The translations under genes and the position numbers were made by a program. Positions 1 to 64,000 of a stretch of DNA of 64,000 nt are shown here, piece after piece. This stretch comes from Vairimorpha necatrix. Taxonomy: Eukaryota. Position 1 is the stretch's first letter. Each line of letters begins with the position of its first letter. The stretch is from positions 558,001 to 622,000 of the forward strand of contig CP142726.1 in NCBI GenBank assembly GCA_036630325.1, read 5' to 3'. The notes under the pieces were generated by a model. It was not told the origin of the DNA. It saw nothing but the letters and a program-made list of their open reading frames with translations, and did no database searches.

Positions 1-3000
1 CCTGATCACGTTAACAGGCCCATGTCTGGTAAGATCTCTTCCATGATGAACTTAGCAATTTCATATGCCGATTTATGTTTGATGGCCTTCGCTTCCACCC
101 ATTTAGTTACATAATCAGTAGCTACTATGATAAATCGTTTTCCAGAGGCGCACTTAGGCAGGGGTCCTATGCAGTCGATTCCTATCATTTTGAATGCTGA
201 CTCAAGAACCGTGGGGAAAGATCGAAATTTTTTTCGTGGCTTCTAATGTTTGATGCATGTCTGGCAGCCTCTAACAACCTTCCGAATGGGTACCCTAAAA
301 TTCGCCTACAGGCGAATTTACGGGGTTTCGCCAAAAGTTCAAAAATGGTTGTTTTCGCCAAAAATTTTTCCTTTTTTCGCCGAAAATCTACCCTTAAAAA
401 AATAACCGACAACTTGAAATTTTTAAAGGTCAACGGGAGGGCAAAATCTTATCTATGAAGATCAGATATACACTTTAGACTACAATAAGGACGGCACTGG
501 GCGATGGAGGCGCAATAATAGGTCTTGTAGAGGAGCCATTACAATGAATGAACAAAACGAAATCGTTAAAAAAGTTACTCATTCACATGAACCAGTACCT
601 GAGAAATGCATGTTTAAAAGAACTATCAAAAAAATAAAAGAACAAGTTGCTACAAGTAATGAAATACCCTAGAAATAATAAAAAACAACTCCCAGAATTG
701 TCAACCAGCTTAGATATTAATAAAATGCCTTCCATAGAATATTTAAGAGATACAATTAAACGAACAAGAAATTCAAGACTCGGATTTATAACTGGTTGCA
801 TTATGGATATACCCGAAGTCTTGCAAGTAGATTCTAAAAATCGTTAAATTAGATTTGATAGTGGTATGCAGGATAATGATATATTTATAATATTTTTTTC
901 AGAATTCAAAAAAAGTATGATTGAAAAAATAGACACGTTTGTTGTCGATGGAACGTTTAAATCTTCTCCTCGGGGGTTTTACCAAATTGTTGTCTTTCAT
1001 GAACATATATTTGGCAAAAGTTTTCCATACATTTATATTTTACTTAAGGGAAAAAGTGAAAGGTCATATTCTAGAGCCTTCGATAAATGTAAGGAATTAG
1101 TTACTCTGAATGTTGAGAACTTTGTGACTGATTTCGAGAGAGGATTGGTCAATGCATTACGAATGTCTTTCCCTGAAGCAAACTGTAATGGATGCTTGTT
1201 TCATCTTGGGCAGGCAGCCTATAAAAGAGTCGGGGCAATAAGGGACATAAAAAAGTTTAAAAATGATTCTAACTATAATCTAGTTTTCAAAAAGATTCTT
1301 AGATTAGCTTTTGTGCCAATACGAGATGTTCGGGTTTTTTATAAAGATATTAAGATATTTATACAAGATAATTCAATTACAACCACAGCTAACTTTCAGT
1401 TATACTTTAAAAATAATTATTCTGTTTTCTATGTAACAAGAGAAGATAATGGTGGGAGAGCTGTCGCCAATATAAATTTTTGGAATGTATTTGATAGGGT
1501 AAAAAATGAAATTCCTCGGACTTCTAACATTGCAGAAAGCGGGAATAAAACCATAAACAAGAGGATGGAGACAAGAAATCCAAATATCGCTCTTTTTATT
1601 TCAAGAATACTCGATTGTGAATAAATGGATATATATAATCTAAAACGTTATAAAAAAGGATTATTTGAAGCTAAAAAAACCCAAAAAGCGGCGGAAAAAA
1701 ATAGAATAATTATTAAAAATTATAAACATTATTCTCGTGAAGAGTACATGAATGCTTTACTGCAACACGTAAATTTCAAATGCGAATAATTTCATTCTCT
1801 AAACCTATTTTAATTTAAACGCTTTTTTTATAACCAATAAATTTTTAAATTATAATAAAGCTTTTAAAATCTTTTATTTCTTTCTTTCTTAATACCAATA
1901 AATTTTTTTTATATTTTTTGGCGAAAACCGTAAATTCGCCTGTAAGCGAATTTACGGTTACCGCCGTGGGGAAAGATCGAAATTTTTTTCGTGGCTTTTG
2001 ATGTTCGATGCATGTCTGGCAGCCTCTAACAACCTTCCGAATTTCGTCTTTCGTTTTCCTTCTATCCCATCCTGTGCTTTTAAAAACAACTGGGTCGCTT
2101 TAACGCCTCCGTGTCCTATGTGCTCATGGGCTTCCCGAATCGTTTTCTTTCGTTCTTCTTTCTCGTCCAGACTTTCTAACTTCAATGTGTAAGCTTGTAC
2201 CCGTGATAAGCAGTCGTGCAATATGTGAGTCTTGCCCTCTTTATACTCTATCCTGAACCTGAGAGCACTAAGAAACATTAGCCATCTCGCAATCCGACCT
2301 TGAGGGTTCTTTACTTTATATAGCCACATTAATGGCTTGTGATCGCTTCTTAAGATAAATTCCTCGTGTAAGTACATCTTGAAGGTTTTTATTGCGTAGA
2401 TTATTGCTAAGGCTTCCTTTTCAAGTGTCGTATAGTTTCTTTCGTGCTTATTTAGTACCCTGCTGGTGCATCGTATCGTAACTTCCTTACCTTCCTGCAC
2501 CTGCTTTAATGCACCACCAAGACAGAAGTCAGAGACATCCGCTTCGATTATAAAAGGCTTGTCCATGTTCAATAGAGACGACCATGGAGAACTTATGGGC
2601 TCCATCCGCATAGCATCTATGTCGTCATTGGCTTTTTGCGAGATTTGACCTTTCTCATTTATAATTCGGTAGACCTCTGCAGCTTTTCGGCTGAAATCTG
2701 GTATAAACATTCTATAGAAACCTAATAGTCTAATGGCTGATTGTAGTTGTTTTACGGTTTTAATTTCAATTCAATTTTCCAGTGGACCTAATCTTTCTTT
2801 GTCCGGTGTAATCTTTCCTGACACGATAGTATAGCCTAGTATTTCTATCATTCTAATCATAAGATTACTTTTCTCCATGTTGACTTTTAGTTTATTGCTG
2901 GCTAAGACGTCCAACTCCTCGCGCAGGTCTTTCTCGTGCGATTCCTTGTCCTTCGAGTAGACGAATATGTCATCGAGGTAAACTACCGTAGTCCGGTTCA

Positions 3001-4856
3001 ATTAGTTTCTAAAAATCTTGTACATTAAACTTTGAAACGTAGCTGGAGCATTCGTTAATCCGAAGGGCATTCTCACGAATTTGAACTTGCCCGAAGAGGT
3101 CATGAAAGCAGTATATTCTTTCGATTCCTTCCCCATCGGGATCTGGTAATATTCTTTTTCTAGGTCAAGTTGGGAGTATATCTTTGCACCGCTCAGATAT
3201 GTTAAACATTCTTCGATCAGAGGTGGCTGACATACTAACTTTACAGTAATCTAGTTAAGTTCTCTAAAATCTATACACAATCGTTTCTTCCCATCTCGTT
3301 TTACGACACTACTATTGGAGAACTCAATCTACTAGTACTCTCCTCTATGATACCTTCTTTTAAAAGACGTGATACTTCCTCTCGAACAAAATTCCTCTTG
3401 TCTATACTTAATGGATAATTTCTTTTATACATAATCTTAGGTGTGTTTAATTGTATCTTATGTTCAACAAAGTTCGCAGGAGATTTGCATGTCAAGTAAT
3501 TTGATTCATATTCGCGTAAAAGCTTCTGTTTAACGGATATTTTCTTATCCGAAGGCAATTTTTTTAATACGGCTACTGAGATGTAAGTTTTTGGAAATGA
3601 GCAAGACTTAATAATTTTATTATTGATCACAATTGTTTGGTCGTCGTAGTTCATTCGTATTCCGTGGTCTTCATAAAATCTCTTCCCACAATGACGTCGA
3701 AGTTAAGGTCCTTTACCACAAGCAAGTCGGCTTTATAGAGTTTCCTTGTATCACTAATCTTGTTCTTATCATTTCATCGATCCGAGAATAGAAGGTAGTG
3801 GTTGTTAGTACGGATTCCTCAGTTTTCTCGACAGTTCTGTTTCCTATCAGCCGCCTGTTTATGAAAGAATGCGACGCACCGCTATCGAATAGTATTCTAA
3901 CAGGGGTAGTATTGAGGTGTCCTTTGATCGTGGTAAATTCATTGTCTTCTTGAGACTGAATGTCTTCTATTGACATTACCTTCTTGGGATTATTTTTAAA
4001 GCAATCCTTATACAAATGTTCTCCGCCGCACTTAAAGCAAATAAGTTTTTTTCTTTCGTTGTCTTCTGTTTTGGATGGGGGAGCCTTTGTCTGATCGGCC
4101 CACTACTCTCTGTTATCTACTTGCCATTTTCGAATGTGACGTCTCAATGAATTTTTTATTTCTCTCGTACCAGTCGAGGAGTTCTTCTCAAGATTCTGTT
4201 GCTTCGGCCCTTTCTCTCAAGGCTAATGGAAAGTGTTTTGCTATTTCCTCGATTAGGTCTTTGACTTCAATATTCGCTCTCTTGTTCAAAATCATCAGAT
4301 CATGTATAAAATCTTCAATGCTTCCTTGCATTGGACCTTCATAAACTTTCTTATAGATAATTTTAATTGGATTCGCGTTCTGCTTCAGCTCTTCCTTCCC
4401 AAATTTATTTAGAAATTTTAGTTTAACTTCCGCAAAAGAAGTACAGTTATCTTCGATTCCGGCTTCGAACCATTTTAGTGCTGATTCAGTTAGAAATTTT
4501 TTAGCATAAGCGAGAATTTTCTCATTTTTCCATTCACCTTCTAAGTATTTGAATTGATTTATCCATGGCCATGCATTGTTGTTTGATTTGCCATTGTAGG
4601 ATATCATTCTGAGTCCAGTGTTAACGCCAAGTTTTTCTAATAAATGTTCCATTGTCGTTGGATTCGCAAAGTTGTCGCCAGTGTTACCTGAAGGCGTTGA
4701 TAGGGTAGTCTTGAGGCTTGGTATTTGAGAAAGAATTCTTTTTAAGAGACATATTATTTATTTATATAATTTCTTTATATAGTTTTATTCTCAGCCTGAA
4801 ACATTTAAAAATTTTGTTTCAGTCCTTCATTGGTGCCGCAAGTGATGGCGGTAACA
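1..4856 (-). mobile_element. Decayed Ty3/Gypsy LTR retrotransposon; 5' LTR 4682-4856, 3' part runs off the window start; interrupted by a MULE
   Basis: Minus-strand fragments in Ty3 order: gag (4188-4652), protease LFDSGA (3713-4015), RT YLDD (2771-3001), RNase H (1958-2710), integrase IDCIGP..TDYVTKW (6-188). The 175-bp LTR is bounded by TGTTACC...GGTAACA and followed by PBS-like TGGCGAC. Confidence 0.92.
288..1963 (+). mobile_element. MULE/Mutator-type DNA transposon with FLYWCH N-terminus, frameshifted
   Basis: ORF 866-1624 has DGTF, TDFE, GCLFHL and RTSNIAES motifs; upstream FLYWCH-like segment; TIRs GGGTACCC.. / ..GGTTACCG with internal AAATTCGCC..GCGAATTT hairpin. Confidence 0.93.
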
Positions 4857-5901
4857 CTAACAAAAATATTTTTTTGAAAATTTCGGCATAAGTTTCGATA
4901 TTTTTGTCTTTTAGATATTTACTTCTAAATTGGAATTCATATATAAAATCTTCCATATTCACCTTCATTATTCCTCTTCTTGTTCTTAATTCTGTTTTTA
5001 AATGACTCCATAGATTCTCTATTTTATTATTATGATGTCCATACTCATTAGTAAAGCCAACACTATGATTAACAACTTCATGAACAGATCCGAAGTCACG
5101 AACAGCAGAACGGTAAGATGCAAAACCATCAGTTCTTATTATCGTTCCTTCGACAACATACTCCTTAAAAAGCTCTACCATCACAGCCGCAGTCCTATTA
5201 GAAACAATTTTTAGAAAACAGTCCCTATCTTCATTTTCTATACCCCCCCCCAACCAACCAAGTCGTTCTAGGTATATCATCTTCCTCTGTAGATGGATTC
5301 GTAATTATACGACCTCTACAGATTGCTGTTTCGTCAACCTGAATAGTTTTACCTATTCCTCTTATTTTAAAAAAATGTATTTATTTCATTTTTTATTTTT
5401 TCAAGGATGACTCCCCTGAAAGAAATATATGTGGGCTCGGAGACCTCGCATATTACTGAGGCCATGGGGTTAGTCATTTTCATTACCTAACAATACATCA
5501 TTCTAAGGGGTATATGTGTGGGCATTCAAGACTTCTGGAGAAAAGTACCATTTTTGATACTTTTCCTCTTTTTGCAGCCATTCGTGCAATAAAAGCAGAT
5601 TCCTTTCAGTAATTTTTGGACTTGACTTGGTTCATAAAACAACCACAGTCACACTTTACAGTATGTCTGTAGAAGTTTAAAGCCTTAAAGTATTCTATGG
5701 CTGCTTCCTCTTCAACAAATATTATGCTGTAGAGGTTCTTTACTTGCATTAGGGGTAAAAAATTAAAATTCAAAAAAAATCGCTTTCCTTAAATTCAAAA
5801 TCATGGGGGGATTTGGAATTTTTTTTGTAGAATTTTTACAATACATGTTCGCGGGTTTTTTAATTTTTTTAACCCCAGTGATTTTGAATTTAAGGGGCGC
5901 C
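4857..5901 (-). mobile_element. Merlin (ISXO2/IS1595-like) transposon, cut by the Gypsy insertion
   Basis: ORF 4819-5280 with TDGFASY, VNHS and NKIENLWS motifs; QVDET motif upstream; GG-starting terminus at 5901. Confidence 0.88.
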
Positions 5902-6085
5902 AATTGAAGTGCAAAAAAGAGAAGGAAGCATTAGCACTTGACTTAATTACATCTTTAAACAATAAAAATACTAAATAAAAATGTTATTGTATATAAAATT
6001 GAAATTTAAAAGAATAATTACTATGAAACTATATAGCTTCGAATAATTCGCCATGTATTGTATGCATTTTTTTGACTCAATAATC

Positions 6086-7124
6086 GGCGCTTCTCCGTTT
6101 TGCTGCCCCATTTTATTGGGGGCAGCAAAACGGGGAAAAGCAAAAATTTAATAATTTTTATTTTTTTATAAAAAGCCCCAAAAATGACAAAAATAAACTT
6201 TTATAATTATAGACATCCTTTGTTTTCCAGTCTTGCCTCATATAAAGACTACATGATAGAGACTGGAATTATTAATTTGATTAGACGATGTGGTTCTTGT
6301 GATCATATTGTTGCAAAGCTTACAATATTATTGGAAAGGGGAAAGGAAAGATTAGTTTATAGGTGTATGAGAGAAGAATGCAGGGCAAAAAAAAGCTTTT
6401 TACCTGGCATTAAATTATCATTTGAAATTTATCTTTTTGTTGTGTTCTTGGTCCTTTGTAACAGCAATTATAGATCAATTAAATGTTTAACGTGTGTGTC
6501 AAATGACACTATTTTAAAAAAAAGCTTAAATTGAGGGAATATATTAGAAAGCAATTGGAAACCGATTGCAAAATCGGTGGATCGGGAGTTCAAGTTGATG
6601 AAACTGTACTGTGTAGAAGAGGAACTTCTAGAGTTCCATCTAGAGCAGATGATGGAATTAAAGATACTGTATGGATTTGGGGGTTAATAGAAGCTGTAGA
6701 TAGAAAAAATATTTGCATAGTACAAGTTCCGGATCGAAAGATAAATACTTTAACAAATATAATTGAGATATAGTCTTACCGGGATCAGTTCTTATTTCGG
6801 ATGGCCATCCTAGTTATCCCGGTGTAGCAGCGAATCTAAAACTCAAACACATTATTGTAAATCATTCGATAGGATTTACTAATGAAGAAGGTTTTCATAC
6901 TAATAATATTGAGAATTTTTCGTCTATTATGCAATCTGAAATGACTAAACAGCACGAAGTAAAACGTGTGAATATCGAATCTTGGCTCGAAGAATTTACT
7001 TTTAGAAAATTTTTTTTAAATAATGTATTGAAGAATGAGGAAATGGATGTTTTTTTTGATTTTATTAAATTTATTTTTTTTTTGCTGCCCCATTTTTTTT
7101 GGGGCAGCAAAACGGAGAAGCACC
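6086..7124 (+). mobile_element. Merlin transposon, frameshifted
   Basis: TIRs GGCGCTTCTCCGTTTTGCTGCCCCA; 8-bp TSD CAATAATC; QVDET, SDGHPSY, VNHS and TNNIEN motifs. Confidence 0.95.
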
Positions 7125-7150
7125 CAATAATCTGTCTGGATTGTAGAACA

Positions 7151-8619
7151 GGTTAAATTGCGATGTTACCCCCTCCCCTAAAAAAATAAAAAAAAGGGAA
7201 AAACTAAAAAAGGAATAAAATTATACCCCTAAAATAAACATAAAGAATTTTAGAAAATTAATATATAAAAAAGAGGAATTATTTTTATTTCTTCTTAAAC
7301 AAAAAATTTTAAAGGTACCAATGTGCAATAAGTGCATGACCCCCATGACCTAAATTAGAAATAATTTGGACAAATATCGTTGTTACTTACGACGAAATAG
7401 GAGAAAATGCCCAAACAAAGGTAACATTTATAAAGAAAGCATTTTTAAAAGTTCTAGATTAGATATCGAAGATCTTTTAATTTTGCTGTGTGAATGGGTT
7501 AAAGGTGTAAGCAATGTTGTGGCTACTATCGAATGGGATATAGATAGTAGTACCGTATCTCTCTGGTGTACGCGGGCATAACGCCGTATTCTTATCCTAT
7601 TTCAACTACCTTCAAAACAAAACCACAGGAGGTTTAAATTGCGTAGTTGAAATAGACGAGACATTGCTTGTTAAAAGATATAACCATAACGGTAGAATGC
7701 TTTAATACCAAATTTGAGCTGTTGCTGGAGTTGTAAGAAGAGACGGCAATTCTTTTTTTTCGAAATTGTTGAAAATCGTTCAAGAACTACTCTTTTCGAT
7801 TTAATAAAACGAAAAATCACACTCAGATCTACAATTATTACTGATTGTTGGCGGGGTTATGAAGGGTTTTCGGAACTATGTCCGGATTGTAACTATTTAC
7901 ATTTAACTGTAAATCATAGCCAAAATTTTGTAAATTCAACAACAGGCGCCACACCCAAACAATTGAGAGAATGTGTTCTGTAATTAAAAGGGAATTGCGC
8001 AAAGAAGGAACAAGTTTTGGTTCTTGTGGTATAATGGATCATACCATATGAATGTTAAAAACCACATAATACTTTAACGCCGATGCTTCTTCGGAACGAT
8101 CAGTTATGGTCGACTATTATTGGTCAGCCAAATCTTATTTCACTTCTATTGGTTACCATGTATATAAATAAAGAAATTCCATGAACAACATGGTGCAACA
8201 TCAGAACGCAAACAAACACTCTTCCTTCTACAAATCAGATAAACAAAACTCTTTTCATAACAATAAACAATCCTTTCACTCTAACTCTTTTAACTCCGGT
8301 TTTCACTGCTCCCCAAACCGTAGCATCATTGAATGCTTCCTTGCCACAGGCAAGCTCCCCGGTAAACACGCCAGTTCTTTAATGAATCTAATTCGAAAAC
8401 TTTAAATAGCTCGTTTTAAGTATATTTATAAAGAATCACTACTTGAAAGAATGTTATGCTTTTTTGAAGCTCAAAATATATGGTTTGTAAATTACGATTT
8501 AGTCCCTGAATTTGATTTTGAATTAATTGAATAAATTTTAGTTTTGTCTTTTTTTTTTATTTTCCCCCCTTTTTTTATTTTTTTTTTTTTGGGGGGGGGG
8601 GCAACATCGCAACTTAACC
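7151..8619 (+). mobile_element. Merlin transposon, decayed, containing a solo LTR
   Basis: TIRs GGTTAA(A/G)TTGCGATGTT; 9-bp TSD TG(T/A)AGAACA; VEIDET, TDCWRGY and VNHS motifs. Confidence 0.9.
8025..8373 (+). mobile_element. Solo LTR (same family as 36522-36855)
   Basis: TG...CA ends; 5-bp TSD GTTCT; homologous to 36522-36855 and part of 62762-63468. Confidence 0.8.
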
Positions 8620-8814
8620 TGAAGAACATTATTTAATTTTTCTTATATTAATGGTACTTCTATTTTAAATAATTGGTTTATTATTAAAGAGTTGTTATGC
8701 AAAAATCTTCTCTTATAATAAACTAACAAATAAAAAAAAATTGGACGAAATAAAAAATGTTTACTCACTTGTATGATTGTAATGATTGATTTAAAAATAA
8801 TATTTATATGATGT

Positions 8815-9067
8815 TGTGGTATTTCTCAGCGGGACCTTCCCAGTACTGAGAAAACTCTCTACTATATTTGTTATAGTGTTTTGATTATGTTTAATATAAT
8901 TTTTACTGTGGTTAATATATTTATTGTTATTATGGTTCTTGTTCATTCTCTCTGAAATACTTGCCCCTAAACAAATTATTTTTATTTATACAAAAAATAA
9001 TTCTAGAAAATTCGTTGAGATTTTTGACATCTCAACAATTCAAAAATCCCATGTGGTTAATACCACA
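8815..9067. mobile_element. Solo LTR
   Basis: TGTGGT...ACCACA ends; 5-bp TSD GATGT; absent from the matching right-arm site (~36465). Confidence 0.85.
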
Positions 9068-9802
9068 GATGTATATTTGTTTATAGTTTTTTATATCATA
9101 AGGGCTTTGTTATTTTTGTATCCTTCCAGCTCCTGCTACTTTGTACTTCATTTTTGGAGTTCAAAAAAATGAAGTGAACACTCATAGATGAAAGATAAAG
9201 TATGAACATCTATAGCCTATATTTATTTATTTTATAATTTCTGTTTTTTGCAAGGGACAACTCGACCGACCGACCGAATGGTCTATTCTAAAAAATTATG
9301 TACTTTATAAGTTTATTAATTATCATATACAATACAATGCTAGGCAAAATAACGACAACTACAATTATCCTTTGAACTCAAGACTAAGAAAGGGCTTCTC
9401 GTTAAGAGACCAGACTCTCATATAAAAGGAAGAACATGCTCATCAGCACAATAAACTGATAAATTATATAGAACTGTGTTTGTCTAGAGGTAGCTCTTCT
9501 TTATGTCGTCAATTTGAATTTAAAGACGAATCAAATAGTAAATACGAAAATAGAATTCCATGTCTAATACAGAGAATTTGACTTTAATATCACAGGATCA
9601 AACGTTTAACGTATAGAAAAATAAAAATTAACAACCTCCCCATTAATTTCAATATTGGAATTACAAAGTTTGAGAATCCAGCGTAGGCCAATGTCTGGAA
9701 TAATTCACAAGGGGAAGAATATATGGAACCATGTTAGTTGGCGGTCGAGTTTTAAACACCCAGTCTAATAAATCATATTGAAACCAATAGCGGCATCATC
9801 AG

Positions 9803-10549
9803 TGTTGAGAATATATATTTAATAAATTTAACCCTTAACTTACAACTATCTTTAACATGGTGGAGAATAAAATTATTGAACCCAAACAAAAAAACAAAAG
9901 AAGAGGTTGTAAGTTACGCCGAGGCATGAGACGTAAAAAATCGCAGTATATGTTAGAATGGGGATGGTTGGTTGTCTAACAGAAGAGAAGGTATGACTTG
10001 CATCAGTCGAGGGGCCCGGATAGGTGGAGAATGAGAGTAGCTATGAAGAGCTATGGAGAAACAGTATTGACTGTAATAAGATCTGGCATAAGAGTTGTCG
10101 AGATTGAGTGTAGTGGTAATCCCACTATTCACATTAAAGCTATCGTGGCAAGATAGCTGAACCACAGTGTTCAAAAATCTAGAGAGATTTAAAAAGAGAA
10201 GAAAATTAAAATGAAAGTCTGTTGTAGTCGAAGAATGAGATAGACGGATAAAATCCAATTCCATTGTTGGAATACATGTGAAAAGAATAATCACATGCCC
10301 ATAGACTTATGTATTATAACAAGGAAAGAAACTACCGCAAAGACCAATACTAGAAGGGATAATAAGACGCGGTAGATAAAGCGCAGCATATGGCCAGTTA
10401 ACATAAAAATGCACTTTTATTTTTAGAGCGAAGTATTAAACTTAGGAAGTAGTAAAGATAATTACATCTCTCAGTTCTAAATTTAGCGCGGGCATGTTGA
10501 GAATATATATTTAATAAATTTAACCCTTAACTTACAATTAACTTTAACA
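9803..10549 (+). mobile_element. Non-autonomous miniature LTR element (TRIM-like), 55-bp LTRs
   Basis: LTRs 9803-9857 and 10495-10549 (TGTTGA...TTAACA, 2 mismatches); PBS TGGTGGAGAAT; TSD ATCAG/ACCAG; no pol motifs inside. Confidence 0.9.
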
Positions 10550-12956
10550 ACCAGAAACATGAGATTCGGAATTGCACAGGAGCTAGAAGATGTTAAGCAG
10601 TGCAACCACGCATACCTGGAAGATTATGTGAAGATCATATTTCAAAAGTTAGAGGGCTGCAGTTTTTCAAATAAATTTAATAAACAAAAAATCATGAGAA
10701 AATTTTCAGAGGTATTTTTTAAAGGACTGGTAGCAGACAGGGATGGAACAATGTAGGAATGGGGTTATTACACGGACCTTTCATGGGTTATTGCTTATCT
10801 AAAGAATTTAGAATTTACAATTTTTGTCCAATTAGGAAGACAAAAAAATAATGGGTATATACCATATGAAACAAGAAAAATTTGCAAATCAAGGAATTCT
10901 TATTGTGGTGTGCACAAGAGCTTTCTACAATACAAGTAATTGTAGACATCAGAACAATCACAAGGGTATTAAAGATAAATAGATACAATCCTAAGAATAA
11001 ACAAAAAAAACGGCTATACAGCTAGAAAGAATAAACGTCAGAAATAAGTGCAAATATTAGGAAGTTTAAACAGTAATAGTTACATATTGTTAATAGATAC
11101 TGGTTTACATTTAAATTTTCTAAGTGAACAAGTGGTCAATATGAATAATTATATAGTTGAGCTTTGTCAACCTTCCACTCTATATTTTGAATGTAAAAGG
11201 ACAAATAACTAACACTAAAGCCAGAATACGAATAAGTCTGTACAAATATTATCACGGGAATTGGTTACTTTACTATTATAAATTGTCCAAAGGATTCACT
11301 TCTAGCAGCTGAGTGGTTGAAACAGAATAAACCCCACATTTGACTTTACAAACCAATCACTTATTAACAGAAAAGAATAAATTCCCTTTATTAACGCGTT
11401 ATCAAACACGGATTAGATAGAATGAAAGATATAATAATTTATTTTTATGTCTTTCATTGAGGAAATTTATGTTTCTTACTTTGGAAATTATAAGAACCTC
11501 AATGATGTATTTTCCTCTATTAAATGTATGAAGCTCGATTAATGATTTTAAAAAGTCAATATAATTCGACATACATTCTAAAGTATAGCTTTAAAATATT
11601 TTGAAAGAGGAAGAAAGGAAGTTAAAAGATTAATCGACGAAGGCATTATAGAAAAGTCCAGACCATTTTTGCAAGTCCTGGTCATTCCATAGAAAAATCT
11701 TGTGAACTAAGACGGAGTAAAAATATATAAAGGGATAAAAAATCACAACGCAGATCACATTTTTTCAATACAAAATATAGGTGACTTAATACTGAGGCAT
11801 AGGAAGAAATACGTACATCTCGTAAATAGTTTAAAAACGGATTCAACCTGATCAAAATTCAGAAAGAAAGTAGAGATTTGACATCAATTATGATTATGGG
11901 AGTCCAACGTCGATACAAACGTGTATCTTTGGCATCAAACCGAGTCCAAAAAAATTTACAAGATACATTTCTGAAATATTACACGAAATGGATAACTGCT
12001 TCATAGACATGGCCGATATTGATTATTCACAAAAAACACCGGAAGCACATAGCAAATTAATCATAAATGAATGAACAAACTGAAAGAACAATTTTTTTTT
12101 AAAAAATTTAGACAAGTAACTTTATGAAAAATAACATCGCGTACTAGAAAATACTATCAATGCCCATGGTGCGTTTGCAACTAATAAATCGATTTATAAT
12201 TGAATATTGGCCAAAAGCTAGAAAATCGAAACAAATTACAAGAACTATTATGGACAATTGGATTGAACAGAAAATTCCTACCAAAATTGTCAACAAAATT
12301 ACTTCCATCAACAAACATGCTGCAACAAGAAGTAAAAACGGAATTACCCCTGCAAATTAAAACATTATCAAGGATATAAGCGAATTTATTATAATTCAAG
12401 CAAAATTAATCTGCTTAAATTGCACAAAGTCATTCATCTTAAAATGTGATGCTTCTGATATAGAGATAGGTTGTGTACTGTATCAAGAGGTTGAACCAAT
12501 TGGATATTTATTAGACTATTTGAGAAAGTTGAACTAAATTATATTATTTTTAAAAAAGGAATATCTTGAAATACTTTTATCACTGACATACTTTAAAGGT
12601 TTCTTCAAGGAAATTTCTAGAAGTCGGAAAAGATAGTAAACATTGCTTACACGGGATGAAACTAGAAACTGCAAGAGTGTATCGTTAGAAGCTAATTCTA
12701 TCTGCGTTTAGCCATAAATTGATATCCGTAGAAGCCAAGAAAATATAAGAGCAGATAATTTATCGAGATGCTTCACAATTTTTACAAACAATGGAAATGG
12801 CTACATAAAAATGGTTAAAATACAATAATAAGTGATAAAAATTAAAGGATAAATAAGTAAAAAGGGGAAGATTTTTATGCAACCAAACAAAGTAAAACAC
12901 TGCTGTATAACTACATCATGAACGAGGCCTCAGAGGAATTTCAACAATGTACAATA

Positions 12957-13970
12957 GGCTAAAGTTAGCTTTAGGACGCAAATTTCGATATAGGGGTTTT
13001 TTGTTTTTTTTGCCCTTTTTAAAAAAAATGGAAGAAAGAATAACTTTAAGAGCAGAATTAGAAACAGTGTATGAAAATTTAATTACTAAAAAACAAATTC
13101 AGATTTGCAGTGTGTGTGTGATAATAGAATGAGGTTCATGAGAAAACATAGTTGTGTTTTAATTTGTACCTGGAAAGATTGTAAGAAGCAAACATCAGTA
13201 TGGACGAATACTCTTTTTGAAAACTCAAACTCGATCATATCACAATTTTGCAGGTACTAAATTTGTGAATTCTTGGCCAGTCTCGTGAATTTATTTGCCA
13301 AATTCTCTGTTGTTCAAAACCTTCGATATCTTTTTCAATTGAAAAAATTAAAGGAATTAAACCTCTTTGCTAAATATTTATCATCTTTAAACAAGATATG
13401 AGAAGATATCATTGTTGAAATGGATGAAACTAAAATTGGAAAAAAATAAATTTAACAGAGGAAAATCAGTGAAGGGTTTTATGGTTTCGGCATAATAGAA
13501 CGTACTATCGAACGTAATATTGTGGTTCTATATATCAAAAAAGAGATAAAGAAACTCTTACAGATTTCTTATTAAAATTCGTTAATACAAAAAGCACTAT
13601 ATATAGTGATATGTGGAGGGCTTATCATTCTTTGGGCACCTTATTTAAAAAAATTATATGGTAAACCACTCGTTAAACTTTCGAGATCCAAATACTGGAG
13701 TACACACCAATACCATTGAAGGTAATTAAAGTTCACTCAAAAATTTCATACCTAACAGAAATAGATCAAAAAACGTACGGAATCTTTATTTACTTAGGTA
13801 TATGCTCCAGAAAAATTCATCTAATTCTGTTTCGATGCAATATTAAATTTATTGTTTAATTTTAAATTTTGTTCCTTCCTCTACATTTTCTTTCTTCCAT
13901 TTTTTTAAAAAAAGGGCCAAAAAATCAAAAAACCCTACATCGAAATTTGCGTCCTAAGCTAACTTTAGCC
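12957..13970 (+). mobile_element. Merlin transposon, decayed
   Basis: Long TIRs GGCTAAAGTTAGC..; VEMDET, SDMWRAY, VNHS and HTNTIEGN motifs. Confidence 0.9.
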
Positions 13971-15120
13971 CAATAGGCTAAAGAATTTTTCTTGATCACA
14001 TCTAATCCATAAGATAAAACAATTAGTAAAAATTGCAGAAAATGAAAAACTTTACACAATTTTTTGTCAAAAGGAAGATAGGAGCTCATATGTCGGCCGA
14101 AAACAAGCTTTAAAGAATCAACTCGGATATATATGGTTTATTTAGTGTAGGAAATTTGGGGACACAAGTAACATAATAAAAGATTAATTACTAATTTAAC
14201 AGACATTAAAATAGTATGCACGAAACTATAGTAAGCATTAAAATGGAAAGAAGAAATTATACGGCGCAGTCGGCAATTGAAATCAATTATAAAATTCAAG
14301 CCCATAAGCTAATACTAGACAACGGAATGCTGTTATAAACAAGCATGTTGAACATTATCTAAAGAAGAATGGATAAGGCCCTTACATATTATAACAAATA
14401 CCCTAAGTTCAAATGATATATCATAGTCAGTAAAATGCACTCTTACATTCATAAAAATAATCGTGAAAGCTAAAATTTAATTACGCCTTCGAGATGTGCG
14501 AATAAATGTTCAACAATAACTTAATAGATCAATAAAATGTTTCCTAATGCTACGCTAAACGTCAAAGAGTACTAAATCTACTAGAGAGAGCAATACAAAT
14601 GCGTAATAAAAAACATTAACTACTAGCAAATTCAGGCAACGTCAGCAAAGTGTCTGTAAAAAATTAGCGGCCATGAAGTCAGACTCAAAGTAATTAAAAA
14701 AAAGAAAAATAACGCAGTTAGGATCTAAAGAAAAATAAGTAAGGGTTAAATGGATTCTTAAGTGGATACGCGTTAAGGGCATAAAACTTCAGATAGGTTA
14801 AAGTGGTTTTATCAACACCACAATTTAGTTTTTTTATCTAATTTATGATTTCTATTTAAAAAGGGCCCATTCGACCGGTCGAATGGTCTATTCCAAGAAT
14901 TAAGTATTTAAATTTATTTATTATTTACCCCATACAATACAATGCTAGACAAAGAAATAGACAACTAAAATTACCTTTGGGATTTAAGACCACGGAAAGG
15001 CCTCGACCAGACCAGACCCCCCCCCAAAAAAAAAAAACGAAAGAAAAAATGCACCTTAACCCAAAAAACGATTAACTTAATAAAACTGTTGTAGACTACG
15101 ATTCTACAACATTTAATTTT

Positions 15121-16235
15121 GGTACATGACCGTTTGGAATCCGCTTTGAAAATTTAAATAACCCCCCTTTCAAAAAATGGCAAGATTGACAAAAAACAAA
15201 TTTTGTTGAAGAAGATGAGCTTTTTAGTAGTGAAATGTTTTTAAACAGGAAAAAAATGAAAATTTTATTTTGGAAACATTTTATGATGCTGAGACAGCGT
15301 GTATCTTTCTGGCACGCAGTTCATTAATAAAAAACAACTTTTTTTGTACTGTATGCAGCTCTGAAAGGCAAATGAAATTTATTAGAAGAATAAGATTATT
15401 AGACAAATATGTTTGGAATTGCACAAAACCTTGTACGGCTTCTAAATCTGTCAGAAAAGACTCTATTTTTGGAAATACCAAATTAAGTTTTTATAAAATT
15501 ATAAGAATGATATATAAGTATATCAAAAGAGTTTCCTTTCTCGATATAGCAAATGATCTTGAGCTAGACAGAAATACCGTAAGTACATGTGGTATGCTCT
15601 GCAGAGATCGCATAATCGAGGAAGTGACCAATAATAGTCAGAGGTTAGGAGGTCGTGATGAATTCGGCATTCCTAAAGTAGTGGAGTTCGACGAGAGTCT
15701 ATTCTTTCGTGCCAAATATAATCGTGGCAATCATACCATAGGTCAGTGGTATGTAGGAGGAGTGGAAAGAGGTTTTAAAAAGGCCTTTCTCGTCCCTGTA
15801 GCTAGTAGAAATACTGCTACTCTTCTTGAGGTAATACAATATAATGTATTGCCTGGTTCTATTGTGATCAATGAAGAGCATATGATGCTGCATTTAGACA
15901 AATCACAGGGATGGAGCATTAAACTGTGAATCACACTATCAATTTCGTAAATCCTAATGATCCGAGACACATACTCAACAAATTGAAGGATTTTGGTCTC
16001 TTTCGAAGAGAGATATTCGGTCTAGACATGGAATAAACCAGGACGAGCACTATGAGTATCTTTTACAGTTTCTATGGTCTTATTAAATACCAAAAAACCA
16101 AAGAATTAATCGACTTCTTTCATTATTCAAAATAAATCGTTAAGTCTCTTTTTTTATAATTTTTTTTATTTTTCCTTTTTTAAAATTTTCAAAGAGGTTC
16201 ATTTTCCCAAAGCGGGTTCCAAACGGTCATGTACC
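15121..16235 (+). mobile_element. Merlin transposon, left-arm specific
   Basis: TIRs GGTACATGACCGTTTGGAA; 8-bp TSD TTAATTTT; ORF 15270-15929 with VEFDES..KYNRG; empty site at ~32852-32860. Confidence 0.95.
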
Positions 16236-17281
16236 TTAATTTTTTCCCCTTACCTGTCAAATCAATCATTGAATTTTCTAGAATTTTTTTACTATAAATA
16301 AAATTTTAGAAAGTAAGGGTACCGAAAGATGATGTAGAGACGAACACAAGGAGTGTTTAAGGATAGCGACAAAAGAGCTATTAAAGAGTCCAAAGGGACA
16401 TTTGAGAATAAAAATAAATATATTTATTCTATTTTCGAGTGGTATTTTATTACCGGGAGTGCTTCCCCAAAATACCACAAAAACTTCATCTTTCCTGTGT
16501 TGGCATTATAATTACGTCAAAATAATTTTAATATTTTCTACATTGGAAAATAACTATTAATATTGTCCAATCTCCTCGTCATAATTATTAATTATGACGA
16601 CCTTGTTAGGAGGAAATTTGATTTAAGTATTTAAAAAAAACAAATGTATAACTTTAAAGTATTACGCGGATTAAAAGACTCGCATATTATAGCGATTGCA
16701 AACCAACTAACCTTTTACATCTATAGTAAAGTTGTGAAAATTTTCTTGAATTGTGATAATATTTGTAATTTTAGAGTCTTAATGAAAAGGTCTTTTTATG
16801 CTAAAGGGCAATGCCCAGTTCTAATATCATTATATAAGGATTAAATTATTAAATGGTATTAAAGACTGTTTTCATATAGTCTTCGAGTTATTATATACCT
16901 TTCAAAATTCATAAGAATATTTCTAAGTTGTGTACCTGAAATATATGAGATTGACATATTACCAGCCTTTTATAGATATCTGATGTTTGCCATTTCTTCT
17001 AAGATCGTTAATGTGTGTATAAATACCTTCACTGATAGATAAATGTTGCACAGGATCAATAGTTGTTAAATCTACTTTAGTCTTAGTTGACGTCAATTGA
17101 ACTTGTGAATATATTAAAATATATTACAACAATTTTCATGTCAAGCCTGTTTTATGCTTAAAAACCAACTTTATTCTGTACGGCATTCAATATTATGTTT
17201 ACTGTGTAACATATGATATAAGTATATAATTTTATTTGAGAAAATAGAGCTTATTGACTGGAGTCAACTCTTCATTGTGTA

Positions 17282-18129
17282 TTATTGAATTGCCTATTTT
17301 TCTATATTTGCAATTATTACGATAATGGTAAAGCATATTGTCTTGTCTTCCAAATAGCTTTTTATATTTTGATCATTTACATTTAATTGGTTTAAGATCA
17401 GTGTGAATTAAGTAGTGTCTTTTTATTTGACTTATTGTTCGAAACTCCACATCGCAATCGGCTTTCGCACAACAAAACATTTTTACTCCATTTCTATCTA
17501 CGGTAGCAAACATGCTGTTTGGGAATTCTGAATAGCTTCTTATAAATTTTTCCTCTGTTGTTGCCAATTCTGCCTGGTTATCCTCGTCTACACTGTCTAA
17601 TGAGACATCGTCTTCTAAACGTGCTACACCTTCCCTTTTCTTTCTTGGTTTTTCTTCCGAGACATGCTTATCTGTATGGCAGAAGTATTTTGTTATCTAA
17701 AACTGGTTAGATCCCTACTTATTTGATCTATTTTCATTTTTCTCAATTTTTGTATAATTTTGCCTCGAATCTTAATCCATTCTTCTTCTAATATATCTTT
17801 TCCGCCCCAAGAATCTTTTAGCTTATTATATTCTTTTTGTGCTCCTTCTAAATATTCTAAAGGCACTTTGCTTTTTTTAAGTTTAGAACTTTCTTCTTCT
17901 GCTATTTCTCTTAAGTAATCTAGACCTGTTTTTTGGCTTCCTTCATGTGAATAGCCGTATGGTGGAGCCCTTTTCTGGTTACCATTTTCATGGTTTTGAT
18001 AAGACTTATTGACATTTTTTTCATTTCTAATATCACAATCAGAACTAGATCTGTCTTTAGCAAAAACATCGTCTGCCGTTTCTCCAGATTATTGAATTTC
18101 ATCCATTTGTCTGATTCTCTACTAGACAT
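17282..18129 (-). pseudogene. C2H2 zinc-finger protein pseudogene, left copy
   Basis: C-x4-C..F..IKRHYLIH plus TDLKP linker, then a stop, then a second finger remnant KLFGRQDNMLYHYRNNC; several stops/frameshifts upstream. Confidence 0.8.
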
Positions 18130-19213
18130 AGTATTTTCAATATTTTTTTTATTTTTATGTAAAAAAGGAGAAAAGGGGTCACTCCTCATATATTAGTAAG
18201 GCATATTTTTTAAATACCAATCACATTAAAAATTTTAGTATTTTTTATAAGTGTTAAATATGCAATATTATAACTTTTATGCTTTTATCATACATTTAAT
18301 GCTTGTGTGTTAAAACATAAATTTAATGCAAAAAATCAACTTTTTGATTAATACTCTGATATATAATTTATTCATTATAAGAATTCGTTTTTTTCACTCT
18401 TCACAATGTAGATATTATATAAACTAATATTGATTGTTGTAAAACATACTAAAAGTATATTTTGTGATGTTTTACTTATGCCATATAATTATACATGCAA
18501 ATGGATTTAATTCTACTGACCTTGAAAATTCTCCTTTAACTATATCAGGGGTTTCATTAGATACATTCTGGATCATTCAATCTAGGAAGTCATTTAAAAT
18601 ATAAAAAATTCTTTGTTTCGCAAGAACTGTTTTCATATAATAACAAAATATAAAAGCAATATTAAAAATTTTTAGCAAAAAAATTTCTATTTTATGAAAC
18701 ACGACTTAGTGCCCATTTTAAAGTTACAAATATTTTTAGTAATTTTCCATGATTGATAATAAATTGATCATTTAATTTTTTTTTCTTGATCATATTTTTA
18801 TTAGTCAACGGTATCTTATTGTATTACTAAAACTAGAAAAGTAAACCTGTCCTATAATAGTTATACACCATATTAAAGACTATTCGTAATGTTTATTTTT
18901 TAAAGTAAATTATAATTTTTCTAACCCTAGTTACAAATCATTACTCTTTATCAGATATCAAACTTTTCGTTACAAACTGGTCCAGACCGACCTGGTTATC
19001 ACAAATCATTGTCTCAAACACAGATATAAAAAGAAAAGTTTCTCAATAAATATGTAATTTTGTCCTTTCTCATCAACTCTTTTCAACAATAATTATATGT
19101 TATAAACAAGATAAAAACATAATAGACAATATGTAAAAATTATAAATAATTGTTATATATAATATAAACATGATACTGTAGGGACAATGCAAAGGCATAA
19201 ATCTAAAATAAGA

Positions 19214-20233
19214 GCGTCAAAAATCAGTGTAGTGTAAAAAAAATTACAGGGGTCAAATTTCTTAAAAAATAGCCCCTTTTTAAAAAAAGGAAAGGAAGAG
19301 GAAACTCTAGAAACAACATAAAACTTATATGTATATATAAATGTCATTGAATTAAGATTTAGATATATATAAAAAAATTTGAAAAACATAATTTCAATAA
19401 CGCTTCGTAGGTATCCTGACTCTCATTTCTCCAGATCATATAGAGAGTCAAATAAATCTCTGCAAGGTCATATGTCCTACATCTAATGAATCACATTATT
19501 TAAATGATTTTTTATATCCTTCAACGCTTTATGAACATCTATTTTATCGCTTAAATGTTTGTTTATGATTCACGGGTTTATGGTACCCATAATAGTCTTT
19601 CAAGGTTATATAGGCCATCCACATATCATGATTTTTAACAGATCTAAATTTCACGTGCTTACATAAGATCGAAAGCGATGTATCTTTTTTAATAATCACT
19701 AAAACTAACTTTCTTATTCGGCCCTTTCCATCATCTCGAAACACTAAAATAAAAACCTTTAACAATTTTCCCCCTGGTTATTTTTTACCAATAATATTTA
19801 TTCTATCTCTACAATAATCTCACGCCTCCTATCTGTCTTAGGTTATTCAAATAGTTGTCGTAAGTTTTTTATGTGCAATTGTTCTAAGATGTAACCTAAG
19901 TTTTGTACATATCGTCCTAACGCTCTCAAAATATGAGTTACTTTGTGTCCAAAATTCCCCATTTTGAAAGATTTTACATGCGTAGACGATCTTTCTCACA
20001 TTTGAAAATAAAGTATTTTTTCAAATTAGAAAAACATGCTTGTATGAAGGAAACTTGGATCTAGAATAAGCAGTTATATTTGATATTTAGAGGTATACCA
20101 AAAAAATTATATATTTTTGTTTATACTACTTGTTTAGTAGACGTGCGTAAAAATCTTCAATCACTTCATTACTTAGCATTCCTTTCCTCTTTTTAAAAAG
20201 GGCAATTTTATTACACTAATGCTGATTTTAGCC
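19214..20233 (-). mobile_element. Old Merlin relic present in both arms (left copy)
   Basis: ORF 19544-19765 has decayed ISXO2 motifs (DMWMAY, VNH); degenerate TIRs resembling those of 12957-13970. Confidence 0.7.
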
Positions 20234-20639
20234 ACAGGAGCTATTCTATGCATTGTGAGACTCTGTAGTAAAAAATTTTACAAGCACTATAGACTTGAAA
20301 TTTGATTAGATAATTTCTTAACAAGTACTCAAAATTGTCGCGAGTTCTTGACTATGTAAAGGCAGTTTTGCAGACTAAACACTCCATCCCAAAATTTCTT
20401 TATTCAAATAAAACGCAAATTTTCAATCATGTAATTTTGAATATAAAATCAGCATATTTTGACATCTTTCACGCAAAAAAAAACATTTTATTCTATAAAG
20501 TGTACTCTAATGCGTCTTTAATAGTGGTCTCATTGCCATCGAAACCATGTCTTTATTAAAAGGGGGTTCCGTTTTAAGTCTAACTTTTGCACCTCTATAG
20601 TCCTACTTTTCATTTAAGTTCTTTATTTTTTTAAAAAAT

Positions 20640-21000
20640 AAAAACCTTTTGTATACCTAGAAAAGCGATAACAATAGTCACAATGGGTTGCGCATTTTTA
20701 TCTTTCAAATGAATTAACGAGGAACTGAGAGTTTTAGGCATTCTTATGTTTTTTTGCCTTCACATTAACCACAGCTTAATAGTATTAAAGAATATTTTTT
20801 ATCATGAAATCGAGGCTTTGTGCTGTACGAAATTTTAGTAATAACATAGAAACAGATTTAAAACAATTCTAGAAAACGATTTAAGCTTCTCGTGCCATTA
20901 ATTCTACACGATAAAGGTATGATGCTAGAAACGGCAAGGCGAAACTTGAATTTATCTAATTTAATGAGATTGTATATTGTTTTGTATATATTTCCCTCTA
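20640..21000 (+). pseudogene. Tc1-like transposase C-terminal relic (mirror copy ~23750-24090)
   Basis: Translates to LPSH*PQLNSIKEYF, resembling the LPPYSPxLNPIE motif; boundaries approximate. Confidence 0.45.
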
Positions 21001-21704
21001 GTTCATTATATAACAAATGCTGGATAATTTTCAATTTTTTTCAATAAATGGATTTTAAAATGCAAAATTTTGCATTTTAATCATTTAAGAAGACACAGAA
21101 AATTAAGTTTATAATTTTACTAAGATTATAAAATTAAATTCCATACAAGAACATACAAAAAAAAACTTTTGAGATTACACAAGCAGCTACTTTATAATAA
21201 GAGGAATAAAGAGAAGAGATACACACGGCCCCCGTATTTAAGGGCGTACAATTTTTTCCGAACCTCAAAAATGAAATGCCAAAAAAGTAGAAGTAAGCAA
21301 ATAACAAAAATACTGACCATTTTCGATGACTAAAAAACTTAAAAGATAAATAAGAGGGATACATATAATTTTAAACATATTTGTTCTGTAATTGGCCCAA
21401 AGTAGTTGTTTTCATTTAACAATTTTTATAAATTTACTTAACTTTTTTTTATACAATGCCCTTAAAAATGATCTAGAACTAGAAAGAAGTCGAAGAAATC
21501 ATATGCAATAATAGAAATCGAAAACACCAATTAATCTGTTTATTTTGCGTTAGTATATAAAAATATTCAAAAAAACAAAAGAAACTCAAATGTTCGATGA
21601 GACTGTGAAGAAAAGAAACCATTTTAACAAACAGAAGGCCTTTTTAAAACTCAAAATTTCAATGGTTAAAAAAATATGTGTTACCTTTATCACTTGCGGC
21701 TTTA

Positions 21705-23025
21705 CAGGGATATAGTCGTTTTAGTGCCATGTTTGAATCGTTATAGTGCCATGTTTGAATTTCTATAGTGCCATGTTTAAATTTTTATAGTGCCATGTTT
21801 GAATTTCTATATTCCCATGTTTAAATTTCTATATTCCCATGTTTGAATTTCTATATTCGTATGTTTGAAATGCTATAGTGCCATGTTTGAACTTCTATAG
21901 TACCATAAAAAGTTGAAATTTAAAAATTTATAAAAAGTTTATTAAAATAAGTCTTCTTTTGGCTCTGGACTTTTCTTCCACTCCATCATATTTCTATAAA
22001 ATTCAGGACACAGGCGGCTAAAAATTAAACTCAAAACATTATTAAGACTTGTTTAAATTTGACTTTCTGCATTATGAAAAGATGAAAATCCTGCCTTGAG
22101 CATTGAAAAGAATTCTTCGATGGGATTGAATTGTGGAGAATAAGGAGGCTGAAATTTATGATTGATCTTAGACAGTTTAATTTTAGTAAAACTTCCCGTG
22201 AATGATGAAAACTAGCATTATCAAATATAAGAACTTTGCCCGGATTATTCCTAAAAAACATAGACATTTTTTTCTCCACAAAGTTCATAAAACTCTCAGA
22301 GTTATACGCTCCACGTTTAAACTCAAATGCCAATAATCCATTTATTTTAATTACGCACATGCAGCTGATATTTTGGCCGCGATTTGCTGGCACATTCTTA
22401 TAGGCTTTGGTGTTTTTCTATGAGTATTCGTAACTACGGGTCGAATGAGCGTTGAACCCAGTTTCATCAAGGAAAACTACGTTTTCAACAGAGTACCTAC
22501 TAATTTCAGATGCATAGATACTTCTTTTATTTAACTTGTCCAAAGAATTACGTTTAACAGGAATTAATGAAAGTCCTTTTCTTGTTATGCCTAGTTTTTT
22601 AAGTTTTTCAATATTGAAGATATGCTCAAATTTACTCCTGTTCGTGTATTTAGCTCGTCGCAAATTTCTTTCAAAGTCATATCATTTGCACAATCAACTA
22701 TGTTTTTTATAACACGCTCTGTGTTTGAAAATATTTCGCTTTCACCAAACTGCGGAAAAGGACCAACGGATTGATTGTGCTGTCTTTTTATGATAGATGC
22801 AACGGTTTTACGATGTAAACGAACCATCCTCGATATTTCAACCATCATCGTTTTTCATCTTTCGCTAACTTCAAAACTACATTTCTTAATTCAGTAGTTA
22901 TGGGTTTTCTTTCTTTTCTAACCATTAAGGGGCATAAAAAATGAAAATTTTTATAAATTTTTAAATTTTAACTTTTTATGGTACTATAGAAATTCAAACA
23001 TGGCACTATAGAAATTCAAACCTTG
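21705..23025 (-). mobile_element. Tc1/mariner (DDE_3, approx. DD34E) transposon at the palindrome centre, frameshifted
   Basis: ORF pieces 22591-22848 (HTH-like), FLDETGF, FDNASFHH and PYSPQFNPIEE; flanking TA at 21703-21704 and 23026-23027; ends CAGGG.. / ..CCTTG. Confidence 0.93.
21722..21906 (+). repeat. 22-bp tandem repeat in the Tc1 TIR (8 units plus a partial); about 2 units' worth inverted at 22978-23020
   Basis: Consensus TAGTGCCATGTTTGAATTTCTA, head-to-tail with no spacers. Confidence 0.95.
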
Positions 23026-25350
23026 TAAAGCCGCAAGTGATAAAGGTAACACATATTTTTTAACCATTGTGATTTTGAGTTTTAAAAACGCCTTCTGTTT
23101 GTTTAAAAGGTTTCTTTTCTTCACAGTCTCATCGAACATTTGAGTTTCCTTTTAGTTTTTTTGCATATTTTTATATACTAACGCAAAATAAACAGATAAA
23201 TTGGTGTTTTCGATTTCTATTATTGCATATGATTTCTTCGACTTCTTTCTAATTCTAGATCATTTTTAAGGGCATTGTATAAAAAAAAGGTGAGTAAATT
23301 TATAAAAATTGTTAAATGTAAATTATCTACTTTGGCACAATAACAGAACAAATATGTTTACAATTATATTTATCCCTCTTTTTTTATCTTTTAAGTTTTT
23401 TAGTCATTGAAAATGGTCAGTATTTTTGTTATTTGCTAATTTCTACTTTTTTGGAATTTCATTTTTGAGGTTCGAAAAAAAATTGTACGCCCCCAAATAC
23501 GAGGGCCGTGTGTATCTCTTCTCTTTATTCCTCTTATTATAAAGTAGCTGCTTGTGTAATCTCAAAAAAAAATTTTGTATGTTCTTGTATGGAATTTTAT
23601 TTTTTCTTAGTAAAATTATAAACTTCATTTTCTGGGTCTTCTTAAATGATTTTAACTGCTCATTTTGCATTATAAAATCCATTTATTGAAAAAAACCAGA
23701 ATTTGTTATATAATGAACTAGAGGGAAATATATGCAAAACAATATACAACTCTTTAAATGGGATAAATTCATATTTCTCCTTGTCGTTTCTAGCATCATA
23801 CCATAATCGTAAAAAATCAATGGCACGAGAAGCTTAAATCGTTTTCTAGAATTGTTTTAAATCTGTTTCTACGTTATTATTAAAATTTCGTACAGCACAA
23901 AGCCTCGATTTCATGATAAAAAAATATTCTTCATTTCTTTAAGCTGTGGTTAATATGAAGGCAAAAAACATAAGAATGCCTAAAACTCTCAGTTCCTCGT
24001 TAATTCATTTGATTGATAAAAATGCGCAACCCGTTGTGACTATTGCTCTCGCTTTTCTAGGTATACAAAAGATTTTTATTTTTTTTAAAATAATAAAGAA
24101 CTTGCATGAAAGTAGGACTATAGAGGTGCAAAAGTTAGACTTAAAATGCTTCTCCTTTTAATAAAGACATAGTTTCTATGGCAATGAGACCACTGTTAAA
24201 GATGCATCAAAGTACACTTTATAGAATAAAATCTTTTTTTGCGAGAAAGATGTCAAAATATGCTGATTTTATATTCAATATTACATGATTATAAATTTGC
24301 GTTTTATTTGAATGAAGAAGTTTTGGGATGGTGTGTTTAATCTGCAAAACTGCCTAGACATAGTCAAGATCTCGCGACAATTTTGAATACTTGTTAAGAA
24401 ATTATCTAGTCAAATTTCAAGTCTATAATGCTTGTAAATTTTTTACTACAGAATCTCACAATGCATAAAATAGAACTGTGAGAAAAAAAGCATTAGTGTA
24501 ATAAAATTGCCCTTTTTAAAAAGAGGAAAGGAATGCTAAGTAATGAAGTGATTGAAGAACTTTACGCACGTCTACTAAACAAGTAGTATAAACAAAAATA
24601 TATAAGTTTTTGGTATACCTCTAAAGTATCAAATATAGCTGCTTATTCTAGATCAAAGTTTCCTTCATACAAGCATGTTTTTGCTAATTTGAAATAATAC
24701 TTAATTTTCAAATGTGAAAAAGATCGTCTACGCATGTAAAATCTTCAAAATGGGAAATTTTAGACACAAAGTAACTCATATTTTGAAAACGTTAGGATGA
24801 TATGTACAAAACTTAGGTTACATCTTATAACAATTGCACATAAAAAACTTACGACAACTATTTGAATAACCTAAGACAGATAGGAGGCGTGAGATTATTG
24901 TAGAGATAGAATAAATATTATTGGTAAAAAATAACCAGGGGGAAAATTGTTAAAGGTTTTTATTTTAGTGTTTCGAGATGATGGAAAGGGCCGAATAAGA
25001 AAGTTAGTTTTAGTGATTATTAAAAAAGATACATCGCTTCCGATCTTATGTAAGCACGTGAAATTTAGATCTGTTAAAAATCATGATATGTGGATGGCCT
25101 ATATAACCTTGAAAGACTATTATGGGTACCATAAACCCGTGAATCATAAACAAACATTTAAGCGATAAAATAGATGTTCATAAAGCGTTGAAGGATATAA
25201 AAAATCATTTAAATAATGTGATTCATTAGATGTAGGACATATGACCTTGCAGAGATTTATTTGACACTCTATATGATCTGGAGAAATGAGAGTCAGGATA
25301 CCTACGAAGCGTTATTGAAATTATGTTTTTCAAATTTTTTTATATATATC

Positions 25351-28300
25351 TGTGGTATCCCACATGTCAAACATATCATTTTTGACATTTCTTGATTTGT
25401 TTACCCTGTAAACAAACAAAAAAAAAACTATAAAAGAAAATTCCATACTTAGGGGTATGGAAGATAAGAGAAATAAACTATTTACTCAAAACTTATCTTT
25501 ATTGGAGTTGTACTTCCGCAGGAGGTACGACATATTGAATTCAATAAGAGAGTACAAATATAATGAACTCCCACCCACGCGAGGAAGAGAAATCGCAGGG
25601 CACAACTCCAAAATTCAAGAAACAAAAGTAGTCACCATAAGAATTAAGACAGGTGAAGTGGATCTAGGAATCACTAAGAATGTAGAACTGATCAACGACA
25701 TATTCGAAATCGATCTACTAGGATGGTTCAAAAAGATCGAAGAAATTTTTCAAAGGAACCAATGGAATGAAGAAACTAAAAGGCTCTTTTTATACGATCT
25801 TATAGAAGATCAGATTATAGATAAAACCAAATTGAAAGATGATTATGAAGAGAACAAAAAATACATCATGTCCAAAGTATTTTCACAGAAAAGGGTCGAG
25901 AACTTAATAGCAGAACTGAGTAATCTCAAACAGACTGACCACATCTTCTTCGACGACTATGTAAACGAAATCATGAATCGATTAACTATCTACAGTAAAG
26001 TATCTAACTGTAGCATGAAAGAATACGAACGAAGATCAAAGGAATCTCTATACAGAGGACTAGGCTTAGAAACAGTAAGATATCTCGAGGAACAAAACCT
26101 CGAAACACTACCTGAAATCATACCAGCTCTAAAAAGAATTGAAGAAAACATAATAACAAGATTTAACATACCGAGAAAGCTAAATAACACCTCAGGTATA
26201 AGATTCATGAAAAAATGGTGTAAAGTCCACAAAACTTTGGGACATACAACGAGAGACTGCGGGCAAAGCAATGAAACAAATCGATCGAATATGAGCAAAG
26301 TAAAACACGAAAAATTCAACAACTACAAAAAGACAGTAGTTCCCGATACCAATCAAAATTTAAAAAATACAACGAGAAAGACTTCAGAGCCCAGGGAAAA
26401 TAAAAACTCTTTAAACTATGTTATTTTAGAAAATCCTAACATTGTCGAACAACTCGATATCCCACTCATAATCAACACAAAACATGAGTCAACAGGAACT
26501 ATAGACTGCGGAGCAGGATTAAACTTTATAAAAGCAGACCTCGTAGAACAATGGAACATCACCACTAGAGAAAACAAAGAGATCCAGGTAATGTTCGGTA
26601 ATAAATCTAGTGAAAAAACTAACACTACAATAGAACTCGACTTAAAATTAAAGGATCAAAACGAGACATGCAAGATTGAATTTTACTTATTAAAAAACCT
26701 ACCAGTCAATATTATACTTGGTAGAGATTTCATATCGAGAAACGATATTATATTAGATTTTACAAGAAAGAAAATAATCTGGAACAACGCAACCGTAAAT
26801 ATGAAAACAAATGCAGAAGAAACAGAATTCGAAAAACCCCCAGGAAAAATACTTATCACTAAGGAAGAAGAAAGACTTAGGGAAATTATAGATAATTATA
26901 AAAGAGAAATCAAAGAAAATTGTCCTATAAACACAGATCACGTTAAATTACAAGTTTCAAACAACGACATAAAATGTAAGAAAATTAACTATGCCGTACC
27001 ATCAAACTTTAAAGAAGATGCAATAGCCGAAATACAACGACTTATAACCGCTGACATAATAGAAGAATGTAATGAAAGATACACAAGTCCCGCATTTTTT
27101 AAGAAAAAGAAAAATGGGAAAATGAGATTAATAGTAGACTATAGAGAAATAAATAACTTTGTTGAAGATGAAGTGGAAATAATACCCAAAATGGACGATA
27201 TTATTTATCAACTTGGTAAAAGCGAAGTAATAAGCAAATTAGACTTGACAAACGGGTTTAATCAATTACTCCTAGCAAAAGATAGCAGAAAATGGACAGC
27301 ATTTTCGATATTTGGTAAAACATTCAGGTACAAAAGACTTCCTTTTGGATTAAAAAATGGACCAAAAGCTTTTCAGAAAATCATGAACAAAATACTTTTC
27401 GGGATAAATAACATTTCAGTATATATAGACGACATAATAATTGCCACAAAGGACTACGAATCACACCTCAATACGCTTAAAGAACTGTTCACAAGATTGA
27501 AACATTACAATGTAAATGTAAATTTCGCAAAATCAGAGTTTTGCACAAAGGACACCGAAATCCTAGGAACAAGAATTTTTAACGGAAAAATGTACCCTCT
27601 CACGAAAGACTGTAAACTAACAGAAAACATGAAATGCCACACTAAAAAAGACCTGCAAAAAATAATTGGCATATTTAATTGGTACAGAAAATACATTCCA
27701 AACTTAAGTCTAGAAATTCTAAGCTTAACCGAAAAGCTAAAAGGAAACGAAAAAAAAGTCAAGCTAACAAAAGAAGACAATCTAATAATAAACAAATTAA
27801 TAAGTACACTAAAGAACAATAGCCACCTAGTACTGCCAGACTACAGTAAAAAATTTACACTACATTGCGACGCCTCTGAACTAGGAATGGGCGCAGTACT
27901 ATCACAAGAACACGGAATAATTTTAAATATAAGCATGAAATTTAATAAAACAGAAAGAAATTATACAATAGTGGAAAAAGAATACTTTGCAATAGTATAC
28001 GCGATGGATAAGTGCAGAAACATAGTACTCGGAAATTACGTCGAAATCTATACAGATAACAGGAATTGTCTATTTAAAAGCAAAATAAGCAGAAGAATAG
28101 AAAGATGGGACGCGATGATGATAGAGCACAATTACTGCATAAAACAAATCGCAGGAGAGAATAACTCAGTAGCTGACTACCTATCAAGATGTTTTAAAAT
28201 AGAAAATGTCAGACATGGAAATAACCTTACGAATATAATAGAACAATATGTAGAAAAAATATCAGACGATAAATCCGGAAAGGAAAACTGGGAAAGAAAT

Positions 28301-29450
28301 AAAGATGACAAAATAATGATCAAAAACACCGAAGCAGAAAATTTTCTAACAAAAATACATGAACTAGCCGGCCACCCAGGAATCGTAGTATTAAACAAGA
28401 ATCTCTCTCCTTTCTACAACATAATTGGATTAAAGAACAAAATAATAGCAATAACAAAAAATTGCAGAATGTGTAACTTAAATAAGAAAGAGAAAGTCAA
28501 AACTCAGAAATTACAGATCGAATCTGATAAAATTTACGGAACAATAGCCATGGACATATTTGGACCATTTGAACTTGAAAATTTTGAACATGATACAATC
28601 CATTATAAGGCTTATTACCTTTGCATAACAGACGTTTACTCAAGAATTTCAAGGGTATACCTTCTATATAACATAACGGAAGATACAATAATAAAATGTA
28701 TAGATAAATGGATACAAGAATTTCAACAGCCAGAAAAAATTATCATGGACAATGGCACACAATTTACCGGAGAAAAACTCAGAGAAAAATATGAGAAAAG
28801 TAGAGGAATTAAACTCGTTAACACTCCAATATACCATCCACAAAGCAACGGAATGGCAGAAAGGCAAAACAGTATAATAGCTGAATGTCTAAGGATAAAC
28901 AAGCTAAATAACATCAACGACATAACAAATAAAATTAACATTAAACTTAACGTAAATTACAAAAGAACTATTGGATGTTCTCCATTCGAATTAGAGAAAC
29001 AATACAGCTTTTTTGACCCATTCAGACGACAAAGCAACCTAAAGGAACCAAAATACAAATCAGTTCCAGCCACACTGAACCAGAATAACGATAAAAAATT
29101 AAAAATAAATGATAAAGTATTTGTAAGAGATTTCAAAGCTGGGAAAATGGATGAACAATATAAAGGACCCTGTACGATCAAAGAGGTTGGGAAGAAAGGA
29201 AACTGGGTTAAAGTAGAAGAAGGAGGCAACTGGATCCACATAAAGGACATTAAAAGAAGAGGGTAGGATGTGGTATCCCACATGTCAAACATATCATTTT
29301 TGACATTTCTTGATTTGTTTACCCTGTAAACAAACAAAAAAAAAACTATAAAAGAAAATTCCATACTTAGGGGTATGGAAGATAAGAGAAATAAACTATT
29401 TACTCAAAACTTATCTTTATTGGAGTTGTACTTCCGCAGGAGGTACGACA
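25351..29450 (+). mobile_element. Intact, young Ty3/Gypsy LTR retrotransposon
   Basis: Identical 182-bp LTRs (25351-25532, 29269-29450); TSD ATATC; PPT AAAAGAAGAGGGTAGGA; empty site in left arm at 19362-19366. Confidence 0.98.
25457..29266 (+). CDS. Gag-Pol polyprotein, 1269 aa (CHHC knuckle, protease, RT, RNase H, integrase)
   Basis: CKVHKTLGHTTRDC, IDCGAG, LPFGLKNGP..YIDD, CDAS, HHCC, MDNGTQF..SNGMAER and GPC motifs in one open frame. Confidence 0.97.
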   Translation: MEDKRNKLFTQNLSLLELYFRRRYDILNSIREYKYNELPPTRGREIAGHNSKIQETKVVTIRIKTGEVDLGITKNVELINDIFEIDLLGWFKKIEEIFQRNQWNEETKRLFLYDLIEDQIIDKTKLKDDYEENKKYIMSKVFSQKRVENLIAELSNLKQTDHIFFDDYVNEIMNRLTIYSKVSNCSMKEYERRSKESLYRGLGLETVRYLEEQNLETLPEIIPALKRIEENIITRFNIPRKLNNTSGIRFMKKWCKVHKTLGHTTRDCGQSNETNRSNMSKVKHEKFNNYKKTVVPDTNQNLKNTTRKTSEPRENKNSLNYVILENPNIVEQLDIPLIINTKHESTGTIDCGAGLNFIKADLVEQWNITTRENKEIQVMFGNKSSEKTNTTIELDLKLKDQNETCKIEFYLLKNLPVNIILGRDFISRNDIILDFTRKKIIWNNATVNMKTNAEETEFEKPPGKILITKEEERLREIIDNYKREIKENCPINTDHVKLQVSNNDIKCKKINYAVPSNFKEDAIAEIQRLITADIIEECNERYTSPAFFKKKKNGKMRLIVDYREINNFVEDEVEIIPKMDDIIYQLGKSEVISKLDLTNGFNQLLLAKDSRKWTAFSIFGKTFRYKRLPFGLKNGPKAFQKIMNKILFGINNISVYIDDIIIATKDYESHLNTLKELFTRLKHYNVNVNFAKSEFCTKDTEILGTRIFNGKMYPLTKDCKLTENMKCHTKKDLQKIIGIFNWYRKYIPNLSLEILSLTEKLKGNEKKVKLTKEDNLIINKLISTLKNNSHLVLPDYSKKFTLHCDASELGMGAVLSQEHGIILNISMKFNKTERNYTIVEKEYFAIVYAMDKCRNIVLGNYVEIYTDNRNCLFKSKISRRIERWDAMMIEHNYCIKQIAGENNSVADYLSRCFKIENVRHGNNLTNIIEQYVEKISDDKSGKENWERNKDDKIMIKNTEAENFLTKIHELAGHPGIVVLNKNLSPFYNIIGLKNKIIAITKNCRMCNLNKKEKVKTQKLQIESDKIYGTIAMDIFGPFELENFEHDTIHYKAYYLCITDVYSRISRVYLLYNITEDTIIKCIDKWIQEFQQPEKIIMDNGTQFTGEKLREKYEKSRGIKLVNTPIYHPQSNGMAERQNSIIAECLRINKLNNINDITNKINIKLNVNYKRTIGCSPFELEKQYSFFDPFRRQSNLKEPKYKSVPATLNQNNDKKLKINDKVFVRDFKAGKMDEQYKGPCTIKEVGKKGNWVKVEEGGNWIHIKDIKRRG

Positions 29451-29976
29451 ATATCTAAATCTTAATTCAATGACATTTATATATACATATAAGTTTTATG
29501 TTGTTTCTAGAGTTTCCTCTTCCTTTCCTTTTTTTAAAAAGGGGCTATTTTTTAAGAAATTTGACCCCTGTAATTTTTTTTACACTACACTGATTTTTGA
29601 CGCTCTTATTTTAGATTTATGCCTTTGCATTGTCCCTACAGTATCATGTTTTTATTATATATAACAATTATTTATAAATTTTACATATTGTCTATTATGT
29701 ATTTATCTTGTTTATAACATATAATTATTGTTGAAAAGAGTAGATGGGAAAGGACAAAATTACATATTTATTGAGAAACTTTTCTTTTTATATCTGTGTT
29801 TGAGACAATGATTTGTGATAACCAGGTCGGTCTGGACTAGTTTGTAACGAAAAGTTTGATATATGATAAAGAGTAATGATTTGTAACTAGGGTTAGAAAA
29901 ATTATAATTTACTTTAAAAAATAAACATTACGAACAGTCTTTAATATGGTGTATAAATATTATAGGACAATGTTTA

Positions 29977-30248
29977 TGTCATGTCCTCAAAACCATGACA
30001 TCTGTGTTGTACTGTGTTAAAACTTTAATCAGTAAAACACTGCTCCGAACGAATAGTCAAAGGCGATGATCTCTAAAGATCAGACATGAAACGTTATGTT
30101 TCATAAATAATATAAATAGTCCGAAAAGGTTAGAAAACACTGAGCATGAAGAATAACACTTAAAACAGATCAAACATAAATAAATGTAAAATAATACAAA
30201 TATTTTAGAAATGTATTATAAAACGGAGATATTACTATGTATATGTCA
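29977..30248. mobile_element. Solo LTR, right-arm specific
   Basis: TG...CA ends; TSD GTTTA; empty site at ~18842-18847. Confidence 0.85.
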
Positions 30249-30965
30249 GTTTACTTTTCTAGATTTAGTAATACAATAAGATACCGTTGACCAATAAAAA
30301 TATGATCAATAAAAAAAATTAAATGATCAATTTATTATCAATCATAGAAAATTACTAAAAATATTTGTAACTTTAAAATGGGCACTAAGTCGTGTTTCAT
30401 AAAATAGAAATTTTTTTTTAAAAAAATTTTAATATTGCTTTTATATTTTGTTATTATATCAAAACAGTTCTTGCGAAACAAAGAATTTTTTATAATTTAA
30501 ATGACTTCCTAGATTGAATGATCCAGAATGGATCTTTATGAAGCCCCTGATATAGTTAAAAGAGAATTTTCAAGGTCAGTAGAATTAAATTCATTTGCAT
30601 GTATAATTATATGGCATAAGTAAAACATCACAAAATATACTTTTAGTATGTTTTACAACAATCAATATTAGTTTATATAATATCTACATTGTGAAGAGTG
30701 AAAAAAACGAATTCTTATAATGAATAAATTATATATCAGAGTATTAATCAAAAAGTTGATTTTTTGCATTAAATTTATGTTTTAACACACAAGCATTAAA
30801 TGTATGATAAAAGCATAAAAGTTATAATATTGCATATTTAACACTTATAAAAAATACTAAAATTTTTAATGTGATTGGTATTTAAAAAATATGCCTTACT
30901 AATATATAAGGAGTGACCCCTTTTCTCCTTTTTTACATAAAAATAAAAAAAATATTGAAAATACT

Positions 30966-31813
30966 ATGTCTAGTAGAGAATCAGACAAATGGATGAAATC
31001 AGATAATCTGGAGAAACGGCAGACGATGTTTTTGCTAAAGACAGATCTAGTTCTGATTGTGATATTAGAAATGAAAAAAATGTCAATAAGTCTTATCAAA
31101 ACCATGAAAATGGTAACCAGAAAAGGGCTCCACCATACGGCTATTCACATGAAGGAAGCCAAAAAACAGGTCTAGATTACTTAAGAGAAATAGCAGAAGA
31201 AGAAAGTTCTAAACTTAAAAAAAGCAAAGTGCCTTTAGAATATTTAGAAGGAGCACAAAAAGAATATAATAAGCTAAAAGATTCTTGGGGCGGAAAAGAT
31301 ATATTAGAAGAAGAATGGATTAAGATTCGAGGCAAAATTATACAAAAATTGAGAAAAATGAAAATAGATCAAATAAGTAGGGATCTAACCAGTTTTAGAT
31401 AACAAAATACTTCTGCCATACAGATAAGCATGTCTCGGAAGAAAAACCAAGAAAGAAAAGGGAAGGTGTAGCACGTTTAGAAGACGATGTCTCATTAGAC
31501 AGTGTAGACGAGGATAACCAGGCAGAATTGGCAACAACAGAGGAAAAATTTATAAGAAGCTATTCAGAATTCCCAAACAGCATGTTTGCTACCGTAGATA
31601 GAAATGGAGTAAAAATGTTTTGTTGTGCGAAAGCCGATTGCGATGTGGAGTTTCGAACAATAAGTCAAATAAAAAGACACTACTTAATTCACACTGATCT
31701 TAAACCAATTAAATGTAAATGATCAAAATATAAAAAGCTATTTGGAAGACAAGACAATATGCTTTACCATTATCGTAATAATTGCAAATATAGAAAAATA
31801 GGCAATTCAATAA
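30966..31813 (+). pseudogene. C2H2 zinc-finger protein pseudogene, right copy
   Basis: Near-identical reverse complement of 17282-18129; shares the stops checked near the finger region. Confidence 0.8.
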
Positions 31814-33176
31814 TACACAATGAAGAGTTGACTCCAGTCAATAAGCTCTATTTTTTCAAATAAAATTATATACTTATATCATATGTTACACAGTAAACAT
31901 AATATTGAATGCGGTACAGAATAAAGTTGGTTTTTAAGCATAAAACAGGCTTGACATGAAAATTGTTGTAATATATTTTAATATATTCACAAGTTCAATT
32001 GACGTCAACTAAGACTAAAGTAGATTTAACAACTATTGATCCTGTGCAACATTTATCTATCAGTGAAGGTATTTATACACACATTAACGATCTTAGAAGA
32101 AATGGCAAACATCAGATATCTATAAAAGGCTGGTAATATGTCAATCTCATATATTTCAGGTACACAACTTAGAAATATTCTTATGAATTTTGAAAGGTAT
32201 ATAATAACTCGAAGACTATATGAAAACAGTCTTTAATACCATTTAATAATTTAATCCTTATATAATGATATTAGAACTGGGCATTACCCTTAGAATAAAA
32301 AGACTTTTTCATTAAGACTCTAAAATTACAAATATTATCACAATTCAATAAATTTTCACAACTTTACTATAGATGTAAACAGGTTGATTGGTTATGCAAT
32401 CGGTATAATATGCAAGTCCTTTAATCCGCGTAATACTTTAAAGTTACACATTTGTTTTTTTTTTATCACTTTAATTAAATTTCCTCCCAAGAAGGTCGTC
32501 ATAATTAATAATTATGACGAGGAGATTGAACAATATTAATAGTTATTTTCCAATGTAAAAAATATTATAATTATTTTGACGTAATTATAATGCCAACTCA
32601 GGAAAGATGAAGTTTTTGTGGTATCCCGGGGAAGCCCTCCCGGTAATAAAGTACCACTCTAAAATAGAATTAATATATTTATTTTTATTCTTAAATGCCC
32701 CTTTGGACTCTCTAATAGCTCTTTTGTCGCTATCCCCAAACACTCCTTGTGTTCGTCTCTCCATCATCTTTCTGTACCCTTCCTTTCTAGAATTTTATTT
32801 ATAGTAAAAAAAATTCTAGAAAATTCAATGATTGATTTGACAGGGGGAAATAAAATTAAATGTTGTAGAATCGTAGTCTACAACAGTTTTATTAAGTTAA
32901 TCGTTTTTGGGGTTGTTGTGCATTTTTCCTTTCGTTTTTTTAGGGGGTCTGGTCTTGGTCGAGGCCTTTCCGTGGTCTTAAATCCCAAAGGTAATTTTAG
33001 TTGTTTATTTCTTTGTCTAGCATTGTATTGTATGGGGTAAATAATAAATAAATTTAAATACTTAATTTTTGGAATAGACCATTCGACCGGTCGAATGGGC
33101 CCTTTTAAAAATAGAAATCATAAATTAGATAAAAAATAATTTTGTGGTGTTTATAATACCACTTTAACTTCTCGAA

Positions 33177-34916
33177 GGGTTGGTGGAAAAGTCCGCCAAA
33201 ATATAAAAGAAAATTTGAAAAAAAATAGCCCTTAAAAATGAATTTCGAAACGGACAAACAGCATCAGGAAGAAACACCATAAACTAGAATCACAAATTTA
33301 TAATAATATAATACGAATAAATAATTATTTGACATATAACAAATGTATTAACCCTTCATATACAATTTTTAGACATTAAACTATTATTTGGATTTTTATA
33401 AAATTATGTTCATCCAATAATTTTTCGATACCCTCTTAATATGGAAAATGAAAGAAGATTACAAGAACAGAAAAAAAGACCTGTTGATATAAAAGACATA
33501 AAAAATAAACATATGAAATTATACAAAGGATACAAATACTATATGAATACACTGGGGCTTCTTTTATAAAATGGTCTTGTTTTTTAAAAAATTGTAATAG
33601 AAGTATACGCATGAACATTATAACAAATGAAGTATGTAATTATCAAGATCATAATCATGAGGAATTAAATAATTCACAAATTAAAAGCTTATTTCTAAAT
33701 GAAGATATAAAAAGAGATAGCCTCACAAGCAGAAAAACTAAGAATGAAATTGTATGTGCGACAACATCAATGCTTGATGATTCAGAAAGACAGTTACTTC
33801 CAAGTATACGTAACATAAAGAAAAGAATTAGAAATATTCAATATTTAACTCAAAATTTTAGCTATTCTAATAATTATGATATTCCAAATGAGCTACTAAT
33901 GACACGATCTGGACTTAAATTTGTACAGTATGATAATTATTTTAGCACCAAAGAGAGAATAATAGCATGCTGGTCTGATAAAAATTTAAACAACGCCATG
34001 AATAAGAAAGTCTTTGCAGTTGATGGGACATTTTACTCGTCGCCTCTAGCCCTTTTCAACTTTTGTAGTATTTTTTGTAGATGAATATACTTACATTCCT
34101 TTTGCTTATTTTCTATTACCTAATAAAAAATTTGAATCGTATGTGGAAGCTTTTAAAATGCTATTTAATTTAGCAAATGTGAGAAAAATGGAAAATATGA
34201 TAATAGATGGTGAGTTGACTATACATAAGGCATTGCATAGTGTATATCCAGGCACTAGAATAAGATTTTGTGTCTTTCATTATTCACAGGCGGTTTTTAA
34301 AAAATTTAAATCTTTGGGATTTTCTAAATTATACAAGGATGATAGGATTATAAGATTTTATATCAAATGTTTGCTTTGTTCAATATTCATTATTGAAGAA
34401 AAAAAAATATATTACATTTAAATATTTAGTTAGGTTTATATGTCGCGATTATAGTGGACATGCAATTAAAGATTTTCTTAACTATTATATAACGAATTGG
34501 TTAAATAAAGACTTTTTTCGTTATAACGATATGAAAGAAAGAATAGAATATGATATACCATTTACAAATAATTGAGCGGAAGGTTTTAATTCTTCATTAA
34601 AAAGAGAATTGAGATCACCACATCCAAGTTTAACTGAGCTTTTAATGTGTTTTAGAATCGTGATTTTTTAAATTAAATATACAAACATAATATTAAAAGC
34701 AAGAAAAACAATTCTATAACAAAGACCAGACATTCAAAAATAATAATAAAAATAGAAGATTTAAAAGACAATTGTTTGGAAGTTTTAAAAGAAATTACAT
34801 CTCTATATAACTTTAAATATGATATTTTACAATAAATTTGATCATTTTGATTTCTCCTTTTAAGGGCTATTTTTTTCAAATTTTCTTTTCCATTTTGGCG
34901 GACTTTTCTCCTTACG
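33177..34916 (+). mobile_element. MULE transposon (second family), fragmented
   Basis: TIRs ..GAAAAGTCCGCCAAAAT..GCCCTTAAAA; VDGTF, IIDGE, FCVFHY and TNN*AEGFN motifs. Confidence 0.9.
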
Positions 34917-36345
34917 GTATTATTTCTTTTTGTTTATTCTTATGATTGTATCTATTATTCTTTAGTACCTTTATAATTGTTCTAATGTCAACAATCTCTT
35001 TTATTGTTGAAAACTCTTGTGCACACTACAATAAGAATTCCTTGATTTTCCAAATTTTTCTTGTTTCATATGGTATATTCCCATTATCCTTTTGTCTTCC
35101 TAATTGGACAAAAATTGTAAATTCTAAATTCTTTAGATGGGCAATTATTTATGAAAATACCATGTAATAACCTCATTCCTGCATTGTTCCAACCCTGTCT
35201 GCTACCAGTCCTTTAAAAAATACCTCTGAAAATTTTCTCATGATTTTTTGTTTAGTAAATTTTTTTGGAAAACTGTAGACCTCTAACTTTTGAAAAATGA
35301 ATTCACATAATCTTCCATGTATGCGTGGTTGTACTGCTTAACATCTTTGAGCTCCTGTGCAATTCCGAATCTCATGTTTCTGGGGGTAGGAAATTTCTGG
35401 TAATGCCGCTCTTGATTTCAAATATGATTTATTAGACTTTGCGTTTAAAAACTGATCGCCAACTAACATAGTTCCATAATTTTTTTCCCTCTGTAAATTA
35501 TTCAAGACATTGTTCTATGCTAGATGATCAAATTTTTGTTATTCCAATATTAAATTTAATGGTTTTTATTTTTATAAACATTAAACGTCTGCTCCTGTGA
35601 TATTAGGGTCGAATTCTCTGTATTCGAACATGTAATTTCTTTTTTCTATCTTACAGAACTTTCCGGGGCATAAGATCCACCAATAGAAAAGACCATGGAT
35701 CTTATCTATTGATATAAAATATTTGAAATTCTTTTAAAAAATTTTTGAAACTTTACCCCATGAAAAAAAAAATCTTACACGCTAAAAGAAAAAGAAAGGA
35801 ATAGAAAAATTGCATGAAAACGGTGGCAACATTAGTATGACTACTTTCAAGTTGCAGATTACTTAGAAAAATAAAGGGTAATTTTTTTATATATAATTTT
35901 TTACCATTTGGGTATGGGGGGATCTCTTCTACTAGTATAAATTTTCCCATTTAAAAAGTCGTAAAATTAGACTTTTGGGATGGATCTTATAGCCCGGAAA
36001 CCCTGGTATTATTTAATTAGCCTTTAAATCCAAAATGACGCAATCCAGAGGAGCTACCTCTGAACAAATACACCCTATATAGTTTATCAGTTTATTAAGC
36101 TTAGGCCACGTTCTTCCTTTGTTACGGAAGTCTGGTCCCTGGCCGAAAAGCCCTTTCTTGGTCTTTCATTCCAAGGGGAATTGTAGTTGTCTGTTTCTTT
36201 GTCTAGCATTGTCTTGCATAGGATAAATAATTAATTTATTTAAATGCTTGATTTTTTGAATGGAACATTTGATCGGTTGAATTGTCCCTTGCAAAATCAG
36301 AAATTATAAAATAAATATAGACTAAAGATGTACATACTTTATCTT
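34917..36345 (-). mobile_element. Right-arm remnant (5' LTR and gag) of the decayed Gypsy; its 3' LTR is at ~32860-33172
   Basis: Reverse complement of ~9190-11010 without the miniature LTR element. Confidence 0.75.
35654..36006 (+). mobile_element. MITE/internal-deletion derivative of the pogo-like family
   Basis: TIRs ..TTTCCGGG..ATAAGATCC; TA flanks; both ends homologous to 54695-56222; absent from left arm (~9540). Confidence 0.85.
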
Positions 36346-36521
36346 TCCTCCGAGGGTGTTCACTTCTATTTTTCAAACCCCCCAAATCAAGTACAGAATA
36401 GCATGAGCTGGAAAGAGACAAAAATTACTAAGCTTTTATGATATAAAAAACAATAAACGAATATAGATTTATATACAAAAAAAATTTCAATCAAGTTATA
36501 ACAATCATATAAACTAGTAAG

Positions 36522-36855
36522 TGGCGTTTTTAACGGGGAGCTGCCGGTGGCAAGGAAGTATTCAATGATGCTACGGGTTAAGTGTTGTGAAACCCAGAGT
36601 TTAGATAGTTGGAAGGAAAAGATTGATTTGAAAAGAGTTTGGCTTATCTAAATCATAGAAGGAAGAGTGTTTGTTAGTGTTCGAGTGATGTAATATGCCG
36701 GAGATGGATTTTCTTTTTTATAGTAAGAGTAACCAATAGAAGCAAATGTGATATAACTAATTAAAAATAGCTGCATCATTGATCGTTCCGGCAAAGAATC
36801 GGCGTTAGTTTCCATTGGTTAAATTAGAAAATGTGGTGTAATACATTATACCACA
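36522..36855 (-). mobile_element. Solo LTR (same family as 8025-8373)
   Basis: TG...CA ends; TSD GTAAG; absent from left arm (~8760). Confidence 0.82.
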
Positions 36856-37525
36856 GTAAGCATTTTTTACCTTTCCGATTTTTTTATTTGTTTATTATAA
36901 GAAATGATTTTTTAAAGAAAATCTTCTTAAATAATAAACCAAAAAAAAATAGAAGTATCATAAATATACGAAAATTTAGGCAAATGTTTTACAATCCAGA
37001 CAGATTTTTTAATCAAAAAAAGGAAAATATTTTAATGTTTAAAGAAGCAGGTTTTGCGAGTGCTAATGCTTGCTTCTCCTTTTTGCGCTTCTTTTTAGGG
37101 TCTAAAACAAAGTAAACACCTTCTGAAGAGGGCGTTTTGGGTCCCAACAAAAAAATCGGAAAAGTAAAAAAATGATTACTAATCTATATGGTTGTAATAG
37201 CTTATTTTTAAGTATAAGTTTGTATATAAATGTATATTTATTTATTGCTTTTAAAATCATAAGTACTTGAAAATTCCGTCTCCTTCTAGCTCCTGCTTTT
37301 TGAAATTCATTTATGGGTTCGAAAAAATGAAATGAACAACCTTGTAGCGTGAGGTTTCGGATCTCACCTTTTAAATTTATTAAAGCTATTTAAAGTATCT
37401 CCATTGAGCAGAAAAAGTATAGTAAAAAAGGATATCATACGAAAACAAAGCAAAAATGATCATAATTTTATATTCAACAAAACATTTTTTTTACATTAGG
37501 AAATTTTTTACTGCTTTAAACACAG

Positions 37526-40500
37526 TGTTGATAATTTTAAATATTTTATACGTAACCCCTAATTTTTATGGAGAATAACAATAAACATATTAACATGGTG
37601 GAGAATGAGATAGAACCCATGAATACAGAGATTAGTAGAGATAACATTATAAATGAGATGTGAAGGTTTGAGTTAATGTCCTTTTTTAAGAATATGGAGG
37701 ACGAGAGAAAGATTGAGTGGATTATGAGTAGAGCCAGTTACGATTTAATCGACTGGCACTACGAGACTATTGTGGGTCATAAAAAAATGACCTTTGTGAA
37801 ATGGAGACAGTTGGCTTTAGAAGCATTCGGAAATAAAACATTGTCTTTAGCAAAACTGTACCGAATGAAGCAGGACAAAGATGAAAGCATTAAACGATAT
37901 ATCATGAATGTAAAGTCTTCTTCACGGATATTTAAACTTAAAGAAGAAGAAGTAATTGAAATTATTACAGGTGGGATAAGAGATGAACTTGGAAGAGTAA
38001 AAAATTTTTTGGAAATTAGTGGATCTTTGGATGAAAAAATTATTGATAAGTTGACAATCATAGAAGAAGAATGTTTAGAAGAAAATAAGAGAAAACAAGA
38101 AATTCAAGATTTACTGAAGAAACTTGAAAGTTTAAAAATCGAAACTACTAAACAAACCATTAAATGTTACAACTGTCAAAAATTAGGACATATTGCAAGA
38201 AACTGTCGTATGGGAACCAATTATAATCAACAGGGAAGTAAGAAAGTGAATGAAATAAGCACCGAATTATCAGACATTATTAAAAATAAAGAAAATTCAG
38301 TTTATTTTTATGGACAAGAGGTTCCTGTTACTTTTGACACTGGATCAACGTACAACTTTATCAGTAACGCGGTAGCTGAAAAGTTTAATCTACCATTTCA
38401 ATGGAATTCTAAAGAAATGATATTTAGGACCTGCCTTGAAGAGCCTTTTATTGTAAACAAACATACATTTATTGATTTGACGTATAAAGACCAAGTTTAT
38501 CGTTTTAAATTTTTTATTTTACCCAAAGTGAGAATCGAGAAAGTATTGATCGGGAAAAATGGGACGAGGGAGATGATGAAAATAGAAAATGAAGGATATG
38601 TGTGTGAAATCAAAACGGAACCAGGCAAAAAAGTTGTAGAACCCGTATATACATTGTCGAAGAACATGGAAGAAGGCGTTGGAATGGCGATTCAGAAGCT
38701 TTTAAGCAAGGGATACATTCAGGAGTCTAAGTCTACGTGGCTTAATAATATTCGGCCGGTAATAAAACCAGATGGTTCCATTCGAGTGACTACAAATTTA
38801 GTGGCGTTAAATAAACTAGTTGAACTTGACAGATATTCCCTCCCCAGAATAGACGAGATTTTATGTAATTTGCGTGGAATGAAATTTTTTTCAAAATTAG
38901 ACCTGGAAGATGGTTTTTTTCAAATTAAATTGTTGGAAAGAGATAGATTTAAAACAGCATTTAGATTTAAACATAGACTATACGAGTGGAAGGTAATGCC
39001 TCAAGGATATAAAAATTCTCCCGCAATATTCCAAAGGTTCATGGATTTTGCACTTAAAGAAGAAATAGGAAAGAGTTGTTTCTGTTACGTGGATGATATT
39101 TTAATTTTTGGCAGAAATGAAAAGGAACACGATGAGGCATATAAAAGAATTAGAGAAGCTTTGGATAGAAACAAGCTTAAAATAAATGAAGAAAAATCTA
39201 GTTTTAAACAGCGTGAAATCGACTTTTTAGGACATCATATAGAAGAAAATAGGATACTACCATTAGTTGATAAGTTACAAGGAATAGAAGATTTAAAATC
39301 ACCAAAGGATAAGCAACAGCTACAGGAATTTTTAGGAACAATTAACTACTATAGAAGATTTATTAAAGACTGCTCCGGTATATGTAGTCCACTGTATGAA
39401 TTATTAAAAGACAAGAAACAGTTCATTTGGATAGAGGAAGAAGAGAAACTTTTTAGGAAGATCAAAGAGATTCTCAAAATGAACACAGGATTATTCCAGC
39501 CAGATTATACTAAAGATTTTATTTTGACAACGGACGCTTCTGAGTATGGAATCGCGGCAGTACTTAGTCAAATTATTGATAAAAAGGAGATACCCATTGC
39601 GTTTGCTTCTAGGAAACAAAAAGACCATGAAATTAATTATGGTATTAGTGAAAAAGAGTGTTTGGCTATGTTATGTGGCATGGAAAATTTTAATTACTTT
39701 TTATATGGAGCGAACTTTGAGGTAATAACAGATCATAAAGCATTAGAAGTGCTTAATAAAGGTGAAATTAACTCCCCGAGAATTCAAAGATGGTTAGATA
39801 GAATGTCTAGATATTGCTTTAAAGTTACGTACAGGGAGGGCAAAGACATACCTCACGTAGATTGTTTAAGCAGAAATTTTGATTTCGTTGAAAATGAGGA
39901 AATAAAGGATGATAATAAACAAATAGAGGAAGACAAGAAAGACAGGAAGAATATTGAAAATAAAAATAACGAAGAAGAAGAAATTGAATTCAAGAAGATT
40001 AGGGTCGAAGAAAAAGAAATTGTGCGAGCTATTCATTTAGAACTATTACATAGAGGAAAACAATCATTAGAGTATGAAATTAGAAAAAGAGGACTCAAAA
40101 TATAAAATGTAGAAAAGCTAGTTAAAGAAGTAGTAAATGAATGTGAAATATGTTGTCAATACAATTTAAAAAAGAAAAAAAAGTTTATTTTTGTTACGGC
40201 ATTTGAAAGAGGAGAAAAGGTTGCGGTGGATATAATAGGCCCAATAGGAAAGCAATATATCATATCAGCAATTGATTATTTTACTAGAGAAGGTTTTGCA
40301 AAAGTTCTTAGTTCAAGAAACGATGAAAAGGTAGTAAGTTTTATAGAAGATGTCAACGAAAAGGTCAAGATAAAAACACTTATATTAGATCAGTCAAAAG
40401 AAAATTTAAGTTCAAAGGTCGTCAACTTTTGTAAGCATCATAATATTGAGTTACATTATACATCTCCCTACCATCACCAATCCAATGGTAGAGTAGAGAG

Positions 40501-40994
40501 ATTTAATAGGACACTACAAGATCTAATATTTAAGAATAAGGAAGACAGTTTTTTAAAAACGAAGTTAAAAAGAGCTATAGAGATTTAGAACAACATATTT
40601 AATACTGGAATCTCAATGACACCCCAAGAAGCAACCTTGTTAAATGTACAAGACAAACTAAGACGGATTCAAATGGAAAATATAATAAAATACAATAAAA
40701 AGAATGGAAAAGGTGAGCAAGAACATTTTTTTAGACCAGGGGAGGTTGTGCTAATCAGACAAGAAGGAAATAGAGGAAAAGGTAGCCCTAAGTTTAAGGT
40801 TCGAGGATGTGTTTATAAAGCTTTAAAAAATAATGCGTTTATAATCAAGATAGGAAAAAAGAAAATAAAAAGACACGCTTCTCAGTTAAAGCTTTTAGTT
40901 GATGAGCCAATTTTGTAGAGGGGGATGTTGATAATTTTAAATATTTTATATGTACCCCTAATTTTTATGGAGAATAACAATAAACATATTAACA
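37526..40994 (+). mobile_element. Ty3/Gypsy element with 69-70 bp LTRs and three premature stops
   Basis: LTRs 37526-37595 and 40926-40994; TSD CACAG; PBS TGGTGGAGAATG; PPT AGAGGGGGA; ORFs 37676-40105 (CCHC, FDTGS, YVDD, TDAS), 40226-40588 and 40616-40918. Confidence 0.97.
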
Positions 40995-41505
40995 CACAGA
41001 AATAAAAAAAAATTGAAGTAAGGATATAATGGCGCATAAAAAAATCTAACTTTCAATCTGTGATGTTATGCCTAACATCCCAATTAAGTTTAATTGGTTT
41101 ATTTGTCAAATGATTCAGGATGACCAACCATGAGGCCATACAAACAAACAAAACGAAATCATATATTTCGTGGTACAATTATTAATACTCACATGTTTGT
41201 TGTAATATTGGGAAGGACGAATACGTCATCATAAAATATAAAAGGAAACTTCACAAAGAAGGGTACAGAATGTTCAGAGAGGAAAACACTAACAAGAAGG
41301 GTGAGTCTAGAAATGGGAAGACCCCATACGCCCAAAATAAATATAATAATATAAACAACAATAAAAGTATTTTAAACAATTATTTTAAATTCATGAAACT
41401 TCCTGTGATACAGGACACAATCAAAAGCCCATAGTCGTAGAAAAAACAAACGGAGTTCTCGAAGCGCAGTTATAAAGATTCGAATCCTCCCATTTATGAA
41501 TCATT

Positions 41506-41577
41506 CGTGCCCTTGGCCTAGTGGTAGAAGGCGATGCCTCCATCGGCGATGGCCGATTTCGATTCCCAGGGGCACCA
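41506..41577 (+). tRNA. tRNA-like relic/pseudogene; isotype uncertain
   Basis: Acceptor pairing GTGCCC/GGGCAC, D-arm GCCT-AGTGGTAGA-AGGC, T-loop TTCGATTC; anticodon and T stems do not pair properly. Confidence 0.5.
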
Positions 41578-41630
41578 AAATGGTTTCTACTTTATATGAT
41601 GCAGTTGGATCAACTCAGATGATGAAAATG

Positions 41631-44600
41631 CGGTAACCGTAAATTCGCCAAAAATTAAAATTTGCTCGTTTTTCGCCAAAAAAATACAAAAAAAATTGAT
41701 TGGTATTAAGAACGAATAAAAAATTTGAAAAGCTTTATTTAATTTAAATTAAAATTTGTTGGCTATTCAAAAAGCATTTATAATTAAAATAGGTTTTTTG
41801 AATTTACTTATTCGCATTTGAAATTCACGTGTTGCAGTAAAGCATTTATGTACTCTTCACGAGAATAATGTTATTTATTTTTAACGTATATTCTAACTTT
41901 TTCCTCCGCTTTTTTGGTTTTTTAGCTTCAAATAATCCTTTTTTATAACGTTTTAGATTATATATATCCATTTCTTCACAATCGAGTATTCTTGAAATAA
42001 AAAGAGCGATATTTTAATTTCTTGTCTCCATCCTCTTGTTGATGGTTCTATTCCAGCTTTCTGCATTGTTAGAAGTCCGAGGAATTTCATTTTTTACCCT
42101 ATCAAATACATTCCAAAAATTTATATTGGCGACAGCTCTCCCACCATTATCTTCTCTTTTTACATTTGAAACTAAATAATTATTTTCAAAGTATAACTGA
42201 AAGTTGGCTGTGGTTGTAATTGAATTATCTTGTATAAATTTCTTAATATCTTTATAAAAAACCGACACATCTCGTATTGACACAAAAGCAAACCTACGCC
42301 TCTTTTTGAATACTAGATTATAGTTAGAATCATTTTAAAACTTTTCTATGTCCCCCATCGCCCCGACTCTTTTATAGGCTGCCTGCCCAAGATGAAACAA
42401 GCATCCATTACAGTTTGCTTCAGGGAAAGATATTCGTAATGCATTGACCAATCTTATCTCAAAAACAGTCACAAAGTTCTCAACATTTATAGTAACTAAT
42501 TCCTTGCATTTATCGAAGGCTCTAGAATATGACCCTTCAATTTTATCCTTGAGTAAAATATAAATGTATGTGTTGAGTGAAATAATAATTATTTATAGCC
42601 CCTATTCTAGAATAAATGTTTATGGTGGAGAATATGAAAACAGAGATTAGTAGTGAAAATATCTTGCAGGAGCTACAAAGAGCTTCTTTACTTTCCAGTT
42701 TTAATAAATTATCAAATGAGGAAAAAATTGATTATTTTATTCATAAAGCCAACATTGAGATACTAGATTGGCATAGTAAGTTAATGAAGGAGAAACGGAA
42801 ATGTTCCTTAACATTTGAAATGTGGAAAGAGTTGGCAGAAACGGAATTTGACTGCGGTACTGGATTGTACGAATTATATACTTTAAAACAAAAAGAAAAC
42901 CAAAGTATTGTGGAATTTATCAAAGATGTAGAAAAGAAATGTCTAAAGGAAAATATCAGAAATACGGATAAAAGGAAGATAATAAGAAATGGAATCCTAT
43001 CAAGATATAAGGCTATAAAAATGGTATTAACGGGGCAATATGAAATTAATAAAGAATTCCTTGAAATAATTGATGAAATGGAAAAGGAAAATAACGATAT
43101 AACAAAAATAAGACAACCTGCCTCCAATAACATCAACAAAAGATATTCATGTTATTTTTGCCACAAGGATGGGCATATCGCTAAAGACTGTTTTGCGAAG
43201 AAGAAAAGAACTGATGGTAAACAACTACAGTATAAAAGGATAAATGAGATCCACCAAGAAGGCGGAATGTTGGATGCAAACTTTATTAACAATAAAGAAG
43301 ATTTAATATATGTTTATAATGAAAAAATTAATGTAACTTTTGACTCGGGTTCTTACTATAATTTTATGAGTAAAAGGCTGCTTCTGAACTAACTTTAAAA
43401 ATTTATAGAAGTACAGAGGAAATATATTTTTTAACATGTTTAGAAGAAAGATTCGGGATTACAGAATATGTGATATTAGATTTCTCTTATGGTGGTAAAA
43501 GTTATCGTTCTAAATTTTTTATATTCCCTAAGGTGGAAAAATTTAAAATACTTGTAGGAAAAAAGACATTACAAGAAATATTGAAAAGGGTGTCTAGCAA
43601 TAGAATTTGTGAAATAAATACGATAAAAGGAGAAAAAATTGTTGAAAAGGTCTATACACTACCAAAAAAGTTAGAAGAAGGAGTGGAAAAATCTATCAAA
43701 GAACTACTAAGGAAAAATTACATAAGAAAATCAAAATCAACGTGGTTGAATAATTTAAGACCAGTAATTAAACCAGATGGTTCTATAAGAGTTACTACAA
43801 ATTTAGTTTCGTTAAACAAATTGGTAGAGCTAGATAATTACTCCTTACCACACATTGATAAGCTTTTATACGGGCTTCGTGGAAAAAAATATTTTAGTAA
43901 ATTGGATTTAAAAGATGCATTTTTTTGTATAGAATTAGCGGAAAAAGATAGATATAAGACCGCTTTCAGATTTAAGCACCTATTATATGAATGGAACGTT
44001 ATGCCAATGGGGTTTAAAAATGCTCCGGCAATTTTTCAAAGATTTATAGATGATGTTTTACAAGAAGAAATAGGGAAAAGTTGCTTCGTGTATGTGGATG
44101 ACATACTGGTTTTTGGAGAAAACGAGGAAGAACATGATTTTAATTATGAGAAGATCATAACAAAGCTTAAAAGCTATAACTTAGGTATTAATGAGGATAA
44201 AACAATATATAAGGTTAAAGAACTTACCTTTTTGGGACATTTAATAGCATATAACGAAATTAAGCCAAAAATTACACGGGACCAAGCAATTAACGATATG
44301 AAAAGACCAATCAATAAAAAATCACTGCAAGAATTTCTGGGACTTATTAATTATTATAGAAAATTTATTCCTAATTGTTCAAAAATCGGAGGATGTTTAT
44401 ATGATCTTACAAAAAATGATATTCAATTTAATTGGGGGAAGGAACAGGATGCTGCTTTTAATACATTAAAGAAAATTGTATTGTCGAGCAGTGTGCTTAA
44501 ACAGCCAGATTTTAGTAAACCTTACATATTAGAAACGGATGCATGTGACTCTGGTCTGGGAGCGATCTTGTCACAAGAAAATGAAGGGCATGTGTACCCA

Positions 44601-46651
44601 ATCGCGTACGCTTCTAGAAGATTGGTTCCAGCGGAAAGAAATTACAGTATCAGCGAGAAAGAATGCTTGGGTGTCCTATGGGGAATGGAAAATTTTAGAT
44701 ATTTTTTATATGGAAATGAGTTTAAAGTAATAACTGATCACAAAGCTCTAGAGGTCCTAAATAAAGGCGAAATAAAATCGTTACGTATACAAAGGTGGCT
44801 TGATAAATTGAGTGAGTATAATTACACGATCGAGTACAAAAGGGGGACAGATATTCCTCACGTCGATTGTTTGTCAAGATCTTATCTTAATGAGTTAAAT
44901 ACGGATGAAATAAATATGATTGAATTTAGCGAAGAAGAAAAAAGGTCTATCATAAGGAATAAACATATAGAATTAGTTCACAGAGGATCAAAAGTTATTG
45001 AAAATGAATTAAGGAAAAAATATCATTGGAAAGATATGTCGCATATGGTAAAAACGGAAATTAATAAATGTCTAAGATGTAAGATGTACAATCCACAAAG
45101 AGGAAAAAAAATTATATTTGTGACAGCATACGAACCTGGCGAAAAGGTAGCTGCCGATATTATAGGACCAATCAATGGAAGCTATATAATTACGGCGATC
45201 GACTATTTTACAAGGAAAGCATGGGCTAAAGTCATTACTACTAGAGAGAGTAATAAGCTAGTAAGATTTTTTGATGAAGTTTATAATGACATAAAGATTA
45301 AAATACTAATTCTTGATCAGTCAAAAGAAAATTTGAGTATTGAGGTAAAACAATGGGCAACGAGAAATAATGTTCAAATTCATTATATTTCCCCTTTTCA
45401 TCACCAATCAAACGGAAGAATAGAAAGATTTAATAGGACAATACAGGAAGGTATATATAAAGATAATAGTTTTGGAAATTTGAAGACAAAAACTAAGCGT
45501 GTACTAGATGTATACAATAATGTTAGACACTCCGCTCTTGGCATGTCGCCAGACGAAGCATGTAATCCTAAGAGAGCTCAGGAGATTAAACTAAAACAAT
45601 TCGAAGAAATCGTAAAATTCAACCAACGATAGAAGAAAAGAGGAGCTGAATTTATTTTTAAAGAGGGAGATAGAGTTATAATTAGAAGAGAAACCGATTT
45701 AACAAAGGGAAAACCTAGATTTGAATCGCAAGGTATAATTATTAATATTTTAGGAAATAATTCTTATAACGTTAAGGTCCATAATAAAACTATAAAGCGA
45801 CATGGCTCGCAACTTAAGCTAATAGTAGAGGATTATTTTGAATGAGGGGGATGTTGAGTGAAATAATAATTATTTATAGCCCCTATTCTAGAATAAATGT
45901 TTAGTATGGAAAATTTTTGCCAAATATATGTCCATGAAAGACGACAATTTGGTAAAATCCTTGAGGAGAAGATTTAAACGTTCCGTCGACAACGAACGTG
46001 TCTATTTTTTCAATCATATTTTTTTTGAATTCTAAAAAAAATATTATAAATCTAACATTATCCTGCATACCACTATCAAATCTAAGAAAACGATTTTTTT
46101 TAGAATCTACTTGCAAGACTTCGGGTATATCCATAATGCAACCAGTTATAAATCCGAGTCTTGAATTTCTTGTTCGTTTGATTGTATCTCTTAAATATTC
46201 TATGGAAGGCATTTTAGTAATATCTAAGCTGGTTGACAATGCTGGGAATTGTTTTTTTATTACTTCTAGGGAGTTTTCATTACTTGTAGCAACTTGTTCT
46301 TTTATTTTTGATAGTTCTTTTAAACATGCATTTCTCAGGTACTGGTTCATGTGAAAAAATAACTTTTTTAACGATTTCGTTTTGTTCATTCATTGTAATG
46401 GCTCCTCTACAAGACCTATTATTGCGCCTCCATCGCTTAGTGCCGTCCTTATTGTAGTCTAAAGTGTATGTCCGATCTTCATAGATAAGATTTTGCCCTC
46501 CACGTTGACCTTTAAAAATTTTAAAGTTGTCGTTCATTTTTTTAAGGGTAGATTTTCGGCGAAAAAAGGAAAAATTTTTGGCGAAAACAACCATTTTTGA
46601 ACTTTTAGCGAAAAACCGTAAATTCGCCTGTAGGCGAATTTGCGGGTACCC
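41631..46651 (-). mobile_element. FLYWCH-MULE (same family as 288-1963), split by a Gypsy insertion
   Basis: Same TIRs and closely similar ORF pieces (46280-46594, 45901-46389, 42014-42283). Confidence 0.94.
42571..45903 (+). mobile_element. Ty3/Gypsy element with identical 52-bp LTRs; one frameshift and one late stop
   Basis: LTRs 42571-42622 and 45852-45903; TSD GTATG; PBS TGGTGGAGAAT; PPT GAGGGGGA; ORFs 42616-43392 (gag, CCHC, FDSGS) and 43470-45632 (RT, RNase H, integrase). Confidence 0.97.
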
Positions 46652-47050
46652 TAACTTGCTATATAATTTTGCATGTCAATGTCTGTATGGCCCTTTCCAC
46701 TGATCCTAGAGTCTGGTGATGGTATGGCGAACCAAATTCAATGATATATTATACTTAGTTCTTAATACATGTACTTCGAAGTTGTAAACTCTAACCCGTT
46801 GTCTGTCAAGATTCTGTAAGATATCGCATGCTCACTGATAATCAATTCCTCGATTGGCTTATGTATTTCACAACTATTTCTGCTTAGCGAAATCTTCTTT
46901 TCGATTCAGTAATAAATTGATTAATCGCTACAAATATGTATACACTTCCATTATTGTCCGAAAGTTTCATTGTCAGATCAAATTCCCAAAGCTGATTAGG
47001 TTTTAAAAAGGTTTAGCTTGTTATTTTTTTTCATGCGTTGATATCTCGAG
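46652..47050 (-). pseudogene. Retrotransposon integrase relic
   Basis: Minus strand reads ILTDNGLEFT ... GSPYHHQTLGSVERAIQTL; end approximate. Confidence 0.75.
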
Positions 47051-47499
47051 CTTAAACATGTTTTGCAATTATTACAAATTTTTAATTATGTCTTGATGTA
47101 TAATTTTCCACTTATCCGGCCGAGAAATCATAAATTTTATGATGTTCGATGTCTCATGGTCAGATATTTATTATACTTCTCTAGTATGTCGATAGTGTTT
47201 TTTTCGATAACTGATGTATATCAAAGTTACATGTTTTCACAATCTCGCTAGATTTGCTAAACGATCAGCCATGTTATTCTCTCCTTTTATATATTCCAAT
47301 AAGAAGTCGTATTACGCCAATAAGACTGCTCAGCTGAGAATCTTATTTGTTGATTCTTCTATAGATGATTAGAGCTTTATGGTTTGTTCTTAGCGTAAAT
47401 TTCGCCCAAATGTAATTTATATAATGGTCTTTCCTTGTAACATGCAAAAAGTTCTTATTGGCAATTGAATAACTCTTCTGGCAATTAATCAGTCTCTTT

Positions 47500-47928
47500 T
47501 TATAGGCAGAATCGTTTTTTCAGCTCCACATTTGTTCTTTTGCAGGCGCACTGCTCTGATTCCTGTTTGAGTTGGCCCAGTAACTTTATGAATAAAGCTT
47601 TAAATTTGTCCGTGTCCGTATTATATTTCAGCTTAGTACTTTTTAACGGGTTTAACGTATCCAGGCCTTTGACTTCAAGTTTAATTTTTTTACCAGTAGT
47701 CTGTTTTCCGCTCTTAAGTACTATATCCAAGAGTCCCATAATTTCTGCCATCTTTGTCACAAAATTCCTTATAATGGTAAGCCATTCCGAAAAAAACTTC
47801 TTTATTTCTTTATGGTAGAAATTGGGTATGCTTGTATATCTATAATGCGCGTTTCGTTTACCTTGATAATTGTTTTCCATGACGCAATAAAAACTTACTT
47901 TCTGATCCAAAAAACCTATATCTTGCAA
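47500..47928 (-). CDS. Hypothetical protein, probably a fragment of a longer decayed ORF
   Basis: 142-aa open frame with protein-like composition; no motif recognised. Confidence 0.3.
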   Translation of the reverse strand: MQDIGFLDQKVSFYCVMENNYQGKRNAHYRYTSIPNFYHKEIKKFFSEWLTIIRNFVTKMAEIMGLLDIVLKSGKQTTGKKIKLEVKGLDTLNPLKSTKLKYNTDTDKFKALFIKLLGQLKQESEQCACKRTNVELKKRFCL

Positions 47929-49720
47929 TTAAGCGATAAATTTATTTCTCTTTTTTTTTCAAATATTATTTTTACATGTTTTTTTATTGTCTTTTTGTTT
48001 TATGAATATATTTTTTATCATCTAAGTATAGGATCACAAAATTTTGATTTTTTCTTATAAATTGTTTATTGCGCTTTAAAATGATTCTGAAGCTTAAAAA
48101 GGTCCGAAATACATACGATAAATCGTATAATCGTTCCATACAAAAGAATGTTATTTTTTCCTTGTCTTTATCTTGTTAAGGAATTTTATGAAGAGCACTA
48201 GTTTCAACTATTGTAAATATGGTGGCAGTCGATAGACAGTAAAAAATTGCGTCGATTCTTCGAGTAATGTATGCTTCCTTAGCTGTTATGCTATTTACTC
48301 CTTATTGTTCTACGCCATTCTTCATGTTTTACCTGGTTTCGGTACTGTCAATATTATGCCACCCCATGGCTCATGCATTTCTTAAAATCAAAGTTCTAGG
48401 AGTTTAATGGTTGCCTCGTTTACAGCCTCTTCTTGTGACACTGGTATTCTTTCGTTCTTTTTATAAATTTTTTTTGTACTGTTTGTCTGTCTTAGATCAA
48501 TGCTTTCTGTTCAGAGATTATAGTAGCTTATTTCTTTTTGAAAATCGTCTTCATACTCCTTTAAAATTTCATTCTCTTCTAACTCACAAGTAAAGTTTGA
48601 CATTTAGTAGATTCTATATTTTGGGGCATATAGATCGTCTAAGATTAAATTTTTCATTGTTACATATCAAATTTGCCACTAAAATGACATATTTAATGTC
48701 ATTTGATTATTAAGGGGGAAAAAATCTCGCACTTTTCATTGTTTTCAATTGTAGAGTCTATTAAGCAGGTCTATTTTGATATTCCTTTTCCCATATTCTT
48801 TACTATCCCATTATATCCAATAATCAAATTACGTTTTTCTAAGGAGGATTGTTGTAGTTTATGATCGAACATAGGCTCCGGTATATAATCCCTTTTTATT
48901 CATTTAAAAGGCAGCTTTTCACAAAAAAAAAGGTTCAAAGCTTTTTGAATATATTAAAAAAAAATGTAATTTCTTTACTGTCATGGCTTTTCTCATCCTG
49001 TCATATTTATCTAATGCATTTATATATTTTTTTAAAGGTTTTCTTTTCGTACTAAAAATAAAGGTTAGCTATTTAGAATCTTTATTGAAATAATTACATT
49101 ATTTGTGAAGTGTGCGTTGTTTATTATTTTTTCTCGAATGGTTTATATAGCTTATCTTTCTGTAAAATCCTTTTTCGTAGTGAACTCAGGTGTTATGCCC
49201 TCTGCCCACGTTGACATGCAGCCTAAACCCCACTAACTTCTTATTAGGGCATAGAATAAACTCATCTCCTCGACAAGTCTATACTGTAGTGGTATTTTGG
49301 CATAAAAGAGCTTTTATCTCCATTGGTTATTTGTTTGACCATTTGACACAAAGCGTTTAAATTAAAGAGGATCTCACGAATAGCACTGCTGCCTTCTGCA
49401 ACATCTGCAACAAATCTATCTCAGTCTCTGTTATGTTATTAACCCCTAACTGTTTAAAGTTATATCGTTGTCTTTATGAGGCTCGAAAATTTCCATATAT
49501 GAACTATCTCCGATGTTTCCATTTCCCTCCTGGGGGGTTGGGACGCCCATAAGAAGGAAATTCCTTTAAGCTTACAACCAATGCAATTTTATATTATTCT
49601 TTGGTCCACCTTAAAATTCTAGCACCAGCATTGTGTTTATTATTTTGGTGTTGAATACCTCTTTTGGTTTACTTGTGTAGTATCCGACATAATTCATCGT
49701 CGTCGACATGTCAATTTGTT

Positions 49721-50906
49721 GGCGCTACTAAATTATCTCGGCCAAGGGGTGAAAATAGGGGTAAAAAAATAAATAATCCATTCAAATTTAGGGGGGAACT
49801 TTTTATTAGCCGAGATAATTGAGTAAGGTGAAAAAGGGTAAAAATTTGCCCCAAACATGGAAAGACTTATTGACGAGCTAACAAGCTTAGACTTCTCCCA
49901 CGAAATATTCCAAAACAACGAAAAAGCATTGGAATTTTTCACAAGACATGGAGCTTTTTAAAGTTCTCTTATTTGTGATAAATTTGGTAGTGCTAATCGC
50001 TTGCAAACCGAGAGAAAAGCACTAGGCGGGAAAGTTTTCCGATGTGTCTACACATCATGTAGGAGAAGGATGTCCATAAGGAAGGGTTCAAAGTTAGAAA
50101 AAAATAAGAATCGATGCTAACAAAGTTTTAAAATGAATACATTGCTGGATTTTTAACGTCAGCAGCTATTACGCAGTAAATTTATGCCAAATATCTGAGC
50201 CAACCTACATAAAACTAAAAAACATATTTGATGAACTGATTGGTGAAAGAGAACAAGAGGAGATACAGATTGGCGGTGAAGGCGTCGAAGTACAATTCGA
50301 CGAAACTGCTATCTGTAAGGGGTTAATAATCGAGAAACCATCAAGTGTAGATGATGATATTCCTGGGATACAATGGATTTTAGGCAGTGTAGAGAAGGAT
50401 AATTTCAGAAATTTTGTTTTAAAAATAATTCCAAACAGAAAAAAAGAAACAATATTTGAGTTTTTTAAACAATATGTTAGGCCGGGTTCTATAATAGTAA
50501 CAGATGGATATCCTTCGTATCCATGGGCAGTGCGTCAATTTGGGTCAGTTCACTACGTTGTAAATCACAGTGAAGGGTTTGGCGCACAGGGAGGAACAAA
50601 CACCAATCAGATTGAAAACCTATGGTCTCATTTGAAGCAGCAATATCGAGCACGAGGTGGTGTAAATAAAAAGAGAATCCAAATTTTTTTTAAATGAATT
50701 CGTATGGAAAAAAAGAAATATAAATAATTATGACCCCAAATCCCTCCTTTTGGCCTTCTTTAAGATAATATTACTTTTTTCTACATCTTCCAATTAAAAT
50801 TTTAATTCAGTTTTTTTTCTAATTTTTTTTTAAAAATTTTCTATCTCCCAACTTTTTATTTTTTTACCCGTCTTTTGAAAAGTAACCGAGATAATTTAGT
50901 AGCGCC
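49721..50906 (+). mobile_element. Merlin transposon, frameshifted
   Basis: TIRs GGCGCTACTAAATTATCTCGG; 8-bp TSD AATTTGTT; VQFDET, TDGYPSY, VNHS and TNQIENLWS motifs. Confidence 0.95.
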
Positions 50907-52229
50907 AATTTGTTTATTCATATTTCCTTCCCTTTTCGGCAATGTTTCCAAATACATTTAGCAGTCAATCAAATCTATCCATCTGTAAGAATATGATTGG
51001 TTAGTCTTTTATCGACTACAACAGTTTTTCTATTGACAAATTTTTGCAAATATTACTCATTAATTAATTTTGTTTGCATAAATAAATAATTTTTCATATT
51101 ACTCTTCATAAATAAAGATATCTAAAAATTTTTATTTAATAAAGTTTCTTTTTCTTCTCATGTCTCTATTTCTTTCTTCATATGCATCTCTTTATGAGTA
51201 AAGACGATTAACTCTCCGTCTCTCGTCATCCCATTACTTCAGAGATCTCCCGATCTTCTATATTTTTAAAGAGATACTTTTAAAAATCTTAAAAGAGCAA
51301 GAAATTGGATATACGCCTTGAAGAATATCGGTATGTCGAGTCTTCTTCGGTGCACTACATGAGTTTTAGGAACCACTCGTCTTATGTTAACACATACAGA
51401 ATAAGATTTATTTAAAGCCATACAGCAGAGACATTTCAACGGCAAGAACACCAAATTTTCTAAGTTAAAGATTATTTTATAAGATACTTTGTATTTAAAA
51501 AATTTTACAAAATGTCTAGAAAGACATCGAAGAGACGGTTAGAGAATTTTTTATCGTCGTAGACTGTATATTTTCTACAACCTATCAATTTTTGCCTTTT
51601 ATAAAAATGAATTTTCTAGAAAATTATTTGTTTTTTTAATTTTTCATAAAAAGAAAAGTGGACAACAAGAGAACAAAACGAGATGATTAGACGAAAAACA
51701 CGCTAAAAAGCTAACGCTTAAAGTAATAAAAACATTAAAAAGTGGTATTCGCTCGTAAAAAAAGGTTTCCCAGGCATCGCATTTTCCTACAAGATAACTT
51801 TTTGCAAAAGGGAGAAGTTTTGGTAAATCAACAACAAGGATTAGTGATAAAAAAATCTGTCTCGAAAAAAAATAACTAAATATTTGATTTTTTTAAGAAA
51901 AAAGATGATAAAATAAAAACAACAAACATAGAACTTATCAATATATACAAAGAAAGGGCGACAGTTGATGAAGAAAAAGAATTAGTCGACGAAGAAAAAA
52001 ATTTATAATATAATTGAGGACGAAAAAAGAGAAGATAGAAATATTAATAAATATATAGGAGATGCTGAAGTACATCATCTGGATATTACTTCATTTGTCC
52101 CCTCTTCAGAAATATTCAAAGTAGAAAATTTTGAATTTAAGATTGTTAAACAATAAAAACAGTCAATTCACATATAACTAACTTTTATAACAATAAAATT
52201 TTATCAAACACTTCAATAAACAAGTGGAT

Positions 52230-52532
52230 AATATCTTACATAGAATATGCCTTTGATTCAGAAATTATAGGTATCATTCATGGAATCCTTATAGAAAATC
52301 TCGTACAAGGAAAAAACGATATAGGGTTATCTGGTATTATCACGGATAACAAGAATTCGATAGATAATATACAGATCAATATCTTACATAGAATATGCCT
52401 ATGATTCAGAAATTATAGGTATCATTTATGGAATCCTTATAGAAAATCTCGTACAAGGAAAAAACGATATAGGGTTATCTGGTATTATCACGGTAAAAAA
52501 GAATTCGATAGATAATATACATATCAATATCT
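52230..52532 (+). repeat. Tandem duplication, 148-bp unit x2
   Basis: Units start at 52230 and 52378 with few mismatches; AATATCT at each junction. Confidence 0.93.
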
Positions 52533-52539
52533 AGAGTAA

Positions 52540-53460
52540 TGAGGTAATTGTCGGAAATGAAGTGGGTTTGAGAGGATGGAAATTAAAAACTAGGAGTTTT
52601 TTACTCGATATTTATTCAATAACAAAAAAACGAAAATTATAAGCTTCTACAATGCTCTTAATAAAAAGAGTCCTTTCAAACGAATGAGACGTTTGTGTTG
52701 TGGGGTTAACTGAATTTTCAAGAAAATGCAATATGGCAACTAATATATTCAAAGCCAATTTAATTAATGAATTAAAAAAACTTAAAGAACTAGAAAATAG
52801 TTTGTTGAAGCTTAACAGAAGATTCAATTTGGAAGTCTGAGGAGATTGTCATTTAATTGACGAAATAAAAAGAAAAATTATCTTGTCTCAAATGAAGCAA
52901 AAAATTGGAGCATTGAATGGGGAGAGTTTTTACTGGTAAATTTGAAGACATTTTACCAAAAAAAACTTCTATATTCTAACTAAAATTGTTGCCCGATGTA
53001 CACACGGCCATAAACTACTTTACAAGCAAAATTTTTGGGATAGCACGATAAGTACAGTATAACTAAAGTACACTATACACCACGCCTATCCCAATGAAAA
53101 TTAATGGACATTCACATTAATAATGTCATGCTAAAAATTGGAACTTTTGTTATTCCTCGCCATAACGAGAAATAATACAAGGGGCAAATTTTTGAAGAAT
53201 ATTTATAGTCATTAAATTAAATGTCAAAAAAATCATTTTTTTCGAACATCTCAATTTGTAACAAAAATTTGCAAAAACATTTATCTCTTTATTTAGCTGC
53301 TTTTTCTATTGTTTTTGCTATACCTGTCAAATTTTTGTTTGTTTGTGTGTATATAAATCAAAAATTGACATTTAATTTAATGTATTGGGGAAATATTATT
53401 GAGTACTAGAGCAGTATAGTAATATAAAACGAATACAACTAAAGTGATATTTAAAATATA
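52540..53460 (+). repeat. Dispersed diverged direct repeat (partner ~60860-61750); decayed coding-like
   Basis: Shared LKKLKELENSLL..NR segment and collinear downstream sequence. Confidence 0.7.
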
Positions 53461-54694
53461 TAGACAAAGGAAAATATTTTTAAAATACCAATGTGATGTA
53501 CGTAGATTCAATAATGATAGAGTTTAAGAAATAAACAAGTAGCAGCCGAGAGAAAATTTTACAAATATTTAGTCAAATCTCAGCATACTACAACGAATAC
53601 TTTTCTATTTGCACTTATTCTTGTTTTTTATTTGAGATGAAGAATTTAAATATAAAGAGGATTCACGTTGATCAATATGATACTCTTAAATGTATTTGCG
53701 ATGTAATTGCCAGCACCAAATGTGTAAATGTCAAAAACATCACATGCCAAATATTTCGGCGATGACGAGACAACACGCCAACAAACAAATAAACAAAAGA
53801 ATACTTTAGGAACATGCTATAAATAGAAAGAGATGAACAGTAATTAATTGTTGAACTAATAGTGAAATCTAAAATAAAATATAAAAATAAGTTTTCAATA
53901 AGAGGATGAAATCTAACAGAAATAAAAAAGCCGATACAAAAATGATTTTTCATTTGTTATTTTTTAGAGCTATTATGTAAACTGAAATTTTTGTTTGTAC
54001 AGATGAGAATACAAAATCACGTAAGTAATTTTTGTTTCTTTAAAAACAATATAATAAGTGGTAAATATTATATTTTATTTTTAAATCTTTTTTATTTATA
54101 ATTTCAATAATGGTCTGTAAAACAATTGGATTTTTTTAATATGTGACTTGAATTACTATATTGATGCAAGAAGTCATTAGTTTCTATTACTTATTATCTA
54201 TAACAACAATACACCAATAAGATGCTAAGGAGAAGGATGTGCCATAGATTTAAATCTATTATGTAAAGTTCAACTTTAAAAAAGAGATGATGATAATAAA
54301 AGGCCATTGTAATCTTTGGACATACACACTAAAATATTTTATTTATAAAGTTCCAATGAAGTCAAAGCGAGCTTTCATTATGAACGAAACTAGAAATGTC
54401 AATACTAAAAACATTATAATAATTAAAAATCATTACATTCATTATTATTCCTTCATTGTATCTTTTATTCTTCATGTATTTAATATATTTTTGTTTATTG
54501 TATTGTGAAATGGAAAATAAAAAAATACAATGTATACACAATGAATGACTATATGGAGAATACGATATGTTAAAAATACAAAAATGTAATAACCATGTAA
54601 ATAATGAAATTTGTATTTATAATATTAATTTATTATTGTTTAAAAAATATTTTGTTTTAAATGAAGTAATACTACCAACAAGAACGCAAAGGTG

Positions 54695-56222
54695 CCAAGG
54701 ATTCTGTGTTAAGAGATCCACCCATAAAAGAGATTTTGGTTCTTTTATATGGAAGGATCTCTTCTATTGATATAAAATATTTGAAATTTCTTATCATTTT
54801 TTTATAATTTACCCAATGAAAAAAGCGTACACTTTAAAAGAAAAATTAGTAGGATTACAAAGATTGCGGTAAAACAATGGGAATATAAATATGACTTCTC
54901 TAGAGTTGCAGATTACTAGGAAAATCCTTCGTGATTAAAAAAGGTCGAAGTTAAAATGTTAGGCCAAAGTAACATTAAAAATACTAAAAGAATGCGTGCC
55001 GGTACTTCTGCCAAATGGTCTACTCCTGAAAAAATGTTAGTGGATTAGGTGAAGAGTAGTGAAGAGAAGAGAATTATCTCAACTTACAATATTAAGTATA
55101 AGGCTTTTGAATAGCAGAGAAGTTTTCCTTTACAGATTTTAAGGCAAGTATGAGTTGGTTGATGGGATTTAAAAAAAGAAATCATTTTTCATTTAGAAAA
55201 ATAATATCTTTTGGACAAGAAGACAACAGAAGGCCTTAGGAGATTAAAGAAACAGTGTTAAATTATTTTGAAACCTTTAATCATTAATTTAACTGTATGG
55301 GCAGCCAAACAGTGGGGTATAATATGGATGAAACCTCTATTTACATTGATATGATGCAATCGCGGACATTATCGTTCACCGGCGAAAAAACACTGAGGCA
55401 TATACAACTGGAAATCCGAAGACAAGAATTTCCATCGTTATTACTAGTTCCTCAGAAGGTACTGTTTTAAGGGGAATGGGCATTTCAAAAGGCCTTAAAA
55501 CTCGCTAAAATGCCTTCTGCCAAATCATCTTCTTGTAGCTACATCTAAATCAAAAAACATGTATCAAAATCTGATGTTATTATGGATTCGAGCATGTTTA
55601 AAAAATATGGGCCATTTGAAAATAGAAAAAAAAACTTCTTATTCTTGACACCTATAAATCTCATTATACTGAAAACTTATGGACAGTTTTGCTAATAATA
55701 ACATTAACCACGTTTTAATTCCCTCCAAAAACTACGTCTTATTTACAGCCATAAATGTTTTGATAAATTCTTCATTTAAGGCCGAATCAAAAAGAAAATG
55801 GCAAATGGGTTGCAAACGGGCCAAAGGAATATACAAGTAAAAGTTATGGGCGTAGACCGTGCCGGAAATATATTTTGAATTCAATAGCGGATGCATTTAA
55901 AAAATAACTCCTAGAATAGCTTCTAAGGCTTTTATATGTGTGGAATTGATTCAAGCTTTCTTGAAAACAATACTTTTAATTTAAACAATAAACTTCAAGA
56001 TGTTCCTAATTGTGCTGAAATTGAAGACAAATGCCTAGACTGTGAAAATTTATTTAAGATTTTATAGAAATATAAAGGTTTATTATAACAAAGGGTTCAT
56101 TTTTTTAAATTAATTTTTTACCATTTGGCTGAGGGATGGATCTCTTGTACTAAAAAAAAATTTCTATTAAAAAGTCGCAAAATTCGTATTTTTAGGAGGA
56201 TCTATTAAACCTGAAACCCCGG
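54695..56222 (+). mobile_element. pogo/Tigger-like (CENP-B HTH plus DDE_1) transposon, decayed
   Basis: FKASMSWLMGFKKR, YNMDET, LILDTYKSH and TTSYLQP motifs; degenerate TIRs ending ..CCCCGG-TA. Confidence 0.88.
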
Positions 56223-58035
56223 TACTATTTTCTTACATAAATTTTTCTAAAAATTTTAAAAAAAAATTAAAGAGGACAATTAATAAAGTAACATCAAAAT
56301 AATATTTAACAGGGAAAAAATATCATGAAATTCATAAATTTAAAAAAATATGTTAATATGCAAACAATACATGCAAAAATATAAAAACATAGATACATAA
56401 AAATATAATAAATAAATGTTTAAAGCTGAAACATTTTTTTTCTATTACATGGCGCAACGGTATGAGCATGTTTTTTTCATTTCAAAACCTGTCTTGATGA
56501 GATACGATAAAAAAAATAAAGGCATTCCAAACCCTTGAAGACTTTGATAACTTCAAATATTAACTCTCTGAAACTATTAATGTTTTTATATATCGCTTTC
56601 TTTCTCTTGCATTAAATTCTTTATAGAAATCTAAGATAGTACTTTCTTTAAACCCCATGCAGTAATAATGTCACATAAAAGAGGAACCAGGGCTTGTCTA
56701 TTAGTTTTGTATCCTCTCCTACTTTGTTTTTAAGCGCTTCATCGTAATTACTACGTTTGATCGCCATTGATGTTTCCGCTACTACGGGACAGTAATTCTG
56801 GCCACAGTTATACATATCGTTTTTTTCCAAAAATTAAAGCCATAGTCTTATAGTCATGCTAGGTACTATTTTGATTTTCAATTCTAACGTTTAAACGTCT
56901 ATTGTCCCTACCAATCATATACATTTTCTATCTGCGTCGTTTTTTACCCGATGGAGATTATATAGAATTTTCCTTTAATAGAACAGTTTCATCGGTCTGT
57001 TTCACTTCTTCAACACCCTTCTATTTTTTTGGTAATTGATATTTTACTTTTCCAGTGCTTTGTAGATTTTTTTAGCCCTGTAGACAGTAAATCTAACATT
57101 GGGGATTTTTTGTTAAAGTTTAGTGTAGACTGCTTTACAGTAAATGAAGGCGGAATATAACAACTTTTTATGCATAATTCTGCAAGTTAAAAAATGAAGT
57201 GTTATCGAAAACTTCTAGTGTTGGTCCGGGTTCTTCCAATGTTACGATCCCAGTCCTGTTACAGTCTATGTACGGATCGTTCGGTGTTAAATCATTATCG
57301 TATGACAATTCGTATATTCTATAAAGATTTATAGTAGATTTCCCCCTCTAGCTTTATACGAATCATGTAGGCCTTGGAAGATTTTTACACTACTGTCGAA
57401 CGGCTTAGGCATAACAAAGGTAAGGTCTTCTTTTTAAGTAAAGATGGAGTCAACCTTAAACAAGGACCACAGATATGAGAACGATAAATTTATCCAACTT
57501 TAACCGTGAGATTCTATCCTAAAAACCTCTCTAAATATAACAATCTGAAGCGGCCAATTCCGCCGTATTCAATTGACTGGGGCCAAAAGAATGCTCTTTA
57601 TTTATACATCAAATTGCGTCCATGGAGCTTTACAGCTGATATACTTAACGGGCATGGTCATCTGAAATCCGAGAAGAGTCATAATCGTACTAACTCAAAG
57701 GGTTCTACAATCTAATATACTGCGCACATTGCATTTTTTACCACCTTTTGATGTAGGATTAATTTACTCGTCGTGTAATAAAACGTTGTAGGATATGTTC
57801 CACGAGACATTATAGACCATACTGCGTCTAGCCTCTTAATTAGCTCGAGGATTCGACTCTTAACACAGCTTCGGCTCTAAATACGCGTCCACACATCGGA
57901 TACTTTCATGTATCACTGTCACCACAAGGACGATACTTTTTCGGCCCTGAGAGCATTTTACACTAATGCCTATCCTATTATTGCAGGACGCGCACAAATT
58001 TTATTTAATATAATTTATGATTATGTGGACATAAT

Positions 58036-59594
58036 CGTCGGCTGTAAACAAGTCCGCCAACGTATTATAAAATATCTGAACCAATAGCTATTAAAAACGA
58101 ATTTTGAAGCGAACAAACTGCATCAGAAAAAAACACCACAAACCACAAACTAAAAGTTATAAAAATATGATGCATAATAGATCTTTTAAATGCACCATAG
58201 AGATATTTTAACTCTTTAAAGACAATTGAATGACATTAAAGACTTTCTAGATTTTTACTAAAATTTATAATTTCTTTAGTTTTAAGGAAACCCCCTTAAA
58301 ATGAAAAATGAAAGAAAATTACAAAATCAAAAAGAGAGATCTGTTGATGTAAAAGGCATCAAAAATAAACTACTGAAGATATCAAAAACTTACAATAGCA
58401 TTAAACTCAACCGGGACTCTCTTCATAAAATGGTCTTGTTTGTAAAAAATTGTAATGGAAATATAAGCATTGATAGTATATTAAATGATATATGTGCAAG
58501 TCAAGAAAACAATAATGGAGAAGCCAGTTTCACAAATTAAAATGCTATTTATATATGAAAACATAAAAAATATAGCCGCAAAAACTTAAAATGAAATTGT
58601 GCATCCATCTTCTTTAAGCTTGATGATTAAGAGAGACAATTACTTTCAAGCTTACATAATGAAAAAAAGAAGAATTAGAAAAATACAAGATGCAACATAG
58701 AGTTAAAGGAAAGCTAAAAATTATGACATTCCAAATGAGTAAATAACGACAAGATCAGATCTTAAAATTATCAACTGTGATAATTATTTTGGTACTGAAA
58801 AAGAAATAATGGCACGCCGGGCTGATAAAAATGCGAACAACCCCAAGAATAAAACCGTCTTTGCAATTTATGTGACATTCTAAGAGTCTTCTCTAGCCCT
58901 TTTGAGTTTTCGTAGTATTTTTTATGGATGAATATTCTATTATTTCCTTTTGCCAGAAACAGGTGGCAATTTATTGTATTTTAAATAATACTCTATGAGT
59001 GAAGTTGGAATATTTTTAGATGGTAACATATTTATTTAGATATTTTTTCTTTATATAGTTTTAAAGGAGTTTTTCCTTTTGATAGAAACATTTAATTGGG
59101 AGAAACAGATTGATCCTGTTTCAGAATGAACCAATAATAAAAGAAAATAAAATCATGTTATGTTTACATAACACTTTTGCTCATTTTCTGTTACCAAGAA
59201 AAAAAAATACAAAACATAAATTGAATCTTCCCAACTACTATTTGCTTTGACAAATATTATAAAAGAGATAGTATGTTACTGTACACAAAGCATTGCATAG
59301 CGTTTATTGTGACACCAGAATAAGATTTTGTGCATTTCATTATTCACAGTTTATTTTTAAAGCACAAATCAATAAGACTTTTTAACTTATACAAGAAAGA
59401 TACGATTTTTGAATTTACATAAAATATTTGCTTTGTATGGTATTCACTAGTAAAAAATAAAGATATTTTAAACGCTATAATATTTAGTTGGTTAATATGC
59501 AGAGGTATAGTGAAGATCTAATCAACGAATTTCTTAACTACAATATAACAAACTTTTAACAATAACTTTTTTGCTATAATGATATTAAAGATAG
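58036..59594 (+). mobile_element. Decayed MULE related to 33177-34916
   Basis: AAGTCCGCCAA terminus, collinear similarity, RIRFCAFHYSQ motif; truncated at a Merlin. Confidence 0.8.
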
Positions 59595-60670
59595 GGACCA
59601 TGGGAATTATACGACATATTTTGTCGTATAATACCCACTAAAATCAATTTTTCTTTTGTCCTTAAAAATGGAAATAAAACTTCAAGATTGGCACTTATCT
59701 AAACATTAGAAGCTTGTGAGAGAAAATGTGTTAAAGTTTTTAAGAAAAAACATATTACTTGATTGTTTAAGGTGTAAAAGTAATGTCATAATTTTTTAAT
59801 CGATAAGGTCAAGATACATGTAACTTATGAAAGAACCTGTAATTTTTATATAAAAATGTTTAAAAGCATTGTCGACTTATAACATACGCACTAACTCTTT
59901 TTTACGATCGAAATTTGATTTATCTGACGTCTGTACCTTTATAATTATGTGGCTAAAAAATAAAAATATAATATAAGATTTCAATAGTCATTGAATCGAT
60001 TGGCAAAAAACTGTTTCTAAAATATAGTCTAATAACGTAAGTAGTTTCAGAACACTTTTTATTTAGCTCTGTTCTGTCAGGAGGGACAGAATTGTATGCT
60101 TTTTAGGCTAATCATTTTTTGCTACAAGCAGAAATGTCATTATATTAATGTTTCGAATAATTAAGTGTAGTATGCGGTATCGTCGATACAACTTCATAGC
60201 TGCGAAAGAATATATACAAGTCTTAACTAATAGATCTGACGAAGTTCTGTTACCTATTATTAAAAATGTTTGTAAAGATTGAACTATTATACACAGCGAT
60301 GAATGGGTTGCCTACAAAATAAAATACAAAAACAATAGGCTATAGACATCAATAATAAAAAAATTCTCTTAATTTTGTATATTTTGACACAGGAGTAAAT
60401 ACTCAACATGCATAATCGGGCTAGGCTGGCAAAAATTAACATCAAAAAATGAAAGGCATAAAGAAATATGTATTGCAAAATCATTTTGATATAATATTGT
60501 CTAAAGATAGATATAAGAGCCGAGTTATAACAATTTTACTAGTGATGTTGTTTGTTGTTACAAATCTCTTGATTTTATTTGCTTATTTATCTTAGTCTGC
60601 CACATCTTTATTTTTTTATATATGTTATATAATACTTATTGGGACTTATGTCGTATAATACTCATGATCC
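59595..60670 (+). mobile_element. Highly decayed Merlin transposon
   Basis: TIRs GGA(C/T)CATG..ATTATACGACATA; IHSDEWVAY motif at ~60290; no TSD seen. Confidence 0.72.
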
Positions 60671-61770
60671 AATTTTTTATCAAGCAAATCGATTAACATG
60701 TTGGTAAAATCTAAAGAGAATAAGCCTATATCTCAGATATCATAGGCGCAACATGGAATTCTTTAAGAGAATTATTATGGACAAAAACATGTAATAGATT
60801 TATCCGGCATTATCATGGTGAAAAACAATTTGATAGAAGATATTCGTGTCAATGTTTTAAGTATTGCAATGATTGTGTGGAATAAAGAGGGCATAAAAGG
60901 GGGAATTAAAATGAGAAGCCTCTTACTCGGTGTTTATATAATTACAAAAAAAGAGCTTCGTAGCTTATGGAATGCTTTTAAAAAAAATCATTTCCACAAA
61001 CAAATCGTTTGTCTTGTGTGGGTTTTTTCAATTCCAAAGGAAATGCAATATGGAAACTAAAAAATTTAGAACTAGCGTGATAAAGGATCTAAAAAAGCTC
61101 AAAGAACTAGAAAATAGTTTATTAGAGCGTAACAGGAATTTCATTTAGAACTCAAAAGGGGGGAAATGTAATACAAGTGGCGAATAAAATTTTTTTTATG
61201 TCTCCAATGAAACGTGAGATTGGCCACTAAACGGTGGAAACTTTTGACTGGTAAATTTGATAAATTTTACAAAAAAAACTTATTATGCTCGTACTAAAGA
61301 GGATAATACGATTTAAAACTAATTATCTCTTGTTTGGAAAGCTAAATTTTTGGGGTTACTAATTAGTACAATACAACAAATTCACATTATACACAACATT
61401 GGGCCAATAAAGATTAACGTATGTTTTTATTATATTGAGTAATGATAAAATTTAAAAATTTTATTATATCCAGACAAAAAGAACTAATAAAAGGGGGAAA
61501 ATGATTTTTAAATCTTTAATAGTTGTTTAATATAATGCCAAATATCATTTTTTCTGAATATCTCAATTTGTAACAATAATTAACAGAATCATTTATTTTT
61601 AATATTCGATGCGCTTATATTTTTTTTTCATGCCTGTCAAGTTTTTGTTTGTACACAAATTATTACTTAACATTTTACTAAAGTTCTAAAAAAATGTAAT
61701 TCGGGATGCTGAAACAATACAGTGATAAAATAATTTTTATATATCAATATGGACAAAACAATGGAGCTAT

Positions 61771-62728
61771 GGCAGTCTGGTGGCCAAAAATCCCTTAAAA
61801 GGAATTTTTAAAAAAATCACCCCAAAAATGAAAAGTCAAGAGGAGGAACTTTTTATAATTTTTTTAAAATATATTGAAAAAACAAGCAAATCATGTATAA
61901 AATATGGTTTTATAAGTAAAAAATATAATAAAAATTTTATTTTTCGATGTACTTGGTCTAAATGTAGAAGTAAATGTCTTTATTAAAAAGCACTCCGTTC
62001 TACAATAACAAGCTTGGAATTAATACTATGTTTTAATTATTAAATTATGGTCTGTTAATGTAAAGTATAAAGCTATTGCGGAACTTCTTGTAATTAGCAT
62101 TAAAATTGTAAGAAAAATCATTTCTTTAACAGTAAATTCCACCGAAAATTCTTTTACGTTGAAACGGGTATAATTGGAGGACCTGGGATTGTTGTGGAAA
62201 TAGATGAAAGTAAGTTTGGTAAAGTAAAAGACCATAGAGGCCATAGGGTAGAAGGGGTTTGGTTTTTCGGAATGGTAGAAAGAACACCTCAAAGGAAAAT
62301 TGTGTTTGTTCCTGTTTATAATAGAAGAGAAACTACACTAGAAGAACTTTTAATTAAATATGTTCGCCCAGAATCTATCATACATAGTGATTGCTTCTCT
62401 TCATATTCTAGGTTGTGTTCAATTTTTTAACAACATAAGACGGTTAATCATTCAAAAAAATTTGTTAATAATAATAATTCATGCCATACTAATACTATCG
62501 AAGGTAATTGGAGCGCTGTTAAAAGTGAAACTTCCATAAGGCATAGAACAAAAAGATTAATAAAGAGTTCTTTGGTAAGACTATGCTTAGAAGAAATTTT
62601 GAAGGGGATTTGTTTAATAAAATTATTAAAATGATTTTTAAGTTTTTATTTTTTTCCTCTTGACTTTTCATTTTTGGGGTGATTTTTTTAAAAATTCCTT
62701 TTAAGGGATTTTTGGCCACCAGACTGCC
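61771..62728 (+). mobile_element. Merlin transposon with ~73-bp TIRs
   Basis: TIRs GGCAGTCTGGTGGCCAAAAATCCC..; VEIDES, HSDCFSSY, VNHS and HTNTIEGNW motifs; no TSD seen. Confidence 0.93.
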
Positions 62729-62761
62729 CTTTAACCCAAAACAATAATTGTTAAACATCAA

Positions 62762-63468
62762 TGTGGTGTATGTAGATAATCATGAGAAGTTTAGAACCCA
62801 AGAAACGTGCAAGTAGCGACCGAAATGATGTATTTCCAAATATTTATTTATAACTCGCCATATTAAAATACATTGAATTCTTATCTATACTAGTTCTTTG
62901 TTTTTCTATTTAAATAGAAATTTAAAAATTATTTATTTGATCAAAGTGATACTCTACAACGTATGCAATGAAGTATCTCCATCACAATGCCATATTTCAA
63001 GACCGACGCATGTCAAATATTTCATCGATGGCGGGGCATTGAGTCCTCGCACAATTAGCAAAAGAATACTTCAATAATATGCTTAAAAATATAAAGAAAT
63101 AAATACTTAGTAAAACATTGAACTAATAATGGAATTGGCGGGTTTATCCGAAAGTGTGCCAGTGGCAAGAAAGCATTTGATAATGCTACGGTTATGAAAA
63201 CTGCGAATTCCCAGGGACCGTGTAAATGTTCTTGAATATTGTTTATTGTTGATAGCGTCATAGACCTGACCTGGAGAGCGACTGTTGTAATTCTAAGGCA
63301 ATGTGTTTAGCGATAAATCCCGTTATTTATATTTGTGAGTAACCAATAGAAGTTAGTGTTACAGAATTGTCCACTAACTGAGAGAGGTGCTTGGCGTGTA
63401 TGAGATATGATCGGTGTTTCATCATTTATTGGTTACCATAAAACATGTGAATAAAATTTTTTACCACA
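62762..63468 (-). mobile_element. Probable solo LTR, distantly related to 8025-8373 and 36522-36855
   Basis: TGTGGT...ACCACA ends; shared ATGCTACGG and GAGTAACCAATAGAAG blocks; no TSD seen. Confidence 0.55.
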
Positions 63469-64000
63469 GAAATAAAAAATAAAAGCAAATTTCTTTAAGA
63501 AAAGGGTAGGATTGAACAGAAATAAAAAAACCATAATAATATTGATTTTTTATTAGTTATTTGGTAACTATTACAAAAATTTAAATTCCGTTCATAAATA
63601 CCAGCATGCTAAATCTTATAAATAATTTAAAATTCTTTTTAAACAATAGATAGTTTTAAAATATTATAGTCAAGTAAACACGCGGTTGCTTTTTATGATA
63701 TATTTTTTGATAACAAATTATAAAAACCCAGAATTTGATATATAACAAACCACCAATAGAAATATGTGTAAAATAATACACAATTTCATTAATTTAGATA
63801 AAACATGTTCGCCTTGGTAATTCTAGTACCATGACATATAGCGTTGAATTAATGACACTATATGCTTGTTAGACATATCCAAGCTAAGGGTTATTTGTTT
63901 ATAAAATATATTTAGGATAATAATTCACAACATCGCCGCGACTAGGTATTTGTACCACCTCCCCCCTCTAAAGATAGAACTCTTCCTTTTGATTTTACGT

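Follow-up and report, generated by a model that had tools for sequence, protein, structure and literature searches.

A palindrome centred on a Tc1-type transposon in the genome of Vairimorpha necatrix

The Vairimorpha necatrix DNA analysed here (the window; a single stretch of 64,000 nucleotides) contains a genuine inverted duplication, old and heavily altered, with arms of about 14 kb; it is embedded in a transposon-rich microsporidian genome and centred on a decayed Tc1-type element. Palindromes of this kind are known to be seeded by inverted repeats or faulty transposition, and this one is a natural instance. Most known palindromes seeded by inverted repeats are recent ones, from yeast experiments, tumours and patients. 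One that has long survived in a natural parasite genome makes the later life of such a structure visible (divergence of the arms, a probable conversion tract and insertions into one arm only). Since its boundaries lie exactly at the target TA, it also raises a concrete question, testable given a full genome and relatives: is the palindrome the work of the transposon, or was it the landing site?

Structure of the palindrome and its central element

The left flank (to position 21702) and the right flank (from 23028) are reverse complements of each other around Tc1. The centre, read directly, is ...CACTTGCGGCTT-TA-CAGGG...(Tc1)...CCTTG-TA-AAGCCGCAAGTG.... The mirror symmetry begins at the TA on either side of the element, with 38 of 40 flank bases mirrored; the five other bounded elements compared in the window reach 8 to 14 of 40. 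These figures bear out the initial annotation, which had placed the axis at a Tc1-type element and the start of the symmetry exactly at the TA/TIR junctions.

Collinear inverted matches were obtained by comparing the window with its own reverse strand using BLASTN (Table 1). The arm limits at 8075 and 36978 are solid, and the trace farther out is weak. The wider limits proposed initially (5902 and 37097) rest on 62 nt at 79% and 149 nt at 64% identity, and the arms are accordingly drawn in to the solid limits. One small inverted match (8634-8765 with 36978-36855) breaks the collinear order. The outer arm ends sit in dense transposon DNA. Between the arms lies a spacer of single-copy DNA without a partner (approximately 21944-22939), and its borders with the arms carry short inverted sequences, which are the Tc1 TIRs.

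Judged from its sequence, the central element is a Tc1-like member of the Tc1/mariner superfamily. The piece at 22031-22417 matches Pfam DDE_3 (E=1.9e-8), and the translation shares 55-79% amino-acid identity over three frames with the JGI 'transposase' P0001 (TBLASTN). The motifs FLDETGF, FDNASFHH and NPIEEFF can be recognised and indicate a DDE transposase of Tc1 type that is DD34E-like, the 34 residues from the second D to the E being an approximate hand count across a frameshift. The element is not intact, since about 1 kb of its sequence departs from P0001 by three frame changes and two in-frame stops.

Each Tc1 end reads CA..GG beside TA, 17 nt ahead of the first 22-bp unit, and the TA target-site duplication is present at both ends. 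Both junctions read tip-TA-flank with zero extra bases, which an ordinary insertion would also give. A motif scan for the 22-bp unit placed seven of eight hits in the left TIR (chance expectation 0.92). The inner block of the right TIR is 92.7% identical to 21863-21943 over 82 nt (BLASTN), and the two tips agree at 7 of 17 positions. In the minimum-energy fold predicted for today's element, the right TIR pairs not tip to tip but with the inner portion of its left counterpart, and the 3' end is unpaired.

Table 1. Features of the palindrome, with positions in the window
Feature	Position	Strand	Evidence or details
Left arm, with left-only insertions	8075..21702	.	Collinear reverse-strand BLASTN matches to 23028-36978; K2P 0.27 (outer) to 0.013
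Right arm, with right-only insertions	23028..36978	.	BLASTN matches, alignment gaps, K2P
Inverted match	19361-21752 with 25351-22978		BLASTN; 92.8%, 2404 nt
Inverted match	18842-19366 with 29976-29451		BLASTN; 97.9%
Inverted match	16236-18865 with 32859-30230		BLASTN; 97.2%
Inverted match	14787-15120 with 33177-32852		BLASTN; 91.7%
Inverted match	10551-11010 with 35383-34923		BLASTN; 90%
Inverted matches	9538-9802, 9072-9540, 8075-8376 with 35397-36807		BLASTN; 75-79%
High-identity tract, left arm	16800..19968	.	Partner 24744-25345 and 29451-32295; 98.1-98.7% identity
Left TA (target duplication or half of central TA)	21703..21704	.	Direct reading
Decayed Tc1-type element, 1321 bp, at symmetry axis	21705..23025	-	CAGGG.../...CCTTG ends beside TA; Pfam DDE_3
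Left TIR	21705..21943	+	17-nt tip, 8.7 copies of 22-bp unit (TAGTGCCATGTTTGAA core), inner block; TRF
Transposase remnant (unpaired spacer)	21954..22967	-	TBLASTN with P0001; ORF pieces
Right TIR	22940..23025	-	17-nt tip, 2.0 units of 22 bp, inner block; TRF, motif scan
Right TA flanking Tc1	23026..23027	.	Direct reading
C2H2 zinc-finger pseudogene, left copy	17298..18130	-	TBLASTN with P0002
C2H2 zinc-finger pseudogene, right copy	~30965-31797	+	TBLASTN with P0002
TIR element, left arm only	15121..16235	+	28-nt TIRs GGTACATGACCGTTTGGAA..., 8-bp TSD TTAATTTT; right-arm empty site clean
Intact Ty3/gypsy LTR retrotransposon, right arm only	25351..29450	+	1284-aa ORF: protease, RT, RNase H, integrase domains
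278-bp insertion, right arm only	29971..30248	.	Alignment gap, junction sequences
TIR-bounded element, right arm only, ends GGAAAAGTCCGCCAAAAT	33178..34920	+	18/20 terminal bases inverted matches

Divergence and later history of the arms

The arms differ most in their outer part (K2P 0.19-0.27); K2P falls to 0.06-0.10 over most of the inner part and to 0.013-0.019 within a tract of 3.2 kb. Because it varies from 0.013 to 0.27 along the length, the palindrome is neither fresh nor clean but old and mosaic, and the simple one-step copy originally envisaged does not describe it. The inner arm shows 21 gap events in 1704 aligned nt. Within the tract, 16978-17977 has only two differences in 1000 nt, while the flanks of the tract are 92.5-93.2% identical. 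With its sharp edges inside more diverged arms, the tract is read as a probable product of arm-to-arm gene conversion. K2P is far higher in the outer third than in the inner part, and a single event could account for this only with added gene conversion or a separate outer history.

Both arms carry a C2H2 zinc-finger sequence with 85-92% identity to P0002 (the V. necatrix zinc finger C2H2 protein of 281 aa that was used as TBLASTN query). Both arms share the same lesions: two premature stops, where P0002 has Q147 and R254, at least two frameshifts and the loss of one zinc-binding Cys. What had been taken for a duplicated host gene is thus a pseudogene in both copies. Gain of a working gene copy is not indicated and, since the duplicated gene is dead, there is no sign of selection maintaining the palindrome.

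At least four transposons have each inserted in one arm only, and three of the one-arm insertions have clean empty sites opposite. Unpaired DNA includes the LTR element (4.1 kb), the left-arm TIR element (1.1 kb), the 278-bp insertion and a 750-bp stretch; in addition, 3.8 kb of the left arm and 1.7 kb of the right arm are unrelated to each other. The transposase gene of about 1 kb is not the only unpaired DNA, as had been stated at first. The LTRs of the Ty3/gypsy element are 99.5% identical across 186 nt, its TSD is ATATC, and the empty site in the left arm is clean (19361-19366). The left-arm TIR element is tentatively classed as Merlin/IS1595-like from its sequence (pairwise E=1e-5 with the IS1595-type ORF of the window; Pfam PF12762 at E=0.14, under the cut-off). 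A TSD was sought at the junctions of the 278-bp insertion and none was clear; contig depth of this insertion is high in run X1. The right-arm TIR-bounded element has a direct match to 58050-59591 at 73-74%.

Origin of the palindrome

All steps of the origin are ones that we infer. We tentatively favour, at slightly less than an even chance, an origin in which the duplication arose at the ends of a Tc1 already resident at the site. Among the versions of such an origin, aberrant sister-chromatid transposition fits the sequence best. Transposase would cut the two Tc1 ends on different chromatids, the right end on one and the left end on its sister, after which the right end would be rejoined to the left donor flank of that sister. 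The product would read flank-TA-Tc1-TA-inverted flank, with natural Tc1 tips at both ends and no footprint. As both ends look like natural Tc1 ends, the sequence of right tip, TA and inverted flank has the form of a normal transposon-donor junction, which rejoining to the wrong partner predicts. The decay of Tc1 is compatible with residence there during arm divergence.

The palindromic chromosome would then have been stabilised by a second rearrangement within the surrounding repeats; repeat-mediated stabilisation of a dicentric, as described in the excerpt of PMC10622511, would give outer ends in dense transposon DNA. Later the arms diverged and transposons entered single arms, and gene conversion would have homogenised the 3.2-kb tract and perhaps the whole inner half.

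A result with Sleeping Beauty, a Tc1-family element, counts against the sister-chromatid version: no single-ended events were found in one assay (PMC3952818, excerpt). That the locus is the fossil of a transposase-made sister-chromatid misjoin by Tc1/mariner, whose reciprocal product, a palindrome of the lost flank, might still exist at another site, is in our estimate distinctly unlikely. If true, a McClintock-type breakage-fusion event would be on record from nature for the first time in this superfamily, and the transposon-laden hairpin could feed RNAi against resident elements, the parasite having both Dicer and Argonaute. Metagenome scans found nothing toward other copies of this Tc1 family, the reciprocal product or the pre-duplication locus.

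A second version of the Tc1-linked origin would be TIR-guided fold-back or template switching. TIR-primed fold-back was the mechanism put forward initially, and the spacer bounded by inverted TIRs agrees with it. The flanks mirror outward from the TA, but the 17-nt tips are unlike and the predicted fold is in another register. Since flap trimming should yield mirror-image tips, agreement at so few tip positions argues against the simplest form, which fits poorly. The objection from the fold register is not decisive, as the left 22-bp array may have expanded later.

The order of events could also be the reverse, which we consider somewhat unlikely. A spacer-less inverted duplication, with the centre ...GCGGCTT-TA-AAGCCGC..., would have received an ordinary Tc1 insertion into its central TA; the insertion would have doubled the TA, and Tc1 would have become a spacer stabilising the palindrome. 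This predicts the observed sequence exactly, down to the flanking TAs and the dissimilarity of the two natural Tc1 tips, and when Tc1 and one TA are taken out the centre is indeed a perfect palindrome with no residual loop. Long spacer-less palindromes are fragile. Survivorship would therefore lead one to expect a central interruption in those long palindromes that remain (see also PMC7999016, excerpt), and the central TA qualifies as one of the locally palindromic, bendable sites at which Tc1-family elements often insert (Sleeping Beauty; PMC3952818, excerpt). However, the initial palindrome must have been perfectly spacer-less, while fold-back events normally leave a spacer (PMC3907307, excerpt), and a single TA among very many must have been struck. 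Mirrored flanks are absent from all five of the other bounded elements in the window, which thus gives no sign of a general tendency to land in palindromes. An insertion into an existing palindrome and a duplication made at a resident Tc1 predict identical bases, and no sequence feature separates them.

We regard an assembly artefact as improbable. The contig would have run out on one haplotype and back on another via the Tc1 inverted repeats, or the reads would be fold-back chimeras, and the differences between the arms would be allelic differences of a polyploid genome. V. necatrix is tetraploid with 50% repeats (PMC10759460, excerpt), the mosaic of 99% and 92% tracts and the one-arm insertions also resemble diverged haplotypes, and there is no centre-spanning contig among the short contigs listed from the public runs. 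However, the right arm is joined to the tip specific to the right end (CAAGGTTTGAATTTCTA, then 2 units) and not to the reverse complement of the left end (CAGGGATATAGTCGTTT, then 8.7 units). A return path through another haplotype would finish in the left-end complement, so reads of the observed junction must exist. The TIR block shared by the two ends (about 82 nt at 93%) is too short to mislead a long-read assembler. Fold-back chimeras would make near-identical arms without differing insertions, and the one-arm insertions with clean empty sites opposite argue against such an artefact. Pieces specific to each arm are present in contigs of the public runs X1 and X2, which may include the source sample and are not independent.

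The outline of long inverted arms about a short centre also resembles a giant foldback-type or long-TIR mobile element, with the multi-kb arms as its own terminal repeats and Tc1 as a passenger, but this, already the less likely alternative in the initial annotation, is hardly credible: the inner arms have low contig depth, a rough guide (1.5-66 versus 100-960 for Tc1 and other transposons in X1; 0.6-6 versus 17-20 in X2), are not composed of tandem subrepeats (TRF), and hold a host-derived pseudogene and nested older transposons, while the outer ends are blurred and neither a shared terminus nor a target duplication was found there.

Comparison with known systems

Fold-back inverted duplications in humans have a single-copy spacer, bordered by short inverted sequences, between inverted arms (PMC3907307, excerpt). 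In yeast, inverted repeats can seed inverted duplications even when their spacers are of kb scale and heterology reaches 25% (PMC10164571, excerpt), and flap trimming precedes fold-back synthesis (PMC10622511, excerpt). The palindrome described here resembles these cases, as far as the three excerpts describe them, in its spacer bordered by short inverted repeats and in needing a second, stabilising event. It differs in that a transposon supplies the inverted repeats as its TIRs and each arm starts exactly at the TA target site. The event is also ancient, with probable gene conversion and transposon insertions superimposed on it, and the repeat tips are dissimilar, which the flap trimming described for yeast would not leave.

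Aberrant transposition, in which the ends that are used lie on sister chromatids or on separate molecules, leads to breakage-fusion-bridge cycles, and single-ended transposition is on record for the mariner element Mos1 (PMC3952818 and bioRxiv 10.1101/2020.01.07.897926, excerpts). Related cases are chromosome breakage and alternative transposition by maize Ac/Ds and hybrid insertion by P elements (the same excerpts, PMC3952818 citing English et al. 1995). As in the present proposal, the element lies at the junction when transposase acts on sister ends, and the outcomes are sister fusions, inverted duplications and breakage-fusion-bridge cycles. Unlike the present case, those described in the excerpts concern hAT and P elements, often two nearby, while the event here is one that we infer. 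In the open-access literature we found no description of a natural palindrome centred on Tc1/mariner.

Foldback (FB) transposons also have long inverted arms and a short centre. The arms here, unlike theirs, are low-copy, lack subrepeats and defined termini, and contain a pseudogene and nested transposons. Primate Y-chromosome palindromes are large, and their arms are kept alike by arm-to-arm gene conversion. They share with the present locus a spacer between long inverted arms, and a tract of much higher similarity than its surroundings; here, in contrast, arm identity outside the one 3.2-kb tract is 75-93%, and the duplicated gene is dead.

Mirror symmetry and the central Tc1 element

Read directly, the centre of the palindrome is ...CACTTGCGGCTT-TA-CAGGG...(Tc1)...CCTTG-TA-AAGCCGCAAGTG... 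(coordinates in the table). The flanks of the Tc1 element are mirrored at 38/40 bases; five further elements of the window with defined ends, namely three TIR elements, a MITE-like pair and an LTR element, reach 8-14/40. In a reverse-strand blastn of the window against itself, matches follow one another collinearly from the centre outward to 8075 and 36978. These results bear out the initial annotation in its claim that mirror symmetry surrounds the Tc1 and starts at the TA. Its outer limits (5902 and 37097) are not retained: solid collinear matches end at 8075 and 36978, and the support further out amounts to 62 nt at 79% and 149 nt at 64%.

An element with a FLYWCH zinc finger and a MULE transposase is present in two mirrored copies (90-94% alike) at about equal distance from the centre. 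Extension of the palindrome to 288 and 46651 was nevertheless rejected. The gypsy elements lying between these copies and the arms share only 32-36% amino acid identity, which places them in different families, and the copies are therefore not counted in the palindrome. We judge their mirrored placement to be a coincidence. A second gypsy element sits inside the right-hand copy, and the left-hand copy shows the empty site at 1026-1030.

The central element is, on its sequence, a decayed Tc1-type transposon. One piece matches Pfam DDE_3 (E=1.9e-8) and, compared with P0001 (a JGI 'transposase' protein used as reference), the element shows 55-79% identity, spread over three reading frames and interrupted by two in-frame stops. 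D, D and E motifs can be recognised, with a spacing of roughly DD34E as counted by hand. Its TIRs are made of a 22-bp unit (8.7 copies in the left TIR, 2.0 in the right) and include an inner block of 82 nt that is 92.7% alike. At both ends 17 nt separate the terminal CA from the first unit, and only 7/17 positions agree between these tips. Derivation of the right tip from the left by loss of one or two units is permitted by the alignment but is not compelling, and was set aside. Contig depth in two public sequencing runs (X1 and X2), which is a rough guide, is higher over the Tc1 than over the neighbouring flanks, and some contigs are internally deleted forms, a pattern suggesting that the family is multi-copy and has short derivatives. 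When a metagenome collection was scanned with a protein pattern from the Tc1 piece, none of the 189 pattern matches was confirmed, and an exact 26-nt TIR pattern had no match there.

At 30.4% G+C the window is AT-rich, and it was read with the standard code. Transposons crowd it: Ty3/gypsy elements, of which one has an intact ORF of 1284 aa, FLYWCH-MULE elements, IS1595/ISXO2-type transposase remnants and MITE-like units. A tRNA scan and an Rfam scan of the 64 kb identified no tRNA and no Rfam family, and a protein-atlas search with the gypsy polyprotein yielded no indication of taxonomy.

Separate histories of the two arms

Features of the window, with the divergence between arms (K2P, Kimura distance; TIR, terminal inverted repeat; TSD, target-site duplication)
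Feature	Position	K2P	Details
Central Tc1 element	21705-23025		TA on both sides
TA pairs flanking Tc1	21703-21704 and 23026-23027		direct reading
Left-arm segment	8075-8376	0.27	
Left-arm segment	9069-9540	0.24	
Left-arm segment	9546-9802	0.19	
Left-arm segment	10551-11010	0.10	
Left-arm segment	14787-15120	0.056	
Left-arm segment	16236-16799	0.071	
Left-arm segment	16800-19968	0.013-0.019	
Left-arm segment	19969-21701	0.079	
TIR element, left arm only	15121-16235		1115 bp; 8-bp TSD TTAATTTT; empty site in right arm; tentatively Merlin/IS1595
Ty3/gypsy element, right arm only	25351-29450		one 1284-aa ORF; TSD ATATC
Insertion, right arm only	29971-30248		278 bp
TIR-bounded element, right arm	33178-34920		opposite 3.8 kb of unrelated left-arm DNA
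FLYWCH-MULE copies	288-1964 and 41630-46651		
Second gypsy element	42571-45903		gag and pol ORFs at 42616-45632; TSD GTATG; unusually short terminal direct repeats (52 bp, 100% identical)
MITE-like unit (~1 kb)	12957-13970		85-nt TIRs, 92%
MITE-like unit (~1 kb)	61771-62728		perfect TIRs of 74 nt
Tandem repeat	52230-52532		148-bp unit, 2.0 copies, 96% matches
Merlin-like (IS1595/ISXO2-type) transposase remnant	4819-5304		Pfam PF12762, E=1.2e-13
Merlin-like (IS1595/ISXO2-type) transposase remnant	50137-50697		Pfam PF12762, E=5.1e-16

Several insertions occur in one arm only. The right-arm gypsy element is apparently intact and young: the two LTRs are 99.5% alike across 186 nt, and the left arm keeps the site without interruption (...TATATATATC-TAAATC...). 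Insertions confined to one arm, with intact empty sites in the other, show the arms to be true duplicates with separate later histories, and argue against a palindrome that stems from a fold-back chimera among the reads. A 717-nt contig from X1 follows the right arm as far as 29451 and the other 161 nt of the contig are not placed on the window there, so the gypsy insertion may be absent in that run.

Divergence between the arms is uneven. Between 16978 and 17977 there are 2 arm-to-arm differences per 1000 nt, against about 75 expected at the flanking rate. The simplest reading of the low-divergence tract of about 3.2 kb around it (16800-19968) is a recent arm-to-arm gene conversion within an older palindrome. 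The high outer values would reflect either a still older palindrome whose inner half was homogenised earlier or a partly separate history of the outer part. RIP-like mutation was rejected because transitions do not dominate the inner-arm differences (54, with 74 transversions). Arm identity jumps sharply from about 93% to about 99% near 16800 (16236-16834 / 32260-32859). At this outer border of the tract, a repeat with very high copy number in the public runs (X1 depth in the thousands) also has its edge.

The sole host-type sequence within the arms is a zinc-finger pseudogene, whose nearest named relative is a 281-aa 'zinc finger C2H2 protein' from the microsporidian Vairimorpha necatrix (85-92% amino acid identity). 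The source is accordingly probably a microsporidian close to that species. Relative to the V. necatrix protein, both arms carry frame changes near residues 16 and 152, stops at the Q147 and R254 positions and a Cys-to-Tyr replacement within the second finger. These lesions are identical between the arms. The 'gene' said initially to have been duplicated is thus, as its sequence reads, dead in both.

Origin of the palindrome

The palindrome may quite possibly have formed at a resident Tc1, although we stop short of calling this probable. There are two versions. In the first, fold-back, the TIRs would act as the short inverted sequences bounding a single-copy spacer. According to yeast work, inverted repeats can seed inverted duplications even when their spacers are long and their heterology is as much as 25% (PMC10164571); also described are a dicentric product that is later stabilised via repeats, and a heterologous flap that is trimmed prior to synthesis (PMC10622511). 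With such trimming the right tip should complement the left; their poor agreement counts against fold-back in its simplest form. In addition, the lowest-energy fold predicted for the present-day element matches the right TIR to the interior of the left TIR, with the 3' end unpaired. A later expansion of the left array could account for this register but not for the unlike tips. TIR-primed fold-back, the mechanism first proposed, is not borne out.

In the second version of formation at a resident Tc1, transposase would cut two sister chromatids, one at the right Tc1 end and the other at the left, and rejoining with the wrong partner would keep both natural tips. Tc1/mariner transposases make staggered cuts, so the right-end overhang would pair with that remaining on the left donor flank. 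Religation would restore a perfect tip-TA-flank junction, and a reciprocal palindrome built from the other flank would arise as a by-product. Breakage-fusion-bridge cycles are described as following aberrant transposition of Ac/Ds and P elements in which the ends used lie on sister chromatids or on separate molecules (PMC3952818; bioRxiv 10.1101/2020.01.07.897926). Single-ended events are reported for Mos1 and were absent for Sleeping Beauty in one assay (PMC3952818).

It is rather unlikely, by comparison, that the palindrome came first and that an ordinary Tc1 insertion followed at the central TA of a spacer-less palindrome, duplicating the TA. This would leave exactly the sequence observed, and the two explanations predict exactly the same bases. 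Tc1-family targets are described as tending toward locally palindromic, bendable sites (PMC3952818), and the spacer gained would steady a fragile palindrome. However, such an origin requires a perfectly spacer-less precursor and insertion at one particular TA.

An assembly artefact, in which the contig runs out on one haplotype and back on another, is very improbable. It is a fair concern in a possibly polyploid genome (V. necatrix is reported to be tetraploid, with 50% repeats, 28.3% G+C and both Dicer and Argonaute present; PMC10759460). A haplotype return path, however, would enter the inverted flank via the reverse complement of the left Tc1 end. What is observed instead is a right-end-specific tip with its two-unit array adjoining the TA and inverted flank, so reads carrying that junction must exist. 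The TIR block common to both ends (about 82 nt at 93%) is also too short to mislead long-read overlap. The public-run search gave two runs, each with a small share (0.31 and 0.13). Pieces specific to either arm occur in contigs of X1 and X2, but one of the two runs may be the source sample. These runs, aligned on 13500-33499, consist of short Logan contigs only (the longest 6030 nt), and among the pieces listed none crosses the centre or a Tc1/flank junction. Contig depth is zero over 16835-18168, best explained by assignment of two-place contigs to the other arm. As for a giant foldback-type element, we consider it scarcely credible.

Comparison with known inverted duplications

In the open-access literature we found no description of a Tc1-centred palindrome, which is not proof of absence, nor of microsporidian palindromes. 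The type of structure and the candidate mechanisms are already known. The novelty lies in a natural palindrome that is centred on a Tc1 in a genome of microsporidian type and has survived for long, with boundaries exact to the base and a later history that can still be read. Fold-back inverted duplications are described as having a single-copy spacer bordered by short inverted sequences (PMC3907307), and the central Tc1 palindrome shares this layout.

What the first reader, a model, noticed from the sequence alone, without database searches (positions are those of the whole stretch)
5902..21704. Arm identity is stratified, suggesting arm-to-arm gene conversion
By-eye arm comparison: outer part (5902-9800 vs 35400-37097) roughly 75-80%; 10550-11010 and 14800-16700 roughly 90-93%; a block at ~16800-19900 about 99%; then a drop to roughly 93% next to the centre (19900-21704). 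A single duplication event predicts uniform divergence. Outward IR expansion predicts the youngest sequence outermost, the opposite of what is seen. Inference: an old palindrome repeatedly homogenised by conversion tracts, as known for mammalian Y palindromes.
Basis: partly seen in the sequence, partly recalled or inferred. Interest (0 to 1): 0.8.

Follow-up and report, generated by a model that had tools for sequence, protein, structure and literature searches.

The report
Patchily homogenised palindrome around a transposon
A stretch of mostly dead jumping-gene DNA in a parasite genome lies twice, head to head around one transposon, and the two copies were made alike again in at least two later rounds of copying, a known kind of DNA repair seen here in junk DNA rather than in genes.

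Summary
The stratification is real. After removing arm-specific insertions, 7,277 colinear columns fall into blocks of 80.8, 92.8, 99.6, 96.3, 99.7 and 93.3% identity. The outer arms are true positional paralogues (LTR quartet 51:0:0). An intact paralogue on contig C5 rules out rate variation. Both arms share the lesions of a dead zinc-finger gene, and share six derived substitutions plus a frameshift that a contig from another public run lacks. So sequence was copied between the two copies.

Best reading (0.6): an old inverted duplication, one ~9-kb copy event anchored on the transposon's terminal repeats, then recent 0.7-1.7 kb conversion tracts, perhaps with a flip of the centre. Main rival (0.25): one arm was captured from a divergent homologous chromosome. 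It works like Y-palindrome or yeast flip/flop conversion but is not a Y-type palindrome. The scan noted another palindrome elsewhere in this genome (e1-7176613).

The parts
5902..9761 (+). Left arm, oldest stratum (~81%): MITE-like element X, the 5' LTR and the start of gag of an old Ty3-type element, broken up by left-only insertions (6086-7124, 7153-8620, 8815-9067); continues upstream of the window
9762..16809 (+). Left arm, ~93% stratum, outer part: rest of gag, 3' LTR, solo LTR; left-only insertions 9803-10549 and 15121-16243; 11011-14786 has no counterpart in the right arm
16810..18499 (+). Recent homogenised tract 1 (99.64%), covering the dead zinc-finger gene
17285..18129 (-). C2H2 zinc-finger pseudogene, left copy; frameshifts and stops identical to the right copy; intact 281-aa paralogue on C5
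18500..19170 (+). 96% island around the site where only the right arm has a solo LTR
19171..19880 (+). Recent homogenised tract 2 (99.72%); spans the empty site of the right arm's young Ty3 insertion
19881..21704 (+). Left arm, ~93% stratum, inner part: decayed transposon remnants, ending in TA at 21703-21704
21228..21679 (+). Left ~450 bp of an older ~1.2-kb TIR element, mirrored at 23051-23506; its other ~700 bp was not found in the window or the 30 kb searched beside it
21705..23025 (-). Central Tc1/mariner-type element: broken DDE_3 transposase, terminal repeats with 22-bp units (many left, few right), both ends joined through TA to the same flank in mirror image
23026..24831 (-). Right arm, ~93% stratum, inner part
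24832..29646 (-). Right copy of tract 2, split by the young Ty3 element
25351..29450 (+). Right-only young Ty3/gypsy element: 182-bp LTRs 100% identical, open 1269-aa frame, 5-bp target duplication
29647..30595 (-). Right copy of the 96% island, with a right-only ~275-bp solo LTR at about 29975-30248
30596..32285 (-). Right copy of tract 1, with the right copy of the zinc-finger pseudogene (about 30966-31810, + strand)
32286..35438 (-). Right arm, ~93% stratum, outer part; a right-only TIR element at 33186-34908 stands where 3.8 kb of the old Ty3 is missing
35439..37199 (-). Right arm, oldest stratum (~81%); right-only insertions 35655-36019 and 36519-36855; beyond it (37372-41479) the right side goes on matching the C5 paralogue, the left side does not

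Best explanation
An inverted duplication in a transposon-filled, gene-free region that has been reworked by homologous recombination between its own arms. Step 1 (shown): an old inverted duplication; its outer kilobase keeps the original divergence of about 19%. Step 2 (inferred): a Tc1-type element inserted near the centre. Step 3 (geometry shown, mechanism inferred): one long copy event, anchored inside by the element's terminal inverted repeats and outside by the old arm homology, replaced whatever lay on one side of the element by a mirror copy of the other side for about 9 kb. A break at one element end, fold-back onto the other end, synthesis, and rejoining into the old arm would do this. 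This is the 93% stratum. Step 4 (shown as copying between the two copies; cis inferred): recent tracts of 1.7 and 0.7 kb made the arms 99.7% alike, stopping about 330 bp either side of a one-arm insertion, probably in both directions. Step 5 (weak): a crossover between the arms flipped the centre. No function is proposed: it is a record of repair in dead DNA, and it spread gene-killing lesions rather than protecting a gene.
For: Strata. Positional homology of the oldest stratum: 51 of 299 LTR columns group left-5' with right-5' and left-3' with right-3', none supports either other grouping; 37 of 245 in a stricter core. One 93% stratum: Fisher p 0.62; 81% against 93%: p 8e-19. Centre: the 15-mer ending in TA occurs twice in the genome, once at each end of the element; 0 of 18 other loci of this transposon family have a mirrored flank. 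The element is 93.1% like a five-copy majority, between the per-arm ages of the 81% and 93% strata; its 78-bp terminal repeats are 93.6% alike. Rate control: at 16480-16809 the arms differ at 20 of 324 sites, at 16810-17290 at 2 of 475, while the right arm differs from C5 at 123 and 119 sites there (p 8e-5). Other public runs: X1 record 1 carries right-arm alleles at 16421-16809 and runs on, nearly unchanged, through 16810-17623 where the arms are equal. X1 record 2 (17757-18258) has the C5 state at six substitutions and one frameshift where both arms share the derived state, yet shares the arms' 3-base deletion. Right-type alleles outside and left-type alleles at 19991-20631 occur in both studies.
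Against: No raw reads or long reads from the source were laid, so cis linkage and the centre junction rest on the assembly. The X1 and X2 pieces are short contigs, not linked to each other, and only 40 of 212 substitution rows and 16 of 76 pieces were displayed. The 96% island is less diverged than 93% (25/670, p 2e-4), so it is either a further event or slower sequence. The older element stops aligning about 27 bp before the TA, so what stood at the centre before is unknown. Dating by nearest copy is loose: the repeat at 8025-8376 is only about 79% like its nearest copy among those compared but sits inside an element whose nearest copies are 93% alike. Fold-back cannot be told from deletion between the terminal repeats of two mirrored copies.
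Confidence: 0.6

Rival explanations
1. Capture from a homologue: the inner ~9 kb of one arm came recently from a divergent homologous chromosome, joined head to head through the terminal repeats of an allelic transposon. The 93, 96 and 99.7% blocks are then the mosaic of allelic divergence and inter-allelic conversion, and only the 81% part is old paralogy.
For: Homologous copies in a tetraploid microsporidian show a mosaic of pairwise identity (PMC12558613, section 9). A haplotype that is right-type outside and left-type inside would arise from one allelic crossover, and both types of piece are present in two studies. The mirrored centre fits equally well.
Against: In the two 93% zones the displayed X1 and X2 pieces lie within about 0.5% of one arm, and the most distant piece assigned to this locus away from them is 3.4-5% from the left arm, not 7%. 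The 81% segment is colinear and contiguous with the 93% segment, so an old inverted paralogue was already in place. The left arm does not go on into the right arm's native flank within 40 kb upstream. Ploidy of this genome was not tested.
Confidence: 0.25
2. Assembly artefact: polishing or consensus calling merged the arms in the 99.7% tracts, or two haplotypes were mis-joined at the transposon.
For: No source reads were examined. Short-read assemblies are known to merge near-identical inverted repeats (PMC9731477, passage).
Against: The 150 bp on each side of the right-only Ty3 junction, and just inside three tract edges, are uniquely anchored; they show 1 difference in 302 and 0 in 453 bases against about 21 and 32 expected at 7%. 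The tracts keep 6 and 2 differences. Each arm has its own insertions, several with target duplications. Arm differences are substitutions with transitions and transversions, not mainly homopolymer gaps.
Confidence: 0.08
3. One duplication, with identity differing because selection or mutation rate differs along the arm.
For: The zinc-finger region is better conserved against C5 (88-97%) than its flanks (65-77%), and the 96% island overlaps conserved non-coding sequence.
Against: Tract 1 includes 16810-17290, 25% diverged from C5 but 0.4% between arms. Tract 2 is a remnant only 70% like its family. The gene is dead in both arms with identical lesions.
Confidence: 0.03
4. No duplication: nested or dispersed transposons of different ages that happen to lie in opposite orientation.
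For: Most of the sequence is repetitive, and one outer match is exactly this (8025-8376).
Against: Junctions between unrelated elements are shared and colinear in both arms; the LTR quartet gives 51:0:0; the zinc-finger stretch has only one other copy in the genome.
Confidence: 0.02

Closest known systems
Human Y-chromosome palindromes P1-P8 (PMC8600007, passages; PMC3723533, abstract)
   Same: Inverted arms on one chromosome made alike by conversion; tracts of mean about 2 kb and up to more than 9 kb; rare crossover inversions. The tracts here are 0.7, 1.7 and about 9 kb.
   Different: Y arms exceed 99.9% throughout, are separated by a unique spacer and mostly carry genes. Here identity is 81-99.7%, the arms hold many unshared insertions, the only gene is dead, and the centre is a transposon.
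Saccharomyces flip/flop (FF) region inverted repeats (PMC9731477, passages)
   Same: Fungal inverted repeats of a few kb, homogenised within strains by conversion, with occasional crossover that inverts the interior; near a centromere.
   Different: FF repeats hold expressed sporulation genes, keep fixed boundaries across species and flank 24 kb of genes. Here there is no live gene, homogenisation is partial, and two orientations are not shown.
Fold-back palindromes formed at a pair of inverted repeats (yeast inverted dimers; PMC10164571, passages)
   Same: A pair of short inverted repeats 1.5 kb apart, even at 86-94% identity, can anneal in single-stranded DNA and yield a mirror copy of the flank centred on the repeat pair. 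The element here is 1.3 kb with 93.6% identical ends.
   Different: There the product is a dicentric chromosome in a mutant; here it is a stable interstitial structure, presumably closed by rejoining into an older arm. The break and the annealing are inferred.
Another palindrome noted in this genome
   Same: Head-to-head duplication around transposon sequence in the same genome.

Membership tests
Y-type palindrome | Two inverted paralogous arms on one chromosome | tested here: met
   (in the assembly)
Y-type palindrome | Arm identity above 99.9% along the arm | tested here: not met
   80.8-99.7%
Y-type palindrome | Unique, non-duplicated spacer | tested here: not met
   centre is a dispersed transposon; arms reach both of its ends
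Y-type palindrome | Derived variants shared by both arms relative to other individuals | tested here: met
   six substitutions and one frameshift against X1 record 2, polarised with C5; one contig of one study
Y-type palindrome | Conversion shown to occur in cis on a non-recombining haploid chromosome | not testable with these tools
   no phased homologues or source reads
Homogenised inverted repeat with flip/flop interior (Saccharomyces FF type) | Repeats cluster within a strain | tested here: inconclusive
   true at 17757-18258, false in the 93% zones, where other runs match one arm
Homogenised inverted repeat with flip/flop interior (Saccharomyces FF type) | Interior found in both orientations | tested here: inconclusive
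   right-type outer and left-type inner pieces in two studies, not physically linked
Homogenised inverted repeat with flip/flop interior (Saccharomyces FF type) | Functional genes in the repeat | tested here: not met
   zinc-finger gene broken in both arms
Fold-back palindrome at a short inverted repeat | Arms begin exactly at a pre-existing inverted-repeat pair | tested here: met
Fold-back palindrome at a short inverted repeat | Loss of the sequence that originally lay on the other side | tested here: inconclusive
   rest of the older host element not found in the window or 30 kb beside it, but the last 27 bp before the TA do not align
Fold-back palindrome at a short inverted repeat | Initiation by a break or single-stranded region | not testable with these tools
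   historical event
Tc1/mariner element (centre) | DDE transposase, terminal inverted repeats, TA on both sides | tested here: met
   DDE_3 E 4e-8; TA-flanked ends here and in family copies; the superfamily label itself is recalled

The most novel reading that the evidence does not exclude
A TIR transposon that lands in the spacer of an old inverted duplication can serve as the inner anchor for a single multi-kilobase copy event that swallows the spacer and leaves a transposon-centred palindrome. The arms then keep exchanging kilobase tracts in both directions and flip their centre. This would be a dated, within-chromosome record of homologous recombination in a microsporidian, lying in a gene-free domain of more than 160 kb that may be pericentromeric.
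Probability: 0.3. Interest if true: 0.6.

Novelty: new variant of a known kind. Interest (0 to 1): 0.4.

Why it matters
Arm-to-arm conversion is usually explained as upkeep of genes in palindromes. Here it acts on dead transposons and copies frameshifts, so it looks like a by-product of repair that needs no selection. [quoted passage not shown] The transposon-centred geometry suggests how the several palindromes of this genome could arise. The process itself is well known, and no function is implied.

Tried and rejected
Rfam: no match at gathering score in the window, so the repeats are not rDNA or a known RNA family. Genetic code 4 gave no better gene set. Pfam found no family for 4 of 9 proteins scanned, among them the C5 zinc-finger protein and the two frames I call Merlin-like; that label is recalled from 8-bp target duplications and terminal repeats. 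The Atlas gave zf-C2H2 neighbours by features for the C5 protein but no structural match and no taxon. Mirrored flanks at other transposon copies: 4 of 180 loci had an inverted repeat of 250 bp or more, two being this window and two short MITE-like ones. Continuation of the left arm into the second zinc-finger gene: none within 40 kb upstream. The centre junction in metagenome contigs: 0 matches. Public runs: no RNA holder listed. In X1 and X2 no left-type contig was displayed at 16421-16809 and no right-type contig at 19991-20631, and neither covers 21572-21730; contigs show presence only, so this is not used as evidence that those samples lack an arm. The inverted MULE pair at 288-1964 and 41630-46651 has unrelated flanks and was rejected as part of the arms. 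Paper searches that found no description of this structure: (5, 1 and 0 papers holding all terms; listings only); the library lacks most subscription journals, and no supplements were read. Earlier notes near the locus or with these words: none.
Full report
Setting. The window is G000:C1:558001-622000 of a 15.0-Mb genome in 12 contigs, about 30% G+C, with few long frames; those scanned are retrotransposon, MULE or DDE proteins or have no family. No frame of 200 aa or more unrelated to the window's own repeats was found in 17 of 17 consecutive blocks from about 508 to 672 kb, while 8 of 10 scattered blocks elsewhere on C1 had one (frames cut by block ends are missed, and window frames match themselves, so those rest).

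1. The observation. Self-comparison shows colinear inverted matches from 5906/37091 inward to the centre. With arm-specific insertions excised, 7,277 columns split into six blocks: 80.8% (198/1030), 92.8% (99/1380), 99.64% (6/1690), 96.3% (25/670), 99.72% (2/710) and 93.3% (120/1797). In the core the changepoint score is 74.6 against at most 16.2 in 200 permutations. I left out the match 8025-8376/36519-36855, which is out of order and belongs to a dispersed repeat whose other copies are 84% like the right one.

2. The outer arms are real arms. Both sides hold the same old Ty3-type insertion: left about 9200-15100, right about 36330-32880 with 3.8 kb missing where a TIR element now stands. Its four LTRs group as left-5' with right-5' and left-3' with right-3' at 51 of 299 columns and in neither other way; identities are 78.8% for the 5' pair, 94.8% for the 3' pair and 67-68% across. 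The neighbouring MITE-like element X is 75.1% alike between arms, against 68-70% from the left copy and 74-75% from the right copy to five other copies. The left arm resumes upstream of the window after a 6.9-kb nest. The right side goes on matching a paralogous locus on C5 (37372-37505, 40989-41058, 41419-41479), the left does not within 40 kb, so the right side is the older position. The C5 locus lies among housekeeping-like genes and has an intact 281-aa C2H2 zinc-finger gene.

3. Rate variation does not explain the strata. At 16480-16809 the arms differ at 20 of 324 sites and the right arm from C5 at 123; at 16810-17290 the figures are 2 of 475 and 119 (p 8e-5). Tract 2 is a transposon remnant 70% like its family. 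The zinc-finger copies share frameshifts and stops absent from C5.

4. The centre. The arms end in TA at 21703-21704 and 23026-23027, and between them lies one Tc1-type element with a broken DDE_3 frame. Both ends are of the family's terminal type; a loose count gave 8 units of 22 bp on the left and 1 on the right, an asymmetry also seen in family copy L115. There is no unique spacer. The flank is the left part of an older 1.2-kb element whose remainder was not found nearby, although its alignment stops about 27 bp short of the TA. None of 18 other loci of the family has a mirrored flank. The inner and outer 93% zones do not differ (p 0.62). The left-only insertion in that stratum has nearest copies at 95%, the right-only ones at 92% and 95%, and the young Ty3 has identical LTRs, all compatible with insertion after the event. 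From the centre to 9762, less later insertions, is about 9 kb.

5. Other samples. Two public runs from two studies hold parts of the left arm as contigs (shares 0.38 and 0.21); they may include haplotypes close to the source. Of 21 displayed substitution rows between 16460 and 16809, 19 are the right-arm allele in both runs and two are alignment shifts. X1 record 1 continues to 17623 with 31 substitutions where the arms differ at 29. X1 record 2 (17757-18258) differs from the left arm at 17 sites where the arms differ at 4 and C5 at 35; it has the C5 state at 17801, 17844, 17965, 18056, 18072 and 18202 and lacks the one-base deletion at 18082, but has the arms' 3-base deletion, and its states interleave within a few bases, so it is a third allele and not a C5 piece. 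Inside, X1 records 7 and 8 differ from the left arm at 1 site each where the arms differ at 19 and 13, and X2 record 16 at 0 where they differ at 11. X1 record 4 and X2 record 14 cross the empty Ty3 site. So the genealogy changes along the arm: right with other samples outside, left with right in part of tract 1, left with other samples inside. That is what conversion in both directions plus a crossover gives, but an allelic mosaic gives it too. Only 40 of 212 rows and 16 of 76 pieces were shown.

6. Collapse by polishing. Uniquely anchored stretches beside the Ty3 junction and inside three tract edges show 1 difference in 302 and 0 in 453 bases, against about 21 and 32 expected at 7%. This argues against short-read collapse; long-read consensus mixing was not testable.

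7. Mechanism. Shown: old duplication, three or four strata, shared derived states, mirror symmetry to the element's ends. Inferred: insertion of the element after the duplication (93.1% to a five-copy majority; a loose clock), one long copy anchored on its terminal repeats, recent tracts in cis, a flip. In yeast, inverted repeats 1.5 kb apart and 86-94% alike anneal in single-stranded DNA and give mirror dimers (PMC10164571, passages), which is the geometry needed. Deletion between the terminal repeats of two mirrored copies, or rejoining of a cut end to the sister chromatid, would leave the same junction. Confidence 0.6; capture from a homologue 0.25, given mosaic identity among homologues in a tetraploid microsporidian (PMC12558613, passages and section 9); artefact 0.08.

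8. Comparison. It works like conversion in human Y palindromes (mean tract 2,068 bp, maximum over 9 kb, rare inversions: PMC3723533, abstract; arms above 99.9% with a unique spacer: PMC8600007, passages) and like the Saccharomyces flip/flop repeats (PMC9731477, passages). It is a member of neither: identity, spacer and gene content fail. Gene-poor retroelement clusters have been proposed as regional centromeres in another microsporidian (PMC13174016, passages); whether this domain is one is untested. Searches (listings only) found no description of this structure; no supplements were read.

Verdict. A real, well-marked case of a known process in an unusual setting, with an unnoticed transposon-defined centre. 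New variant of a known kind; interest 0.4.

Noticed in passing
G000:C1 about 508-672 kb (L199, L147, L146, L145, L101, window, L116, L200-L203): More than 160 kb without a non-transposon frame of 200 aa or more; 8 of 10 scattered blocks elsewhere on the contig have one. Possibly a heterochromatic or pericentromeric domain.
   Followed up: partly
L003:1500-3200 against window 17400-18800: The C5 paralogue is 88-97% alike here, including about 650 bp upstream of the gene, but only 65-77% on both sides; either constraint on an unannotated upstream element or an older conversion between contigs.
   Followed up: partly
window 41030-41480: Broken start of a second zinc-finger gene, interrupted by insertions; its paralogue on C5 (L003:4192-5190, 332 aa) is intact.
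   Followed up: partly
window 9803-9857 / 10495-10549 and 37526-37595 / 40926-40994: Retrotransposon-like elements with very short terminal direct repeats (55 and 70 bp).
   Followed up: no
window 36353-37342; L148-L158: An ~800-bp non-autonomous element with terminal inverted repeats, an internal third copy of the terminal sequence and a central hairpin; at least a dozen copies.
   Followed up: partly
window 21705-21930; L114, L115: Tc1-type family whose terminal repeats are arrays of a 22-bp unit that vary in number between ends and copies.
   Followed up: partly
window 288-1964 and 41630-46651: Two MULE copies in opposite orientation, 90-94% alike, with unrelated flanks; not part of the arms.
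   Followed up: yes
window 16253-16480 and 29975-30248: Solo LTRs of two small families whose other copies come in pairs only about 2.1 and 2.5 kb apart (non-autonomous LTR elements).
   Followed up: no
window 61771-61844 / 62655-62728: A young element with 74-bp terminal inverted repeats that are 100% identical.
   Followed up: no

Follow-up and report, generated by a model that had tools for sequence, protein, structure and literature searches.

The window, a 64-kb stretch of Vairimorpha necatrix DNA, contains three families of Ty3/gypsy elements, here called E1, E2 and E3, which belong to a clade of compact elements in a Vairimorpha necatrix-like microsporidian and from which the non-coding parts have been squeezed out. 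The plan of the clade comprises ~3.3-3.5 kb, LTRs of 52-70 bp, gag, PR, RT, RNase H and integrase (IN) in one frame, and a polypurine tract (PPT) that lies over the stop codon. The LTRs measure 52 bp in E3, 70/69 bp in E2 and 55 bp in E1, and an identical putative primer-binding site (PBS) follows in each. Taken together with a promoter and R region inside the LTR and a translated ATG at the junction of LTR and PBS, this reading has a probability of about 0.7.

The features of E3 are as follows.

42571-45903, + strand: whole element, a 3,333-bp Ty3/gypsy LTR retrotransposon
42566-42570, no strand: left target-site duplication (TSD) GTATG, 5/5 match to the right copy
42571-42622, + strand: 5' LTR, 52 bp, TG...TA, 52/52 identical to the 3' LTR; TATA-like at LTR position 22, CCCC at 29-32, AATAAA at 41-46, in-frame ATG at 46-48
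42623-42633, + strand: PBS TGGTGGAGAAT, adjoining the 5' LTR
42616-43392, + strand: gag (CCHC knuckle) and the N-terminal part of PR (DSG); frame lost near 43371
43377-45629, + strand: remaining PR, RT, RNase H and integrase (H2C2 and core), here in the +1 frame relative to gag
45630-45632, + strand: in-frame TAG in the integrase C-terminal region of this copy
45633-45845, + strand: integrase C-terminal tail with stop TGA at 45843-45845, homologous to the E2 tail at 40616-40918
45840-45851, + strand: PPT GAATGAGGGGGA, adjoining the 3' LTR and overlapping the pol stop TGA
45852-45903, + strand: 3' LTR, 52 bp, identical to the 5' LTR
45904-45908, no strand: right TSD GTATG, 5/5 match

Domain matches in E3 include RVT_1 (2.3e-33), RT_RNaseH (1.3e-35), Integrase_H2C2 and rve, and the CCHC knuckle scores 16.9 bits, which is under the cut-off. 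The last base of the LTR and the PBS together read ATG GTG GAG AAT (MVEN) in the gag frame, in which ATGs occur at 42616, 42622 and 42634. The window copy is defective, given the frameshift inside PR near 43371 and the in-frame TAG at 45630. It matches the V. necatrix protein P0002 at 245/248 and 557/559 identical residues (99%), and the best named protein matches are V. necatrix proteins; the gag ORF as sole query retrieved no homologue of similar length.

The ends of E3 were compared with contigs from X1, a public DNA-like run. One X1 contig joins position 45851 back to 42571 via 52 common letters. This looping contig of 3,226 nt differs from the window E3 by six substitutions and one indel, and therefore represents a second copy, whose LTR has the same length of 52 nt. 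The E3-family copy in X1 has an extra A behind 43371 and a C at 45630, such that it differs from the window copy at both defects; P0002, too, reads through the site of the frameshift near 43371. The X1 flank contigs hold the empty E3 site with a single GTATG: past 42570 the sequence reads GAAAACTTTT, where the right flank in the window is GAAAATTTTT, and ahead of 45904 it reads AATATAAAT, which is window 42557-42565. The empty site and the second copy with its 52-nt repeat establish that the E3 ends are exact and that the insertion is polymorphic, and hence that the family moved recently. An LTR ending in CA, as the TG...CA termini of E1 and E2 would have it, is not what E3 carries, given that the TSD and the empty site leave no placement other than TG...TA.

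E2 follows the same layout, with a split integrase.

37521-37525, no strand: left TSD CACAG, 5/5 match to the right copy
37526-37595, + strand: 5' LTR, 70 bp, TG...CA; CCCC at LTR position 31-34, in-frame ATG at 43-45, AATAAA at 55-60
37596-37606, + strand: PBS TGGTGGAGAAT (MVEN)
37676-40105, + strand: gag-PR-RT-RNaseH in a single frame, 809 aa
40226-40918, + strand: integrase remnants, split into 40226-40588 and 40616-40918
40926-40994, + strand: 3' LTR, 69 bp, 97% identical to the 5' LTR (blastn-short)
40995-40999, no strand: right TSD CACAG

The long E2 frame matches zf-CCHC (29.1 bits), Asp protease, RVT_1 and RT_RNaseH, and rve is matched in the next ORF. The PPT, TAGAGGGGGA, stands next to the 3' LTR; the stop TAG at 40916-40918 is followed by AGGGGGA directly before that LTR. 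The MVEN frame meets a TGA at 37661-37663, 22 codons past MVEN, and this TGA and the split IN make the window copy of E2 defective as well. The original prediction of autonomous-type elements thus holds for the architecture but not for these copies: both coding elements are broken, and this locus itself cannot be autonomous.

E1 is a short non-coding derivative.

9803-10549, + strand: whole element, 747 bp, with TG...CA LTRs, PBS and TSD
9803-9857 and 10495-10549: LTRs, 55 bp, 53/55 identical
9858-9868, + strand: PBS, the exact 11-mer TGGTGGAGAAT next to the 5' LTR

Its target duplication, ATCAG/ACCAG, matches at 4/5 positions, so that the 5-bp TSDs that had been claimed for all three elements are exact in E3 (GTATG) and E2 (CACAG) but imperfect in E1. 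A clear PPT was not found in E1, where GCGCGGGCA precedes the 3' LTR. The element has no ORF of more than 40 codons and, within the window, no similarity to other sequence except between its own LTRs. Its first codons read MVENKIIEP, like the gag start of E2 and of the relative P0001, and upstream of MVEN the same frame has a stop and not an ATG. With short LTRs, a PBS, small size and no coding capacity, E1 fits a TRIM-like non-autonomous element. Elsewhere in the window, whose GC content is 26-39%, an element with 182-bp LTRs at 25351-29450 has a 1,269-aa ORF that starts inside the LTR, directly after GGGG.

The shared signals were set against chance. The exact PBS 11-mer occurs three times in the window, each time at an LTR end, and with up to one mismatch it has five matches versus 1.06 expected. 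The pattern TGTTGA-N18-28-CCC has eight matches versus 2.33 expected, a number reached in 0/100 shuffles, and six of the eight fall on the six LTR copies. The PBS also has near-matches at 10022, 22131 and 54554, which were set aside for want of any LTR context. Short-LTR elements of Ty3 order are real, with LTR pairs of 52-70 bp, TSDs and PBS observed and a clear PPT in E2 and E3. As predicted, no leader separates LTR and gag; the PBS touches the LTR and sits inside the gag frame, and the CCC motif has a fixed place inside the LTR (position 30, 31 and 29 in E1, E2 and E3).

How so short an LTR might work can be proposed from its motifs, from which we infer the transcription start, poly(A) site, R and U5 of E1-E3. 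The U3/promoter would occupy the first ~30 nt, with the TGTTGA end, an AT-rich TATA-like stretch and an ACCC/CCCC block at 29-34. Like that of host genes, transcription would start a few bases past the CCC block. R would take up the other 20-36 nt of the LTR, leave hardly any space for a U5 or none, and serve in the first strand transfer; poly(A) would be added at the LTR end or beyond. The CCC block resembles a promoter-like motif of Nosema/Vairimorpha in the available parts of PMC11592040 and PMC10759460, of which the former gives ACCCTT as the N. apis motif. According to the available part of PMC2803860, 5' UTRs in E. cuniculi are shorter than 7 nt and transcripts often extend beyond AAUAAA. 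AATAAA lies 6 nt from the LTR end in E3 and 10 nt in E2, and upstream of the CCC block in E1, a placement for which the classical R/U5 split is not an obvious fit. The putative PBS is a TGG-initial 11-mer directly after the 5' LTR in all three elements. The primer would be a host tRNA ending ...AUUCUCCACCA, paired with TGGTGGAGAAT, and its gene would end ...ATTCTCCA, with discriminator A. The predicted tRNA-Ala would be a candidate for this primer if the 5' strand of the tRNA is GGGGAAT (G3:U70); neither ARAGORN nor Rfam detected a tRNA or any other RNA family in the 64-kb window.

Comparison of relatives bears on whether the PBS is translated. Among the 13 taken from the 19 best protein-search matches, nine carry MVE[NDS], at residue 1, 6, 10 or 19; these nine make up the whole set of relatives that have at least 37% identity and a complete N terminus. 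The Met of MVE is the sole Met ahead of the first invariant gag column in P0007 and P0011, and no Met of the ORF precedes it in P0009 and P0010, whereas P0018 and P0019 lack MVE. The residues past MVE are not conserved among relatives, which fits a constraint from the PBS on the nucleotides. These alignments argue that the PBS is translated in this clade. The junction ATG, made from the last LTR base and TGG, would be translated, and in lineages without an upstream in-frame ATG it would be the initiation codon; in E3 and E2 the site of transcription start would decide whether it is the mRNA's first AUG or its second.

That the PBS supplies the gag start codon, as had been predicted, is borne out insofar as ATG-GTG-GAG-AAT stands in the gag frame, but both E2 and E3 have an upstream in-frame ATG in the LTR, at which their translation may start instead. 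It is a real, if unlikely, possibility that gag starts inside the LTR in a layout like that of Ty1, with the PBS as internal codons (residues 3-6 in E3 and 10-13 in E2) and the junction ATG as an internal Met. E2 read from LTR position 43 gives MENNNKHIN-MVEN and P0001 shares this layout with MENKDFKSN-MVEN, while E3 read from LTR position 46 gives MF-MVEN, and in five of the nine relatives an in-frame Met stands 5-18 codons ahead of MVE. The LTR-internal ATGs of E2 and E3 lie 8 and 13 nt past the CCCC block, which fits the very short microsporidian leaders noted in the available part of PMC2803860; with host leaders of that kind, they would be preferred over the junction ATG. The neighbouring 182-bp-LTR element likewise starts its ORF inside the LTR, and the Ty1 PBS lies within the GAG ORF, as stated in the available part of PMC4974528, which is a precedent for a translated PBS. 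However, an in-frame ATG ahead of MVE is absent from the other four relatives, two of which have no possible Met but that of MVE; E1 has an upstream in-frame stop instead of an ATG; and the upstream ATG of E3 has T at +4, where E. cuniculi starts prefer A or G (PMC2803860, available part).

Translation from the next downstream ATG (MKTEIS... in E3, MNTEIS... in E2) is improbable. The PBS would then fall in an untranslated leader of 12-24 nt and its frame would be incidental. In favour of this, the NCBI gene model for P0002, a near-identical copy, starts at MKTEISS; M-[KN]-TEIS is common to E2 and E3, and this ATG has A at +4 and +5. Yet the MVE codons are open and in frame in 9/9 complete relatives and both window families, P0007 and P0011 have no Met other than that of MVE before the conserved gag core, and the junction AUG is the first that a scanning ribosome meets. 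It is highly improbable that the short repeats are not working LTRs at all, being chance, assembly artefacts or relics of active masters with long LTRs: each family has no more than one to two copies here, neither coding copy is intact and outside relatives such as the collapsed contig L001 provide no LTR bounds, but one plan with TSDs recurs in three families, the independent X1 copy has the same 52-nt repeat together with an empty-site allele, and the repeats begin directly after the PPT and finish directly at the PBS.

With the translated junction ATG preferred, a further extension is tentative and rather doubtful: a self-sufficient lineage whose LTR of ~50 nt would hold promoter, R, U5 and integrase end-sites, with a strand-transfer repeat of at most ~20 nt, and whose PBS would double as the initiation codon and opening four codons of Gag. 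On any one RNA, the binding of the tRNA primer and the start of translation would be mutually exclusive, which would provide a built-in switch between mRNA and template for reverse transcription.

TRIMs are non-autonomous elements with LTRs of ~100-250 bp. E1 is like them in its 747-bp length, 55-bp LTRs, PBS and lack of coding sequence, although a clear PPT is missing, whereas E2 and E3 have a full gag-pol yet shorter LTRs. In Saccharomyces, Ty1 (Pseudoviridae) has LTRs of ~330 bp and Ty3 (Metaviridae type) has a 5-bp TSD. Ty1 is copia-type, with IN ahead of RT, and uses a programmed frameshift, whereas E2 and E3 have the Ty3 order; the PBS of Ty1 is placed deep within GAG and not, as here, at the putative initiation codon. 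Ty3 shares the PR-RT-RH-IN order and tRNA priming. The available part of PMC4974528 describes for Ty3 a 5.2-kb RNA that has a UTR at either end and two ORFs that overlap, and a bipartite PBS that adjoins the 5' UTR and lies also in the 3' UTR. E3, unlike Ty3, has no UTR between LTR and ORF, one ORF and a length of 3.3 kb.

Elements of this kind would set a lower bound on what an LTR has to contain, and should 52 nt suffice for transcription, strand transfer and integration, the textbook LTR size of a hundred bp to several kb would be habit and not need. Structure-based LTR finders commonly have a default minimum LTR length near 100 bp. Such a minimum would miss these families, and so the LTR-element content of microsporidia and the ages of insertions may be undercounted. 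Compaction of microsporidian genomes would extend to their parasites, with a leaderless gag, a translated PBS and overlap of PPT and stop. The proposed overlap of PBS and start codon offers a testable model of how a single RNA divides its use between translation and reverse transcription.

The Nbr elements of Nosema bombycis are reportedly microsporidian Ty3/gypsy elements, described by Xu et al. in 2006. The microsporidia-specific Ty3/gypsy groups of Parisot et al. 2014 (PMC4202319, as available) belong to the same superfamily and host phylum, and a summary of that work in the available part of PMC13174016 places gag and pol in one polyprotein, as in the coding elements here. LTR length, PBS position and start-codon overlap were not found in the available text of these two sources, and an earlier description is possible. 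The literature searched contained no description of short LTRs or of PBS/start overlap in microsporidia; the LTR-related terms sought are absent from PMC7313128, as is 'LTR' from PMC10759460. 'Unusually short LTRs' are noted, without numbers, for woot-like elements of mosquitoes (PMC3286476).

Relatives were also sought more widely. A metagenome scan kept 80 loci, with TGGTGGAG matches among them, and only L001 resembled the compact clade. L001, a circularly permuted contig of 3,383 nt, has 57 nt from the pol stop to the gag ATG; these 57 nt set no bound on its LTR, given that an LTR may extend into coding sequence, as that of the 182-bp-LTR element does. A scan of viral contigs gave 54 loci, nearly all on contigs of 7-9 kb and at 27-34% identity. 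In a profile search of representatives, long multi-copy fusion predictions topped the list, and among 33 new matches of less than 1,300 aa a single further protein, P0161, bears MVE, which confines the motif to a narrow clade.

E3, E2 and E1 are three short-LTR Ty3/gypsy elements, with the following features.

42571-45903: E3, whole element, 3,333 bp
42571-42622 and 45852-45903: E3 LTRs, two identical 52-nt direct repeats
Immediately outside each E3 LTR: TSD, GTATG
42623-42633: E3 PBS, TGGTGGAGAAT, directly 3' of the 5' LTR
Adjoining the E3 3' LTR on its 5' side: GAATGAGGGGGA, which holds the TGA stop of the long reading frame
37526-40994: E2, whole element, 3,469 bp
E2 LTRs: 70 and 69 nt, 97% identical, the 3' copy located by blastn-short
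Both sides of E2: TSD, CACAG
9803-10549: E1, whole element, 747 bp
E1 LTRs: 55 nt, 53/55 identical

The original prediction of three such elements, each with a TSD and a PBS, was confirmed with small corrections, among them that the TSD of E1 matches at 4/5 positions and that the frames of E2 and E3 are broken; the interpretation offered with it has partial support. The same PBS is found in all three; the exact 11-mer occurs three times in the window, every time at an LTR end. The pattern TGTTGA-N18-28-CCC is observed eight times against 2.33 expected, a count reached in 0/100 shuffles, and the six LTR copies of E1-E3 supply six of the eight matches. No solo LTRs of these families were found elsewhere in the window.

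Between its LTRs, E3 encodes gag with a CCHC knuckle, a protease with DSG, RT, RNase H and an integrase with H2C2 and core, which is the Ty3/gypsy order of domains. Contigs of X1, a DNA-like run and the one public run that covers this stretch, were compared with window positions 42400-46100. Past 42570 the left-flank contig reads GAAAACTTTT, and the window's right flank past the second GTATG is GAAAATTTTT; the right-flank contig, from 45904, is preceded by AATATAAAT, which is window 42557-42565. These contigs are the empty site of E3, with a single GTATG. The ends of E3 are proven, and its insertion is polymorphic.

A further X1 contig, of 3,226 nt, spans E3 and joins 45851 back to 42571 via exactly 52 shared letters, the expected collapse of LTR and internal part. 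It differs from the window copy by six substitutions and one indel, and is therefore another copy of the E3 family with an LTR of equal length. The window copy's frame is broken twice, once by a frameshift inside the protease (near 43371) and once where the integrase tail has an in-frame TAG (45630). The window copy is therefore defective; the X1 contig, with one extra A behind 43371 and C in place of T at 45630, shows that the E3 family includes copies open at these two sites. The shortness of the LTRs is solid.

In E2, gag, protease, RT and RNase H form a single 809-aa frame, and the integrase is split in two pieces; at its 3' end, AGGGGGA separates the TAG stop from the LTR. E1, in which neither a clear PPT nor coding capacity was found, looks like a deletion derivative.

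The last LTR base, A, and the PBS together read ATG GTG GAG AAT (MVEN). An LTR ending in A next to a TGG-initial PBS gives ATG automatically; what is special to these elements is that gag starts at or before this junction ATG, with no leader. The predicted absence of a leader holds firmly; the PBS adjoins the LTR and lies in the gag frame. The frame of E3 reads MF-MVEN-MKTEIS... and that of E2 MENNNKHIN-MVEN-EIEP-MNTEIS..., the latter interrupted by a TGA at 37661. The opening codons are alike in E1 (MVENKIIEP), E2 (MVENEIEP) and the related protein P0001 (MVENIKIEP).

Among the 19 best matches to the E2 polyprotein, 13 were surveyed for MVE; the other six, which cover just 52-62% of the polyprotein and lack gag, were left out. 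MVE[NDS] is present in nine of the 13, at residue 1 in P0007, P0009, P0010 and P0011, residue 6 in P0006 and P0015, residue 10 in P0001 and P0008, and residue 19 in P0003. The four without it are P0018 and P0019, which are more distant, the N-terminally incomplete P0005, and P0002, whose annotation begins at the next ATG. That the PBS is translated, as originally claimed, is well founded on these nine relatives and on the frames of E2 and E3. Since the residues downstream of MVE are unconserved for about 20 positions, the motif is best explained as a nucleotide constraint from the PBS, kept in frame. Of 33 additional proteins shorter than 1,300 aa from a wider profile search, only one (P0161) carries it; MVE is characteristic of a clade and not of Ty3 elements at large.

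The MVE methionine is the sole Met ahead of the first invariant gag column in P0007 and P0011, and the first Met of the ORF in P0009 and P0010; these positions imply that the junction ATG has to initiate translation in some lineages. A further in-frame ATG lies within the LTR, upstream of MVE, in E2, in E3 and in five of the relatives, and for these an LTR-internal start, in the manner of Ty1, is a live alternative. The PBS of Ty1 is located in the GAG ORF, so that a translated PBS is already known there (PMC4974528).

The LTRs of E1, E2 and E3 share TGTTGA at the 5' end, then a TATA-like stretch rich in A and T, then CCC at position 29-31, and finish with a variable 20-36 nt; that of E1 has an exact ACCCTT. 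V. necatrix is reported to have CCC or GGG no more than 30 bp from the start in 77% of genes for functionally characterized proteins (PMC10759460), the motif ACCCTT is reported for N. apis (PMC11592040), and E. cuniculi has 5' UTRs of <7 nt and often reads through AAUAAA (PMC2803860). By analogy, the CCC blocks of the LTRs resemble this promoter-like signal of microsporidian genes, which would make the first ~30 nt U3 and the remainder R, with little or no U5. Transcript 3' ends would then lie at the LTR end or beyond, and minus-strand strong-stop DNA would be just ~20-36 nt, finding its match inside the 3' LTR.

The PBS is complementary, by predicted pairing, to a tRNA 3' end ...AUUCUCCACCA. 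Together with this end, a 5' strand GGGGAAU would yield the identity elements of alanine, G3:U70 and A73; a 5' strand GGAGAAU would mean some other tRNA. No tRNA genes were found in the 64-kb window.

Single-ORF Ty3/gypsy elements are already known from microsporidia (PMC4202319, PMC13174016). A literature search, with the original Nosema bombycis paper, the supplement tables of PMC4202319 and Repbase/Dfam outside its scope, found no description of 50-70 bp LTRs with full gag-pol or of a PBS that doubles as the start codon. Such consensus sequences may already be present in curated repeat libraries.

The E3 protein is identical to P0002, a V. necatrix copy, at 245/248 and 557/559 residues. The GC content of the window is 26-39%, and 28.3% is reported for V. 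necatrix (PMC10759460). The window comes from V. necatrix or from a species very closely related to it.

The E2 LTR holds, at 37569-37576 and 40968-40975, TGGAGAAT, a copy of the last eight bases of the PBS and part of an in-frame ATGGAGAAT (MEN); P0001 likewise begins MEN...MVEN. The copy may reflect how the LTR lengthened from about 52 to 70 nt. A metagenome contig of 3,383 nt (L001) represents a related element (44% identity), assembled in circularly permuted form. At about 826-900 it has just 57 nt from the pol stop to the gag ATG, with two CCC blocks in between, and as one collapsed copy its 57-nt gap sets no LTR bounds or PBS; its gag begins A|TGGAACAT.

At 25351-29450 lies a fourth Ty3/gypsy element, which belongs to a different family. 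It measures 4,100 bp, has ATATC as the TSD at each end, and its two 182-bp LTRs (TG...CA) are identical. The gag-pol ORF is intact and encodes 1,269 aa; it begins within the 5' LTR, at 25457 (LTR position 107) directly after GGGG, and its TAG stop (29264-29266) lies within a purine run adjoining the 3' LTR. The sequence after the 5' LTR, TATTGAATTC..., is not TGG-initial, and its primer site is therefore of another kind.

E3 is inserted in a minus-strand ORF (41901-42570 and 45909-46500), which, on in silico removal of E3 and one TSD copy, reads without a stop for 238 aa through the junction (...HGHIFGKNF|PYIYILLKDK...). Its pieces have no match in Pfam. An ORF at 866-1624 (+) has a similar start, and by eye the interrupted ORF looks like a repeated, transposase-like gene. 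A 57-nt repeat with a palindrome (CCGTAAATTCGC...GCGAATTTACGG; 1906-1962 and 46594-46650) adjoins both ORF copies, and a 79-nt repeat (96%) is found at 209-287 and 1964-2042; the two may mark the termini of a DNA transposon. Dispersed pairs with 71-81% identity (33427-34301 and 58287-59361; 52703-53316 and 61020-61628; 32964-33139 and 36150-36325) are probably older copies of other repeat families. Tandem repeats comprise an array at 21678-21941, in which a 22-nt unit (TAGTGCCATGTTTGAATTTCTA-like) occurs nine times, and a duplication of 148 nt (96%) at 52230-52525.
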